Assembly (NCBI RefSeq): GCF_004010195.1
Contig: NC_057753.1
Coordinates: 11,730,050-11,769,587 of the forward strand
Source of the DNA: Chiloscyllium plagiosum
Lineage: Eukaryota
DNA length: 39,538 nucleotides
Direction: 5' to 3'
Made by a program: the position numbers and the translations under genes
The notes under the pieces: model-generated
The model's input: the letters and a program-made list of their open reading frames with translations, nothing else
Databases searched by the model: none
What the model was told of the DNA's origin: nothing
Part shown: piece by piece, positions 1-39,538 of the stretch
Numbering within the stretch: position 1 is the first letter of the stretch
Layout of the letters: each line of letters begins with the position of its first letter

Positions 1-1398
1 TTAATACTGACAAAGGACCCAGCACCTACAGGCTATGTTAACACTGACAAAGAAAGAATACAGCACCTACAGGATATGTTAACACTGACAAAGATAACAG
101 CACCTACAGGCTATGTTAACACTGAGAAAGAACACAGCACCTACAGGCTATGTTAATACTGACAAGGATCACAGCCCCTACAGGTGATGTTAACACTGAC
201 AAAGAACACAGCACCTACAGGCTATGTTAACACTGACAAAGAACACAGTACCACAGGCTATGTTAACACTGACAAAGATCACAGCACCTATAGGCTATGT
301 TAACACTGACAAAGAAAGGACACACCTCCTACAGGCTATGTTATCACTGACAAAGATCACAGCACCTACAGGCGATGTTAACACTGACAAAGAACACAGC
401 ACCTACAGGTTATGTTAACACTGACAAAGATCACAGCACCTCCAGGCTATGTTTGTGGGCGGCACTGCTGCCTCACAACGCCAGAAACACGGGTTCAATT
501 CCCACCTCAGGTGATCTCTGTGTGGTGTTTGCATATTCTCCCTGTGTCTGCGTGGGTTTCCTCCGGGTGCTCCGGTTTCCTCCCGCAATCCAAAAATGTG
601 CAGGTTAGGTGAATTGGCCATGCTAAATTGTCCGTAGTGTTAAGTGAAGGGGTAAATGTAGGAGTATGGGTCTGGGTGGGATACGCTTCGGCGGGTCGGT
701 GTGGACTTGTTGGGCCGAAGGGCCTGTTACCACACTGTAAGTAATCTAATCTAAAACACTGACAAAGAAAGGACACACCTCCTACAGGCTATGTTAATAC
801 TGACAAAGATCACAGCACCTACAGGCGATGTTAACACTGACAAAGAACACAGCATCTGCAGGCTATGTTAACACTGACAAAGAACACAGCGCCAACAGGC
901 TATGTTAACACTGACAAAGAACGCAGCGCCTACAGGCGATGTTAACACTGACAAAGAACACAGCGCGTACAGGCTATGTTAACACTGACAAAGAACACAG
1001 CGCCTACAGGCAATGGTAACACTGACAAAGAACACAGCGCCTACAGGCAATGGTAACACTGACAAAGAACACAGCGCATACAGGCAATGTTAACACGGAC
1101 AAAGAACACAGCACCTACAGGCAATGGTAACACTGACAAAGAACACAGCGCATACAGGCAATGTTAACACGGACAAAGAACACAGCACCTACAGGCAATG
1201 GTAACACTGACAAAGAACACAGCGCCTACAGGCAATGGTAACACTGACAAAGAACACAGCGCCTACAGGCAATGGTAACACTGACAAAGAACACAGCGCC
1301 TACAGGCAATGTTAACACTGACAAAGAACACAGCGCCTACAGGCAATGGTAACACGGACAAAGAACACAGCGCCTTCAGGCTATGTTAACACTGGACA
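1..1398. repeat. 37-bp minisatellite (TATGTTAACACTGACAAAGAACACAGCACCTACAGGC), interrupted by a SINE at 454-754
   Basis: Direct tandem units with 37-nt period (unit starts at 901 and 938); a few longer variant units. Confidence 0.95.
454..754 (+). mobile_element. HE1-type V-SINE with A-box deletion
   Basis: GTGGGCGGCAC head, B box GGTTCAATTCC, V-domain GGGTTTCCTCCGGGTGCTCCGGTTTCC, CR1-like tail ending (TAATC)n. Confidence 0.9.
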
Positions 1399-1444
1399 TA
1401 CCTCCTACCGACTATATTAGCACATGAAGAAGCAGCATCATTTT

Positions 1445-1590
1445 ACACACCAGGAACTTGATGCTCCCTTGTCCGCCTCCACCTCAGCGCCTTTGATGCA
1501 GACAGGGATGTGCCCTCCACTCTGCTCCCTGAAGTCGATGACCAGCTCATTTGTTTTGCTGAAGATGAGAAGAGATTCTTGGGTTTGAGG
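1445..1590 (-). mobile_element. Rex1/Babar-like LINE RT fragment
   Basis: Minus-strand translation KTNELVIDFREQSGGHIPVCIKGAEVE resembles the KTKELIVDFR motif. Confidence 0.55.
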
Positions 1591-3176
1591 CTGTGCATCA
1601 GGTCAGCTATGCTTTTTGCTGGAGAAACACATGTTCACCTCTGCTGAGGGGCTTTCAAACCAGTCCATGTCATGCAATCTGTCCCTCCCCAAATGTTGCT
1701 GCTGCTCCGTCAGAAATAGTTGAACACAGTGACTTCCAAACCCTTCATCACCATCAGCGTGTAACACATTTCACAATGTCACACTCCTCGATAATTTAGT
1801 TTCGGAATGGAGAGGTCACAGTGGAGAAGGTGGGAGAATTTGGTGTATCATTTTATTGCACTTTGGGGCCGGTGACCATACTTCTATTAGTTTTAAAATA
1901 GTGATGAAAAAAGATAGACCAGATCTAAAAGTTGAAGTTCTAAATTGGAGGAAGGCTAATTTTGATGGGATTAGACAAGGACTTTCAAAAGCTGACTTGG
2001 GGCAGATGTTTGCTGGTGAAGGGACGGCTGGAAAATGGGAAGCCTTCAGAAATGAGATAACGAGAGTCCAGAGAAAGTATATTCCTGTCAGGGTGAAAGG
2101 CTGTTAGCTGTAGGGAATGCTGAATGACTAGAGAAATTGAAGTTTGGATTAAGAAAAAGAAGGAAGCATATGTCAGGTATAGACAGAAGAGATCAAATGA
2201 ATCCTTAGAAGAATATAAAGGCAAGAAGGAGTATATTTGAGAGAGAAATCAGGAGAGCAAAAAGGGGACATGAGATAGCTTTGGCAAATAGGATTAAGGA
2301 GAATCCAAAGGGATTTTATAAATAAATAAAGGACAGAAGGGTAACAACGGAGAGAAAGAGGCCCCTCAAAGATCAGCAAGGCAGCTGAGGTGTGGAGCCA
2401 CAGGAGATGGGGGAGATACTAATTGAGTATTTTGCATCAGTGTTTACTGTGGAGAAAGACATGGAAGTTATAGAATGTGCAGAAATAGATGGTGACATCT
2501 TGAAAAATGTCCATATTACAGGGGAGGTGGTGCTGAATGTCTTGAAATGGATTAAAATGGATAAATCCCCAGGACCTGATCAGGTGTACCCTAGAACTCT
2601 GTAGGAAGCTAGGGAAGGGATTGCTGGGCCTCTTGCTGAGATTTTTGTATCATCAATAGTCACAGGTGAGGTGCCGGACAACTGGAAGTTGGCTAACGTG
2701 GTGCCACAGTTTAAGAAGGGTGGTAACGACAAGCCAGGGAACTATAGACCGGTGAGCCTGGCCTCAGTGGTGGGCAAGTTGTTGGAGGGAATCCTGAGGG
2801 ACAGGATGTACATGTATTTGGAAATGCAAGGACTGATTAGGGGTAGTCAACATGGCTTTGTAGTTGGGAAATCATGTCTCATGAACTTGATTGAATTTTT
2901 AAAAGAAGCAACAATGAGGATTGATGAGGGCAGAGCGGTAGATGCGATCTATATGGACTTCAGTAAGGTATTCAACAAGGTTTCCCCATGGGAGACTGAT
3001 TAGCAAGGTTAGATCTCATGGAATACAGGGAGAACTAGCCATTTGGATACAGAACTGGCTCAAAGGTAGAAGACAGAGGGTGGTGGTGGAGGATTGTTTT
3101 TCAGACTGGAGGCCTATGACCAGTGGAGTGCCACAAGGATCGGTGCTGGGTCCTCTACTTTTTGTCATTTATGATT

Positions 3177-3472
3177 TGGATGCGAGCATAAGAGGTATAG
3201 TTAGTAAATTAGCAGATGATACCAAAATTGGAGGTGTTGTGGACAGCGAAGAGGGTTACCTCAGATTATAACAGAATCTTGATCAGATGAGCAAAAGTGA
3301 GGACTGCAGATGCTGGAAACCAGATGGATGCGAGCATAAGAGGTATAGTTAGTAAATTAGCAGATGATACCAAAATTGGAGGTGTTGTGGACAGCAAAGA
3401 GGGTTACCTCAGATTACAACAGAATCTTGATCAGATGAGCAAAGGTGAGGACTGCAGATGCTGGAAACCAGA
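3177..3472. repeat. 148-bp direct tandem duplication spanning a CR1/Penelope junction
   Basis: 3177-3324 repeated at 3325-3472 with about 3 substitutions. Confidence 0.9.
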
Positions 3473-3588
3473 GTTTAGATCAGAGTGGTGCTGGAAAAGC
3501 ACAGCAGGTCAGGCAGCATCCGAGGAGCAGGAAAATCGACATTTAGGGCAAAAGCCCTTTATCAGCCCTTCTTTTCCAGCATCACACT
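3441..3588 (-). mobile_element. Penelope-like terminal repeat (degenerate hammerhead) with short inverted arm, inserted in CR1
   Basis: GTGAGGACTGCAGATGCTGG...CAGCAGGTCAGGCAGCATC; flanked by imperfect duplication CTTGATCAGATGAGC / CTTAACCAGATGGGC. Confidence 0.75.
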
Positions 3589-4658
3589 TAACCAGATGGG
3601 CCAATGGGCTGAGGAGCGGCAGATGGAGTTTAATTCAGATAAATGCGAGGTGCCGCATTTTGGAAAAGCAAATCAGAGTAGGACTTGTGCACTTAATGGT
3701 AAGATCCTAGGGAGTGTTGCTGAACAAAGAGACCTTGGAGTACAGGTTCATAGTTTCTTGAGAGTCACAGATAGATAGGATGGTGAAGAAGGTGTTTGGT
3801 ATGCTTTCCTTTATTGGTCAGAGCATTGAGTATAGGAGTTGGGAGGTCATGCTGCGGCCACTTTTGGAATATTACGAGCATTTCTGGTCTCCTTCCTATC
3901 GGAAAGATGTTCTGAAACTTGAAAGGGTTCAGAAAAAATTTACAAGGATGTTGCCAGGGTTGGAGGGTTTGAGCTACAGGGAGAGGCTGAATAGGCTGGG
4001 GCTGTTTTCCCTGGAGTGTTGGAGGCTGAAGGGTGACGTTATAGAGGTTTATCAAATCATGAGGGGGCATGGATAGGATAAATAGACAAAGTATTTTCCT
4101 GGCATGAGGGAGTCCAGAACTAGAGGTCATAAGTTTTGGGTGAGAGGGTAAAGATATAAAAGGGACCTAAGGGGCAACTTTTTCACACAGAGGGTGGTGC
4201 GTGTATGGAATGAGCTGCCAGAGGAAGTGGTGGGAGGCTGGTACAACACTCAAAAGACATCTGGATGGGTATGTGAATAGGAACGGTTCGAGGGATGTGG
4301 GACAAGTGCTAGGAAATGGGACTAGATTGGGTTAGGGTATCTGGGTCAGCATGGACGAGTTGGACCAAATTGTCTGTTTCTGTGCTGTACATCTCTCTGA
4401 CTCGACGATTCTAATTGTCGGTGAGAATTCAAATGAGATGTTCATTGGCGGAACTGAACTTTGCACCCAAGATCGATTCAGGTTTGAAGTTAATGTTCTT
4501 CATTTTATTGCAAATGAGTTCCTGGTGAGAGCTCTTCGATGAAGGGAACAAATTGCACTTTTACAAAATAAAACACTGCAGCCCCGAGCAATGGACAGAA
4601 CATTAAACCCTGGCTTGTTATTGGGACTGTTAATGACGTCAATAACAGTGTTAAATTA

Positions 4659-5297
4659 TCAATTGTGGACAATCCTGATTAACAGGAGGGTCCAACCCCT
4701 GCAGTCACTTTCTGAACTCGCTGGTGTCTCAGCATTTGGGATGACTGAGCAAATCCCTTCCCACAGACCGAGCAGCTGAAAGGCTGATCCACACTGTGGA
4801 CCCGCTGGTGTGTCAGCAGCTGGGATGACTACGGGAATCCTTTCCCGCACACGGGGCAGGTGAACGGCTTCTCCCCCCGTGTGAGTGCGCCGGTGCTCCT
4901 GGAGGTCGCTCGTCTGCCTGAAGGTCTTCCCGCAGGACGCGCACCCGTACGGGCCCTCCTTCGTGTGGAAGTAGTGGTGCGACTGGACAGCATCTATCTG
5001 ATCGAACCTCTCCCCGCACACGAAGCAAGTGAACGGCTTCTGCCCCGTGTGAATCCGCTGGTGCTCGGTGAGCAGGGAGGAAGACTTGAAGCCATGCCCG
5101 CAGGTCGTGCAGCTGAACGGCTTCTCCTCGGTGTGGACCCGCTGGTGCAGGGAAAGGCCGGACGACTGAGTGAACCTCCTCCCGCACTCGGAGCAGGTGA
5201 ACGGCCTCTCCCCGGTGTGAATGCGCCGGTGTATATCCAGCCGGGACGAACAAGTGAACCTTTTACCGCAGTCCTCACACTTCCACGGTTTCTCCAT
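4659..5297 (-). CDS. C2H2 zinc-finger protein ZNF-A: 5 intact fingers, then frameshift (possibly decaying)
   Basis: MEKPWKC start, five C2H2 units with TGERPF-type linkers; extra C in run 4873-4878 shifts frame; the original frame also has TAG in finger 6; AATAAA on minus strand at 4504-4509. Confidence 0.85.
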
Positions 5298-5405
5298 GGT
5301 GCGGGTGACCCGTTAGACAGTCAGTTGAAGCCACACTCAATCTCTATCCTCTGTGACTGATGTGCTGCTTTTCTTCGGCTGTGTAACTGGTCAGAGCTTT
5401 TTCCA

Positions 5406-5609
5406 GGAGAAAGTGAGGACTGCAGATGCTGGAGATCAGAGCTGAAAATGTGTTGCTGGAAAAGCGCAGCAGGTCAGGCAGCATCCAAGGAGCAGGAGAA
5501 TCGACGTTTCAGGATTCCTGAAGAAGGGCTCATGCCCGAAACGTCGATTCTCCTGCTCCTTGGATGCTGCCTGACCTGCTGCGCTTTTCCAGCAACACAT
5601 TTTCAGCTC
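5406..5609. mobile_element. Fold-back Penelope-derived insertion with TSD
   Basis: Perfect 72-bp inverted arms 5439-5510 / 5538-5609; TSD TCAGAGCTTT(T/C)TCCA at 5391-5405 and 5608-5622. Confidence 0.85.
5518..5545 (+). ncRNA. Minimal type I hammerhead ribozyme core (Penelope family A)
   Basis: CTGAAGA-A-GGGC-TCAT-GCCC-GAAA-CGTC; palindromic ACGT helix III; stem I weak. Confidence 0.65.
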
Positions 5610-6009
5610 AGAGCTTTCTCCACCCTGGAATACTCTCACTCAGGTCATGTATTTTCAGTCTCAGCAAAGTTTGAAATCATTTCCCCGCAGGCAGAACCGA
5701 GAAATGACTCTCTCTTTCCACGTTCAGACGCCTTTGATCTTCACCTCTTGATGAATGCAGTCACTCTGAAAGGTGTTAATGTGATGATGGGGGTTGACCT
5801 CCCTATCTCCAGTGCCCTGCAAAAGGAGTTTATAAACAGTCCTCACTTCCAGCACAAATCTTACTCTTACACACTCGTCCTTCCCCTCTGGGCTGCATTG
5901 AAAAAAAAAACAACAAAGTGCTGGATAATTCTTCTCCTTTGAACAGACTGGTGCACTTGGAAGGCAATAAAGATGGTGCTGGTACCACAACATGCATCTA
6001 CACAAAGAT

Positions 6010-6375
6010 GGGGATCGCGCATGCGCCCTATGGGGCAGCCTTTGCGTTGTTAATGCACCCGCGTAAAACGGGGCCATCACAATTGGCAGTAACTCCGGCC
6101 AATAGGGCGGAGAGGGGCGGGGCCAGACCCCGCGTGGGAGCGGCTCGCCCTCCAACCAATCAGAGTGAATGGAGGCGGCCGCAAGCGGGGAGGTCCTCCA
6201 ACCAATGAGAATAAAGGTGGGCCGGTCCTCCAACCAATCGAAGCAAAGCGGCTGGATTAAAACTAGGGTGGGAGGGAAACTGGTCCGCCAACCAATCCAA
6301 GTAAAACGGGCTGGGCCTCCAGCCAGTAGCAGGCAACGGGGCGGGGCTGGTCCTCCAACCAATGGGAATGAATCG
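6010..6375 (-). promoter_or_regulatory. CpG-rich promoter of ZNF-A with CCAAT array, GC boxes and NRF1-like site
   Basis: CCAAT at 6099, 6156, 6202, 6234, 6292, 6359; GGGGCGGGG near 6114 and 6338; GCGCATGCGC near 6018. Confidence 0.75.
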
Positions 6376-6444
6376 GGAAACAAAGCCAGAAGTTAAAAAT
6401 CACCCAACACCAGGTTTTCGTCCAACAGGTTTATTTGGAAGCGC

Positions 6445-6473
6445 TAGCTTTCGGAGCGCTGCTCCTTCATCAG
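6445..6473 (-). ncRNA. Minimal hammerhead core (family B), stem I mismatched
   Basis: Reverse complement CTGATGA-A-GGAGC-AGC-GCTCC-GAAA-GCTA. Confidence 0.6.
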
Positions 6474-6511
6474 GGGGTTGTGGAGTACACGATCATAAGA
6501 CACAGAATTTA

Positions 6512-6787
6512 TTAGATTACATTACAGTGTGGAAACAGGCCCTTCAGCCCAACAAGTCCACACCGACCCGCCGAAGCGCAACCCACCCATACCCCTACAT
6601 TTACCCCTTACCTAACACTACGGGCAATTTAGCATGGCCAATTCACCTGACCTGCACATCTTTGGACTGTGGGAGGAAACCGGAGCACCCGGNNNNNNNN
6701 NNNNNNNNNNNNNNNNNNNNNNNNTGAACCCTGGTCTCCAGCGCTGTGAGGCAGCAGTGCTAACCACTGTGCCACCGTGCCGCCCAC
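6512..6787 (-). mobile_element. HE1 SINE (left copy of head-to-head pair; contains N gap)
   Basis: Reverse complement of HE1 from TTAGATTAC tail to CCGCCCAC head. Confidence 0.9.
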
Positions 6788-6794
6788 AAAGTTA

Positions 6795-7117
6795 GTGGGC
6801 GGCACGGTGGCACTGTGGTTAGCACTGCTGCCTCACAGGACCAGAGACCCGGGTTCAATTCCCGCCTCAGGTGACTGTGTGGAGTTTGCACGTTCTCCCC
6901 GTGTCTGTGTGGGTTTCCTCCGGGTGCTCCGGTTTCCTCCCACAATCCAAAGATGTGCAGGTCAGGTGAATAGGCCATGCTAAATTGCCCGTAGTGTTAG
7001 GTAAGGGGTAAATGTAGGGGTATGGGTGGGTTACGCTTCGGCGGGTCGGTGTGGACTTGTTGGGCCGAAGGGCCTGTTTCCACACTGTAATGTAATCTAA
7101 TCTAATGTAATCTAATC
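6795..7117 (+). mobile_element. HE1 SINE, full length (right copy)
   Basis: A box TGGCACTGTGG, B box GGTTCAATTCC, V-domain, (TAATC)n tail. Confidence 0.92.
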
Positions 7118-7524
7118 TTATAGCAAGTTTACAGTGTGATGCAAGTGAAATCATACATTGAAAAATACCTTGATTGTTTGTTAAGTCTCTCATCTGTTAG
7201 AATGACCATGATAGTTTCACTCCTTTGATATGTAAATCACAAAACTTTTTTTTAGAAGTAACATTCGCAGGTTAGTTTTAACAATTGGTGTCAGCCCAGA
7301 TAAGATCTTAAGATGTTGAAGGTGTCTGTCCCCTGTGTTTTGTTGTCTGTGCCATAATGTTTAGACTGATTCTAATCTAAGAAGTGAGTTGACAGAGTCT
7401 TACATGGATTCATGCAGTTTTTGAGCAAGGTACAATGTAACTCTGCAAGTACAAATTCACCCCACAAACGTATATGTGGACATGTGGGATTTTGGGGTTT
7501 TTTTTCAACCAAACTCATACACGC

Positions 7525-8520
7525 TGATCAGATATCTAAATTAACCTAGCCCCATCTGCCAGCACTTGGCTCACATCTCCCTCAACCCTTCCCATTCATA
7601 TACCCATCCAGATGCCTTTTAAATAGGGGAAGCAATGGCCAGGTGGTATTATCACTGGACTGTTTATCCAGAGACCCAGCTAATGTTCTGGGAATCCAGG
7701 TTGCTAGGGCAGATAGTGGAATTTGAATTCAATGAAACAAGATCTGGAATTAAGGGTCTAACAATGACCGTGAATCCATTGTCGATTGTCAGGAAAACCC
7801 ATTTGGTTCACTCATTTCCTTTAGGGAACGAAACTGCCATGCTTACCTTGTCTGACCTACATGTGACTCCAGACCCAAAGCAATGTGGTTGACTCTTAAC
7901 TGCCCTCTGGGCAATTAGGGATGGGCAATAAATGCTGTGCCCAGCCAGTGGTGCCCTCATCCCATGAATGAATAAAGAAAGCAAAAATATTGTAATTGTA
8001 CCAGCCTCCACCACTTTTTCTGGCAGCTCATTCCATACATGCACCACACTCTGCATGAAAGAGTCACCCCTCATGTCCCTTTTATATCTTTCCCCTCTCA
8101 CCCTGACCTTATGCCCTCTAGTTCTGGACTCACCCACCCCAGGGAAAAGACCTTGTCTATTTACCCTATCCATGCCCCCTCATGATTTTATAAACCTCTA
8201 TAAGGTCACCGCTCAGCCTCCAATGCTCCAGCCTCTCCCCGTAGCTCAAACCCTCCAACCCTGGCAACATCCTTGTAAATCTTTTCTGAACCCTTTCAAG
8301 TTTCACAACGTCATTCGGGCAGAAGGGAGACCAGAATTACACACAGTGTTCCAGAAGTGGCTTAACCAATGTCCTATACAGCCGCAATATGACCTCCCAA
8401 CTTCTACACTCAGTGCGCTGACTAATAAAGACAAGCGTACCAAATGCCTTCTTCGCTATGCTGTATACCTGTATACCTCCACTTTCAAGGAGCTATGATC
8501 TCGCACTCCAAGATCTCTTC
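7525..8520 (-). mobile_element. CR1/HER1 LINE 3' fragment
   Basis: Minus translation SRTRGH..VWNELPE; same 3' tail as other copies. Confidence 0.85.
7626..7985 (+). mobile_element. Second tRNA-derived SINE family nested in CR1
   Basis: TGGCCAGGTGG A-box-like head; tail GGGCAATTAGGGATGGGCAATAAATGC...A-rich; flanked by AAATA duplication; homologous to 26229-26490. Confidence 0.7.
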
Positions 8521-8825
8521 ATTTCAGATGTATCTTAAATGACGTTTAAGCAATTAAGGACTGACAATAATTCCTAGCCAGCAATGCCCTTATCCCAAAA
8601 ATAAATTCAGAATCTCATCCCAGTTGTCTCAGCCTGTGGATCCATAGCAATGTGCTTGACTCTGAATCTGCTGTCTGCCCCAATTAGAGAAGGGAAATGA
8701 ATCCCATGAACGAATAAAAATCAAGTCGTCAGAACACAAATTCCTCAACCACTTCACAATCCACTACTCTGTCCCTGATCTCCCGTTGTCATTCCAAAAT
8801 CCTAAAGCATTTTGTCACATCACAA

Positions 8826-9307
8826 CACGGTGGCTCGGGGGTTAGTGCTGCTGCCTCACAGCACCAGGGACCCGGGTTCGATTCCAGCCTCGGACAACTG
8901 TCTGTGTGGATTTGCAAATTCGCGTGGGTTTCCTCCAGGTGCTCCGGTTCCCTCCCACAATCCAAAGATGTGCAGGTTAGGATGGATTGGCCGTGCTAAA
9001 TTACTCATAGTGCCCAGGGATGTGCAGGTTAGAGTGGATTGGCCGTGCTAAATTACCCATAGTGCCCAGGGATGTGCAGGTTAGAGTGGATTGGCCAAGG
9101 TAAATTACCCATAGTGCCCAGGGATGTGCGGGTCAGGGTGGATTGGCCATGCTAAATTCCCCATAGTGCCCAGAGATGTGCAGGTGAGGTGCATTTGTCA
9201 GGGATAAATGTAGAGTAATGGGGAATGGGTCTGGATGGGTTAATCTTCAGTGGGGCAGTGTGGACCTGTTGGGCTGAAGGGCCTGTTTCCACACGGTAGG
9301 GATTCTA
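8826..9307 (+). mobile_element. HE1 SINE with internal 52-bp tandem expansion (4 units plus a partial)
   Basis: GATGTGC unit starts at 8967, 9019, 9071, 9123, 9175. Confidence 0.88.
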
Positions 9308-9399
9308 AGCTCAGAAGAATGACTGTCTGACTGAATGAATACAACAGCTGATACATTGAGTGAATGAATGAATACCATGAAACTCCTAAATGCTTAGCC

Positions 9400-9600
9400 A
9401 TCTTTCCTTAGAATGCCTCCAATCCAGCTTTCCGCCCCGCGACAGTTCTCCAACCAATGTCTTGTCGTGAGTGACATTCTCCGGGACGGTGACACAGGTA
9501 AAGCCACCATCCCCGTTCTTCCTGACGTCTCTGCAGCCTTCGACGAGGTTGAACGCACCATCCACCCAATGCATCTCATCCGATGGCTCCCAATTCAGCG
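9400..9600 (+). mobile_element. L2-clade LINE RT remnant
   Basis: SDILRDGDTGKATIPVLPDVSAAFDEVE resembles NDIL...LLDLSAAFDTVD. Confidence 0.6.
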
Positions 9601-9644
9601 TTCTTGACAACGGAGCTTCGTTTTGAATCAACTTTAAAAGAGGC

Positions 9645-10452
9645 CAAGTCGCAGAGCACAGAAACGGGCCCTTTGGCCCAACCAGTCCGTGCCGACCCTA
9701 ATCCCACCTAAACTAGTCCCATCTGCTTGCTCCTGGCCACTCGTTCATGTCCTTATCCAAATGTCTTTTAAATGTTGTAAGTGTACCCGCATCCACCACT
9801 TCCTCCGGCAGATCGTTCCACGCGCAAACCACTCTATATAAAAAAAGGTTGCCTCACATCTTTTTGAAATCTCTCTCCTCTCGCCATGAAAATTAGATTA
9901 GATTAGATTACAGTCTGGAAACAGGCCCTTCGGCCCAACAAGTCCACACCGACCCGCAGAAGCGAAACCCACCCATACCCCTACATTTACCCCTTACCTA
10001 ACACTACGGGCAATTTAGTATGGCCAATTCACCTGACCCTGCACATCTTTGGACTGTGGGAGGAAACCGGAGCACCCGGAGGAAACCCACGCAGACACGG
10101 GGAGAACGTGCAAACTCCACACAGTCAGTCGCCTGAGGCGGGAATTGAACCCGGGTCTCAGGCGATGTGAGGCAGCAGTGCTAACCACTGTGCCACCGTG
10201 CCGCCCACTTTGTGCCCCTTTGTCTTGAAAGCCCCCATCCTCAGGGAAAGACACCTGCCATTCACCTTATCTGCGCCCCTCATGACTTTCTAAACCTCAA
10301 CACTCCAGTGAAAAAACTCCCAGCCTCTCCTGATAACTCAAACCCCAGCAGTATCCTGGTAACTCTCGTCCGAACCCTCTCCAGCTTAATAATATCCTTC
10401 CTATAACATGCACACAGTACTCCAGAAGAGGCCTCACCAATGTCTGGTACGA
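9645..10452 (-). mobile_element. CR1 LINE 3' fragment interrupted by HE1
   Basis: CR1 tail GAAACGGGCCCTTTGGCCCAAC; ORF2 C-terminal similarity on both sides of the SINE. Confidence 0.75.
9893..10208 (-). mobile_element. HE1 SINE, full length
   Basis: (TTAGA)n tail through CCGCCCAC head. Confidence 0.92.
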
Positions 10453-10838
10453 GTTAGGACAAGCTTATCTTCCCTGAAGCAAACGACAGCAACAAACCCA
10501 GGTAATTGATTTACAGATTAACCCAGTCGACATTTACTTTCCTTTGTTACCGGTGTTGAGAACGAGTGAAGGACTTCCATCAGTTTTCACAGCACCAACT
10601 CTTGGTCTTTAATCTCCGTCCAGTTCCTGACCGTCACGTAACCTCGCTCTGTGTCCCCGTGAACAATGCTCACTTCACTCAACAGTGTGTTCACTCGCCC
10701 GTTTTTATCACAAAGCTGCGACATTCAGTTCGAACGGAGTCTCCTACATGAGCAGTTTCGAGGCTTCCCTTGTCTGCGACGAGCCTTTCGTAACAGATTT
10801 GATTAACTCCCCGCGTTACGCAAAAGCCACTCGCCGCA

Positions 10839-11261
10839 TCACTCATGAGCCTGTTGGTGTTTCAGCAGGTGGGATAGCTGAGCGAATCCCTTCCTGCACA
10901 CAGCACAGGCGAACGGCCGCTCCCCGGTGTGAAGCCGCTGGTGTATCAGCAGGTTGCACGACTGAGAGAATCCCTTCCCGCACACAGAGCAGGTAAATGG
11001 CCTCTCGCCGGTGTGAATGCGCCCGTGTGTCTCTAGGTGCTGCAGGCGAGTGAACCCCTTCCCACACTCGGGGCAGACGAAGGGACTTTCCCGGGTGTGG
11101 GTACGCTGGTGTCTGTGCAGGTGGGATGAGTCAGCGAACCCTTTCCCACACTCGGCGCAGGTGAACGGCCTCTCCCCAGTGTGACTGCGTCGATGGATCT
11201 CAACCTCAGATGGGGTTCGGAATCCCTTCCCACAGTCCCCACATTTCCACGGTTTCTCCAT
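10839..11261 (-). CDS. C2H2 zinc-finger protein ZNF-B, 5 fingers (alternative in-frame ATG at 11348)
   Basis: Open frame [14 protein letters not shown]...HQQAHE*; five complete fingers with canonical linkers; acceptor CTGACAG ending at 11648. Confidence 0.88.
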
Positions 11262-11617
11262 AGTGTGAGGATTGGGCTGATGCTGGTCGTCTACATAAAG
11301 AACACACACATCAGTTTCCCCCCTGCTATGAATGATATAAATATTCATCAGCCTGTGTAAGCTTTTTCATCCAGTCCCTCTCACTCAGGATTGTAACTGG
11401 TTCAAGGCCCTTCCACAGTCAGTGCGCTGAAACATTCTTACTCCTGAGTGTACGGGCATCTTGGTACTCTTGCAGTCTCATCAATGTTTGAAATCTTTCC
11501 CACAAACAGAACAGACAAAGGTACTCCTCCCAAAGACTGATGGTACTCAGGTCCGTTTGAATCAAGTGACTCCGCCAGATCTTGAAGTGATGTTTCCAGT
11601 CTGGGAATACTCTCATT

Positions 11618-11891
11618 TTAAGATTCTGCAAATGGAGATTACAAACCCTGTCAGTACGGGATAGAAATGCGTGAACAGACATCTCTAGTTTCTGCAGAAC
11701 ATGGTTTTCCCTTCTTCCCGATAGCTGAAAATGTCCCGTCCCACATACCCTCTCTTAAGATTCTGCAAATGGAGATTACAAACCCTGTCAGTACGGGATA
11801 GAAATGCGTGAACAGACATCTCTAGTTTCTGCAGAATATGGTTTTCCCTTCTTCTCGATAGCTGAAAATGTCCCGTCCCACATACCCTCTC
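11618..11891. repeat. 137-bp direct tandem duplication including the ZNF-B splice acceptor
   Basis: 11618-11754 repeated at 11755-11891 with about 2 substitutions. Confidence 0.9.
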
Positions 11892-11934
11892 CCTCTGCCT
11901 CCACCCATCGCTTTCCATCAATCCATTTCCCCCA

Positions 11935-11958
11935 TCTCTCTCTCTCTCTCTCTCTCTC
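11935..11958. repeat. (TC)n microsatellite
   Basis: Visible dinucleotide run. Confidence 0.9.
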
Positions 11959-12156
11959 TTTCTATCTCCCTCTATACTTGGGATGGGTTCAACTCTCCAG
12001 CCCTTCTTATGCAGAATGGAAGTTAAATCGATCATTTTCTCTTCTGATTCCAGTGACCCTAAAACTCCCAGTGAATCAAAATGGGTCATTTTATCTGTCA
12101 CGGGAAAAGCCTGCAGGTTTTAGTATCTTCGAACTGACTTGCTCACAAATGCTATC

Positions 12157-12313
12157 ATAGAATCCCTACAGTGTGGAAGTAGGGCATTTGACCCATCAAG
12201 TCCACACCGCCCCTCTGAAGAGCATCCCACCCCTCTACCTATCTCCTGTAACCTTGCACTTCCCATGGCTAATCTACACATCTTTGCACTGTGGGAGGAA
12301 CCCACGCAGACAC
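12157..12313 (-). mobile_element. HE1 SINE 3' half
   Basis: CCCTACAGTGTGGAA tail and V-domain, head missing. Confidence 0.75.
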
Positions 12314-12439
12314 AGAACATAGACTTCACACCTAATGTTTAAAAACCTGAGCTACCTTGAGAATGTAATTTAAAAGCAGTTCTGGGATTTATATATCAAA
12401 GAACAGAAACCAGCAGATCCCATTATAAAAGATGAAATT

Positions 12440-12607
12440 AGGAGAAAGTGAGGACTACAGATGCTGGAGATCAGAGCTGAAAAATGTGTTACTGGAAAAG
12501 CGCAGCAGGTCAGGCAGCATCCAAGGAGCAGGAGAACCGACGTTCGATTCTCCTGCTCCTTGGATGCTGCCTGACCTGCTGCGCTTTTCCAGCAACACAT
12601 TTTTCAG
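12440..12607. mobile_element. Fold-back Penelope-derived insertion with TSD
   Basis: 64-bp inverted arms 12477-12540 / 12544-12607 (2 mismatches); TSD TAAA(A/C)GATGAAATT at 12426-12439 and 12608-12621. Confidence 0.85.
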
Positions 12608-12703
12608 TAAACGATGAAATTCTCAATCAAGGATTGTTACTGTACATGACACTGGACTCCTGTGGCTCTATATTCTGTGAACATGATCTTAACCTCCATA
12701 ACC

Positions 12704-12738
12704 CACCTGATGAAGGAGCAGTGCTCTGAAAGCTAGTG
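12704..12738 (+). ncRNA. Minimal type I hammerhead ribozyme (family B)
   Basis: CAC-CTGATGA-A-GGAGC-AGT-GCTCT-GAAA-GCTA-GTG: stem I CAC/GTG, stem II, palindromic AGCT. Confidence 0.7.
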
Positions 12739-12852
12739 CTTCCAAATAATCCGGTTGGACTATAACCCGATGTTGTGTGATTTTTAACATAGGACATTAC
12801 AGCGCAGTACAGGACCTTCGGCCCTTGATATTGTAGCGACCAGTGAAAAGGG

Positions 12853-13030
12853 GGAGAAGATGCAAACTCCACCCAGACAGTCGCCCGAGGGTGGGATCAA
12901 ACCCAGGTCCCCAGCACTGCAAAGCAGCAGTGCTAACCACTGTGCTGCAATGTTATTGCACACCTCTGGACCAGGTGGGATTTGAACCCCAGGTCTCCCT
13001 ACCCTAGAGGTAGAGACATTATCACTGCAG
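12853..13030 (-). mobile_element. HE1 head fragment plus an adjacent tRNA-derived SINE head
   Basis: B-box-like sequences on the minus strand (GGTTTGATCCC, GGTTCAAATCCC). Confidence 0.6.
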
Positions 13031-13269
13031 GAGCCTACCTGTAGCCTTGGGGCCTCCAGCTTGCGGGTGAATCTTCCCCATCCACCTTCCAGGGTTTCCG
13101 TCTTGATCAGAGCTTTACTGATTCCCACGCCCCTCCCAAAGTGTTACTCCTTATTTATTATTTCCCTCTCCCCTGCCTCCTCGAATTGCACGGCTAGAGT
13201 TGACTCCAGTGTCTCTCTGCCCCCAACCCCCAACATCCCACCGCCTCTGACTGCAGTAGCCATCGCTCC

Positions 13270-13425
13270 CTGTACCAGCTGAGCACAGCTTCCGGGAACA
13301 GTGTCGCGCACGCTCAGTCAGGCCCCCTGGGGCGGAGACCCGGGACTCGATGCACTTGCGCGGCACAACCGCGGCGATGGCGATAGGCCGTATTCACACG
13401 CGCGGGGCGTGCTGGGTAACCTTCC
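13270..13425. promoter_or_regulatory. CpG-rich putative bidirectional promoter between ZNF-B (-) and ZNF-C (+)
   Basis: Local CpG cluster, GGGGCGG box, candidate donors on both strands (TGG|GTAACC + near 13416; CAG|GTAGGC - near 13039). Confidence 0.5.
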
Positions 13426-13624
13426 CTCCATGTGTTACATTGCAAATGCAAGAATCTCTGGCAGGGCTGGGAGCAAGAGATTCCTGAATTTTTTTTAAAC
13501 CAGTTCCGAAGTTCGAGGGTGGATGTTTGAGACTATCAATCAGCACAGCCCGCGCGAAACCCGCAGCAAATAATTTATCTCCTGGGAAACATTTATGTTG
13601 TCCACTGAATATTGTCAGTGTTTT

Positions 13625-13965
13625 GGTTCAAAGACAGAACTAGCTGGAGAAACGCAGACGGTCTGGCAACATCTGTGTAGAGAAAGCAGAGTTAACGTTT
13701 CGAGTTCAGTGACCCTTCTTCAGAACTTCATCATCCTCATGACCTGACCCACCGGTCAATCTTCCTTCTCACCTATTCACTCCGCCCTATCATCTTCTCT
13801 CAGCTACCTTCTTCCCAGCCCCACCTCCCAATCATTTATCTCTCCACTCTGCAGGCACCCTGTCTTTACTCCTGATGAAGGGCTTTTGCCCGAAGTGTCG
13901 ATTTTCCTGCTCCTCCGATGCTACCTGACCTGCTGTGTTTTTTCCAGAACCACTCTAATCTTGAC
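13625..13965. mobile_element. Two Penelope terminal repeats in opposite orientation around a 3' UTR piece
   Basis: Minus-strand family C repeat 13625-13727; plus-strand family A repeat ending CCAGAACCACTCTAATCTTGAC. Confidence 0.65.
13691..13726 (-). ncRNA. Minimal type I hammerhead ribozyme (family C)
   Basis: Reverse complement GTT-CTGAAGA-A-GGGT-CACTGA-ACTC-GAAA-CGTT-AAC: stem I GTT/AAC, palindromic ACGT. Confidence 0.7.
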
Positions 13966-14183
13966 TGTTAGGCAAGGCAGTTCCAGGATTCTGACCCAGA
14001 GACAGCCGGTATACTTCCACCCTGTCTTTACTCCTGATGAAGGGCTTTTGCCCGAAATGTCGATTTTCCTGCTTCTCCGATGCTACCTGACCTGCTGTGT
14101 TTTTTTTCCAGAACCACTCTAATCTTGACTGTTAGGGAAGGCAGTTCCAGGATTCTGACCCAGAGACAGCCGGTATACTTCCA
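13856..14183 (+). repeat. 162-bp tandem duplication, each unit with a hammerhead-like core (13872-13899, 14034-14061)
   Basis: CACCCTGTCTTTACTCCTGATGAAGGGCTTTTGCCCGAA at 13856 and 14018. Confidence 0.9.
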
Positions 14184-15364
14184 AGTCGGGACAGTGAGTG
14201 GCCCGGATGGGGAGCTTGCGTGGGCTGGTGTTTTCATCTGTCTGCTGCCCCCCTGTCTTTCTAAATGCAAGCGGTCAGGAGGTTGGAAGGTGCCGTTTAA
14301 GACCTTTAGTGAATTTCCGAAGTGTGTTTTGTTAGCGCTTGACAGCGCCAGGGACCCCAGTTCGATGCCAGCCTTGGGGGCAACTGTCAGTGTAGAGTTT
14401 ACACGTTCTCCCACAGAGTCCAGACATGTGCTGGCTCGGAGGAGTAGACAATGCGGAGTTATGCGGGCAGGGTGTGGGTCTGGGTCGGATGTCTCCCGAG
14501 TCTGTACAGACTGTAAGGCATCAGTGGTTGAGAGAGTGGATGCATGTGCATGTTATTTTGTCCTGGATGGTTATAGAGTGAGAGAGGTCTCCAGCACGAG
14601 AGGAAGGCCCTTTGGCCCATTGAGACAAAAACAAGCAACTATTCTACTCCTATTTACCTGCACTTGGCTCACAGCCTTGTTTGCCTTGACATTGTTAGTG
14701 CATATCTAAATACTTCTTAAATGTGACGAGGATTTCTGCCTCCACCACCCTTAGAAGCAGCGGGAGCTGAGATGACTGAGCTCTAACAACCACAACCAAC
14801 TTCATTTGTGCCAGGTATGAGTCCTACAAGCGAAGCGTTTTCATTCCCCAAATTCCTCAGTTTTGACAGGAATCCTTGATGCTGCACTCAGTCAATTCTC
14901 ACCTCACCTCTGGAATCCAGCTCTCTTGACCCTGTTTGAACTGAGATTGTGATGAAGTCAGGAACTGAGTGGCCCTGGCAGAATCCAAACTGGCTGTCAC
15001 TGAGCAGGTTATTGCTGAGCCAGAGCTGCTTGATAGCTCTGTTGATGACAACTTCCATCACTTTCCTGCTGGTGGAGGGTAGGCTGATGGAGTGTCCAGT
15101 TTAGTTTGTCCTGCCTTTTTTGTGTACAGGACACATTTGGGCAACTTGCCACTGAGTCAGGTTTGTGCCAGCGTTTTGGCTAGACCGGAAAAGCTGAGCT
15201 AGGGCTGAGGTATATCTGGAGCAGAATTCTTCAGCGTTGGTAAAATCCTGTTACCAGGCCTGGGGAGGGGAACGGAGGATTTGTAAACACCAAACTCACA
15301 CCCACAAAAAGTGTTGGTCTCTTTTTGAATTTCTAACCTAAAGTTGTCTACAATCTTCCTGCAG

Positions 15365-15578
15365 AGTAGAACCAGAAGATTGACAGATGTGAAGGTGAGG
15401 TCAAACGCCACGTTGAGATTTGACTGGGGTCACTCATTTCTTCAGGATCTGAACGTCATAAGTCTTGGAACATGGAAGGACAAAAGGTTTGTCTGTTCTG
15501 CCTATGGGTGGGGGATTTCAAGTGTTAGTTTGAATGGAAAAGCGCTGTGATTCACAAACGTGGTCAGGTCAACTCCAG
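15365..15578 (+). other. Probable non-coding exon derived from a ZNF exon leader (fossil finger)
   Basis: Acceptor CTTCCTGCAG (15364), donor CAG|GTAAGC (15579); GAACATGGAAGGA..TTTGTCTGTTCTG matches ZNF-B and ZNF-D leaders. Confidence 0.5.
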
Positions 15579-15744
15579 GTAAGCTGCGTTCAGTTCTGAG
15601 CAATTAGCCTCAGTCGAGGTCGCTTTAGAGGGAGTGCAACTGGTTCACCTGGTGACCTCCCAACTGCAAGTGCTAAAATACAAAGGGACATTTCACAAAC
15701 ATGTCATTGTGGCACAGAAGGGGTTTACCTTAAAACGCGTGTAC

Positions 15745-15980
15745 CAACAGATTCAAGAACAGCTTCTTCCCCGCTCTTATTGGACTTCTGAATGGACCTC
15801 TCCAATTACAAACGTAATGTTGACCTTGCTCTTTATGCACCGCCTCTGAAGCTGTAACATTGTATTCCTCCCTCTGACCTATTACCCTAATTATCTCTGT
15901 ATGGTATAATCTGCCGTACTATATGCAAAACAAAACTTTTCGCTGTACCTAGTTATTTGTGGCAACACTACATCAAATTA
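15745..15980 (+). mobile_element. LINE 3' end remnant (Rex1/L2-like)
   Basis: ACCAACAGATTCAAGAACAGCTTCTTCCCC (TNRFKNSFFP) then UTR; similar to 16720-16880. Confidence 0.5.
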
Positions 15981-16481
15981 AAAATTCAGCCCATTGAGTC
16001 CAAGTACTGGGGACAGAGAGTCTGAGTGTGATGGGGTTTTACAGCTTTGGGAGAGTGAGAGGGGATAAATATTGATAACAATTAGATTAGTTGGTAAATT
16101 ACTAACTCGGTCTGACCGTGATGATTTCTGTAATGCCCTTCTACAGGGAATTCAAAAGGGGAGAGGTTACATTCAGAAGGCTCGAATCAAACAACACAGC
16201 AAGTCACTTGAGACATCAGGACCTGAATATCATCAGCCATTGCATATGGAAGGGGAAGTGCGTATCTCTTTGCTCTGACTTTGAGGATGCATTTTAAGGG
16301 TCAGTGTGGCTGGAAAAAGTACTGAGGGACGGACACACACACACGTGTGAGAGTGTTCCAGTGCAGCAGTGAGCGTGGAAGGACCTTTAACCAGTTACAC
16401 AGCCTGAAGAAAATAAAACACACCATTCAAAGTGTCTGCACACAAGGATTGAACCTGAAGAGACAGATGGACACCAGCTCC

Positions 16482-16718
16482 ATGGTGAAACTGTGGAGAC
16501 GCGCGGACTGCGGGAAGGGATTCAATCACCCATCTCGGCTGGAATTTCACCGTCGGGCTCACACTGGGGAGAAGCCGTGGGAGTGCGGGGACTGCGGGAA
16601 GGGATTCAATTATCACTACCTGCTGGAAACCCATCAACGCAGCCACACCGGGGAGAGGCCGGACATGTGCTCCGAATGCGGGAAGGCGTTCGCTCAGTCG
16701 GCCTGCCTGATGTCACAC
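16482..16718 (+). pseudogene. Truncated C2H2 zinc-finger pseudogene ZNF-C
   Basis: [10 protein letters not shown] (first Cys lost), one intact finger, third finger broken at LMSHP by a LINE-tail-like sequence; acceptor CTTCTACAG at 16146. Confidence 0.75.
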
Positions 16719-18409
16719 CCTTCTGAAAGCAGCTCTCAAATTTCAAAACCTATTGTTGAGCTCGCCCTGTGTGCACCTTCTCCGCACCTGTAACATCACA
16801 TCCCTCGCTCTGTTCTATAACCCTCTGATCTCTGTGCAGCACGATCTGCCTGTACTGAAAACTTTTCACCGGCCTGTCAGTGTCTGGATTATTAAGCAAC
16901 AGGACTCAGATTATGCATGTAACAGGAAGCTCGTTATTAATGTAATTGGTCTCTGGGCATTGCCGTGACAGGGCATTAATGACGACACAAAAGCGGTTGG
17001 AAAGGCTAGAATTAGCCAGGATTAACCCAAGAGTCCACAGAGGGTTGAGAGAGTGGATGTGGGAGTACTGCGTGTGAAAACAGGCTCTGGCTATACATAG
17101 AGAGTAAAGAAAGTGGGTTATTTTACCAGTGAAGCCAAAAGGGTGCAGAGGAGTCGTGATAAGGATTCAAAGTCATGAACAATTCCAACAGAGTAAGTGA
17201 GGAGAAAGTGTCTCCGGTGCGACACCGAGATATCGAAGGCTCTAGGCTAAGTGCTGGAACGTGGGATTAGAATACAGAGGAATCTCAACATTCTGAATAT
17301 TAATTGCCTGAATTTTGGACTATCTGAGGAAGATCTCAAGGTCTCATAAAAGCGTTCCATCAAAGAGGTGTTACCAACACTGGTGTGACAATCATATTTT
17401 CTGTTGACAATGATTAAAAGTTGAAGTCGGCTTACTGAAGTGCTGCCAAGAACAGTCCTGGGCATTGTTGGGAGCACAGGCACCACTTCCAAATGACTGA
17501 CCTCCCTCCCTCCCCTCTCTCTCTCCAAACAAAGACAGACAGAGTGACGATCTGGGCAAATTCAGAACACTGAATATTCTCAAATACAGACCCCTGATCA
17601 TCTCCCCAACATTGTACAGGGCAGAGCGGAACCTTGTTGACTGGCCCACTGTGCTGCTGCCTACTCTCCTGAATGGGGAGTGGACTTGCTCTGTCAATCC
17701 CACTGAAGTGAAGCAGCGGCGGGGAGAGGCTACAGCAATGCTGCAGGTTCCTTGCACACAAGTGTGTATCTGCTCAGGAACAAACCCCTGAGACACAGGG
17801 AGGGAGCAAGGCAAGGCAGAGTGAGGAAAACTCCCGAGTCCCAGAGGAAAGGCATTGAATCAGTCATCTGAATAATCAATTGTCCGTACGAAATACTGCC
17901 CGCCCATCTCATTCAGATAATCAGATCCTCTGCAGTTAGCTGCTTGCTTTAGACTGGCACAGACCCCCGATGGGCTGAAGGGCCTTTATCTGTGCTGTAG
18001 ATCTCCATGGCTCTGAATAGGAGGGGACTTTGCAGAAGAAAGGAAGATTAGAGAAGGGGCAGTAGTTTGTGTAATGGTGGGGTTGAGAGTTTTGTTTCCC
18101 CCCCCCCCTCAGGTCGGGGGAAGACGGTGAATGTGAAGATGAAAGAGAGACAACCACAAACATTGCCTGTGAATGTGGGCGTTTGCACAGTCATTGGTTT
18201 TGTAGGAGTAAGGTTGAGAGACTCGGAATCGGGCCTCGTTGGAAAGGTGAGCTCTGACAGGTTATAACTGGAGAGAAACAGGAGAAAGGTACGAGCGGAG
18301 GTTTTCAAAAAAATACCTTTGGGGGGGGAAAGCTGCCTGTTGATTCATGGTATCTGATCGGATGGCCTCAAGGTAGTCTTAGTGACACATTTCATGAGCT
18401 CCTGACACT

Positions 18410-19372
18410 TGTGACAGGGACCAGCCCACCCCCTCAAAACATATTAAGCAGACAGCCTAGACCCAACCCTTTTCTTATTTTAAAATGCATCGCATTCCAG
18501 ATGCAATTTGATTGGTCAAACTACCAGGCTTGAAGCAAAACACACTTTATTCTTATACTATAGTTCAAAGAAAGAAAACATTGGAATAACTTAACTCTAT
18601 GAGAAAACTCAACAGAATAATGGATGACTTTACGACTGAATAATCACGGTTCCAGGATAGTATAACGTTTCATAAACACACCCCCTTGGCAAAGGCAAAC
18701 TTAGTAAAATAGATTGTCTCGATTAGATTAGCTTAGATTCCCTACAGTGTGGAAACAGGCCCTTTGGCCCGACAAGTCCACACCAACCCTCCGAAGAGTA
18801 ACCCACCCAGACCCATTTCCCTCTGACTAATGCAACTAACACTATGGGCAATGTAGCTTGGCCAATCCATCTGATCTGCAAGTTTTTTTTTTAGGTTGTG
18901 GGAGGAAACCGGAGCACCCAGAGGAAACCCACCCAGACACGGGAGAATGTGCAAACTCCACACAGATCGTGTTACCCAAGGCTGGAATCAAACCTGGGTC
19001 CCTGGCGCTGTGAGGCTGCAGTGCTAACCAACGAGCCACCATGCAATTCTACAGACCAGTAGGCAAAACATCAAGAGAAGCCTCTGAGACTGAGAGGGTG
19101 GCAGGGACAGATGTACTGCAGCTTCCAAACTCGATTTCAAGACCCCAGCAACTGCTCCTAAAAGACTACAACCAATAATCCTGGCTCTGGGGTGGGAGCT
19201 TGATCTCACCCATTCAGGCTGCTTCTATTGTTCCAACTTCAAAACAAACAAAAAAAAATCCCAAGCCCTCTCAAGCTGTTTACTTTATTGGATTCAAATA
19301 GACTTTTCGGTACTCCTGTCTTAAAACCTCTCTTCAAAACAAAAATCCAGGACCTGTTAAAGCCATCATACA
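18410..19372. mobile_element. Possible solo LTR with nested HE1
   Basis: TGTGA...ATACA termini around about 640 bp of non-SINE sequence; no clear TSD. Confidence 0.3.
18721..19043 (-). mobile_element. HE1 SINE
   Basis: Tail, V-domain and head in reverse. Confidence 0.88.
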
Positions 19373-19877
19373 ATGAGAGTGGGGGAGACCCAGAGAGCAC
19401 AGAAACAAGAGTAGATCATTCTATTGCACCGGCTCTGCCATTCAGTTAGATTATGCTGATCATTTTCCACCTGCATTATTCCCATCATGTCATCAGTGCC
19501 CAGGAAACTATTGATTTCTGTCTCAAACATTCTCAGTCATTGGAGCATCCAGAAACCTCTGGTTTGAGAATGCCAAAGAGTCGACATCCTCTGAGTGGAA
19601 AAAGGTCGTCCTTAAACGACTTGCTTCTTACTACATCCACTGGTTCCACACGCTGAAGCCAGGGGAAATGTACTGTGAACATCCACTTTGTGAGAATCTT
19701 GTATAAATGAGATCATCAATCATGTTATGAAGCCCAGCTGATGGTAATGGTGCACAAATAGATCATAGGTTTTATTTTTTGGTGTTTAGTTAGGATGGTA
19801 GTCACTGAATATATTCATATGAGGCTGCCAATGTTCTTTTAACAAAATAGTTGATTACACAACAAAAATCCTGTATA

Positions 19878-20303
19878 TATAGAGTCATAGAGATGTTCAG
19901 CATGGTAACAGACCCTTCGGTCCAACCCATCCATGCCAAACAGATATCCCAACCCAACATAGTCCCACCTGCCAGCACCCGGCCCATATCCCTCCAAACC
20001 CTTCCTATTCATATACCCATCCAAATGCCTCTTAAATGTCACAACTGTACCAGCCTCCACCACTTCTTCTGGCAGCTCATTCCATACACGTACCATCCTC
20101 TGCCTGAAAACGTTGCCCCTTAGGTCTCTTTTATATCTTTCCCCTCTCACCTTAAACCTATGCCCTCTAGTTCTAGACTCCCCAACCCCAGGGAAAAGAC
20201 TTTGCCTATTTATCCTATCCATGCCCCTCATAATTTTGTAAACCTCTAGAAGGTCACCCCTCAGCCTCCGATGCTCCAGGGAAAACAGCCCCAGCTTGTT
20301 TAA
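19878..20303 (-). mobile_element. CR1/HER1 LINE 3' fragment
   Basis: SRTRGHRFKVRGERYKRDLRGNVF..VWNELPEEVV. Confidence 0.9.
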
Positions 20304-20359
20304 GCCATCTCCCAGTGATGTCCTTTGCAGATACTCAATCCCAGTACAGTGCCATCTGA

Positions 20360-20730
20360 CCCATTTTTAAATGTTGCAGCTATAGCTCATCCCGAATTGC
20401 CCTCCAGGTGGTAATGAGCTGTCTTCCTGAACATCTGCAGATCTTGTAGGTGTCAGATCACCTATAATACTGTCAGGAAAGAAGTTCCAGGGTTTTGACC
20501 TGGTGACGGTGAAAGAATTTGCAATGCACTTCCACGTTCAGGGTGGAGTGTAGTTGGGAAGGAACTTGCAGAAGGCGGGGTTCCCACATGCTTGCTCTCC
20601 TTGTCCTTTGAGATGACAGAGATCAAGGGTTTGGAAGTTGGAAGGAGTCGTCTTGATTGCACTGCAGTTTGGAGATGGTGTTTCTGCCACGGTCCATCGG
20701 TGAGGAGGCAGTGAATGTCGAAAATGGTGG
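20360..20730 (-). mobile_element. Old LINE 3' region sharing a tail with the second SINE family
   Basis: Reverse complement GGGCAATTCGGGATGAGC; related fragments at 13965-14310 and 38420-38560. Confidence 0.5.
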
Positions 20731-20890
20731 ATGGAGTGGGCTTTACATCTCTTCTGTTTCATTCACCTACAGAAGCTTTTACCATTGACCTTTTGTTTCC
20801 ACAGAAGCTTCTATCCACCTTCTGTTTTTGCCTTCATCGGTTTCTTGGCTGGATTCTAAATTGCTCCCATTCCCCTGCGTACCATGTCTT

Positions 20891-21200
20891 ATTAGAATCC
20901 CTACAGTGTGGAAACAGGCCATTTGGCCCAACCAGTCCACACCGACCCTCCGAAGAGTAACCCACCCAGACCCATTTCCCCCTGACTAATGCGCCTAACA
21001 CTAGGGCAATTTAGCAAGACCAATTCACCCTGAGCTGCAAATCTTTGGACTGTGGGAGGAAACTGGAGCACCCGGAGGAAACCCACGCAGACGCAGCGGG
21101 GAGAATGTGCAAACTCCACACAGACAGTCACCCCCAAGGCTGGAGTCGAACCTGGGTCCCTGGCGCTGTGAGGCAGCAGTGCTAACCACTGAGCCAGTGT
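20891..21200 (-). mobile_element. HE1 SINE
   Basis: Full reverse-orientation copy. Confidence 0.88.
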
Positions 21201-21551
21201 TCTTACAATCATACAATCCTTTGATCTAATTCAATCTTTAAGTCCTTTTGTTGTCTGAAGTAGATTTATTTTTCCTGTCGCATACAAAATCCTCTAAGAA
21301 ATGATTTTTTTTTGTCGACCGGGTAGTGCTTCTTCAAGTAAAAGCTGCTGCTGGTTGATTTTCAAGCCGTTTAGTGTATCTAGCCAATCCGTCGTAACAA
21401 ATTGCTGCTCACACCGTTCATTCCAAATCTGTACAACAGAAACTGTGCGTGCATATCACATCAAATTAATTAAACACTTTACAATGTCATGACCATTAAT
21501 TCCCAAAGCAACCCTCGACATTTTCACGGAAAGGTGGGCGCTGCAGGGAGT

Positions 21552-21870
21552 GATTAGATTAGATTCCCTACAGTGTGGAAACAGGCACCTCGGCCTGACC
21601 AGTCCACACCGACCCTCCGAAGAGTAACCCACCCAGACCCATTTTCCCTCTGACTAATGCACCTAATACTACGGGCAATTTAGTACAGCCAATTCACCTG
21701 ACCTGCACAGCTTTGGACTGTGAGCGGAAACCGGAGCACCCGGAGGAAACTCACGCAGACATGGGGAGAACGTGCAAACTCCACACAGACCGTTGCCCAA
21801 GGCTAGATTTGAACCTGGGTCCCTGGTGCTGTGAGGCAGCAGTGCTAACCACTGAGCCACCGTGCCGCCC
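21552..21870 (-). mobile_element. HE1 SINE
   Basis: Full reverse-orientation copy with (GATTA)n tail. Confidence 0.9.
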
Positions 21871-23151
21871 CAAATGTGTAGTGCAGTGCATTATTTCCCC
21901 CTCCAACTCTATTTTGATTTAGTCCCTGCCCTCCCCTTCACTGTTTGATCACACAGCATTGCCCTTTGATGTGAAGGGCACTGCTTGTCACTGGCCACTC
22001 TTTTCACAGTGGCGGAAATTGAATCAAGATTTGTACACCCCCTGTTGCCTTTTCACTGTGTCTCTCACTCCTGCAGACAGACAACATAGGTGCTGGGGGA
22101 AAAAAGAAACAACAAAAAAAAAATACAAAATTTCCCAAAGCTTCCTGAACAGTAAGGTTACTAATTGCCCATTTTCATTACATAATATGAAATCCGAAAC
22201 AGCTTGATCCCCATGATGCTCGACTCCAGAAACCTATCTCACACAAACTCCAGAAATTTGCCCTGCGCGGTATTGGTACTGGATAGCTTTACCCAGTCTA
22301 TCTGGAAACTGAAGTCACCCCTTGTTACCAATGGGACAGGCACACCAGTTCAGACTAGGCGTTCAGACAAGGTCGTCACATCTCCCCGGGGTGGAATTGT
22401 CTCATTCTCAACCTGGACTTTTAGTTTTGTTGCTGTCAATGATTTCAAAAACTGTGTTCTGTGGTTATAGGACAACTTGAGAAATTGATGAGAGGAGACA
22501 GGAGTCCAGCCTACGATCGTTTATTTCTTGCGCGTGCAGCGAGACCTGGTCTTATTACCGTGAAGTGTAAAACCTCTTCGGGTGGGTTACAGAAACCTCA
22601 GATTCTTACACAGAACGTCACAACATTTAAACACTACTTCCCACACTGCTCTACCTGGGTGTCTCACATTATCTGCTGTTTTATACAAAGGTCAACGCTC
22701 TGCTAGTATGACTTCTCGGCTCCTCGTCTCGACTGTCTTTGTGTCCTGATTGTTATGTACATTTGTTGCGGTTCCCAGTTGCTTTGCTATTACTAATGAC
22801 AGGACGAAAGCTTTAACCCTTGGCTCACTCAACCCCTTCAGCGTCCCCCACTCGGCCTAGCCCAAGGTAGTGAACTTACTGGTAATGCATTTCCCTTTAT
22901 GTCACCCATTGGCCAGCTATCAAGTGTAGGGGTTGGAGAGGCACTTCGGTATGCCATCTGTACAGAATGGACCAGTGCAATAAGCCCCCTGCTCTCCGAC
23001 CCTGCGTTCTCCAACTCTCAACTCCTTACCATTCTCCTGTGTGTCCTTTCGGTGCTTTCGCCCAAGTAGTTCAGGTATACGACCAATACCAGCTGAGCAG
23101 TAATCAGAACAGATGATCCTAACACATGGATAGATCTGTTCATTTGATCCC

Positions 23152-23995
23152 CAGTGACAGAGCAGTATGGCATGGAAACAGACCCTTGGGTCCAACCAGT
23201 CTCAGCTGAGCATAATCTCAAAGTAAAGTAGTCCCACTTGCTTGCACTTGGCCTATCTCTCTCCAAACGTTTCTCCTGTAAATACCTTTTAAATTGTTGT
23301 AACTGCACACACATCCACTTCCTCTGAAAGTTCAGTCGACTCGCAATCCATTTTCCATGTGAAAAACAATTGCCTCTCGTGTCTTTTTAAAAAATGTCCC
23401 CCCCTCACCTTAAACAATGGCCCCCTAATCTTGAAATGGCCCACCCTAGGGAAAAGACTCTCGAGATTCACCTTCCACGCTCCAGTGAAACAGGTCCCAG
23501 CCCATCCAGCATCTCCTTATAGCTCAAAACCCTCTGTCCCCGGCAACATCCTGACACATCTCTTCAACTGAATAATATCCTTCTGATAACAGGGCACAGT
23601 ACGGCAGAAGAGACCTCACCAACGTCCTGTACAACTGCAACGTGACGTTCTCAGCTCCTACACTCAAAGGTGTGAGCAATGAAGAAAGTGAGGACTGCAG
23701 ATGCTGGAGATCAGAGCTGAAAATGTGTTGCTGGAAAAGCGCAGCAGGTCAGGCAGCATCCAGGGAACAGGAGAATCGACGTTTCGGGCATGATTCCTGA
23801 AGAAGGGCTCATCCCCGAAACGTCGATTCTCCTGCTCCTTGGATGCTGCCTGACCTGCTGCGCTTTTCCAGCAACACATTTTCAGCTCTGAGCAATGAAG
23901 GCAAGCGTGCTAAGTGCCTTCTTAACCACCCTGTCTATGTGCGACGCAAAGAGTTATGTACCTGAACCCCTCGGTCTCTCAGTTCTACAACAGCA
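23152..23995 (-). mobile_element. CR1 LINE 3' fragment with nested fold-back element
   Basis: CR1 tail CATGGAAACAGACCCTT and degenerate ORF2 C-terminus. Confidence 0.75.
23685..23888. mobile_element. Fold-back Penelope-derived insertion with TSD and hammerhead core (23797-23824)
   Basis: 77-bp inverted arms 23712-23788 / 23814-23890 (2 mismatches); perfect TSD TGAGCAATGAAG at 23673-23684 and 23889-23900. Confidence 0.88.
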
Positions 23996-24482
23996 CCCAG
24001 TTCCTCCCCACCAAATGGGGATATTGTCTATTTGCTCTCACTTGATGCTGCAGGCTGGTCTTACTGGAAGGCTGTCGTCACTTGTGCTTCATCGCACATA
24101 TCCGCGCACTGTTCAGGCAGCAGTGGGATTACACAGGGAGAACGGACTGAGACACTCTCTGTCAGGTTGTATGCCATCACCCTGAAATGTTAATTGCTTC
24201 TCACCTTGAACCTGGCCCCCCCCCTCTGGCTGAAAGGCTGGACTGAAGAGGCTTCTCCACTGAGTCTGCTAGTAGCTCCTGAGTAGTCTGACCTCTCTGC
24301 CCTTATTTTCTCCTCCCACCTTGCCAGCAGCTTCCACATCTGGTTCCTCCCATCTGAGTCTTTCAGGTCCTTGAGTCTCATCCACACCTGTCCCACACTG
24401 CTCTGACCACAGTTGGTAAATTAAAATGTGACTCGTTTGTTGCCGTATCCCATTAACACGATATTACGGCAAGGACGACAGT

Positions 24483-24892
24483 TATAGAGTCATAGAGAAG
24501 CACAGCACAGCACGGAAACAGACCCTTCGGCCCAGCCCGTCCTTGCCGAACAGATATCCCAACCCAATCTAGTCCCACCTGCCAGCACCCGGCCCACATC
24601 CCTCCAAACCCTTCATATTCACATACCCATCCAAATGCCTCTTAAATGTTGCAGTTGTACCAGCCTCCACCACATCCTCTGGCAGCTCGCTCCATACACG
24701 TACCACCCTCTGTGTGAAAAGCTTCCCCCTTGGGTCTCTTTTATATCTTTCCCTCTCTCGCCCTAAACCTGTGCCCCTCTAGTTCTGGACTCCCCCATCC
24801 CAGGGAAAAGACTTTTGACTATTTTTCCTATCCATGCCCCTCATAATTTTGTAAACCTCTATAAGGCCACCCCTCAGCTTCCGACGCTCCAG
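24483..24892 (-). mobile_element. CR1/HER1 LINE 3' fragment
   Basis: Near-identical to 19878-20303. Confidence 0.88.
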
Positions 24893-25044
24893 TTGCTCTA
24901 CTCAAAAATACAACGTACAAGTTGGAAACAGTCGTCATACTTCATACACGGCAACATTTTAAACTCCAGCCTGGCCATAGGGGTGATTAACTGTCGAAGG
25001 AACAGACCCCATAGTCCAGTCGTGAATACCATTGATAGGAAGCA

Positions 25045-25830
25045 TCACTCATGAACTTGCTGGTGTCTCAGCAGATGAGAGGACTGAGTGAATCCCTTCC
25101 CACACTCAGAGCAGATAAAAGGCCTCTCCCCGGTGTGAACCCGTCGGTGTCTCAGCAGTTCAAACGACTGAATGAACCCCTTCCCGCACTCCGAGCAGAT
25201 GAACGGCCTCTCGGCCGTGTGAATTCGCTGGTGTCTCAGCAGTTGGAACAACTCAGTGAACCCCTTCCCGCACTCCGAGCAGGCAAACGGGCTCCGCACG
25301 GTGTGAATTTGTTGGTGTCTCTGCAGGGTACAGGAGCGGGTGAACCTTTTCCCACACGTCACGCAAGGGAAAGGTCGCTCCTCGGTGTGGACTCGCTGGT
25401 GTCTCACCAGGCTGGACGACCGAGTAAACCCTTTCCCGCAGACGGAACAGCAGAACGGCCTCTGACTGGAGTGGACGTACCGATGTCTCAGCAGATCCCT
25501 CGTGCTTTTGAAGCTTTTCTCACAGTCAGGACACTTATAAAGCCTCGTATCGGTGTGAACAAGTTGATGTGAAGTGAGGTTACTTAAACAAGTGAATCCC
25601 TTCCCACAGCCAGTGCAGGTGAATGGCTTCTCCCCAGTGTGAACTCGCTGGTGTTCCGTGAGTTGAGATAAACGTGAGAATCCCTTCCCACACTCAAAGC
25701 AGGCGAATGGTTTCTCGCCGGTGTGACTGCGCCGATGGATCTCCAGCTCAGACGGAGTTCGGAATCCCTTCCCACAGTCCCCACATTTCCACGGTTTCTC
25801 CATGATGTGGGCGCCCTCGTGTCTCTCCAT
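25045..25830 (-). CDS. C2H2 zinc-finger protein ZNF-D, 9 fingers (ATG at 25830 or conserved MEKPW ATG at 25803)
   Basis: Uninterrupted frame with nine C2H2 fingers; acceptor GTTCACAG ending at 26132. Confidence 0.92.
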   Translation of the reverse strand: MERHEGAHIMEKPWKCGDCGKGFRTPSELEIHRRSHTGEKPFACFECGKGFSRLSQLTEHQRVHTGEKPFTCTGCGKGFTCLSNLTSHQLVHTDTRLYKCPDCEKSFKSTRDLLRHRYVHSSQRPFCCSVCGKGFTRSSSLVRHQRVHTEERPFPCVTCGKRFTRSCTLQRHQQIHTVRSPFACSECGKGFTELFQLLRHQRIHTAERPFICSECGKGFIQSFELLRHRRVHTGERPFICSECGKGFTQSSHLLRHQQVHE

Positions 25831-26228
25831 GATGAATCCTTGTCCAGGCACACGTGGTCGGTCTCTTCTCGGGGAATGGTGTGATGTATCCTTCAGACTA
25901 GTTAAAGCGATTTCTGCAATCAGTCCATCGAAACAGTCTCAGCGGAGCGTGCATGTCTCGGCAGTTTTCCAATCATACTGATGTTTGAAATGCCCCCACG
26001 GGGAAGACAAATCGTTCTCCTTCCATGTTCAAAAGCTGACGATATTCGGTAACTGATGAACTGAATGACTCTCCAAGATCTTGGCTTGATGTTTGGTTTG
26101 TATTTTGTGATAAGATTTTGAAATATCATCACTGTGAACACAGGATAGAATTTCAGAATGGACAATTCAAATTACTATTAAATATTTTTCTCCTCTGGCC
26201 CCACTAAAGCTGTAAATTCCCATCTCAC

Positions 26229-26490
26229 TGTGGCCTAGAGGTATCGTCACGAGACTATTGACACAGAGATCCAAGTAGTGCTCCAGGGACCGAGGTTTGA
26301 ATCAGCCATGGCAAATAGTCAAACTCTGAATTCAGTAACGAAAATAATCTGCAACTAATGAGTCAAATGGTGACCATTTATCAGAAAAAAAAGCATGTAG
26401 TTCACTAATCTCCTTAAGGGAAGGGATCGCTGTTCTTACTTAGAATGAACTATATGTGAGGAAAGATCCTACAGCAATAATGATTGACTC
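26229..26490 (+). mobile_element. Second tRNA-derived SINE family, diverged copy in the ZNF-D intron
   Basis: Colinear similarity to 7626-7900. Confidence 0.6.
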
Positions 26491-26491
26491 A

Positions 26492-26772
26492 AGAGTCATC
26501 CAGCATGGAAATAGACCCTTTGGTCTAACCAGTCCACGCCAATCATAATCTCAAACTAAACTGGTCCCACCTGCCTGCTCCTAGCCCATATCCCTCCAAA
26601 CCTTGCCTATTCATGTACTAATCCAAATGTCTTTTAAATGTTCTAATTGTAACCACACCCACCATTTCCTCAGGAAGGTCATATCACACACGAACCACCC
26701 TCTGTCTTTTTTCAATCTCTCTCCTCTCACCTTACAAACGTGCCTCTTGGTCTTCGAATCCCCTGTCCTAAC
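26492..26772 (-). mobile_element. CR1 LINE 3' tail
   Basis: CAGCATGGAAATAGACCCTTTGG tail. Confidence 0.75.
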
Positions 26773-26954
26773 TATTAGACGTTCGCAATACATGATGGAC
26801 TGGCCAGAGAAAACCTCATCCCATGAGTGATGAAGGATAGAAAAAGAAGCACTTGCCTCTCTGTTTGTACCAGAAGTTTTGCCTAAGCACACTCCAGCTT
26901 GACCTTCACGCTGCCGCTATTTCTTAATAATTTGGTTACTGATTTTACTGATTG

Positions 26955-27565
26955 CGAAGCCCGTCCCGCCCTCTGAACCATTAATTTCGTTTTCAATAGG
27001 TCAGGCGAGAGCAATGGCAGCGCCTTTACCCACCATCCCTCGCGGTGGGGAATGCCCCCTATTCTGGCCACGGGAGAGCAGGTGCGCAGGCGCAGTACCA
27101 CCCAGCGGCCGGAGCATGCGCACTGACCGCCAACACCAGGGGGGGCCCAGAGACGCCGTGTTTTTTTCACCCTCTCATCCGCCGGCGGTGAGGATGCGGG
27201 ACCGCGGGGGGAGCGCCGGCGCCGGCGGAGGGACCGGCAGGGTTTACTAAACACTTACTAAGCAGCCCGAACCTCCGTTGGCCACCTGCGGGCCGGGCGT
27301 TGGGGGAGGGGGGGGGGCCTTTTCACGGGATCGGCTCCCGCCGAACGGCCGCCATCTTGGATCGGCGGGGTTGGGAGCGGTGCGCATGCGTGGCCGAGCG
27401 GGTGACGTAACCAGTGGGGGGCGGGCGGGCGACGTAACCAGCGGACGGGTGACGTAACCAGTGGGGCGGGCGGGCGGGTGACGTAACCGGTGGGCGGGGA
27501 CTCCGGTCGAGTCCGGCTGCTGCCCGCGTTGGGTCCTAGGGTCCGCCCTCTCCCTCAGTGTCACC
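26955..27565. promoter_or_regulatory. CpG island promoter(s) and non-coding first exon of ZNF-D
   Basis: NRF1-like TGCGCAGGCGCA (27083) and TGCGCATGCG (27381); YY1 CCGCCATCTT (27349); 4x GACGTAACC with GC boxes; minus donor GTAAGT at 27258-27253; plus donor GTGAGG at 27188. Confidence 0.8.
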
Positions 27566-27574
27566 TATTCCCCA

Positions 27575-28765
27575 GGGGAAAGTGAGGACTGCAGATGCTG
27601 GAGATCAGAGTCAAGATTAAAGTGGTGCATTGGAGGAGCAGGAAAATCGACGTTTTGGGCAAAAGCCCTTCATCCTTTCCCATTCCTTTGTCAGCCGGGG
27701 CATTGAATACAGGAATTGGGAGGTTAAGTTGCGGCCAAATGGGACATTACTCAGGCCACTACGAGAACGGTGTTAAGTTGGTCGTCATTGATGGACTTGG
27801 TGAGGTCCAGGAAGGGGAGGGAGGTGTCAGCGATGGTCCAGGTGAATTTAAGGTCGGGGTGGAATGTGTTGGTGAAGTTAATGGACTGCTCAACCTCCTC
27901 GCGGGAGCACGAGGTGACAACGATCAGTGTAGCGGGGGGGGGGAATTGGTGCCGGTGTAACGTAGCCTTCCCATCTCCATCTATAACGACTGACTAAACA
28001 CTGACTTTTTTTTAACAAACCCACTGACTCCCACAGCTACCTGGATTACACCTCTTCCCACCCTACCCCCTGCACAAATGCCATCCCGTATTCCCAATTC
28101 CCCCACCTCCGCCGTATCTGCTCCCAGGAGGACCAGTTCCATCACAGAACACACCAGATGGCTTCCTCCTTTTAAAGACCATAATTTCCCTCCCCACGTG
28201 GTTGAAGATGCCCTCCAATGCATCTCATCCATGTCCCGCACCTCCACCCTTGAACCCCAACCCTCCAACTGCAACAAAGACAGAAACCATCCCCACACCA
28301 GTCCTCACTTTCCACCCTACCAACCTCCACACAAACCATGGGTGGCACAGTGGTTAGCACTCTTGCCTCACAGCACCAGAGACCTGGGTTCAATTCCTGC
28401 CTCAGGCAACTGCCTGTGTGGAGTTTGCACATTTTTTCCTCCGGTTTCCTCCCATAGTCCAATAGTGTGCAGGTTAGGTGAATTGGCCATGCTAAATTGC
28501 CCGTAGTGTTAGGTGAAGGGATAAATGTAGGGGAATGCTTATGGGTGGGTTGCTCTTTGGAGGGTCGGTGTGGACTTGTTGGGCCGAAGGGCCTCTTTCC
28601 ACACTGTAAGTAATCTAATCTAATCTAAACCGCATCATCCGCTGATATTTCCGCCACCTACAAACGGACCCCACCACCAGGGATATATTTCCCTCTCCAC
28701 CCCTATCTGTCTTCCGCAAAGACCGTTCCCTCCATGACTACCTAGTCAGGTCCACGCCCCACCCC
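27575..28765. mobile_element. Penelope-like element: terminal repeat plus RT fragments in both orientations
   Basis: Minus: INFTNTFHPDLKFTWTIADTSLPFLDL; plus: KPTDSHSYLDYTSSHP..NAIPYSQF..LRRICS. Confidence 0.8.
28340..28628 (+). mobile_element. HE1 SINE nested in Penelope RT
   Basis: A/B boxes, V-domain with small deletion, (TAATC)n tail. Confidence 0.88.
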
Positions 28766-28852
28766 CCCCACCCCCAACAACCCACCTTCCCCAACCCATT
28801 CCCCAGTGGTAGTTGTGTCCTCTAGTGGATTCACGGAGGCATCAATACAACG

Positions 28853-29015
28853 CAGTAGTCCCGCTGTCGTGTTATCAGAAAATTGTGTAATAACAGAACA
28901 TCGAAACTAATGGGGCTGGAATCGCATTATAACCAACATGCGTTTTAAAACTCACTGCTAATCACGTTATAGCGAATTTGTGCTACCGAGACGCGCGTTA
29001 TAGCAAGACGACCTG
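28853..29015. mobile_element. Tc1/mariner Tigger-like MITE
   Basis: Imperfect TIRs CAGTAGTCCCGCTGT / ATAGCAAGACGACCTG. Confidence 0.55.
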
Positions 29016-29837
29016 CGTAATGTATTCACTGCGACTGTCCCTGTGGAGGCTTCCCCTCCATATTTGACGATAAGGCCGTTGACCGACAAATGACAAAGTT
29101 TAAAAGACACTTGGATATGGACGTGAATGGGAAAGGCTTGGAGGGATGCAGGCCAGGAGCTGCCAAGCAGCTAGGAATGGCTTAGTTTGGGATTATGTTT
29201 GGCGTGGGAGAGAGTGAAGGCTGCGGGTTGCTGGAGAGTCAAGAGTAGAAAAGTGGGGCGCGGGAAAAAGCTCAGCAAAGTCAGGCAGCATCTGAGGAGC
29301 TGGAGAGTCGACCTTTCGGGATTCTGGGTCATCCAAGATGGAGGAACGGGGAAAAACACTGGCTGTAAGAGCTGCTCCCTTTTTTTTGCTTGAGGTATTT
29401 CAGGTGTTGGAGGTGATTTCCTTGGATTCCAGGGGTTACTGTTTTACACGCAGCCGCATCGTTTTGGAACTTTGGGGAGAAAAGGATCAAAAGCGACACT
29501 TTTAAAAGCGGGAAGACAGACAAAAGGCAGCGAGCACACGGTCAGTGAGGGAGAGAGGGAAGAAAACCTACACTTTTAACAGGCACAACAGTGAATCTTC
29601 ACTGTCACTGCCTTTGCTGTTTGAGTTCATGTATCTCTGGACATTGGAGTGTGGAAAGGAGGAATTAACAATCAGCAAAATTCATAGCTGTCCTTGGAGG
29701 AGCCTGTGTGGGAGAGCTCACAGCAGAGGAACAGATAAGTGCATAGTTTTTTAATGTGTAACCTTGCTTTAAGTCTGCAGTAGCGAGTAGAGTGGGTTCT
29801 TTCTTGACTATGTGTTTTATTGAGACCTGTTTTTTTG

Positions 29838-30495
29838 TCGTAGAGATGTGCAGCATGGAAACAGACCCTTCGGTCCAAACCGCCCGTGCCGACCAGATAT
29901 CCCAACCCCAATCTAGTCCCACCTGCCAGTACCCGGCCCATATCCCTCCAAACCCTTCCTATTCATATACCCATCCAAATGCCTCTTAAATGTTGCAATT
30001 GTACCAGCCTCCACCACTTCCTCTGGCAGCTCATTCCACATTCTGCGTGAAAAAGTTGCCTCTCGGGTCTCTTTTATATCTTTCCCCTCTCACCCTAAAC
30101 CTATGCCCCTCTAGTTCTGGACTCCCCCACCCCAGGGAAAAGACCTTGTCTATTTATCCTGTCCATGCCCCTCAATTTTGTAAACCTCTATAAGGTCACC
30201 CCTCAGCCTCCGACGCTCCAGGGAAAACAGCCCAAGCCTGTTCAGCCTCTCCCTGTAGCTCAAACCCTCCAACCCTGGCAACATCCTTGTAAATCTTTCC
30301 TGAACCCTTTCACAACATCTTTCCGATAGGAAGGAGACCAGAATTGCACGTAATATTCCAACAGTGGCCCTAACCAATGTCCTGTAACAGCCGTATCATG
30401 ACCTCCCAACTCCTGTACTCAATACTCTGACCGGTAAAGGAAAGCATACCAAACGCCTCCTTCACTATCCTATCCACCTGCGAGTCTACTTTCAA
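29838..30495 (-). mobile_element. CR1/HER1 LINE 3' fragment
   Basis: ERVQERFTRMLPGLEGLSYRERLNRLGLFSLERRRLRGDL. Confidence 0.9.
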
Positions 30496-30516
30496 TTTGA
30501 TTAAATTTTAAAAATA

Positions 30517-30708
30517 CAGTAGTCCCCTGTATCTGCAGAACCCCGAAACAGCGGAGAGGTGCGATCCCCTTAACTTAAACGGGAAACTTAACTTCCCGGC
30601 GGCCTCATGGTCCCTGGTTCCGGAACATTCCCTGTAATGTGCTTGGGCTGCAAGTAACTGAAACCATGGTAACTGGACACGCGGATACGGTTGGGGGGGG
30701 TCGCCCTA
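30517..30708. mobile_element. Tigger-like MITE
   Basis: TA|CAGTAGTCCCCTGTATCTGC ... GCGGATACGG..GGGG..CTA|TA. Confidence 0.6.
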
Positions 30709-30805
30709 TATAAACCATAATTACTAAGTTAGCCCTGGAGCACAGTCTTTTTAGAGCGAAAAGGCAGGACTATTTCTTGGGTCTGTAGACTATGAAGGAG
30801 CGAAG

Positions 30806-31547
30806 ATGGCCTTTAATAGAGTGATATGCTCTTACATTGGTCATTTAGGGAGCGTTTCAGTTTTACTGATGATCATGTCTGCAGGAATCTGTCCGTTAGT
30901 TGCGAATCCTCTCAGATTGCAGGGATCGTTTGGAGCGGCAGTGCTCAGTTTACGGGAGCCGGGGGGAATGTGATGGGTGGCAGTTATAGCAAGGGAGAAA
31001 AGCCGCAGATACAGTCCGAGAGATGGGTTAGCTCCGGGAAAGGTGTGAGATGGAGGTAGGTAGCGCAGGAGTCTTCTGTGGCTATCCCCATTTCAAACAA
31101 GGATGCTGTTTTGGAAAATGTTGGGGGTGATGGACTCTCAGGGGAATGTAGCACAAACAGCCAGGTTTCTGGTATCGAGGCAGGCTCTAGTGCAATGAGG
31201 GGTACGTCGGGTTCCAAGAGATCGATTGTAATAGGGGACTCTCTAGTCAGAGGCACAGACAGATGTTTCTGCAGCCAGCAGCGAAAAATCAGAATGACGT
31301 GATGCCTCCCTGGTGCCAGGATTAAGGAGGGTGCAGAATGTACTCAAGGGGGAGAGGGACCAACAGGAGGTCATTGTACACGTTGGAACCAATGACTTAG
31401 GAAGGGAAAGGGATGAGATTCTGAAGCGAGAATATAGAAAGGTAGGCAGGAATTTAAAAAGGAGGTCCGTGAGGGTTGTAACATCTGGATTACTCCCGGT
31501 GCTACGAGCTAGTGAGGCTCGGAATAGGAGGATAGAGCAGGTGAATG
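30806..31547 (+). mobile_element. CR1 ORF1 (SGNH esterase-like), disrupted
   Basis: IVIGDSLVRGTDR and VIVHVGTNDL motifs; RVVTSGLLPV. Confidence 0.85.
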
Positions 31548-31876
31548 TCAAAGGGTGGGGTGCTGGAAAAGCACGGCCTGTCAGTCAGCGTCCGAGGAGC
31601 AGGAGAACCGATGTTTCGAGCATACGCCCTTCATCGGGAATGTTGAGGGGTGTCCAAAGGGGGCTGAGAGATAAATGGGAGGGGGGAGGGGGGGGAGAGG
31701 TGGGGCGAAGGGAAGGTAGCTGGGAATGTGATATGTAGTTGAAGGTGTGATTGGAAGTGATAAGTCAGAGGGATGGGTGGAGCGGATAGGTGGGAGGGAA
31801 GGAAGATGGACAGGCAAGACTGGTCAAGGGGATGGTGCCAAGTTGGAGGCTTGGCATTGTGGTAAGGAAGGGAGAG
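31548..31876 (-). mobile_element. Penelope terminal repeat and 3' UTR inserted in CR1 ORF1
   Basis: GTGCTGGAAAAGCAC..GAGGAGCAGGAGAACCGATGTTTCG..CCCTTCATCGGG (degenerate hammerhead). Confidence 0.7.
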
Positions 31877-32700
31877 NNNNNNNNNNNNNNNNNNNNNNNN
31901 NNNNNNNNNNNNNNNNNNNNNNNNNNNNNNNNNNNNNNNNNNNNNNNNNNNNNNNNNNNNNNNNNNNNNNNNNNNNNNNNNNNNNNNNNNNNNNNNNNNN
32001 NNNNNNNNNNNNNNNNNNNNNNNNNNNNNNNNNNNNNNNNNNNNNNNNNNNNNNNNNNNNNNNNNNNNNNNNNNNNNNNNNNNNNNNNNNNNNNNNNNNN
32101 NNNNNNNNNNNNNNNNNNNNNNNNNNNNNNNNNNNNNNNNNNNNNNNNNNNNNNNNNNNNNNNNNNNNNNNNNNNNNNNNNNNNNNNNNNNNNNNNNNNN
32201 NNNNNNNNNNNNNNNNNNNNNNNNNNNNNNNNNNNNNNNNNNNNNNNNNNNNNNNNNNNNNNNNNNNNNNNNNNNNNNNNNNNNNNNNNNNNNNNNNNNN
32301 NNNNNNNNNNNNNNNNNNNNNNNNNNNNNNNNNNNNNNNNNNNNNNNNNNNNNNNNNNNNNNNNNNNNNNNNNNNNNNNNNNNNNNNNNNNNNNNNNNNN
32401 NNNNNNNNNNNNNNNNNNNNNNNNNNNNNNNNNNNNNNNNNNNNNNNNNNNNNNNNNNNNNNNNNNNNNNNNNNNNNNNNNNNNNNNNNNNNNNNNNNNN
32501 NNNNNNNNNNNNNNNNNNNNNNNNNNNNNNNNNNNNNNNNNNNNNNNNNNNNNNNNNNNNNNNNNNNNNNNNNNNNNNNNNNNNNNNNNNNNNNNNNNNN
32601 NNNNNNNNNNNNNNNNNNNNNNNNNNNNNNNNNNNNNNNNNNNNNNNNNNNNNNNNNNNNNNNNNNNNNNNNNNNNNNNNNNNNNNNNNNNNNNNNNNNN
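31877..32700. other. Assembly gap
   Basis: Run of N; a second small gap lies at 6693-6724. Confidence 1.
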
Positions 32701-33370
32701 GTCTCCTTCCTATCGGAAAGATGTTGTGAAACTTGAAAGGGTTCAGAAAAAATTTACAAGGATGTTGCCAGGGTTGGAGGGTTTGAGCTACAGGGAGAGG
32801 CTGAACAGGCTGGGGCTGTTTTCCCTGGAACGTCGGAGGCTGAGGGGGTGACCTGTTTTATAAAACCATGAGGGGACATGGATAGGGGTAAATAAACAAG
32901 GTCTTTTTCCCCTGGAGTGGGGGAGTCCAGAACTAGAGGGGCATAGATATAGGGTGAAAGGGGAAAGATATAAAAGGGAGCTAAGGGGCAACCTATTCAC
33001 ACAGAGGGTGGTGCGTGTGTGGAATGAGCTGCCAGAGGAAGTGGTGGAGGCTGATACAATGACAGCATTTAAGAGGTGATTGGGGACATGAATAGGAAGG
33101 GATTGGAGGGATGTGGATCAAGTGCTGGCAAACGGGACGAGATTAGGTTGGGATATCTGGGTCACCACGGATGGGGATTTGGATCAACGGGGTTTGTTTC
33201 CATGCTGTATGAACCCATCAGGAATGGCAAAGAGCTTATGCCCGAAACACCGACTCTCCTGCGTCTAGGATGCTGCCTGACCTCCTGTGCTCTTTCCAGC
33301 TCTTTCGACTCAGTTCCGTTTGGCACAGACTGGTTGGACCGAAAGATCTTTCTCCACGCTGTATGACTCT
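32701..33370 (+). mobile_element. CR1/HER1 LINE 3' end with a small Penelope fragment in the tail
   Basis: SPSYRKDVVKLERVQKKFTRMLPGL; Penelope piece at about 33228-33305. Confidence 0.88.
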
Positions 33371-33819
33371 GTGGTGATTTTGACCTGAGGGTCACCACAC
33401 CTCGGGCGAGGGGAGAGTGGACAGGGAAGAGGGCCCCGCTTTGGGGTTCGGTGCTCACTGGAACGCTGATTTCTGGGACCTGGATGAGCGGGAGAATGCT
33501 GGGTAGGGGGTGTTGAGAATGTGGCACGAGGTGGGTCAGCCCGGCTGAAGTAGGATTTGGTCGGGCGCTTAGTTCCAGAATCCCTGTCCTGTGCGTGTAG
33601 AGTTTGATGCGGAGGTGTTAGACTGAGGTGTGTAAAGTCAAAAATCACACGGCGGCAGGTTACGGTCCAGTGGGTTTATTTGAATCCATCAGAGTTTGGT
33701 AACCCCACCCCCACCCAGCTCCTTCCTCGGGCAGCTGACAGAGGCTGGGAAAGCTTGCAGTTTCACATGACCGTGTTGGAGTGTAACTCAGTGTCATATG
33801 GTTTGTGACCTTGTGTTGA

Positions 33820-34374
33820 GGTTGCACGTTCTCCTCGCGTTTGCGTGGCTTTCCTCCGGGTGCTCTGGTTGCCTCCCACAACCCAAAGATGTGCAGGTTA
33901 GGGTGGATTGGCCGTGCTAAATTACCCATAGTGCGTTAGGGTGGATTGGCCGTGCTAAATTACCCATAGTGCCCAGGGATGTGCAGGTTAGGGTGGGTGG
34001 GCCATGCTAAATTACCCATAGTGTCCAGGGATGTGCAGGTTAGGGTGGATTGCCCGTGCTACATTACCCATAGTTTCCAGGGATGTGCAGGTTAGGGTGG
34101 ATTGGCCGTGCTAAATTACCCATAGTGCCCAGGGATGTGCAGGTTAGGGTGGATTGGCTGTGCTAAATTACCCATAGTGTCCAGGGATGTGCAGGTTAGG
34201 GTGGATTGGCCGTGCTAAATTACTCATAGTGCCCAGGGATGTGCAGGTTAGGGTGAATTGGCCATGGGAAATGCAGGATTACAGGGATAGGGTGGGGTGG
34301 CGGGTCGCCCTTCGCAGGGTCAGTGTTGACTCAATGGAGTGAATGGCCTGTTTCCACCCACACGGCATTCCATG
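33820..34374 (+). mobile_element. HE1-type SINE with 52-bp V-domain unit expanded about 7 times
   Basis: Unit starts at 33978, 34030, 34082, 34134, 34186, 34238 plus two partial units from 33888. Confidence 0.88.
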
Positions 34375-34588
34375 ACAACGCCTCCCGGATTCCGGACTGG
34401 TGCTGGCAGTGACGTTGACCCTTCCGTCCTCTTTTGCAGGTTGAGAAGGAGCTGGGGACCTTGACCAGGAAAGTCAATCCACACCAGATGAAGAGCTGAC
34501 TGGGGGGGGGGGGGTGTGGGGGTCAGAGCACCGTTGACCCGCGGCAGGAGGGACGGGCTGGGCGTAGGCGGCGCCCACCCCCCCGCCC

Positions 34589-35539
34589 ATGGCCATGGAG
34601 AAGCCTTGGAAGTGCGGGGACTGTGGCAAGGGCTTCAACTACCCGTCGCTGCTGGAAATCCATCGGCGCAGCCACACCGGGGAGCGGCCGTTCACCTGCG
34701 GCGCCTGCGGGAAGGGCTTCGCCCAGTCCTCCCACCTGCTGACCCACCAGCGGGTCCACGCCGAGGAGAGGCCGCCGGCAGGCGAGGAGGGGGGCCCGGA
34801 CCAGCCGCCCCAGGCCGCCCAGAGCCGGTTCCGCTGCTCCCACTGCGGCAAGGGGTTCAGGCGGTCGCAGAATCTGGTCGAGCACGAGCGCACGCACACC
34901 GGCGAGAGGCCGTTCGTCTGCTCCGCCTGCGGCAAGGGCTTCACCCGCTCCTCGCACCTCGCCACCCACCGGCTGGTGCACACCGACCGGCGGCCCTTCC
35001 GGTGCTCCCAGTGCGAGAAGAGCTACAAGACCACCAGCGACCTGCTGATCCACCAGCGGGTCCACAACGAGGAGCGGCCCTTCCGCTGCGCCGCCTGCGG
35101 GAAAGGGTTCACCCTGCTGTCCAGCCTGCAGAAGCACCAGCGCTCGCACACCGGCGAGCGGCCGTTCACCTGCCCGCTGTGCGGCAAGTCCTTCATCTAC
35201 CTGACCAGCCTCAGCTCGCACCAGCTCGTCCACTCGGACCGGCGGCCCTTCCGGTGCTCGGAGTGCGACAGGGGCTTCAAGACCACCAGCGACCTGCTGA
35301 GGCACCAGCGGGTGCACACCGGCGAGAAGCCCTTCGCCTGCGCCGACTGCGGCAAGCGCTTCACCCGCTCGTCCCACCTGCTGGCCCACCGGCACACCCA
35401 CACCGGGGAGAGGCCCTTCGCCTGCCCGGAGTGCGGCAGAGGCTTCGCCCACTCCGCCCACCTGCTGCGGCACCGGCAGCTCCACCAGCAGGGGCCGGGG
35501 CCGGGCCTGGCCGCCCCTGCCCGTCCCGCCCAGGACTGA
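34589..35539 (+). CDS. C2H2 zinc-finger protein ZNF-E, 10 fingers (2 + spacer + 8)
   Basis: 316-aa open frame MAMEKPWKC...; Kozak GCCATGG; acceptor CTTTTGCAG at 34439. Confidence 0.93.
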
Positions 35540-35652
35540 GCCGGTGCCGGCGACGGGCCCTGGCGTTAATTCTGGCGCGAAGCTGGTTTGCGTCCGCCTT
35601 CACCTGGAAGCGGACTCCATCTCGGCTCCTCCATCGCCGGTGACGGTCTTCG

Positions 35653-36286
35653 GGGTCATAGAGATGTGCAGCATGGAAACAGACCCTTCGGTCCAACCCG
35701 TCCATGCCGATCCAGATATCCCAACCCAATCTAGTCCCACCTGCCAGCACCCGCCCCGTATCCCTCCAAACCCTTCCTATTCACATACCCATCCAAAAGC
35801 CTCTTAAATGTTGCAATTGTACCAGCCTCCACCACATCCTCTGGCAGCTCGCTCCATACACGTACCACCCTCTGTGTGAAAACGTTGCCCCTTAAGTCTC
35901 TCTTATATCTTTCCCTTCTCACCCTAAACCTATGCCCCCTAGTTCTGGACTCCCACACCCCAGGGAAAAGACCTTCATTTACCCTATCCATGCCCCTCAT
36001 AATTTTGTAAACCTCGATAAGGTCACCCCTCAACCTCCGACGCTCCAGGGAAAACAGCCCCAGCATGTTCAGCCTCTTCCCTCGAGCTCCTTGTAACTCT
36101 TTTCTGAACCCTTTCACAACATCTTTCCGATAGGAAGGAGACCAGACATTCCAACAGTGGCCTAACCAATGTCCTGGACTGCTGCAACACGACCTCCCAA
36201 CTCCTGTACTCAATACTCTGACCGATAAAGGAAAGCATACCAAACGCCTCCTTCACTATCCTATCCAGCTGCGACTCCACTATCAA
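35653..36286 (-). mobile_element. CR1/HER1 LINE 3' fragment just downstream of ZNF-E
   Basis: LFSLERRRLRGDLIEVYKIMRG..SRTRGH. Confidence 0.9.
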
Positions 36287-36287
36287 G

Positions 36288-37112
36288 AAGCCCCAGGCCC
36301 AACCATCCGCAACTGCTTCACTGCTGCCCTTCCCTCCATCAGAAGGTTAGAAGTGGGGGATTTGATTGCACAATGTTCAGCACCATTCTTGAATCCTGAA
36401 GCGGTTGTGTTCAGACACGACAATATGTGTGTAACGTCTTTAGCTTGAGCAGATAAGTGCAAAGTAAACATTCTCACCACACAAAATGCGGGCAGTGGCC
36501 GTCATCAATAAGCGAGAATCTAACCACCATCGCTTGATGTTTGATGGCGTTAACTATGGCTGAATTCCCCCTCCCCCACTACCAATGTCCTGGGGTTTAC
36601 CATTGACCAGAAACTGAACTGGGCCATCTCCAATAAGAGAGAATCTAACTACTGCCCCTTGATGTTCAATGGCGTTACCGTCACTGAACCCTCGCACTAT
36701 CCAACATCCTGGGGGTTCCCATTAAGAGAGAATCTAACTACTGCCCCTTGGTGTTCAATGGCGTTACCATCACTGAACCCTCACACTATCCAACATCCTA
36801 CGAGTTACCATTGAGAGAGAATCTAACTACTGCCCCTTGATGTTCAATGGCGTTACCATCACTGAACCCTCGCATTATCCAACATCCTGGGGGTTCCCAT
36901 TGAGAGAGAATCTAACCATTGCCCCCTTGACGTTCAATGGTGTTACCGTCACTGAATCCCCCTCCCCTCCACTATCAACATCCAGGGGGTTCCCATTGAG
37001 AGAGAATCTAACCATCGCCCCCTTGACGTTCAATGGCGTTACCATCACTGAACCCTCACACTAATATCATGGGGGTTACCATTGACCAGAAACTGAACAT
37101 GGACCAGCCCCA
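36288..37112 (+). mobile_element. Old CR1/L2-like RT remnant
   Basis: GGCCCAACCATC..CTTCCCTCCATC..GATTGCACAATGTTC (degenerate RT core) continuing to GGGGTTACCATTGACCAGAAACTG. Confidence 0.55.
36635..37085. repeat. About 89-bp minisatellite, 5 units, derived from LINE RT sequence
   Basis: Unit starts at 36635, 36724, 36813, 36902, 36998. Confidence 0.9.
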
Positions 37113-38749
37113 TCCAAATTGGTATTTGGATAATCGAGGTTCCTCTGTATAGCATGAATGCCAACCCCTCCATGTCAGCTCGGATAAAAGATTCATCTCG
37201 ACTTGAGACCTTAGCTTGCTGCCTGACCCGCTGTGACCTCCAGCATTTGTTTTTTCCATCAGTTTGTAGGATGATCATGGGAGAACGCATGAGACAGAGT
37301 TGTGAGTGCATAGTTCTAATGTCAAACTCAAAGGCCAGCGCGGGTTTTGTTTTTTTTGGTTTCAGCTACATGTTGCTAACTTAATAGCATGTTGACGAGT
37401 TTCTTTTATTCAAAATGGAAAGCATTAAACCATGAACTAATTTTGTAAATTACACTGGAAAGTGACTCTGTGTTGTACTGATGTTGTTTCTCCAGTGGTT
37501 GGTATCTGAATATTTCATCCCTTTCTGAAAGATTGGAAATGTCTTTCTTTTCAGTTCATGGCCTGACTTTCTGCTCAGAGCGAGCCATTGTCCTTTCACA
37601 TCATGAAGATATGGTGTCTGGTCACGGGTTCTAATCTTCAAGCTCTAGCTGAACTAATTTCTTACCGCAGGGCCTTTGTTTTACTGTCAGGATAGGCGCA
37701 GATCTGGGAAACCCGACACCATCCGGGACAAAGCAGCCCCCCCCCCCCCCCCCACTCGGTTGGCACTGTGAGAAACGCACTTCACTTAATCAATAATTTT
37801 CAGTCCGAGTCAGAGTTCTAAAGCAGCACATTTAGTCGAACGTCTTTAAAGATGGGTGGCTGTACAAGGAGAGACACACCCGACAGTAAAATACAGAGCT
37901 TTTTATACTTGTCTGAGGAGTCTCTCTCGACACCCCTACACTGAGCAATAAACCTATCATAAGTGTCTATTTCATTCTATCCCCTTATTTGGTTATTACT
38001 TGCACCCGTTATTCCTGCATTTGGTAATTCCCTGCACCCAAGCCTAAGCCGATCATACTTGTTAATTACCTCACTTGATTTTCTTTAAATCTGCCTTATT
38101 TGGCTGTCCTTCTTCGTTACAGCCTTCCTGTTATTTTGTCCAGTTCCTCTTATCTTATCTAACCTTCTGACTTCTGAGATCATCCTTTAATATCTTGATT
38201 GTCCAAAAAGCAGACCTACAAACTGAGCTTATTGCAAAATGCCCCTCCTGCTTCTTTTTTTCCCTTTTGTGGTCAGCGACAACACTTGAACTAATTTCTT
38301 AGCTTAAAACTATTTCTTTAAAAGACCCTCGATATTCGTTAAAATCAGCATACACCTGACAACCTGAAATTGTTCTCTCTCTCAGCACCACATCCACAAA
38401 CATCCGCTCCCTCCACCTCCAAGTCGCAGCAGTGTGTACCGTCCACAAGATGCATTGTGGGAATTCACCAAACCCACACCCTCTACCATCCAGAAGGATA
38501 AAGGGCAGCAGATACCCACCTGGGAGCACTATCTCCCTGCAAGATCCCCTTCCAAGCCCCAACCACTCATATAGTAATGCACCTTCTTGTTTTTGCCACC
38601 AACCCCAATATCTATCCACTCTACACTTTATCAGCCACTCGCTAAACTTAGCAAGTCACGCTGAAGCATCGCTACTCCATTCTAACAGTACAGCCTCCCA
38701 TCCAACTTGGGGATAATACGACACAAAGCTTGATGGAAGGCTTGTGCGC

Positions 38750-39447
38750 AGAACTTCTGAACGTTCCGCAAGTTGGCGTCCCGTCTCCCCAGTGTAGAGG
38801 AGACCACCTCGGGAGCAACAGGCCACCGTAGGTGGTGTGTTTGGAGTTACAGGTGAATCTCTGACGGACGTGGAAGGATTCCAAAGGAACATCTCCGGGA
38901 CACGTGCACGAAACAACCCCACCGCCCCACGGCCGAACACTCTTAACACCCCAGCCACTCCGCCACCAAGGACGTGCAAGACCTCGGCCTCCGCCGCCGA
39001 ACCCGAACCACCTGACGTCTGGAGGAAGGACGCCTTCCTCATCTTCTGCCTTTGGGGTCCTCCAACCCATGAGGCATTAATGTAGATTTCACCAGTTTCC
39101 TCCCCAATCCGAGCACCCCCCCCCCCCCCCCCCCCAAACCTGGTTCCAGAGCCAACCGCCCAACTCGTCACCGCCCTCTTGACCTGTCCACCTTCCTTCC
39201 CATCTCTCCGCTCCACCCTCCTCTCCTAACCTATCACCTTCACCCCCAACCCCCAAACTTCATCTGCCTGTTGCAATCCTGGCTCCCTCCCCTCCCCATT
39301 TGTCTCTCAGCAACCCCTTGGGGCCGACAAGCCTCATTTTTTTTGATGCATGCCCTATGTCGGCTCTCCTGCTCCTCGGATGCTGCCTGACCTGCTGTGC
39401 CTTTGCAGCCCCACACTCTGGACCCTTGATCTCCAGCATCTGCAGTG
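38750..39447 (+). mobile_element. Penelope-like element 3' end (GIY-YIG endonuclease remnant) with inverted 5' segment and terminal repeat
   Basis: Minus: CCSRGGLLYTGETGRQLAER; plus resumes EHLRDT; ends TCTCCAGCATCTGCAGT. Confidence 0.8.
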
Positions 39448-39477
39448 GCCTGCCTTGGAGGACCACCCTGGCCCGCT

Positions 39478-39535
39478 AGGTCCTCCAGCCCCGCCCCCCT
39501 TCCCAGGTCCTCCAGCCCCGCCCCCCCTTCCCAGG
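39478..39535. repeat. 27-28-bp GC-box tandem repeat (2 units, at window edge)
   Basis: AGGTCCTCCAGCCCCGCCCCCC(C)TTCCC twice. Confidence 0.8.
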
Positions 39536-39538
39536 CCA

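Follow-up and report, generated by a model that had tools for sequence, protein, structure and literature searches.

The window that we analyzed, a stretch of 39,538 nucleotides from Chiloscyllium plagiosum, harbors five paralogous C2H2 zinc finger genes, A to E, between positions 4659 and 35539. A preliminary description of this DNA had presented them as finger-only genes in which a Met takes the position of the Gly in a TGEKP linker. All five were recovered, each with this Met, and none of the five open reading frames (ORFs) gave a Pfam match to KRAB, SCAN or BTB. They are tandem (Kruppel-type) C2H2 genes, with 28-aa repeats, the spacing C-x2-C-x12-H-x3-H and TGEKP-type linkers. The finger behind the Met, hereafter the signature finger, is recognized by a Trp before the first Cys, Tyr at helix position -1, Pro at +1 and Glu at +5. 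All splice sites given below, acceptors as well as the donor, are predicted from sequence.

Gene A (minus strand, 4659 to 5297) starts with MEKPW at ATG 5297 and encodes five intact fingers, followed by a frameshift in a G run. This one-base shift after finger 5 places finger 6, which contains an in-frame stop, and finger 7 in the other frame, so that the gene appears to be decaying, or else the break is partly a homopolymer error. Its leader (5298 to 5851, minus strand) holds a decayed linker, a finger remnant and an acceptor-like AG before base 5816, and is split by a dispersed repeat at about 5405 to 5615. The CpG-rich segment at 5851 to 6350 on the same strand is a candidate promoter, with motifs that we take to be CCAAT boxes, GC boxes and an NRF1-like palindrome. 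Gene B (minus strand, 10839 to 11261, ATG 11261) has five fingers in an open frame. Its leader (11262 to 11817, minus strand), in which a 137-bp unit in tandem duplicates the acceptor region, contains a clear half-finger remnant, scoring 14.5 bits against 9.2 for the best of 1050 shuffles.

A sixth copy (plus strand, 15326 to 15558) consists of a leader only. It matched the leader profile with an E value of 5e-19, a finger-unit scan found no finger unit behind it, and by its sequence it is a dead fragment. Gene C (plus strand, 16482 to 16793, ATG 16482), preceded by a leader at 16091 to 16481 with an acceptor-like AG before base 16147, has a broken signature finger (MVKLW) that lost its first Cys, then a second, intact finger of the signature type, joined by an ordinary TGEKP linker, and a third finger that is truncated. 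Gene C is decayed and likely dead.

Gene D (minus strand, 25045 to 25803, ATG 25803) encodes nine fingers and 252 aa counted from MEKPW. Its leader (25804 to 26155, minus strand) has an acceptor-like AG before base 26131 and an unbroken linker frame, in which an out-of-frame upstream ORF of 17 codons begins at ATG 26026. Gene E (plus strand, 34595 to 35539, ATG 34595) encodes ten fingers and 314 aa, of which the first 61 residues are identical at 59 positions to the Chiloscyllium punctatum gene model P0007. The short leader of E (34440 to 34594, plus strand) lies behind a strong acceptor-like site, and stops close its finger frame. Genes D and E lie head-to-head, with a CpG island (26851 to 27750) between them. 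On the minus strand, this island would provide D with a promoter and a short first exon, with a donor-like GTAAGT at 27258 and what are presumably GC boxes, CRE-like repeats, an NRF1-like site and a YY1-like site (27359-27349). A search of Rfam gave no match at the gathering score, and a complex prediction for self-association of fingers 1 and 2 of E scored 0.00.

Open (B, D and E), decaying (A) and decayed (C) genes thus stand side by side, as the preliminary description had noted. Six copies in 31 kb, intact and dead in one cluster, is the expansion that marks the class of zinc finger proteins (ZNFs) that survey transposable elements (TEs). The "young TEs" said to surround the genes were not borne out. 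Dispersed repeats make up at least 31% of the window; most of this sequence is 80 to 90% identical to its best in-window copy, and by this rough proxy for age, only 783 of 12,147 repeat bases reach 95% identity to an in-window copy.

Genes A, B, C and D share homologous sequence in the 330 to 520 nt 5' of the ATG (nhmmer with single sequences, E values from 2e-17 to 1e-5), with the remnants of an acceptor, a linker and broken fingers; the same nhmmer profile detected no homology in the leader of E. From these remnants, we read the MEKPW finger as one that was internal to a longer, older exon. In 5/5 copies, the family acceptor is either out of frame with the fingers or separated from them by stops. 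The earlier claim that all copies start at MEKPW held for A only (1/5 window copies), where the linker Met is the first in-frame ATG. An earlier in-frame ATG lies 2 codons upstream of the linker Met in E, 5 in C, 29 in B and 9 in D (ATG 25830, with A at -3 and G at +4). Since the D leader has five ATGs ahead of the coding frame, one of them in strong context, translation of D would be lowered. A stop after a QTSV motif in the leader is common to D and 3/21 proteins found with the linker profile. We considered conserved stop-codon read-through and rejected it; gene C and P0019 have a Trp there, and the leaders are also frameshifted.

Relatives were found in 12 elasmobranch genera (sharks, rays and skates), and 29 of 41 proteins contained 38 WKC-type fingers. 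The linker Met was present in only 13 of these 38, with Thr, the second commonest residue, Gly or others in the remaining 25, and the signature was finger 2 in 9/38. We therefore abandoned the Met as a family-defining trait; by its distribution, it marks a truncated subfamily. Galeomorph as well as squalomorph sharks have this MEKPW form. To the extent that the range could be seen, the family is restricted to elasmobranchs: the signature was found in 0/242 fingers of 23 non-elasmobranch hits, and no chimaera matched among the relatives retrieved. The chondrichthyan family suggested in the preliminary description stands, within this narrower range, as a lineage-restricted birth-and-death family with a selectively constrained finger. 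DNA pattern scans for relatives gave 0 loci in viral contigs and, in metagenome contigs, 0 and then 1 locus (L001), which we discarded as a chance match with no finger around.

A set of 21 proteins was collected with the linker profile, without selection on finger 1 and after dropping P0017, an unrelated repeat protein. Of these, 11 read in frame into the finger array, and, judged by eye, 10 of the 11 have the signature finger, intact or damaged. In P0004, P0020, P0026, P0029, P0036 and P0044 an intact finger lies in frame between the linker and the signature finger, and the signature is kept in rays whose upstream finger has decayed. The second Cys of the signature finger is missing in P0029, P0034 and P0066, and P0022 has no signature finger altogether. 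Shark gene models that NCBI calls "zinc finger protein 239-like", "850-like" or "271-like" belong to the same family; these names are automatic, and many of the models join several neighboring genes or TE pieces. As far as sequence comparison can tell, this is a real elasmobranch tandem-ZNF expansion, of which we found no earlier description in the literature.

We next consider the conservation of the signature finger. Among the window copies, finger 1 has a mean pairwise identity of 0.75 at non-structural positions, a value that none of the 1152 ways of choosing one internal finger from each gene reached (maximum 0.64, mean 0.37). With B left out, it was 0.68 vs a maximum of 0.65 in 288 combinations. 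The signature finger is under stronger purifying selection than fingers 2 to 5: its dN was 0.138, its dS 1.21 and its dN/dS 0.11, compared to 0.29-0.50 for fingers 2 to 5, based on 6 non-independent pairs of 26 codons from window copies only, with internal fingers that may not be positional homologues. This is in agreement with the earlier statement that finger 1 is conserved while later helices vary. Because dS is 1.21, the conservation acts at the protein level, and gene conversion was rejected as the source of the similarity. At non-contact helix positions finger 1 was no tighter than finger 2 in the window (ratio 0.35 vs 0.32). At contact positions, where a TE-surveillance family would be expected to show positive selection, pN was 0.54-0.68 in fingers 2 to 5 vs 0.35 in finger 1, with ratios that are unstable or saturated and fingers that are paralogous.

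In the relatives, Pro +1 was present in 35/38 WKC-type fingers, Glu +5 in 35/38 and Tyr -1 in 29/38, a conservation that is inflated, since finger 1 served as the query for most relatives and a single species of Heterodontus supplied many of them. Other fingers had Pro +1 in 18/335 cases. Every one of the 38 fingers that combine Pro +1 with Glu +5 lay at the N-terminal edge, 29 as the first in the run, 9 as the second and none deeper. The preliminary description had named Pro at +1 and Ile at +6 as the usual helix residues; the Pro was confirmed, whereas +6 was divided between Ile (18/38) and Thr (14/38). Position +3 was variable as well (E 12, Q 10, K 7 and L 5 of 38). A variable +3 and Ile or Thr at +6 also fit a DNA-contacting finger.

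KRAB, SCAN and BTB were likewise without a match in the 12 relatives scanned, and Pfam gave no N-terminal dimerization domain of the SCAN-, BTB- or ZAD-ZNF kind in the window ORFs or these 12 relatives; in the searches for relatives, KRAB (PF01352) was listed for tetrapod hits only. The family is nevertheless probably not wholly effector-less, as it had been defined, because 4/5 batoid (ray and skate) relatives carry an N-terminal DPKL...PxVVLRRL stretch with a PxVxL (HP1-box-like) motif. The batoid N termini had no match in the window (best E value 0.054) and none in the PDB, and their Atlas hits were all below 0.9; the whole-protein Atlas search returned generic C2H2 clusters. By eye, the batoid and shark N-terminal stretches appear homologous through the linker, and shark models that reach 5' of the linker share no N-terminal sequence.

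We propose that the older exon had the order acceptor, linker, finger(s), TGEKP-type linker, signature finger and variable fingers, an arrangement in two parts like that of KRAB-ZFP and FiNZ genes. In a shark ancestor, the MEKPW subfamily would have lost all that preceded the signature finger and would thereafter have expanded, with translation likely beginning at or just before the Met in the old linker. The signature finger would be a protein-docking module, kept because it carries the function of the N-terminal domain of KRAB or FiNZ proteins, and the variable fingers that follow are expected to recognize DNA, which may be that of transposons. TE surveillance, with finger 1 as the dock of a co-factor, is thus something that we infer by analogy, as the preliminary description did. 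We hold the family history, namely, a decayed N terminus and expansion, to be quite probable. The chances that the signature finger has a protein-interaction role are slightly short of even, and transposon repression as the main job of the family is somewhat doubtful. For the whole reading of an elasmobranch-wide family with decayed 5' parts, a docking signature finger and DNA-binding variable fingers, the scales are evenly balanced.

Instead of docking a co-factor, the signature finger could be a nucleic-acid anchor, a cap for folding or phasing of the array, or partly an edge effect, in which a unique flank pins the first repeat and internal repeats are shuffled. We find this rather unlikely. 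The variable residues at +3 and +6, the constant place at the N-terminal edge and a gradient of conservation with finger 2 next (pN 0.23 vs 0.35-0.40 in fingers 3 to 5) would fit, but the synonymous sites of finger 1 are as diverged as those of the other fingers, the last fingers are not conserved (0.42 vs 0.75), and the signature survives as finger 2 and in the rays with a decayed upstream finger.

Two alternatives remain. In the first, a coding exon further 5', bearing a short motif such as the batoid PxVxL stretch, would be spliced to a cryptic acceptor near the Met, which would then be internal, and the MEKPW copies would not be effector-less. Against this stand the lack of a window match to the batoid N termini, the few codons open before the Met in A (5) and E (9), the shark models that reach 5' of the linker, which by eye have no common N terminus, and the lack of a KRAB, SCAN or BTB match in all 12 relatives scanned. 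We judge it improbable, even though 4/5 batoid relatives share the stretch, weak AG sites are open to the finger frame in B (-64 and -29) and D (-110), and 25/38 fingers have another residue for the Met. CpG decay can turn ACG into ATG. The frequent Thr at the Met position fits such an origin, and with the many upstream ATGs in the leaders and the state of the six window copies (one leader only, one broken and one decaying) it would suit a subfamily that is mostly a graveyard of 5'-decayed, barely translated duplicates, with function left to members that have an N-terminal motif or whose upstream finger is intact. This possibility appears more improbable still: right after leaders full of stops, D and E still have 9 and 10 intact fingers, fingers 1 to 4 have a dN/dS below 0.5 with dS near or above 1, and the MEKPW form occurs in both shark lineages.

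Returning to an elasmobranch family with a docking finger, one study reports hundreds to thousands of tandem-ZNF ORFs in sharks and rays, whose genomes are rich in retroelements (PMC10547256), and another reports KRAB-ZFPs from sarcopterygians only (PMC10380595). A family-defining finger is a new handle: one profile annotates the family, one short region becomes a target for knock-down in a pool, like that carried out for FiNZ, and 28 residues can serve as bait in a co-factor search. Furthermore, the decayed leaders record how a gene family can shed its N terminus and still expand. Should the finger turn out to lack a partner, the family would still be useful as an annotation, though an ordinary one. 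At its most speculative, our proposal would make the family the elasmobranch counterpart of KRAB-ZFPs and FiNZ-ZNFs, with hundreds of transposon-reading ZNFs, a finger repurposed as repressor dock and, in rays and skates, a branch whose KAP1-like PxVxL box would bring in HP1 without KAP1 as an intermediary; we think this unlikely. The batoid PRVVLRR matches residues P486, R487, V488, L490 and R492 of the KAP1/TRIM28 HP1 box (PMC12126490). In contrast to KAP1, the motif is here on the ZNF itself, in ray and skate gene models outside the window only, and HP1 binding is putative.

The family resembles the KRAB-ZFPs of sarcopterygians in its clustered tandem C2H2 genes, birth-and-death evolution, an array in one last exon behind a linker and variable DNA-contact residues. 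It differs from them in that there is no KRAB domain and the conserved element is a finger inside the array, and recruitment of TRIM28 is not expected. With the FiNZ-ZNFs of cyprinids (Wells et al. 2023, PMC10547256) it shares a lineage-restricted expansion, one short conserved N-terminal element and candidacy for TE repression, which was shown for FiNZ and is putative for the shark family. However, the element of FiNZ genes, an acidic domain of 28 aa, has a coding exon to itself (PMC10547256), whereas that of the elasmobranch family is a zinc finger preceded by frameshifted sequence. Membership in the FiNZ-ZNFs is very unlikely, given the elasmobranch host and the lack of an in-frame path from the family acceptor to the fingers. 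ZNF146/OZF is a finger-only protein of similar size (10 fingers) that binds LINE-1, and its knock-out did not de-repress L1 in HEK293 cells (PMC8896011), so finger-only TE binders need not be repressors; it is one conserved mammalian gene and not an expanding family. As for Kipferl of Drosophila, a single ZAD-domain gene for which we claim no homology, its fourth finger, ZnF4, is reported to dock the HP1 variant Rhino (PMC11245307). It is thus a case of one C2H2 finger docking an HP1-family protein in transposon control, similar to the role that we propose for the signature finger.

A six-frame scan of the window confirmed the five C2H2 arrays of the preliminary description, namely genes A (ATG at 5297, minus strand), B (11261, minus; five fingers in an open frame), C (16482, plus), D (25803, minus; nine fingers, open frame) and E (34595, plus; ten fingers, open frame). 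In A, the frame shifts within a run of G that follows finger 5, and finger 6 contains a stop; in C, finger 1 lacks its first Cys and finger 3 is cut. Residues 1-61 of E match a Chiloscyllium punctatum gene model at 59 positions and, judged by this similarity, the host is a carpet shark close to the bamboo sharks. The cluster is real, and its earlier reading is partly reinterpreted here.

As had been supposed, finger 1, the signature finger (Trp before the first Cys, Tyr -1, Pro +1, Glu +5), was more constrained than the other fingers. Finger 1 of A, B, D and E, compared within the window and thus free of search bias, showed an identity of 0.75 at non-structural positions, above every one of 1152 internal-finger combinations (maximum 0.64). 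Over six non-independent pairs, finger 1 had a dN of 0.138 and a dS of 1.21 (ratio 0.11), compared with ratios of 0.29-0.50 for fingers 2-5; its synonymous sites had diverged as much as elsewhere. In C, the signature finger is duplicated (16563-16646, plus), the second copy lying behind a normal TGEKP linker; this finger 2 is 71-82% identical in nucleotides to other first fingers versus 54-64% to second fingers.

We then turned to 41 related proteins (37 named elasmobranch models and 4 unnamed). Trp preceded the first Cys in 38 fingers from 29 of them, with Pro +1 in 35/38, Glu +5 in 35/38 and Tyr -1 in 29/38, counts that are inflated because finger 1 was the query that retrieved most relatives and Heterodontus supplies many of the models. 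Helix position +3 varied. Pro +1 is usual, as first described; position +6 is Ile in 18 and Thr in 14 of the 38. As an independent check, 21 proteins were found by a linker profile instead of finger 1; in 11 the reading frame continued into fingers, and 10 of these, read by eye, had the signature finger, with the second Cys missing in three. Loss of this Cys with a largely kept helix sequence was seen in the related models P0021, P0029, P0034 and P0066. The signature spans 12 genera of galeomorph sharks, squalomorph sharks and batoids and occurred in none of the 242 fingers of 23 other database matches. No chimaera protein appeared among the matches, so that, of the chondrichthyan range first proposed, the elasmobranch part is demonstrated.

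Genes A, B, C and D share homology over the 330-520 bases 5' of the Met, which the preliminary description had missed. This leader runs from an acceptor-like site through a linker frame into broken fingers. The finger remnant of B scored 14.5 bits against the finger profile (the highest of 1050 shuffles reached 9.2); those of A, C and D, taken singly, scored inside the shuffle null. The short leader of E did not match the leader profile. In related proteins, this linker stays in one frame with an intact finger and, behind it, the signature finger. Of 38 fingers having both Pro +1 and Glu +5, 29 lead their run and 9 come second. The Met position in relatives holds M in 13 fingers, T in 9, G in 5 and other residues in 11. 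MEKPW therefore marks an N-terminally truncated subfamily: the linker Met is present in the window copies but does not define the family. Nor need all copies start there: A alone has no in-frame ATG ahead of this Met, and the D leader has five earlier out-of-frame ATGs. Galeomorph and squalomorph sharks both have the MEKPW form, which was seen in 0/7 batoid fingers; by parsimony, the longer form, seen in sharks and a skate, would be ancestral.

A sixth family copy (15326-15558, plus) consists of a leader alone, without a finger array. A MEG start, which opens the coding frame in a two-finger subfamily, persists in good context as a short upstream ORF in D (26026-25973, minus) and C (16246, plus), and also in the sixth copy (about 15472, plus); it is possibly a translational control element. 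The acceptor region of B is doubled by a 137-bp tandem duplication (11618-11891, 98% alike).

Dispersed repeats make up at least 31% of the window, mostly 80-90% alike. They include LINE remnants (2605-3003 and 31298-31738, plus) with RVT_1 (E 1e-6) and GDSL-esterase (E 1.5e-4) matches, both below the Pfam cut-off, and an approximately 200-bp MITE- or SINE-like element with an inverted self-match (5405-5615, 23683-23893 and 12440-12603); two of its copies are 96% alike and one lies inside the leader of A. Minisatellites with periods of 37, 52 and 89 bp occupy 1-453 plus 768-1394, 33935-34263 and 36636-37063, respectively; a SINE-like repeat of 300 bp interrupts the 37-bp array, and the 52-bp array derives from the family of that repeat.

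Pfam found only zinc-binding families in the five window ORFs. KRAB, SCAN and BTB were absent from the 12 relatives scanned and from the precomputed domains of 17 elasmobranch matches longer than 550 aa, many of which are several genes joined. In all five copies, stops or shifts separate the family-type acceptor from the finger frame, and a coding exon joined to it from farther 5' would therefore not be read on into the fingers. Some weak cryptic AG sites do have an open path into this frame, chiefly in B and D. A CpG island with promoter-type motifs and a donor-like site lies about 1.1 kb 5' of the D acceptor; judged by sequence, the region would fit a short non-coding first exon. B/C and D/E form head-to-head pairs with CpG-rich stretches between them (13200-13500 and 26851-27750) and possibly share promoters.

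An N-terminal stretch containing PxVVLRRL is common to four of five batoid models (Pristis, Mobula, Rhinoraja and Amblyraja); of the KAP1 residues that PMC12126490 names, five are identical in it. Judged by sequence, it would fit a PxVxL HP1 box, making these proteins candidates for direct HP1 recruitment. In the ray and skate models P0015, P0053, P0074 and P0081, the stretch is followed by a decayed finger and then the signature finger. The motif had no match within the window. The absence of KRAB, SCAN and BTB agrees with the effector-less character first proposed, but given the batoid motif the family as a whole is probably not effector-less.

The variable fingers most likely bind DNA, and the signature finger most likely serves a sequence-independent role. 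It outlived the linker and fingers ahead of it and has stayed at or near the N terminus in sharks and rays, as would be expected of an effector domain. We give its proposed protein-docking role a little less than an even chance. The non-contact helix positions of finger 1 are no more constrained than those of finger 2, and the signature finger is lost or damaged in some relatives, both of which argue against docking. Conservation as an anchor or through an edge effect seems unlikely; the last fingers of the window genes reached an identity of just 0.42 on the measure used for finger 1. That transposon repression is the main job of the family is rather doubtful. PMC8896011 reports that the finger-only ZNF146 binds LINE-1 but that its loss brings no L1 de-repression.

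We found no published description of the family or its finger in a literature search that reached few subscription journals and also took in parts of PMC10380595, PMC11603059, PMC8455134 and PMC12056039; its proteins stand in public databases under generic names. The supplement of Wells et al. (PMC10547256) counts 703-3586 tandem-ZNF ORFs in the 7 elasmobranch assemblies retrieved from it and 475 in Callorhinchus; the main text names no sharks, skates or chondrichthyans, and supplement files 3-5, outside the part covered, could bear on this. Lineage-specific tandem-ZNF expansion is an already known kind. The shark family plausibly works like the KRAB-ZFPs or FiNZ-ZNFs, although it differs from the former in having no KRAB domain and very unlikely belongs to the latter. 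That it is their full elasmobranch counterpart, with the signature finger as repressor-docking domain and a batoid branch recruiting HP1 directly, we consider improbable. What is new is that the conserved element defining the family is itself a zinc finger, that one subfamily has shed its N terminus and that a batoid branch has an HP1-box-like motif; these make the question of KRAB-free transposon control in sharks testable.

Follow-up and report, generated by a model that had tools for sequence, protein, structure and literature searches.

Miniature fold-back insertions with paired Penelope-like pseudo-LTR ends in Chiloscyllium plagiosum and their likely formation at integration

The layout of an inverted pseudo-LTR (pLTR) accompanied by a tail has already been published for Penelope-like elements (PLEs; PMC3846280, PMC8557442 and PMC11167929). 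The element Pen2a_Av shows an inverted pLTR, a one-sided tail of 31 bp and a target-site duplication (TSD) of 9 bp, and an antisense template or snap-back has been proposed for the head-to-head junctions of rotifer PLEs (PMC3846280). In PMC11167929, the anole PLE protein was purified and found to nick both strands and to extend them, with reverse transcription beginning at two internal positions, which set the limits of the tail. The protein is predicted to be a dimer, and cleavage by the hammerhead ribozyme (HHR) is dispensable. Minimal PLE hammerheads have been found to cut poorly and only as dimers (PMC4209133).

The window analysed here, a stretch of 39,538 nucleotides of the C. plagiosum genome (contig NC_057753.1, 11,730,050 to 11,769,587, numbered below from its first base), contains three insertions of 168–204 bp that fold into stems of 62–82 bp (z −17 to −22) between target duplications of 12–15 bp. 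An earlier note on this DNA had claimed three fold-back Penelope hairpins, and self-inverted matches (5433–5615, 12477–12607 and 23711–23891), folding z and target duplications confirm them; the stems of 64–77 bp given there come close to the measured range. Named by their first base, the insertions have outer helices of 70 bp without interruption (5406), 62 bp with two interruptions (12440) and 82 bp with three (23685). Their folding z values are −21.9, −16.9 and −20.5, respectively, and none of 200 shuffles of each was equally stable. Each of these young insertions consists of two PLE pLTR ends placed head to head, with an unpaired tail on one arm only (33, 37 and 29 nt, in the same order), and 5406 and 23685 share 96% identity. 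A looser fourth copy, claimed at 3441, does possess a duplication and a short inverted arm, but its helix is only 15 bp long and its folding is weak (z −1.3; 19 of 200 shuffles equally stable). It belongs to a different, more diverged subfamily than the other three.

In the 5406 insertion, flank comparison placed the 15-bp duplication, with one mismatch, at 5391..5405 (+), where the first 2 nt are ambiguous with the arm end, and at 5608..5622 (+). The base at 5618 that would make both copies match is present in the contig of a related species. The tail (5406..5438, −), forming the 3′ end of the element, was delimited by folding and by arm ends in read contigs, and the arm end runs on into it in the loose-end consensus of all four sequencing runs. 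According to the arm alignment, the tailed arm (5439..5513, −) is 5′-truncated, its start lying in stem II of the hammerhead, 11 nt upstream of the cut, and the tail-less inverted arm (5514..5609, +) starts 4 nt 5′ of CUGA, at a breakpoint that also recurs among the joints. The 12440 insertion lies between 14-bp duplications with one mismatch (12426..12439 and 12608..12621, both +; flank comparison). Alignment and folding gave a tailed arm at 12440..12544 (−), with its overhang at 12440–12476 and its start about 5–6 nt 5′ of the cut site, and a tail-less arm at 12545..12607 (+) starting 1–2 nt 5′ of that site. The earlier note held the hammerhead to be lost entirely at 12541; CUGANGA and stem II are indeed absent, but the GUC region is kept. 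The sequence interrupted by this insertion is the 3′ end of another repeat family, which likewise carries a minimal hammerhead. The 23685 insertion is bounded by exact 12-bp duplications (23673..23684 and 23889..23900, both +; flank comparison and empty-site test) in a LINE-like 3′ fragment, presumably of CR1 type. Its tailed arm (23685..23793, −; tail at 23685–23713) starts 16 nt 5′ of the cut site, and its tail-less arm (23793..23888, +), with one disrupting change in stem II, starts 4 nt 5′ of CUGA, 1 nt being common to both arms; both were placed by alignment and folding. In the 3441 copy, the aligned tailed arm (3441..3565, −) reaches the first base of CUGA and is followed, after a 5-nt filler, by an inverted arm of 19 nt (3571..3589, +; alignment and folding), between degenerate 9-bp duplications with one mismatch (3432–3440 and 3593–3601).

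The duplications bounding the young hairpins thus vary in length (12, 14 and 15 bp), as previously claimed. Among at most 400 random flank pairs, those containing N being skipped, five had a duplication of at least 12 bp with no more than one mismatch. A paralogous LINE-like copy at 3717–3855 supplied the empty state of 23685, the two flanks overlapping there by exactly 12 bp, which gives a clean duplication at this site. Applied to the other copies with paralogues in the window, this test gave a partial result for 12440 and no usable empty state for 5406 and 3441. No empty allele of 5406 was seen among the read contigs of three DNA runs, one of them from a related organism; one contig in each of these runs joins the right flank of 5406 to the last 27–29 nt of the arm.

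Further copies of the pLTR family in the window do not fold back. Two of them form a tandem duplicate (13870..14125, +; self-comparison and alignment), the first continuing into upstream 3′ UTR-like sequence; in this pair (13864/14026) the flanking sequence is duplicated too. Solo tailed stubs were aligned at 27574..27674 (−), starting inside the CUGA core and internally deleted, and at 29207..29324 (−), starting in stem II, and another solo stub, found by self-comparison and alignment, starts near stem II (33230..33300, +). A longer non-folding copy has upstream C/T-rich 3′ UTR-like sequence (31559..31800, −; self-comparison). Another longer copy (39020..39446, +; motif scan and alignment) comprises 3′ UTR-like sequence, a decayed hammerhead and a pLTR, together with a frameshifted stretch that, judged by a motif, may resemble an ORF end. 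Adjoining it is an inverted GIY-YIG-like remnant (38701..38832, −; motif and Atlas), a lead only, which holds the sole six-frame match to Y[IVT]G[EQK]T and has an Atlas GIY-YIG cluster score of 0.89, under the 0.9 line. At this locus Pfam gave no family in the five frames tried, none of five candidates in the homologue search was retained, and the PDB returned none. The sole representative match, P0001, proved to be a tandem-repeat protein, and we dismiss it as a chance hit. No reverse transcriptase was found in the window, and scans with the tail pattern gave no loci in metagenome, viral and genome contigs. A tie between the pLTR family and a PLE ORF with reverse transcriptase and GIY-YIG domains is only a lead.

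Among the fold-backs, only 5406 has an intact hammerhead core (5518..5545, +), identified by motif scan and the features given in PMC4209133. It comprises CUGAAGA, an extra A, a 4-bp stem II, GAAA, the palindromic ACGU and GUC, with cleavage predicted after 5545 (C5545^G5546). Six matches to the minimal motif occur across the window, where 30 shuffles gave 0.13 on average; the matches at 5518 and 14034 belong to this pLTR family. Rfam gave no matching hammerhead model at E values up to 1; its only matches were of miRNA type, every one below the gathering score. In the young copies the predicted cut lies 3′ of all six arm starts, at distances from 1–2 nt to 32 nt, and in two of the three copies one side falls at the same place, 32 nt upstream of the cut and 4 nt before CUGA. 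While the general pattern is known, this turn-around side recurring just 5′ of the core is added here. The centres were said to be copy-specific, and they do differ; however, 5406 and 23685 agree to the base in the start of the tail-less arm, so that only one side varies there. The three letters before 5514 were considered as copied cap or filler, which was dropped, as they can be aligned to stem II with a single difference of CpG type. In 5406, the tail-less arm has 21 nt of 5′ sequence missing from the tailed arm, whose own private part is 33 nt, and in 23685 the corresponding figures are 16 and 29 nt. Neither arm is therefore a simple copy of the other.

Joints in sequencing-read contigs show a similar asymmetry. 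Among the strand-switch joints listed, found within 15 of 20 joint rows, six of eight have one side at 5514–5519, and four of eight exactly at 5514–5515. The other sides of the six (5525, 5546, 5548, 5549, 5562 and 5562) vary, and no joint is dominant. These counts are to be read with the search design in mind: the reference began at 5514, so that only arms starting at or downstream of it can give clean joints, a perfect palindrome is collapsed by contig assembly, the count of joints is incomplete, the tailed arm is unspecified, and the 12 rows listed of the 68 in a further joint table, which lack strand geometry, were left out. Each of the three DNA runs, which come from two organisms, contains the same three joints, one of which is also found in 14 RNA reads with 12 different starts; no RNA data set was listed as containing the stretch searched. 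No site at which many RNA molecules start or stop was listed either, an outcome without weight in a fragmented polyA library. The pLTR family is very abundant, with 66,475 contigs matched in one run, and the 5514/5525 joint reached a depth of 420 against a single-copy depth of 15.4 in one run, although this depth is not a copy number.

Taken by itself, the assignment of the insertions to non-coding, miniature derivatives of PLEs is very probably correct. They share with EN+ PLEs the head-to-head inverted, 5′-truncated pLTR, the one-sided tail (29–37 nt, compared with 30–40 bp), the short variable TSD and the minimal hammerhead in the pLTR. A DNA-transposon MITE copied from one master would suit the size of about 200 bp, the high copy number and the identity of 5406 and 23685. 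However, the one-sided tail keeps the inverted repeats from reaching both termini, the ends wander, no centre is dominant among the joints listed, and longer elements carry this sequence, not folded back, at their 3′ end. The MITE reading is refuted by the asymmetric termini and by duplications of unequal length, and we give it almost no credence, in agreement with the earlier note's view that no single MITE master was copied. Polymerase fold-back chimeras arising in library or assembly are just as improbable: long hairpins are prone to them and the window has two runs of N, but target duplications flank each hairpin, the arms have mutated separately, and the joints common to all runs, including the one in RNA, come from two organisms.

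For the origin of the fold-backs, we prefer the reading that an endonuclease-bearing PLE makes such miniature insertions anew at each integration, and rate this mechanism as a whole at roughly 0.55. A GIY-YIG endonuclease would make staggered cuts 12–15 nt apart, and reverse transcriptase would prime both 3′-OH ends on pLTR RNA, the tail being confined to one side because the outer internal start site would be used at one end and the inner at the other. A single RNA may carry both pLTRs, or they may come from two RNAs of one source. One cDNA would run off a fixed 5′ end of the template just upstream of the uncut hammerhead, the other would end, by stopping or by trimming, at varying positions within the structured region of the hammerhead, and the ends would be joined with 0–2 nt of microhomology, without ribozyme cleavage being required. 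One side fixed near CUGA and the other varying point to such a template end and not to self-cleavage. The putative template end is probably a transcription start, since two subfamilies have an Inr-like sequence there; the 13864 and 39340 copies are preceded by YYANWYY, with A at −4 relative to CUGA, a motif chosen after the fact that occurs at about 1 in 100 window positions. The ribozyme would then mark the breakpoint because it sits at the 5′ boundary of the pLTR. De novo formation at integration is likely, because in 5406 and 23685 each arm holds sequence that the other lacks. The earlier proposal that both target ends are primed de novo thus probably stands, in line with outer ends that vary between copies, 0–3 nt of microhomology to the target and many centres, but the ribozyme-cut templates are mostly unsupported. 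Against the preferred reading, the tailed arm is the CUGA-reaching one in 3441, neither arm of 12440 extends to 5514, and the 31560 copy has no Inr-like motif at that position. Variants common to both arms (an extra T in 12440, a minor base at 5531 in 23685) fit one source RNA, and also snap-back or a hairpin master.

Such shared variants suit a rival order of events, unlikely but the strongest of the alternatives, in which a near-perfect head-to-head palindrome at the pLTR 5′ boundary came first, whether built during integration or retroposed as a unit from hairpin masters, and the centres are later hairpin or cruciform deletions. Every centre in the window can be derived by deletion, some joints (5514/5525, for example) far exceed single-copy depth, and perfect centres are invisible in contigs. 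Deletions at the centre of a palindrome are, however, expected to cut into both arms, whereas one side is exact at 5514–5515 in half of the listed joints and in two window copies; both outer ends vary and overlap the target, and joint recurrence is also expected of de novo formation with one side fixed in so large a family. Snap-back self-priming, in which one cDNA or antisense template folds and copies itself back and endonuclease resolution leaves the tail, is more doubtful. It fits 3441, whose short arm lies wholly within the long one, and a mirror in stem I would give a 5514/5550 joint, close to the 5515/5549 joint with one shared letter among those listed; because of the reciprocal private sequence, it fails alone for 5406 and 23685, which need a second template or a later deletion. 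The earlier note's explanation, that self-cleaved hammerhead RNAs set the turn-around with their cut ends, is mostly unsupported and appears improbable. The breakpoints do recur near CUGA on one side, yet upstream of the cut and not at it, and the GUC site is fully paired in the predicted fold of the hairpin RNA (probability 1.0). In the anole element (PMC11167929), moreover, HHR mutants insert normally and no RNA-seq reads end at the cut, and the inefficient, dimer-only cutting cited above speaks against it too. In its favour are the intact core of 5406, the short arm of 12440 and three of seven listed head-side joints with the variable side at 5546–5549 (0–3 nt 3′ of the cut). Cleavage may have a minor role in these joints, which stem-I microhomology explains as well.

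A bolder extension of the preferred mechanism, which we put forward as speculative and rather unlikely, would make the base 4 nt 5′ of the core a real transcription start and the pLTR unit of about 130 nt a SINE-like 'mini-PLE' RNA. Two uncut RNAs would be held in dimeric hammerhead pairing and delivered by a reverse transcriptase dimer to both ends of one staggered cut, the ribozyme serving as scaffold and not as scissors, and each integration would create an A-to-I-edited dsRNA hairpin. If true, this would account for the inverted pLTR with tail that characterises the class as a whole. The fold-backs probably supply this genome with self-contained dsRNA, their A-to-I editing being only suggested. 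Mostly they are ordinary PLE stubs, yet useful for studying PLE integration: as abundant minimal insertions with both junctions within 200 bp, they allow two-ended priming, snap-back and later deletion to be separated by counting.

L1 twin priming starts from both nicks in the target and leaves a TSD and an inverted 5′ part, and the inversions cover non-overlapping parts of one RNA; here, by contrast, both arms copy the same pLTR sequence. The Harbinger MITE that serves as a palindromic ADAR target in Xenopus (Porath et al. 2017, PMC5625713) is likewise a self-folding repeat of about 200 bp that can form dsRNA alone, but it is of DNA class with a palindromic consensus, whereas the present insertions are retroposed and asymmetric. 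Non-LTR retrozymes (bioRxiv 10.64898/2026.07.22.740005), with one case in a cartilaginous fish, are also non-autonomous, pLTR-derived and hammerhead-bearing; they form head-to-tail tandem arrays of units each with a type I hammerhead, while all four insertions here are head to head. Compared with the minimal metazoan PLE hammerheads (Cervera and de la Pena 2014, PMC4209133), stem II here has 4 bp, stem I is weak, and the whole core is present in at most one arm, where it is sequestered. Poseidon of Anolis carolinensis in vitro (Frangieh et al. 2024, PMC11167929, in the part considered) resembles the mechanism proposed here in the pair of tail-delimiting start sites of reverse transcription downstream of the hammerhead and in the nicking and extension of both strands; neither inverted junctions nor a fixed 5′ breakpoint are dealt with there, and its ORF starts in the hammerhead, whereas no such frame is established here. 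The insertions of EN+ PLEs (Arkhipova et al. 2013, PMC3846280; Craig et al. 2021, PMC8557442, Fig. 2) are alike in their head-to-head pLTRs, the tail of 30–40 bp at one end, the short variable TSD and the pLTR hammerhead. Unlike them, the fold-backs described here consist of only two pLTR ends (168–204 bp) with no ORF between, are very abundant, and have TSDs of 12–15 bp instead of the 8–10 bp of the rotifer cases (PMC3846280, PMC8557442).

The three main head-to-head insertions, which begin at positions 5406, 12440 and 23685, proved to be genuine fold-backs. Their outer helices are predicted to extend over 70, 62 and 82 bp, respectively, with folding z-scores of −21.9, −16.9 and −20.5, and no equally stable sequence was found among 200 shuffles of each. 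Flanking target-site duplications of 15, 14 and 12 bp, respectively, bear out the 12–15 bp given in the earlier note; random flank pairs, at most 400 in number, yielded five matches of at least 12 bp. The empty state of the insertion at 23685 is seen in another LINE-like copy, to which both flanks align, overlapping there by exactly the 12 duplicated bases. For the insertion at 5406, a contig from a related organism carries the arm end plus flank, with the base that makes both copies of the duplication match, so that this insertion is older than the split from that organism. The looser copy at 3441 belongs to a more diverged subfamily, with a helix of only 15 bp (z-score −1.3).

Read in the sense of the hammerhead, each arm is a piece of one pseudo-LTR (pLTR) of a Penelope-like element (PLE). 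Seven further copies of this pLTR in the window are not folded back, and three of them extend upstream into C/T-rich sequence. The 3' end of the element is represented by the long arm, whose 29–37 unpaired nucleotides are the tail; the short arm repeats it in inverted orientation up to the start of the tail. At 5518–5545, the core matches the features listed for minimal hammerheads of metazoan PLEs (PMC4209133), i.e. absence of helix III, one additional nucleotide following A9, G10.1-C11.1 and palindromic 15.2-16.2. A scan for the minimal hammerhead motif gave six matches in the window versus a mean of 0.13 across 30 shuffles. Downstream of the hammerhead, at 5568–5592, the pLTR contains a branch-point-like CTGAC and then a pyrimidine run closing in CAG, resembling a splice acceptor. 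In a longer copy of the family, at 38670–39446, an internal inversion is suggested by two pieces on opposite strands, one GIY-YIG-like (minus) and one ORF-end-like (plus). The former, a decayed inverted stretch at 38701–38832 (Atlas 0.89) and the sole such motif in six frames, obtained no support from Pfam, homologue or PDB searches, and its GIY-YIG-like identity, judged from the sequence, is a putative one serving as a lead only.

The arm starts of the three young copies were placed on a common axis relative to the predicted cut, after C5545. The tail-less arm begins 32 nt (5406 and 23685) or 1–2 nt (12440) 5' of it, and the tailed arm 11 nt (5406), 16 nt (23685) or 5–6 nt (12440) 5' of it; none of the six arms starts at the cut. 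In a wider survey, the single arm 5514–5609 with its right flank was compared with four runs, i.e. two DNA contig sets and one raw RNA run of organism A and one DNA contig set of organism B. The family is very large, with 66,475, 58,570 and 74,553 contigs matching the arm in the three DNA sets. Among 15 of the 20 joints listed, eight opposite-strand joints were found (5514/5525, 5514/5546, 5514/5548, 5515/5549, 5516/5562, 5519/5562, 5524/5570 and 5573/5609), none of them dominating, in agreement with the claim that the copies share no single centre; seven same-strand rows and a separate table of arm-end/arm-start joins lie outside this tally. One side falls at 5514–5519 in six of these eight listed joints, the reference itself beginning at base 5514, and 5514/5525, 5514/5546 and 5514/5548 are present in all three DNA runs. 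Such contig data collapse perfect palindromes, give a depth that does not equal copy number, do not tell the tailed arm from the other and cover the joints incompletely. Contigs also link base 5609, where the arm ends, to base 5514, where it starts, across 2–3 intervening letters; if same-strand (the strand geometry is not given), these would be head-to-tail dimers of the exact tail-less unit, as in retrozymes. The solo pLTR stubs at 27674, 29320 and 33230, three of the seven non-folding copies, have no fold-back and start within the hammerhead region, so that hairpins are not the only copies truncated there.

At 5406 and 23685 each arm carries sequence absent from its partner, which speaks against simple copying of one arm from the other, and both outer ends differ among copies, with 0–3 nt common with the target. 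These arms and ends are best fitted, with a probability of about 0.55, by a process in which both target nicks would be primed at the two start sites of the pLTR RNA, with one cDNA extending to a fixed 5' end of the template and running off there, and the other halting variably in the hammerhead region. In the copies at 13864 and 39340, but not in that at 31560, the fixed base coincides with the A of a YYANWYY motif; this match was noticed after the fact, and about one position in 100 carries the motif. An internal promoter with an Inr is described for the Drosophila virilis element (PMC2377424). Its start, however, is 46 bp upstream of an intron that ends against helix I (PMC2377424 and PMC4209133), so its match to the fixed base is only loose. 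Against this model stand the copies at 3441 and 12440, which break the rule, and minor variants common to both arms within a copy.

Later origin of the centres by deletion from perfect palindromes, which is to be weighed beside these shared variants, is unlikely, and production of the inverted arm by snap-back appears less likely still. Ribozyme-cut RNAs as templates, the mechanism put forward in the earlier note, are improbable as the general source: among the joints listed, three of seven head-side joints end 0–3 nt from the cut, but stem-I complementarity places microhomology at the same spot. Cleavage may make some of the ends; the insertions are not mainly products of self-cleavage. In the predicted fold the GUC site is paired in the finished hairpin, and fold-back copies would therefore be unable to release themselves. 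A MITE is very improbable and was dismissed; an artefact is equally improbable.

In a polyA single-cell RNA run of organism A, 2,145 of 12,955,460 reads, representing both strands, matched the arm, and the 5514/5525 joint was crossed by 14 RNA reads with 12 starts. A>G changes were found at 13 places in RNA versus 1–3 in DNA that was unmatched to the RNA. All five A>G rows among those listed (61 rows lie outside) are higher in one mate class, with a 4- to 120-fold excess over DNA. A-to-I editing is no more than suggested by this excess and bias, for non-editing changes also show strand bias, with excesses of up to 10-fold.

The window further contains C2H2 zinc-finger exons, LINE-like 3' fragments (presumably CR1), SINE-like repeats (which we take to be tRNA-SINEs), repeats of several families bearing minimal hammerhead motifs, and tandem arrays of 37-bp and 52-bp units (1–1507, 8909–9282 and 33868–34397). 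A 148-bp tandem duplication (98%) at 3177–3472 comprises LINE-like flank and 31 nt from the tail end of the element at 3441; it is younger than that insertion, the decayed target duplication being common to both units. At 6473, 12707 and 13723 the motif scan placed minimal hammerhead cores that belong to two or more additional repeat families; the core at 13723 lies about 150 bp from the 13864 copy, in head-to-head orientation to it. At 6511–7101, two copies of one SINE-like family lie head to head at a single site within the 3' end of a second hammerhead-bearing family. Their identity is 98% across the outer 182 nt and 89% near the heads, with an 11-nt spacer, a flank overlap of merely 3–4 bp and a run of N at 6693–6724 in the left arm; either a two-ended insertion resembling those of the PLE or an error of assembly could account for the pair.

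Among titles and the beginnings of abstracts, neither miniature shark PLE fold-backs nor a fixed 5' breakpoint was found, subscription papers, Repbase and Dfam being outside this scope. The breakpoint fixed on one side is a useful addition, since it opens the question of how PLEs become inverted to testing. PMC11167929 describes nicking and extension of both target strands, normal insertion of hammerhead mutants, and a tail spanning between two internal RT start sites. The fold-back layout is that published for PLEs in PMC3846280 and PMC8557442: the former describes inverted pLTRs, one with a 31-bp tail, target-site duplications of 8–10 bp and palindromes at the head-to-head junction, and the latter the identical scheme for the whole class. 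The fold-backs are a real and abundant miniature form of the known PLE insertion pattern.

Follow-up and report, generated by a model that had tools for sequence, protein, structure and literature searches.

The hammerhead-like motifs in the window (the whole stretch of 39,538 nucleotides of DNA that was analysed) are very probably pieces from the 3′ ends (pseudo-LTR tails) of Neptune-like Penelope retrotransposons, which bear the known minimal type I hammerhead and are passengers here. According to this explanation, the tails would have been left as short, 5′-truncated, and often inverted insertions, and every intact tail would begin with a minimal type I hammerhead. In the RNA of the Penelope-like elements (PLEs), two copies would pair through the 4-base palindrome to form helix III, exchanging their helix I strands, and the dimer would cut after NUH, probably aided by the element's protein, as published work suggests. 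The window copies would be mostly decayed passengers leaving the host genes unaffected: the two youngest would be silenced by their own inverted arms, and the remaining ones would either run antisense to the ZNF transcription units or fall beyond them, except a weakened copy at 14034.

A comparison of the tails using nhmmer gave 15 loci in the window, comprising 11 of family A, 3 of family B, and 1 of family C. The three ZNF genes, the hammerhead cores, and the other tails are listed below; the remaining family A tails, at 12443..12607, are listed later with the foldbacks.

4659..5312, minus strand: ZNF1, a C2H2 frame, out of finger register past the fifth finger
10839..13124, minus strand: ZNF2, spliced across 11626-13038 (GT..AG)
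14595..16793, plus strand: ZNF3, with spliced exons 14595-14814, 15365-15486, and from 16147, and a short finger array
5518..5545, plus strand: family A core within the right arm of the foldback 5408..5607, antisense to ZNF1; stem II of 4 bp, ACGU palindrome, GUC
23797..23824, plus strand: family A core within the right arm of the foldback 23685..23888; stem II of only 3 bp
14034..14061, plus strand: family A core; intact boxes, palindrome decayed to AUGU
13872..13899, plus strand: tandem twin of the 14034 core, 162 bases upstream; GAAG for GAAA (15.1 is G), core broken
12707..12735 (12704-12738 including helix I), plus strand: family B core; stem II of 5 bp, its 10.1-11.1 pair being G.U; AGCU palindrome, CUA, helix I of 3 bp; antisense within the spliced ZNF2 intron 11626-13038
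6445..6473, minus strand: family B core, located upstream of the CpG/CCAAT island 6001-6300; stem II of 5 bp, helix I breaking after 1 bp
13694..13723, minus strand: family C core; stem II of 4 bp, ACGU, GUU, helix I of 4 bp; antisense with respect to ZNF3 and, on the ZNF2 strand, upstream of the CpG island 13201-13500
3442..3566, minus strand: decayed family A copy within a LINE fragment; both boxes mutated
27578..27674, minus strand: family A tail, decayed; a PLE reverse-transcriptase fragment lies about 65 bases away
31556..31641, minus strand: decayed family A copy; U4 changed to C, palindrome lost; pyrimidine-rich upstream sequence
33225..33300, plus strand: family A copy, decayed, without its 5′ box
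29209..29324, minus strand: headless family A tail, old
39357..39446, plus strand: headless family A tail
33636..33808: decayed family B foldback, old

All five cores named in the original prediction (+5518, +23797, +12707, −6473, and −13723) are present, the one at 6445-6473 lying on the minus strand, which had been left unmarked; so are the degenerate copies that it placed near 3540 (−), 27650 (−), 31615 (−), and 33230 (+). The +14034 core, its +13872 twin, the A tails at 12443-12607, 29209-29324, and 39357-39446, and the B foldback at 33636-33808 are additional to it. The catalytic boxes CUGANGA and GAAA, with U16.1 and H17, were found free of mismatches in 6 of the 11 audited copies. Three features characterize these intact cores. 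One is the extra A between positions 9 and 10.1, which all six have. Another is the G10.1-C11.1 pair, found in five of them (12707 has G.U). The last is the helix III palindrome, which has CG or GC at 15.2-16.2 in five and UG in 14034. Helix I has four contiguous pairs in 13723, which is the best-formed copy, three in 12707, and one in 6473; in family A, two pairs are followed by a mismatch and then by 1–3 more. The cores thus fit the published consensus of the minimal hammerhead ribozyme (min-HHR): CUGANGAH G..C GAAA, a palindrome, and UH, with a helix I of 2–5 bp, individual published examples having 2 to 6 pairs (PMC4209133).

The window also contains two sets of PLE coding fragments.

27739-27924, minus strand, and 27967-28753, plus strand: reverse-transcriptase palm/thumb fragments, the plus-strand part interrupted by a SINE-like repeat
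38740-38887, minus strand, and 38884-39099, plus strand: GIY-YIG endonuclease fragment with a 5′ inversion

Tails of family A are found next to the former and after the latter, the headless tail 39357..39446 being located about 260 bases after the end of the GIY-YIG frame on the same strand, and this arrangement shows that the family A tails belong to PLE terminal repeats. In their best-aligned pieces, the reverse-transcriptase fragments show 68–82% identity to the Chiloscyllium proteins P0001 and P0002. The proteins matching the window fragments have RVT_1, GIY-YIG, and a CX4CxxC linker, the GIY-YIG of P0001 scoring 21.7 bits, slightly below the curated cut-off of 22.6 bits. A CX2-5CxxC linker joining the reverse transcriptase to a C-terminal GIY-YIG was found in four of six related proteins, including P0001, and in the frame of L003, a marine contig; the linker stretch is not preserved in the window fragments themselves. 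Such a linker, assigned to Neptune/Nematis, is a described PLE feature, as are inverted 5′-truncated copies and a one-sided extension of 30–40 bp (PMC8557442). Pfam gave no family for the window PLE fragments or the L003 frame, and a homologue search with a frameshifted query piece scored none of 92 candidates.

For family B, a PLE link is visible only on contigs of other organisms. On L003, an endonuclease frame related to that of P0001 (E 2e-15) is followed, about 750 bases downstream, by a core sharing 91% identity with 12704-12738, and L001 has the same core together with an inverted reverse-transcriptase fragment; these sequences suggest that family B is also a PLE tail. Among six metagenome loci, PLE coding sequence occurs in two and is absent from four. 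The family B and family C patterns each gave 0 matches in viral contigs. Family C has no coding neighbour within the window, and it may belong to the PLEs, judging from the likeness of its tail to that of family A (nhmmer E 2e-6 to 4e-6; 25/31 identical). The window tails of A and B gave no nhmmer alignment. Hence, the claim that minimal hammerheads reside in the terminal repeats of three different Penelope families holds within the window for A, is carried for B by another organism's contig, and is indirect for C; as to the families being different, the separation of A from C is incomplete.

Three foldback insertions provide information on how the tails arrived.

5408..5607: foldback of family A tails; flanked at 5391 and 5608 by a 15-bp target-site duplication that has 1 mismatch
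23685..23888: foldback; flanked at 23673 and 23889 by a perfect 12-bp target-site duplication
12443..12607: foldback of headless family A tails in the ZNF2 intron; flanked at 12426 and 12608 by a 14-bp duplication that has 1 mismatch

Duplications of 12–15 bp thus flank all three foldbacks; among 300 random control pairs, 3 had them, including one that overlaps a real insertion. Inversion with 5′ truncation and a one-sided extension of about 31–35 bases are common to the three; in the foldback 5408..5607, which lies inside the region of ZNF1 that corresponds by homology to the spliced last exon in ZNF2/ZNF3, one arm has about 31 extra terminal bases. At 5518 and 23797, the inverted arm is predicted to pair with the cleavage site of its own core: the computed costs of opening the locked cores are 22 and 36 kcal/mol, and the fold computation gave the 5518 cleavage triplet an unpaired probability of about 0 in its context. 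The structure predicts that such insertions turn off their own ribozyme. Tail-only foldbacks that have 12–15 bp duplications, together with a tail of about 31 bases on one side, bear on the PLE insertion mechanism.

The same target-site duplications would also be expected if the tail-only pieces were a non-autonomous element of their own, bounded by hammerheads (retrozyme- or SINE-like) and copied from a short RNA. Both head-bearing foldbacks begin their direct arm 3–5 bases before the core and share their end base, but these informative copies are only two, and the junctions differ among the three foldbacks, as independent truncation and inversion would give. Non-autonomous PLEs have been described for Chlamys, and non-LTR retrozymes, including those of one cartilaginous fish, are reported PLE derivatives (bioRxiv 10.64898/2026.07.22.740005); the window, however, has no tandem array of intact cores, and longer copies with a 3′ UTR and coding sequence exist. 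We consider such an element rather unlikely. A retrozyme array was likewise rejected, the sole tandem, 13872/14034, having one broken core.

Having regarded the motifs as PLE tails, we turn to their relationship with the ZNF genes. The expectation had been that about ten motifs could cut intronic or read-through ZNF RNA. The core is retained in only six, two of which are locked in foldbacks, and cutting of ZNF RNA by these motifs is unlikely on the basis of position, strand, and folding. The cores within the mapped ZNF gene bodies are 5518 and 12707, both antisense; 6473 and 13723 lie upstream of the promoters; and the nearest intact copies of the same family on one strand are at least 8.5 kb apart. 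In the computation of self-dimers, the hammerhead dimer was 8–17 kcal/mol above the best cofold in all six cases, and because of this, the proposed active dimer is predicted not to be favoured without help. Dimers across families were also considered and rejected, since combining A with B, or B with C, gives mismatches in both helix III and helix I.

The 14034 core, which is probably in the sense orientation in the 5′ region of ZNF3, deserves separate consideration. It lies on the plus strand between the CpG island 13201-13500 and the spliced ZNF3 exons, retains both boxes, and costs only 1.4 kcal/mol to present; contigs of run X7 cover 13435-13710 and 14080-14624. Family A RNA is plentiful in run X11, in both mate orientations. 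Of the 829 X11 reads, 826 fit only partly and derive from repeat copies elsewhere, so that the absence of piled-up read ends there says nothing about cleavage; poly(A) reads would in any case not reveal such ends. Run X12 gave 0 matching reads. Related tandem retrozymes, moreover, are under-represented in Xenopus introns and exons (bioRxiv 10.64898/2026.07.22.740005). One conceivable reading is that hammerhead-headed PLE tails are so numerous and so well transcribed in this shark that this lone sense copy is cut in trans through family A RNA or a PLE protein, so that PLE activity would be coupled to the loss of a host transcript and the foldback and antisense copies would be the tolerated forms. 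We regard it as very unlikely; if it were true, a genome-wide shortage of intact, unsequestered, sense intronic copies would be expected. It is likewise very unlikely that the motifs cut intronic or read-through ZNF RNA and tune the genes, most plausibly at 14034 in the ZNF3 precursor, through base pairing in trans to a second family A RNA or assisted by a PLE protein. Against it stand the antisense orientation of 5518 and 12707, the predicted sequestration of 5518 and 23797, and the mismatches between families. Furthermore, the palindrome of 14034 is AUGU, and its sole near neighbour, 13872, has lost A15.1, the pairing of the two consisting of three wobble pairs and one A-U; spliced ZNF2 and ZNF3 RNA was detected in the reads; and the published activity of minimal motifs is low or protein-dependent. 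The motifs would gain greater importance only if solitary copies proved to cut host RNA.

The motifs themselves are not a product of chance. The descriptor search suggested as a check in the original prediction gave, in its strict form (G10.1-C11.1 and NNUH), five matches in the window as compared with a mean of 0.007 and a maximum of 1 in 300 block-wise dinucleotide shuffles, none of which attained that count, the real copies being repeats and hence not independent events. Core 12707 fails the strict descriptor, having G.U at 10.1-11.1. The descriptor matches at −19496, −14860, +16455, and −11351 were rejected, as they lack G10.1-C11.1 or stem II. The alignment for covariation (11 sequences, L001 being omitted since its motif is identical to that of L003) has 91.6% of its cells paired, and 7 of its 10 pairs are altered on both sides, with the reservation that the structure was hand-drawn and five rows were picked by a pattern fixing much of stem II. 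Helix I, which the search pattern leaves unspecified, has all four pairs altered on both sides across lineages, and the covariation score was attained by none of 500 shuffles. The predicted covariation of the stems between families is thus seen, subject to this selection of rows. In the X11 reads from other family copies, the paired base C occurs at 12727 in 43 of 83 and C occurs at 14058 in 20 of 24. An Rfam scan of the window returned 19 matches at E up to 10, none of them to a hammerhead family; its microRNA-type matches on long hairpins were all below the gathering score and were set aside as artefacts of the foldbacks. The absence of an Rfam hammerhead match, the short helix I, and a monomer fold that is not predicted (helix I probability of 0.13 or less) might suggest that the cores are chance look-alikes in ordinary repeats, with no selection for a ribozyme fold, but in view of the descriptor count, the two-sided changes, and the consensus fit, this is scarcely credible.

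The motif class was already described in 2014, and the window adds members in a bamboo-shark-like genome. Cervera and De la Pena (2014, PMC4209133) reported min-HHRs in fishes, coelacanth, Xenopus, turtle, and snakes; one supplement of that paper, which we searched, has no shark, Callorhinchus, or Leucoraja entry. In our literature search, no paper dealing with the hammerheads of shark PLEs came up, and one 2026 preprint gives retrozymes in one chondrichthyan. The present motifs resemble the PLE min-HHRs in CUGANGA with an extra base, G10.1-C11.1, GAAA, the palindromic 15.2-16.2, UH, and a short helix I, and also in having several families per genome, mostly solo copies, and opposite-strand pairs 100–700 bp apart (PMC4209133). 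They differ in that stem II is 4–5 bp, at the short end of the range, and that the family A helix I is mismatched at the third pair. For the Schistosoma minimal motif, monomers are uncut and dimers are cut weakly (PMC4209133).

Animal non-LTR retrozymes (bioRxiv 10.64898/2026.07.22.740005) share the type I hammerhead and the PLE ancestry, and one chondrichthyan case is reported. However, they are defined by at least two consecutive tandem units with complete motifs, whereas the sole tandem here is half-broken. PAc (Poseidon, Anolis carolinensis; Frangieh et al. 2024, PMC11167929) is likewise a hammerhead of a PLE pseudo-LTR and has stems I and II, and its optional tail of 30–40 bp (two reverse-transcription start sites) matches the arm difference of about 31 bases found here. 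It belongs to the Poseidon clade and its motif lies over the ORF start, whereas the elements considered here have a Neptune/Nematis-type linker and an A tail about 260 bases past the frame end. This anole motif is cleaved only with the element's protein, RNA-seq ends at the site being absent (PMC11167929); its activity is thus demonstrated with protein, and the motifs here are known from sequence and folding. Finally, in comparison with the Neptune-clade endonuclease PLEs (Craig et al. 2021, PMC8557442), the window has no full element and the linker is of the Neptune or Nematis kind, but the reverse transcriptase, the CX2-5CxxC linker, the C-terminal GIY-YIG, the inverted 5′-truncated copies, and the one-sided tail are all alike.

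The five hammerhead cores of the original prediction (named by their start positions: 5518 and 23797 in tail family A, 12707 and 6473 in B, and 13723 in C) were all recovered by a plain scan at the predicted coordinates, and a sixth, absent from its list, was found at +14034 (family A). When the window's own copies served as queries, 15 loci were detected, of which family A accounts for 11, B for 3, and C for 1. The prediction of about ten motifs able to cut is not supported: both catalytic boxes are retained in 6 of the 11 audited copies, and two of these six are predicted to be sequestered. A descriptor including G10.1-C11.1 and NNUH was passed by five copies, whereas 300 shuffles averaged 0.007 hits and never exceeded 1; it rejected 12707 because of a G.U pair. 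Since the copies are repeats, this excess excludes compositional noise and does not prove five independent events. Among the 19 Rfam hits at E up to 10, a hammerhead match was absent. Of the three predicted tail families, A and C are homologous (E 2e-6 to 4e-6; 25 of 31 positions identical), and thus there are two tail lineages, one of them two-branched. At 13860-14190, a 162-base tandem duplication containing a family A tail and its flank is in head-to-head orientation to 13723, the copy of family C.

All six intact copies conform to the consensus that PMC4209133 gives in its supplement (core, one extra base, G..C stem II, GAAA, palindrome, UH, and a short helix I), with blemishes in four: a G.U pair at 10.1-11.1 in 12707, a stem II of 3 bp in 23797, a single contiguous helix I pair in 6473, and AUGU in place of ACGU in 14034. 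The cores are members of a previously described motif class, here in a further host. The predicted covariation of the stems between families was borne out in an alignment of the six window copies and five of six metagenome hits, in which, with a structure drawn by hand and a search pattern that fixed much of stem II, 91.6% of the cells are paired and 7 of 10 pairs changed on both sides; the score was reached by none of 500 shuffles. The pattern left helix I unspecified, and therefore helix I is the fair portion of this test: all four of its pairs show both-sided change, and 79.5% of its cells are paired. Differences within families are decay, not covariation. Reads of other copies have the paired base at 12727 in 43 of 83 cases and at 14058 in 20 of 24.

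With 28005-28172 as the query, 76 proteins were retrieved out of 81 candidates; at E up to 0.001, there were 1391 representatives. The long proteins among these relatives bear RVT_1 and GIY-YIG, and the CX2-5CxxC linker, attributed to Neptune and Nematis in PMC8557442, occurs in 4 of 6 relatives checked. The relatives align with the window at 27739-28753 and 38740-39099; the former coding fragments are about 65 bases away from a family A tail, and another such tail follows the end of the latter frame by about 260 bases on the same strand. Family A, adjoined by these fragments, belongs to the Penelope-like elements (PLEs). Near B or C, comparison with 218 proteins found no PLE coding sequence in the window. 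Six metagenome loci carry such a core, two of them with PLE coding sequence. In one (L003), the core is 91% identical to 12704-12738 and lies downstream of a frame related to the endonuclease of P0001, a Chiloscyllium PLE protein (E 2e-15); another (L001) carries the same core plus an inverted reverse transcriptase (RT) piece. Thus, the predicted Penelope terminal-repeat origin holds for A, is supported for B from outside the window by L001 and L003, and is presumed for C. At 27578-28753, a minus-strand RT fragment almost directly abuts a hammerhead tail and RT resumes on the plus strand, where about 20 residues are duplicated; this arrangement looks like a template jump with inversion. A further metagenome locus (L005) carries a methyltransferase-like frame, recognized by eye (540-1214), and, about 260 bases past its end on the same strand, an intact minimal core (1475-1503).

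Five C2H2 frames, surrounded by LINE and SINE-like repeats, were found in the window (their names, like A, B, and C, were coined in the present analysis).

C2H2 zinc-finger frames
4659-5312, minus strand, ZNF1
10839-11366, minus strand, ZNF2
16326-16793, plus strand, ZNF3
25045-25938, minus strand, ZNF4
34568-35539, plus strand, ZNF5

The contigs of two RNA sequencing runs (X1 and X7) carry no strand information. An X1 contig connects 13039-13124 to 11232-11625 across a minus-strand GT..AG intron of ZNF2; ZNF3 shows plus-strand splicing from 14595 on (X1 and X7), and X7 contigs span 13435-13710 and 14080-14624. The finger register of ZNF1 is lost past finger five, and ZNF3, although spliced in two runs, comprises just two to three fingers and its start is decayed; both may be pseudogenes. 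ZNF2 and ZNF3, which are divergent, are separated by the CpG island at 13201-13500, which may serve both as a two-way promoter; a further island (26851-27750) lies ahead of ZNF4. A repeat fragment of the window has its nearest proteins in Chiloscyllium punctatum (84-87% identity), which marks the genome as bamboo-shark-like. Other repeats are tandem arrays at 1-1394 (37-base unit), 8967-9189 and 33897-34263 (a 52-base unit present twice, 25 kb apart), and 36636-37063 (89); a 182-base inverted repeat of SINE-like copies (6511-7101, 98% complementary) adjoining an assembly gap and enclosing a perfect hairpin (6750-6832); LINE fragments at 31298-31738 and 2605-3271 with a GDSL-esterase-like frame and RVT_1 pieces; and a LINE RT fragment (3177-3472) with a 148-base duplication taking in the final 30 bases of a PLE tail.

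Strand, position, and folding mostly contradict the prediction that the motifs could cut RNA of the zinc-finger cluster. Since the spliced ZNF2 intron is on the minus strand, 12707 is antisense within it; 5518 is antisense to ZNF1 in a last exon placed by homology; and 23797 lies about 1.2 kb past the ZNF4 frame end on the opposite strand. Cores 6473 and 13723 are upstream of the CpG islands 6001-6300 and 13201-13500, likely promoters, so that only read-through RNA would contain them. From the plus-strand splicing of ZNF3 and the X7 coverage, 14034 is probably sense within the ZNF3 precursor. The X7 contigs fork exactly past an AG at 14594/14595, which suggests an alternative acceptor; 14034 may then belong to an intron in some ZNF3 transcripts and to an unspliced 5′ region in others. 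As for folding, 5518 and 23797 lie within foldback insertions.

Foldback insertions
5408-5607, flanking duplication of 15 bp
12443-12607, flanking duplication of 14 bp
23685-23888, flanking duplication of 12 bp

In 5518 and 23797, the cleavage triplet is predicted to pair with the inverted arm (unpaired probability about 0), and the predicted cost of presenting the core is 22 and 36 kcal/mol, respectively, versus 1.4-7.9 for the other four. The palindrome of 14034 is AUGU; its twin, 162 bases distant, lacks A15.1, which hammerhead cleavage needs, and the nearest intact partner of 14034 in the same family and strand is 8.5 kb off and predicted to be sequestered. Core 14034 is the sole remaining candidate for cutting zinc-finger RNA, and a weak one. 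The raw reads, poly(A) single-cell data derived from repeat copies elsewhere, are uninformative on cleavage.

The window copies are very probably inert leftovers. In the parent-element RNA, two motifs would pair via ACGU or AGCU and swap helix I strands, and the dimer, probably aided by the protein of the element, would cut after GUC, CUA, or GUU; the intact family forms are somewhat likely to be capable of such cleavage. Self-dimer calculations, six in all, placed the hammerhead dimer 8-17 kcal/mol above the best cofold. These poor predicted dimers agree with published low or protein-dependent cleavage: a minimal PLE hammerhead is reported not to cut as a monomer and to cut weakly as a dimer (PMC4209133), and the PAc hammerhead to cut solely with the element's protein, with RNA-seq ends absent at its site and cleavage dispensable for insertion in vitro (PMC11167929). 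The prediction correctly recognized a described hammerhead class.

Regarding the foldbacks, 300 random pairs included three with equally good duplication scores; two of these fall in finger repeats, and the third overlaps a genuine insertion. A thin literature search yielded no statement on target-site duplications of such PLE pieces. Homology to the last exons of ZNF2 and ZNF3, which are spliced, places the 5408 insertion within the 5′ part of the ZNF1 last exon, so that ZNF1 RNA would bear a hairpin (5391-5622; about -175 kcal/mol) before the finger frame, which could block scanning or draw A-to-I editing irrespective of any ribozyme. In each foldback, one arm is about 31-35 bases longer than the opposite arm. 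Inverted 5′-truncated copies and a 30-40 bp tail at one end are described as PLE features in PMC8557442, and the tail is ascribed to two reverse-transcription start sites in PMC11167929; in both the inversion and the one-sided extra arm, the foldbacks agree with the PLEs as described in PMC8557442.
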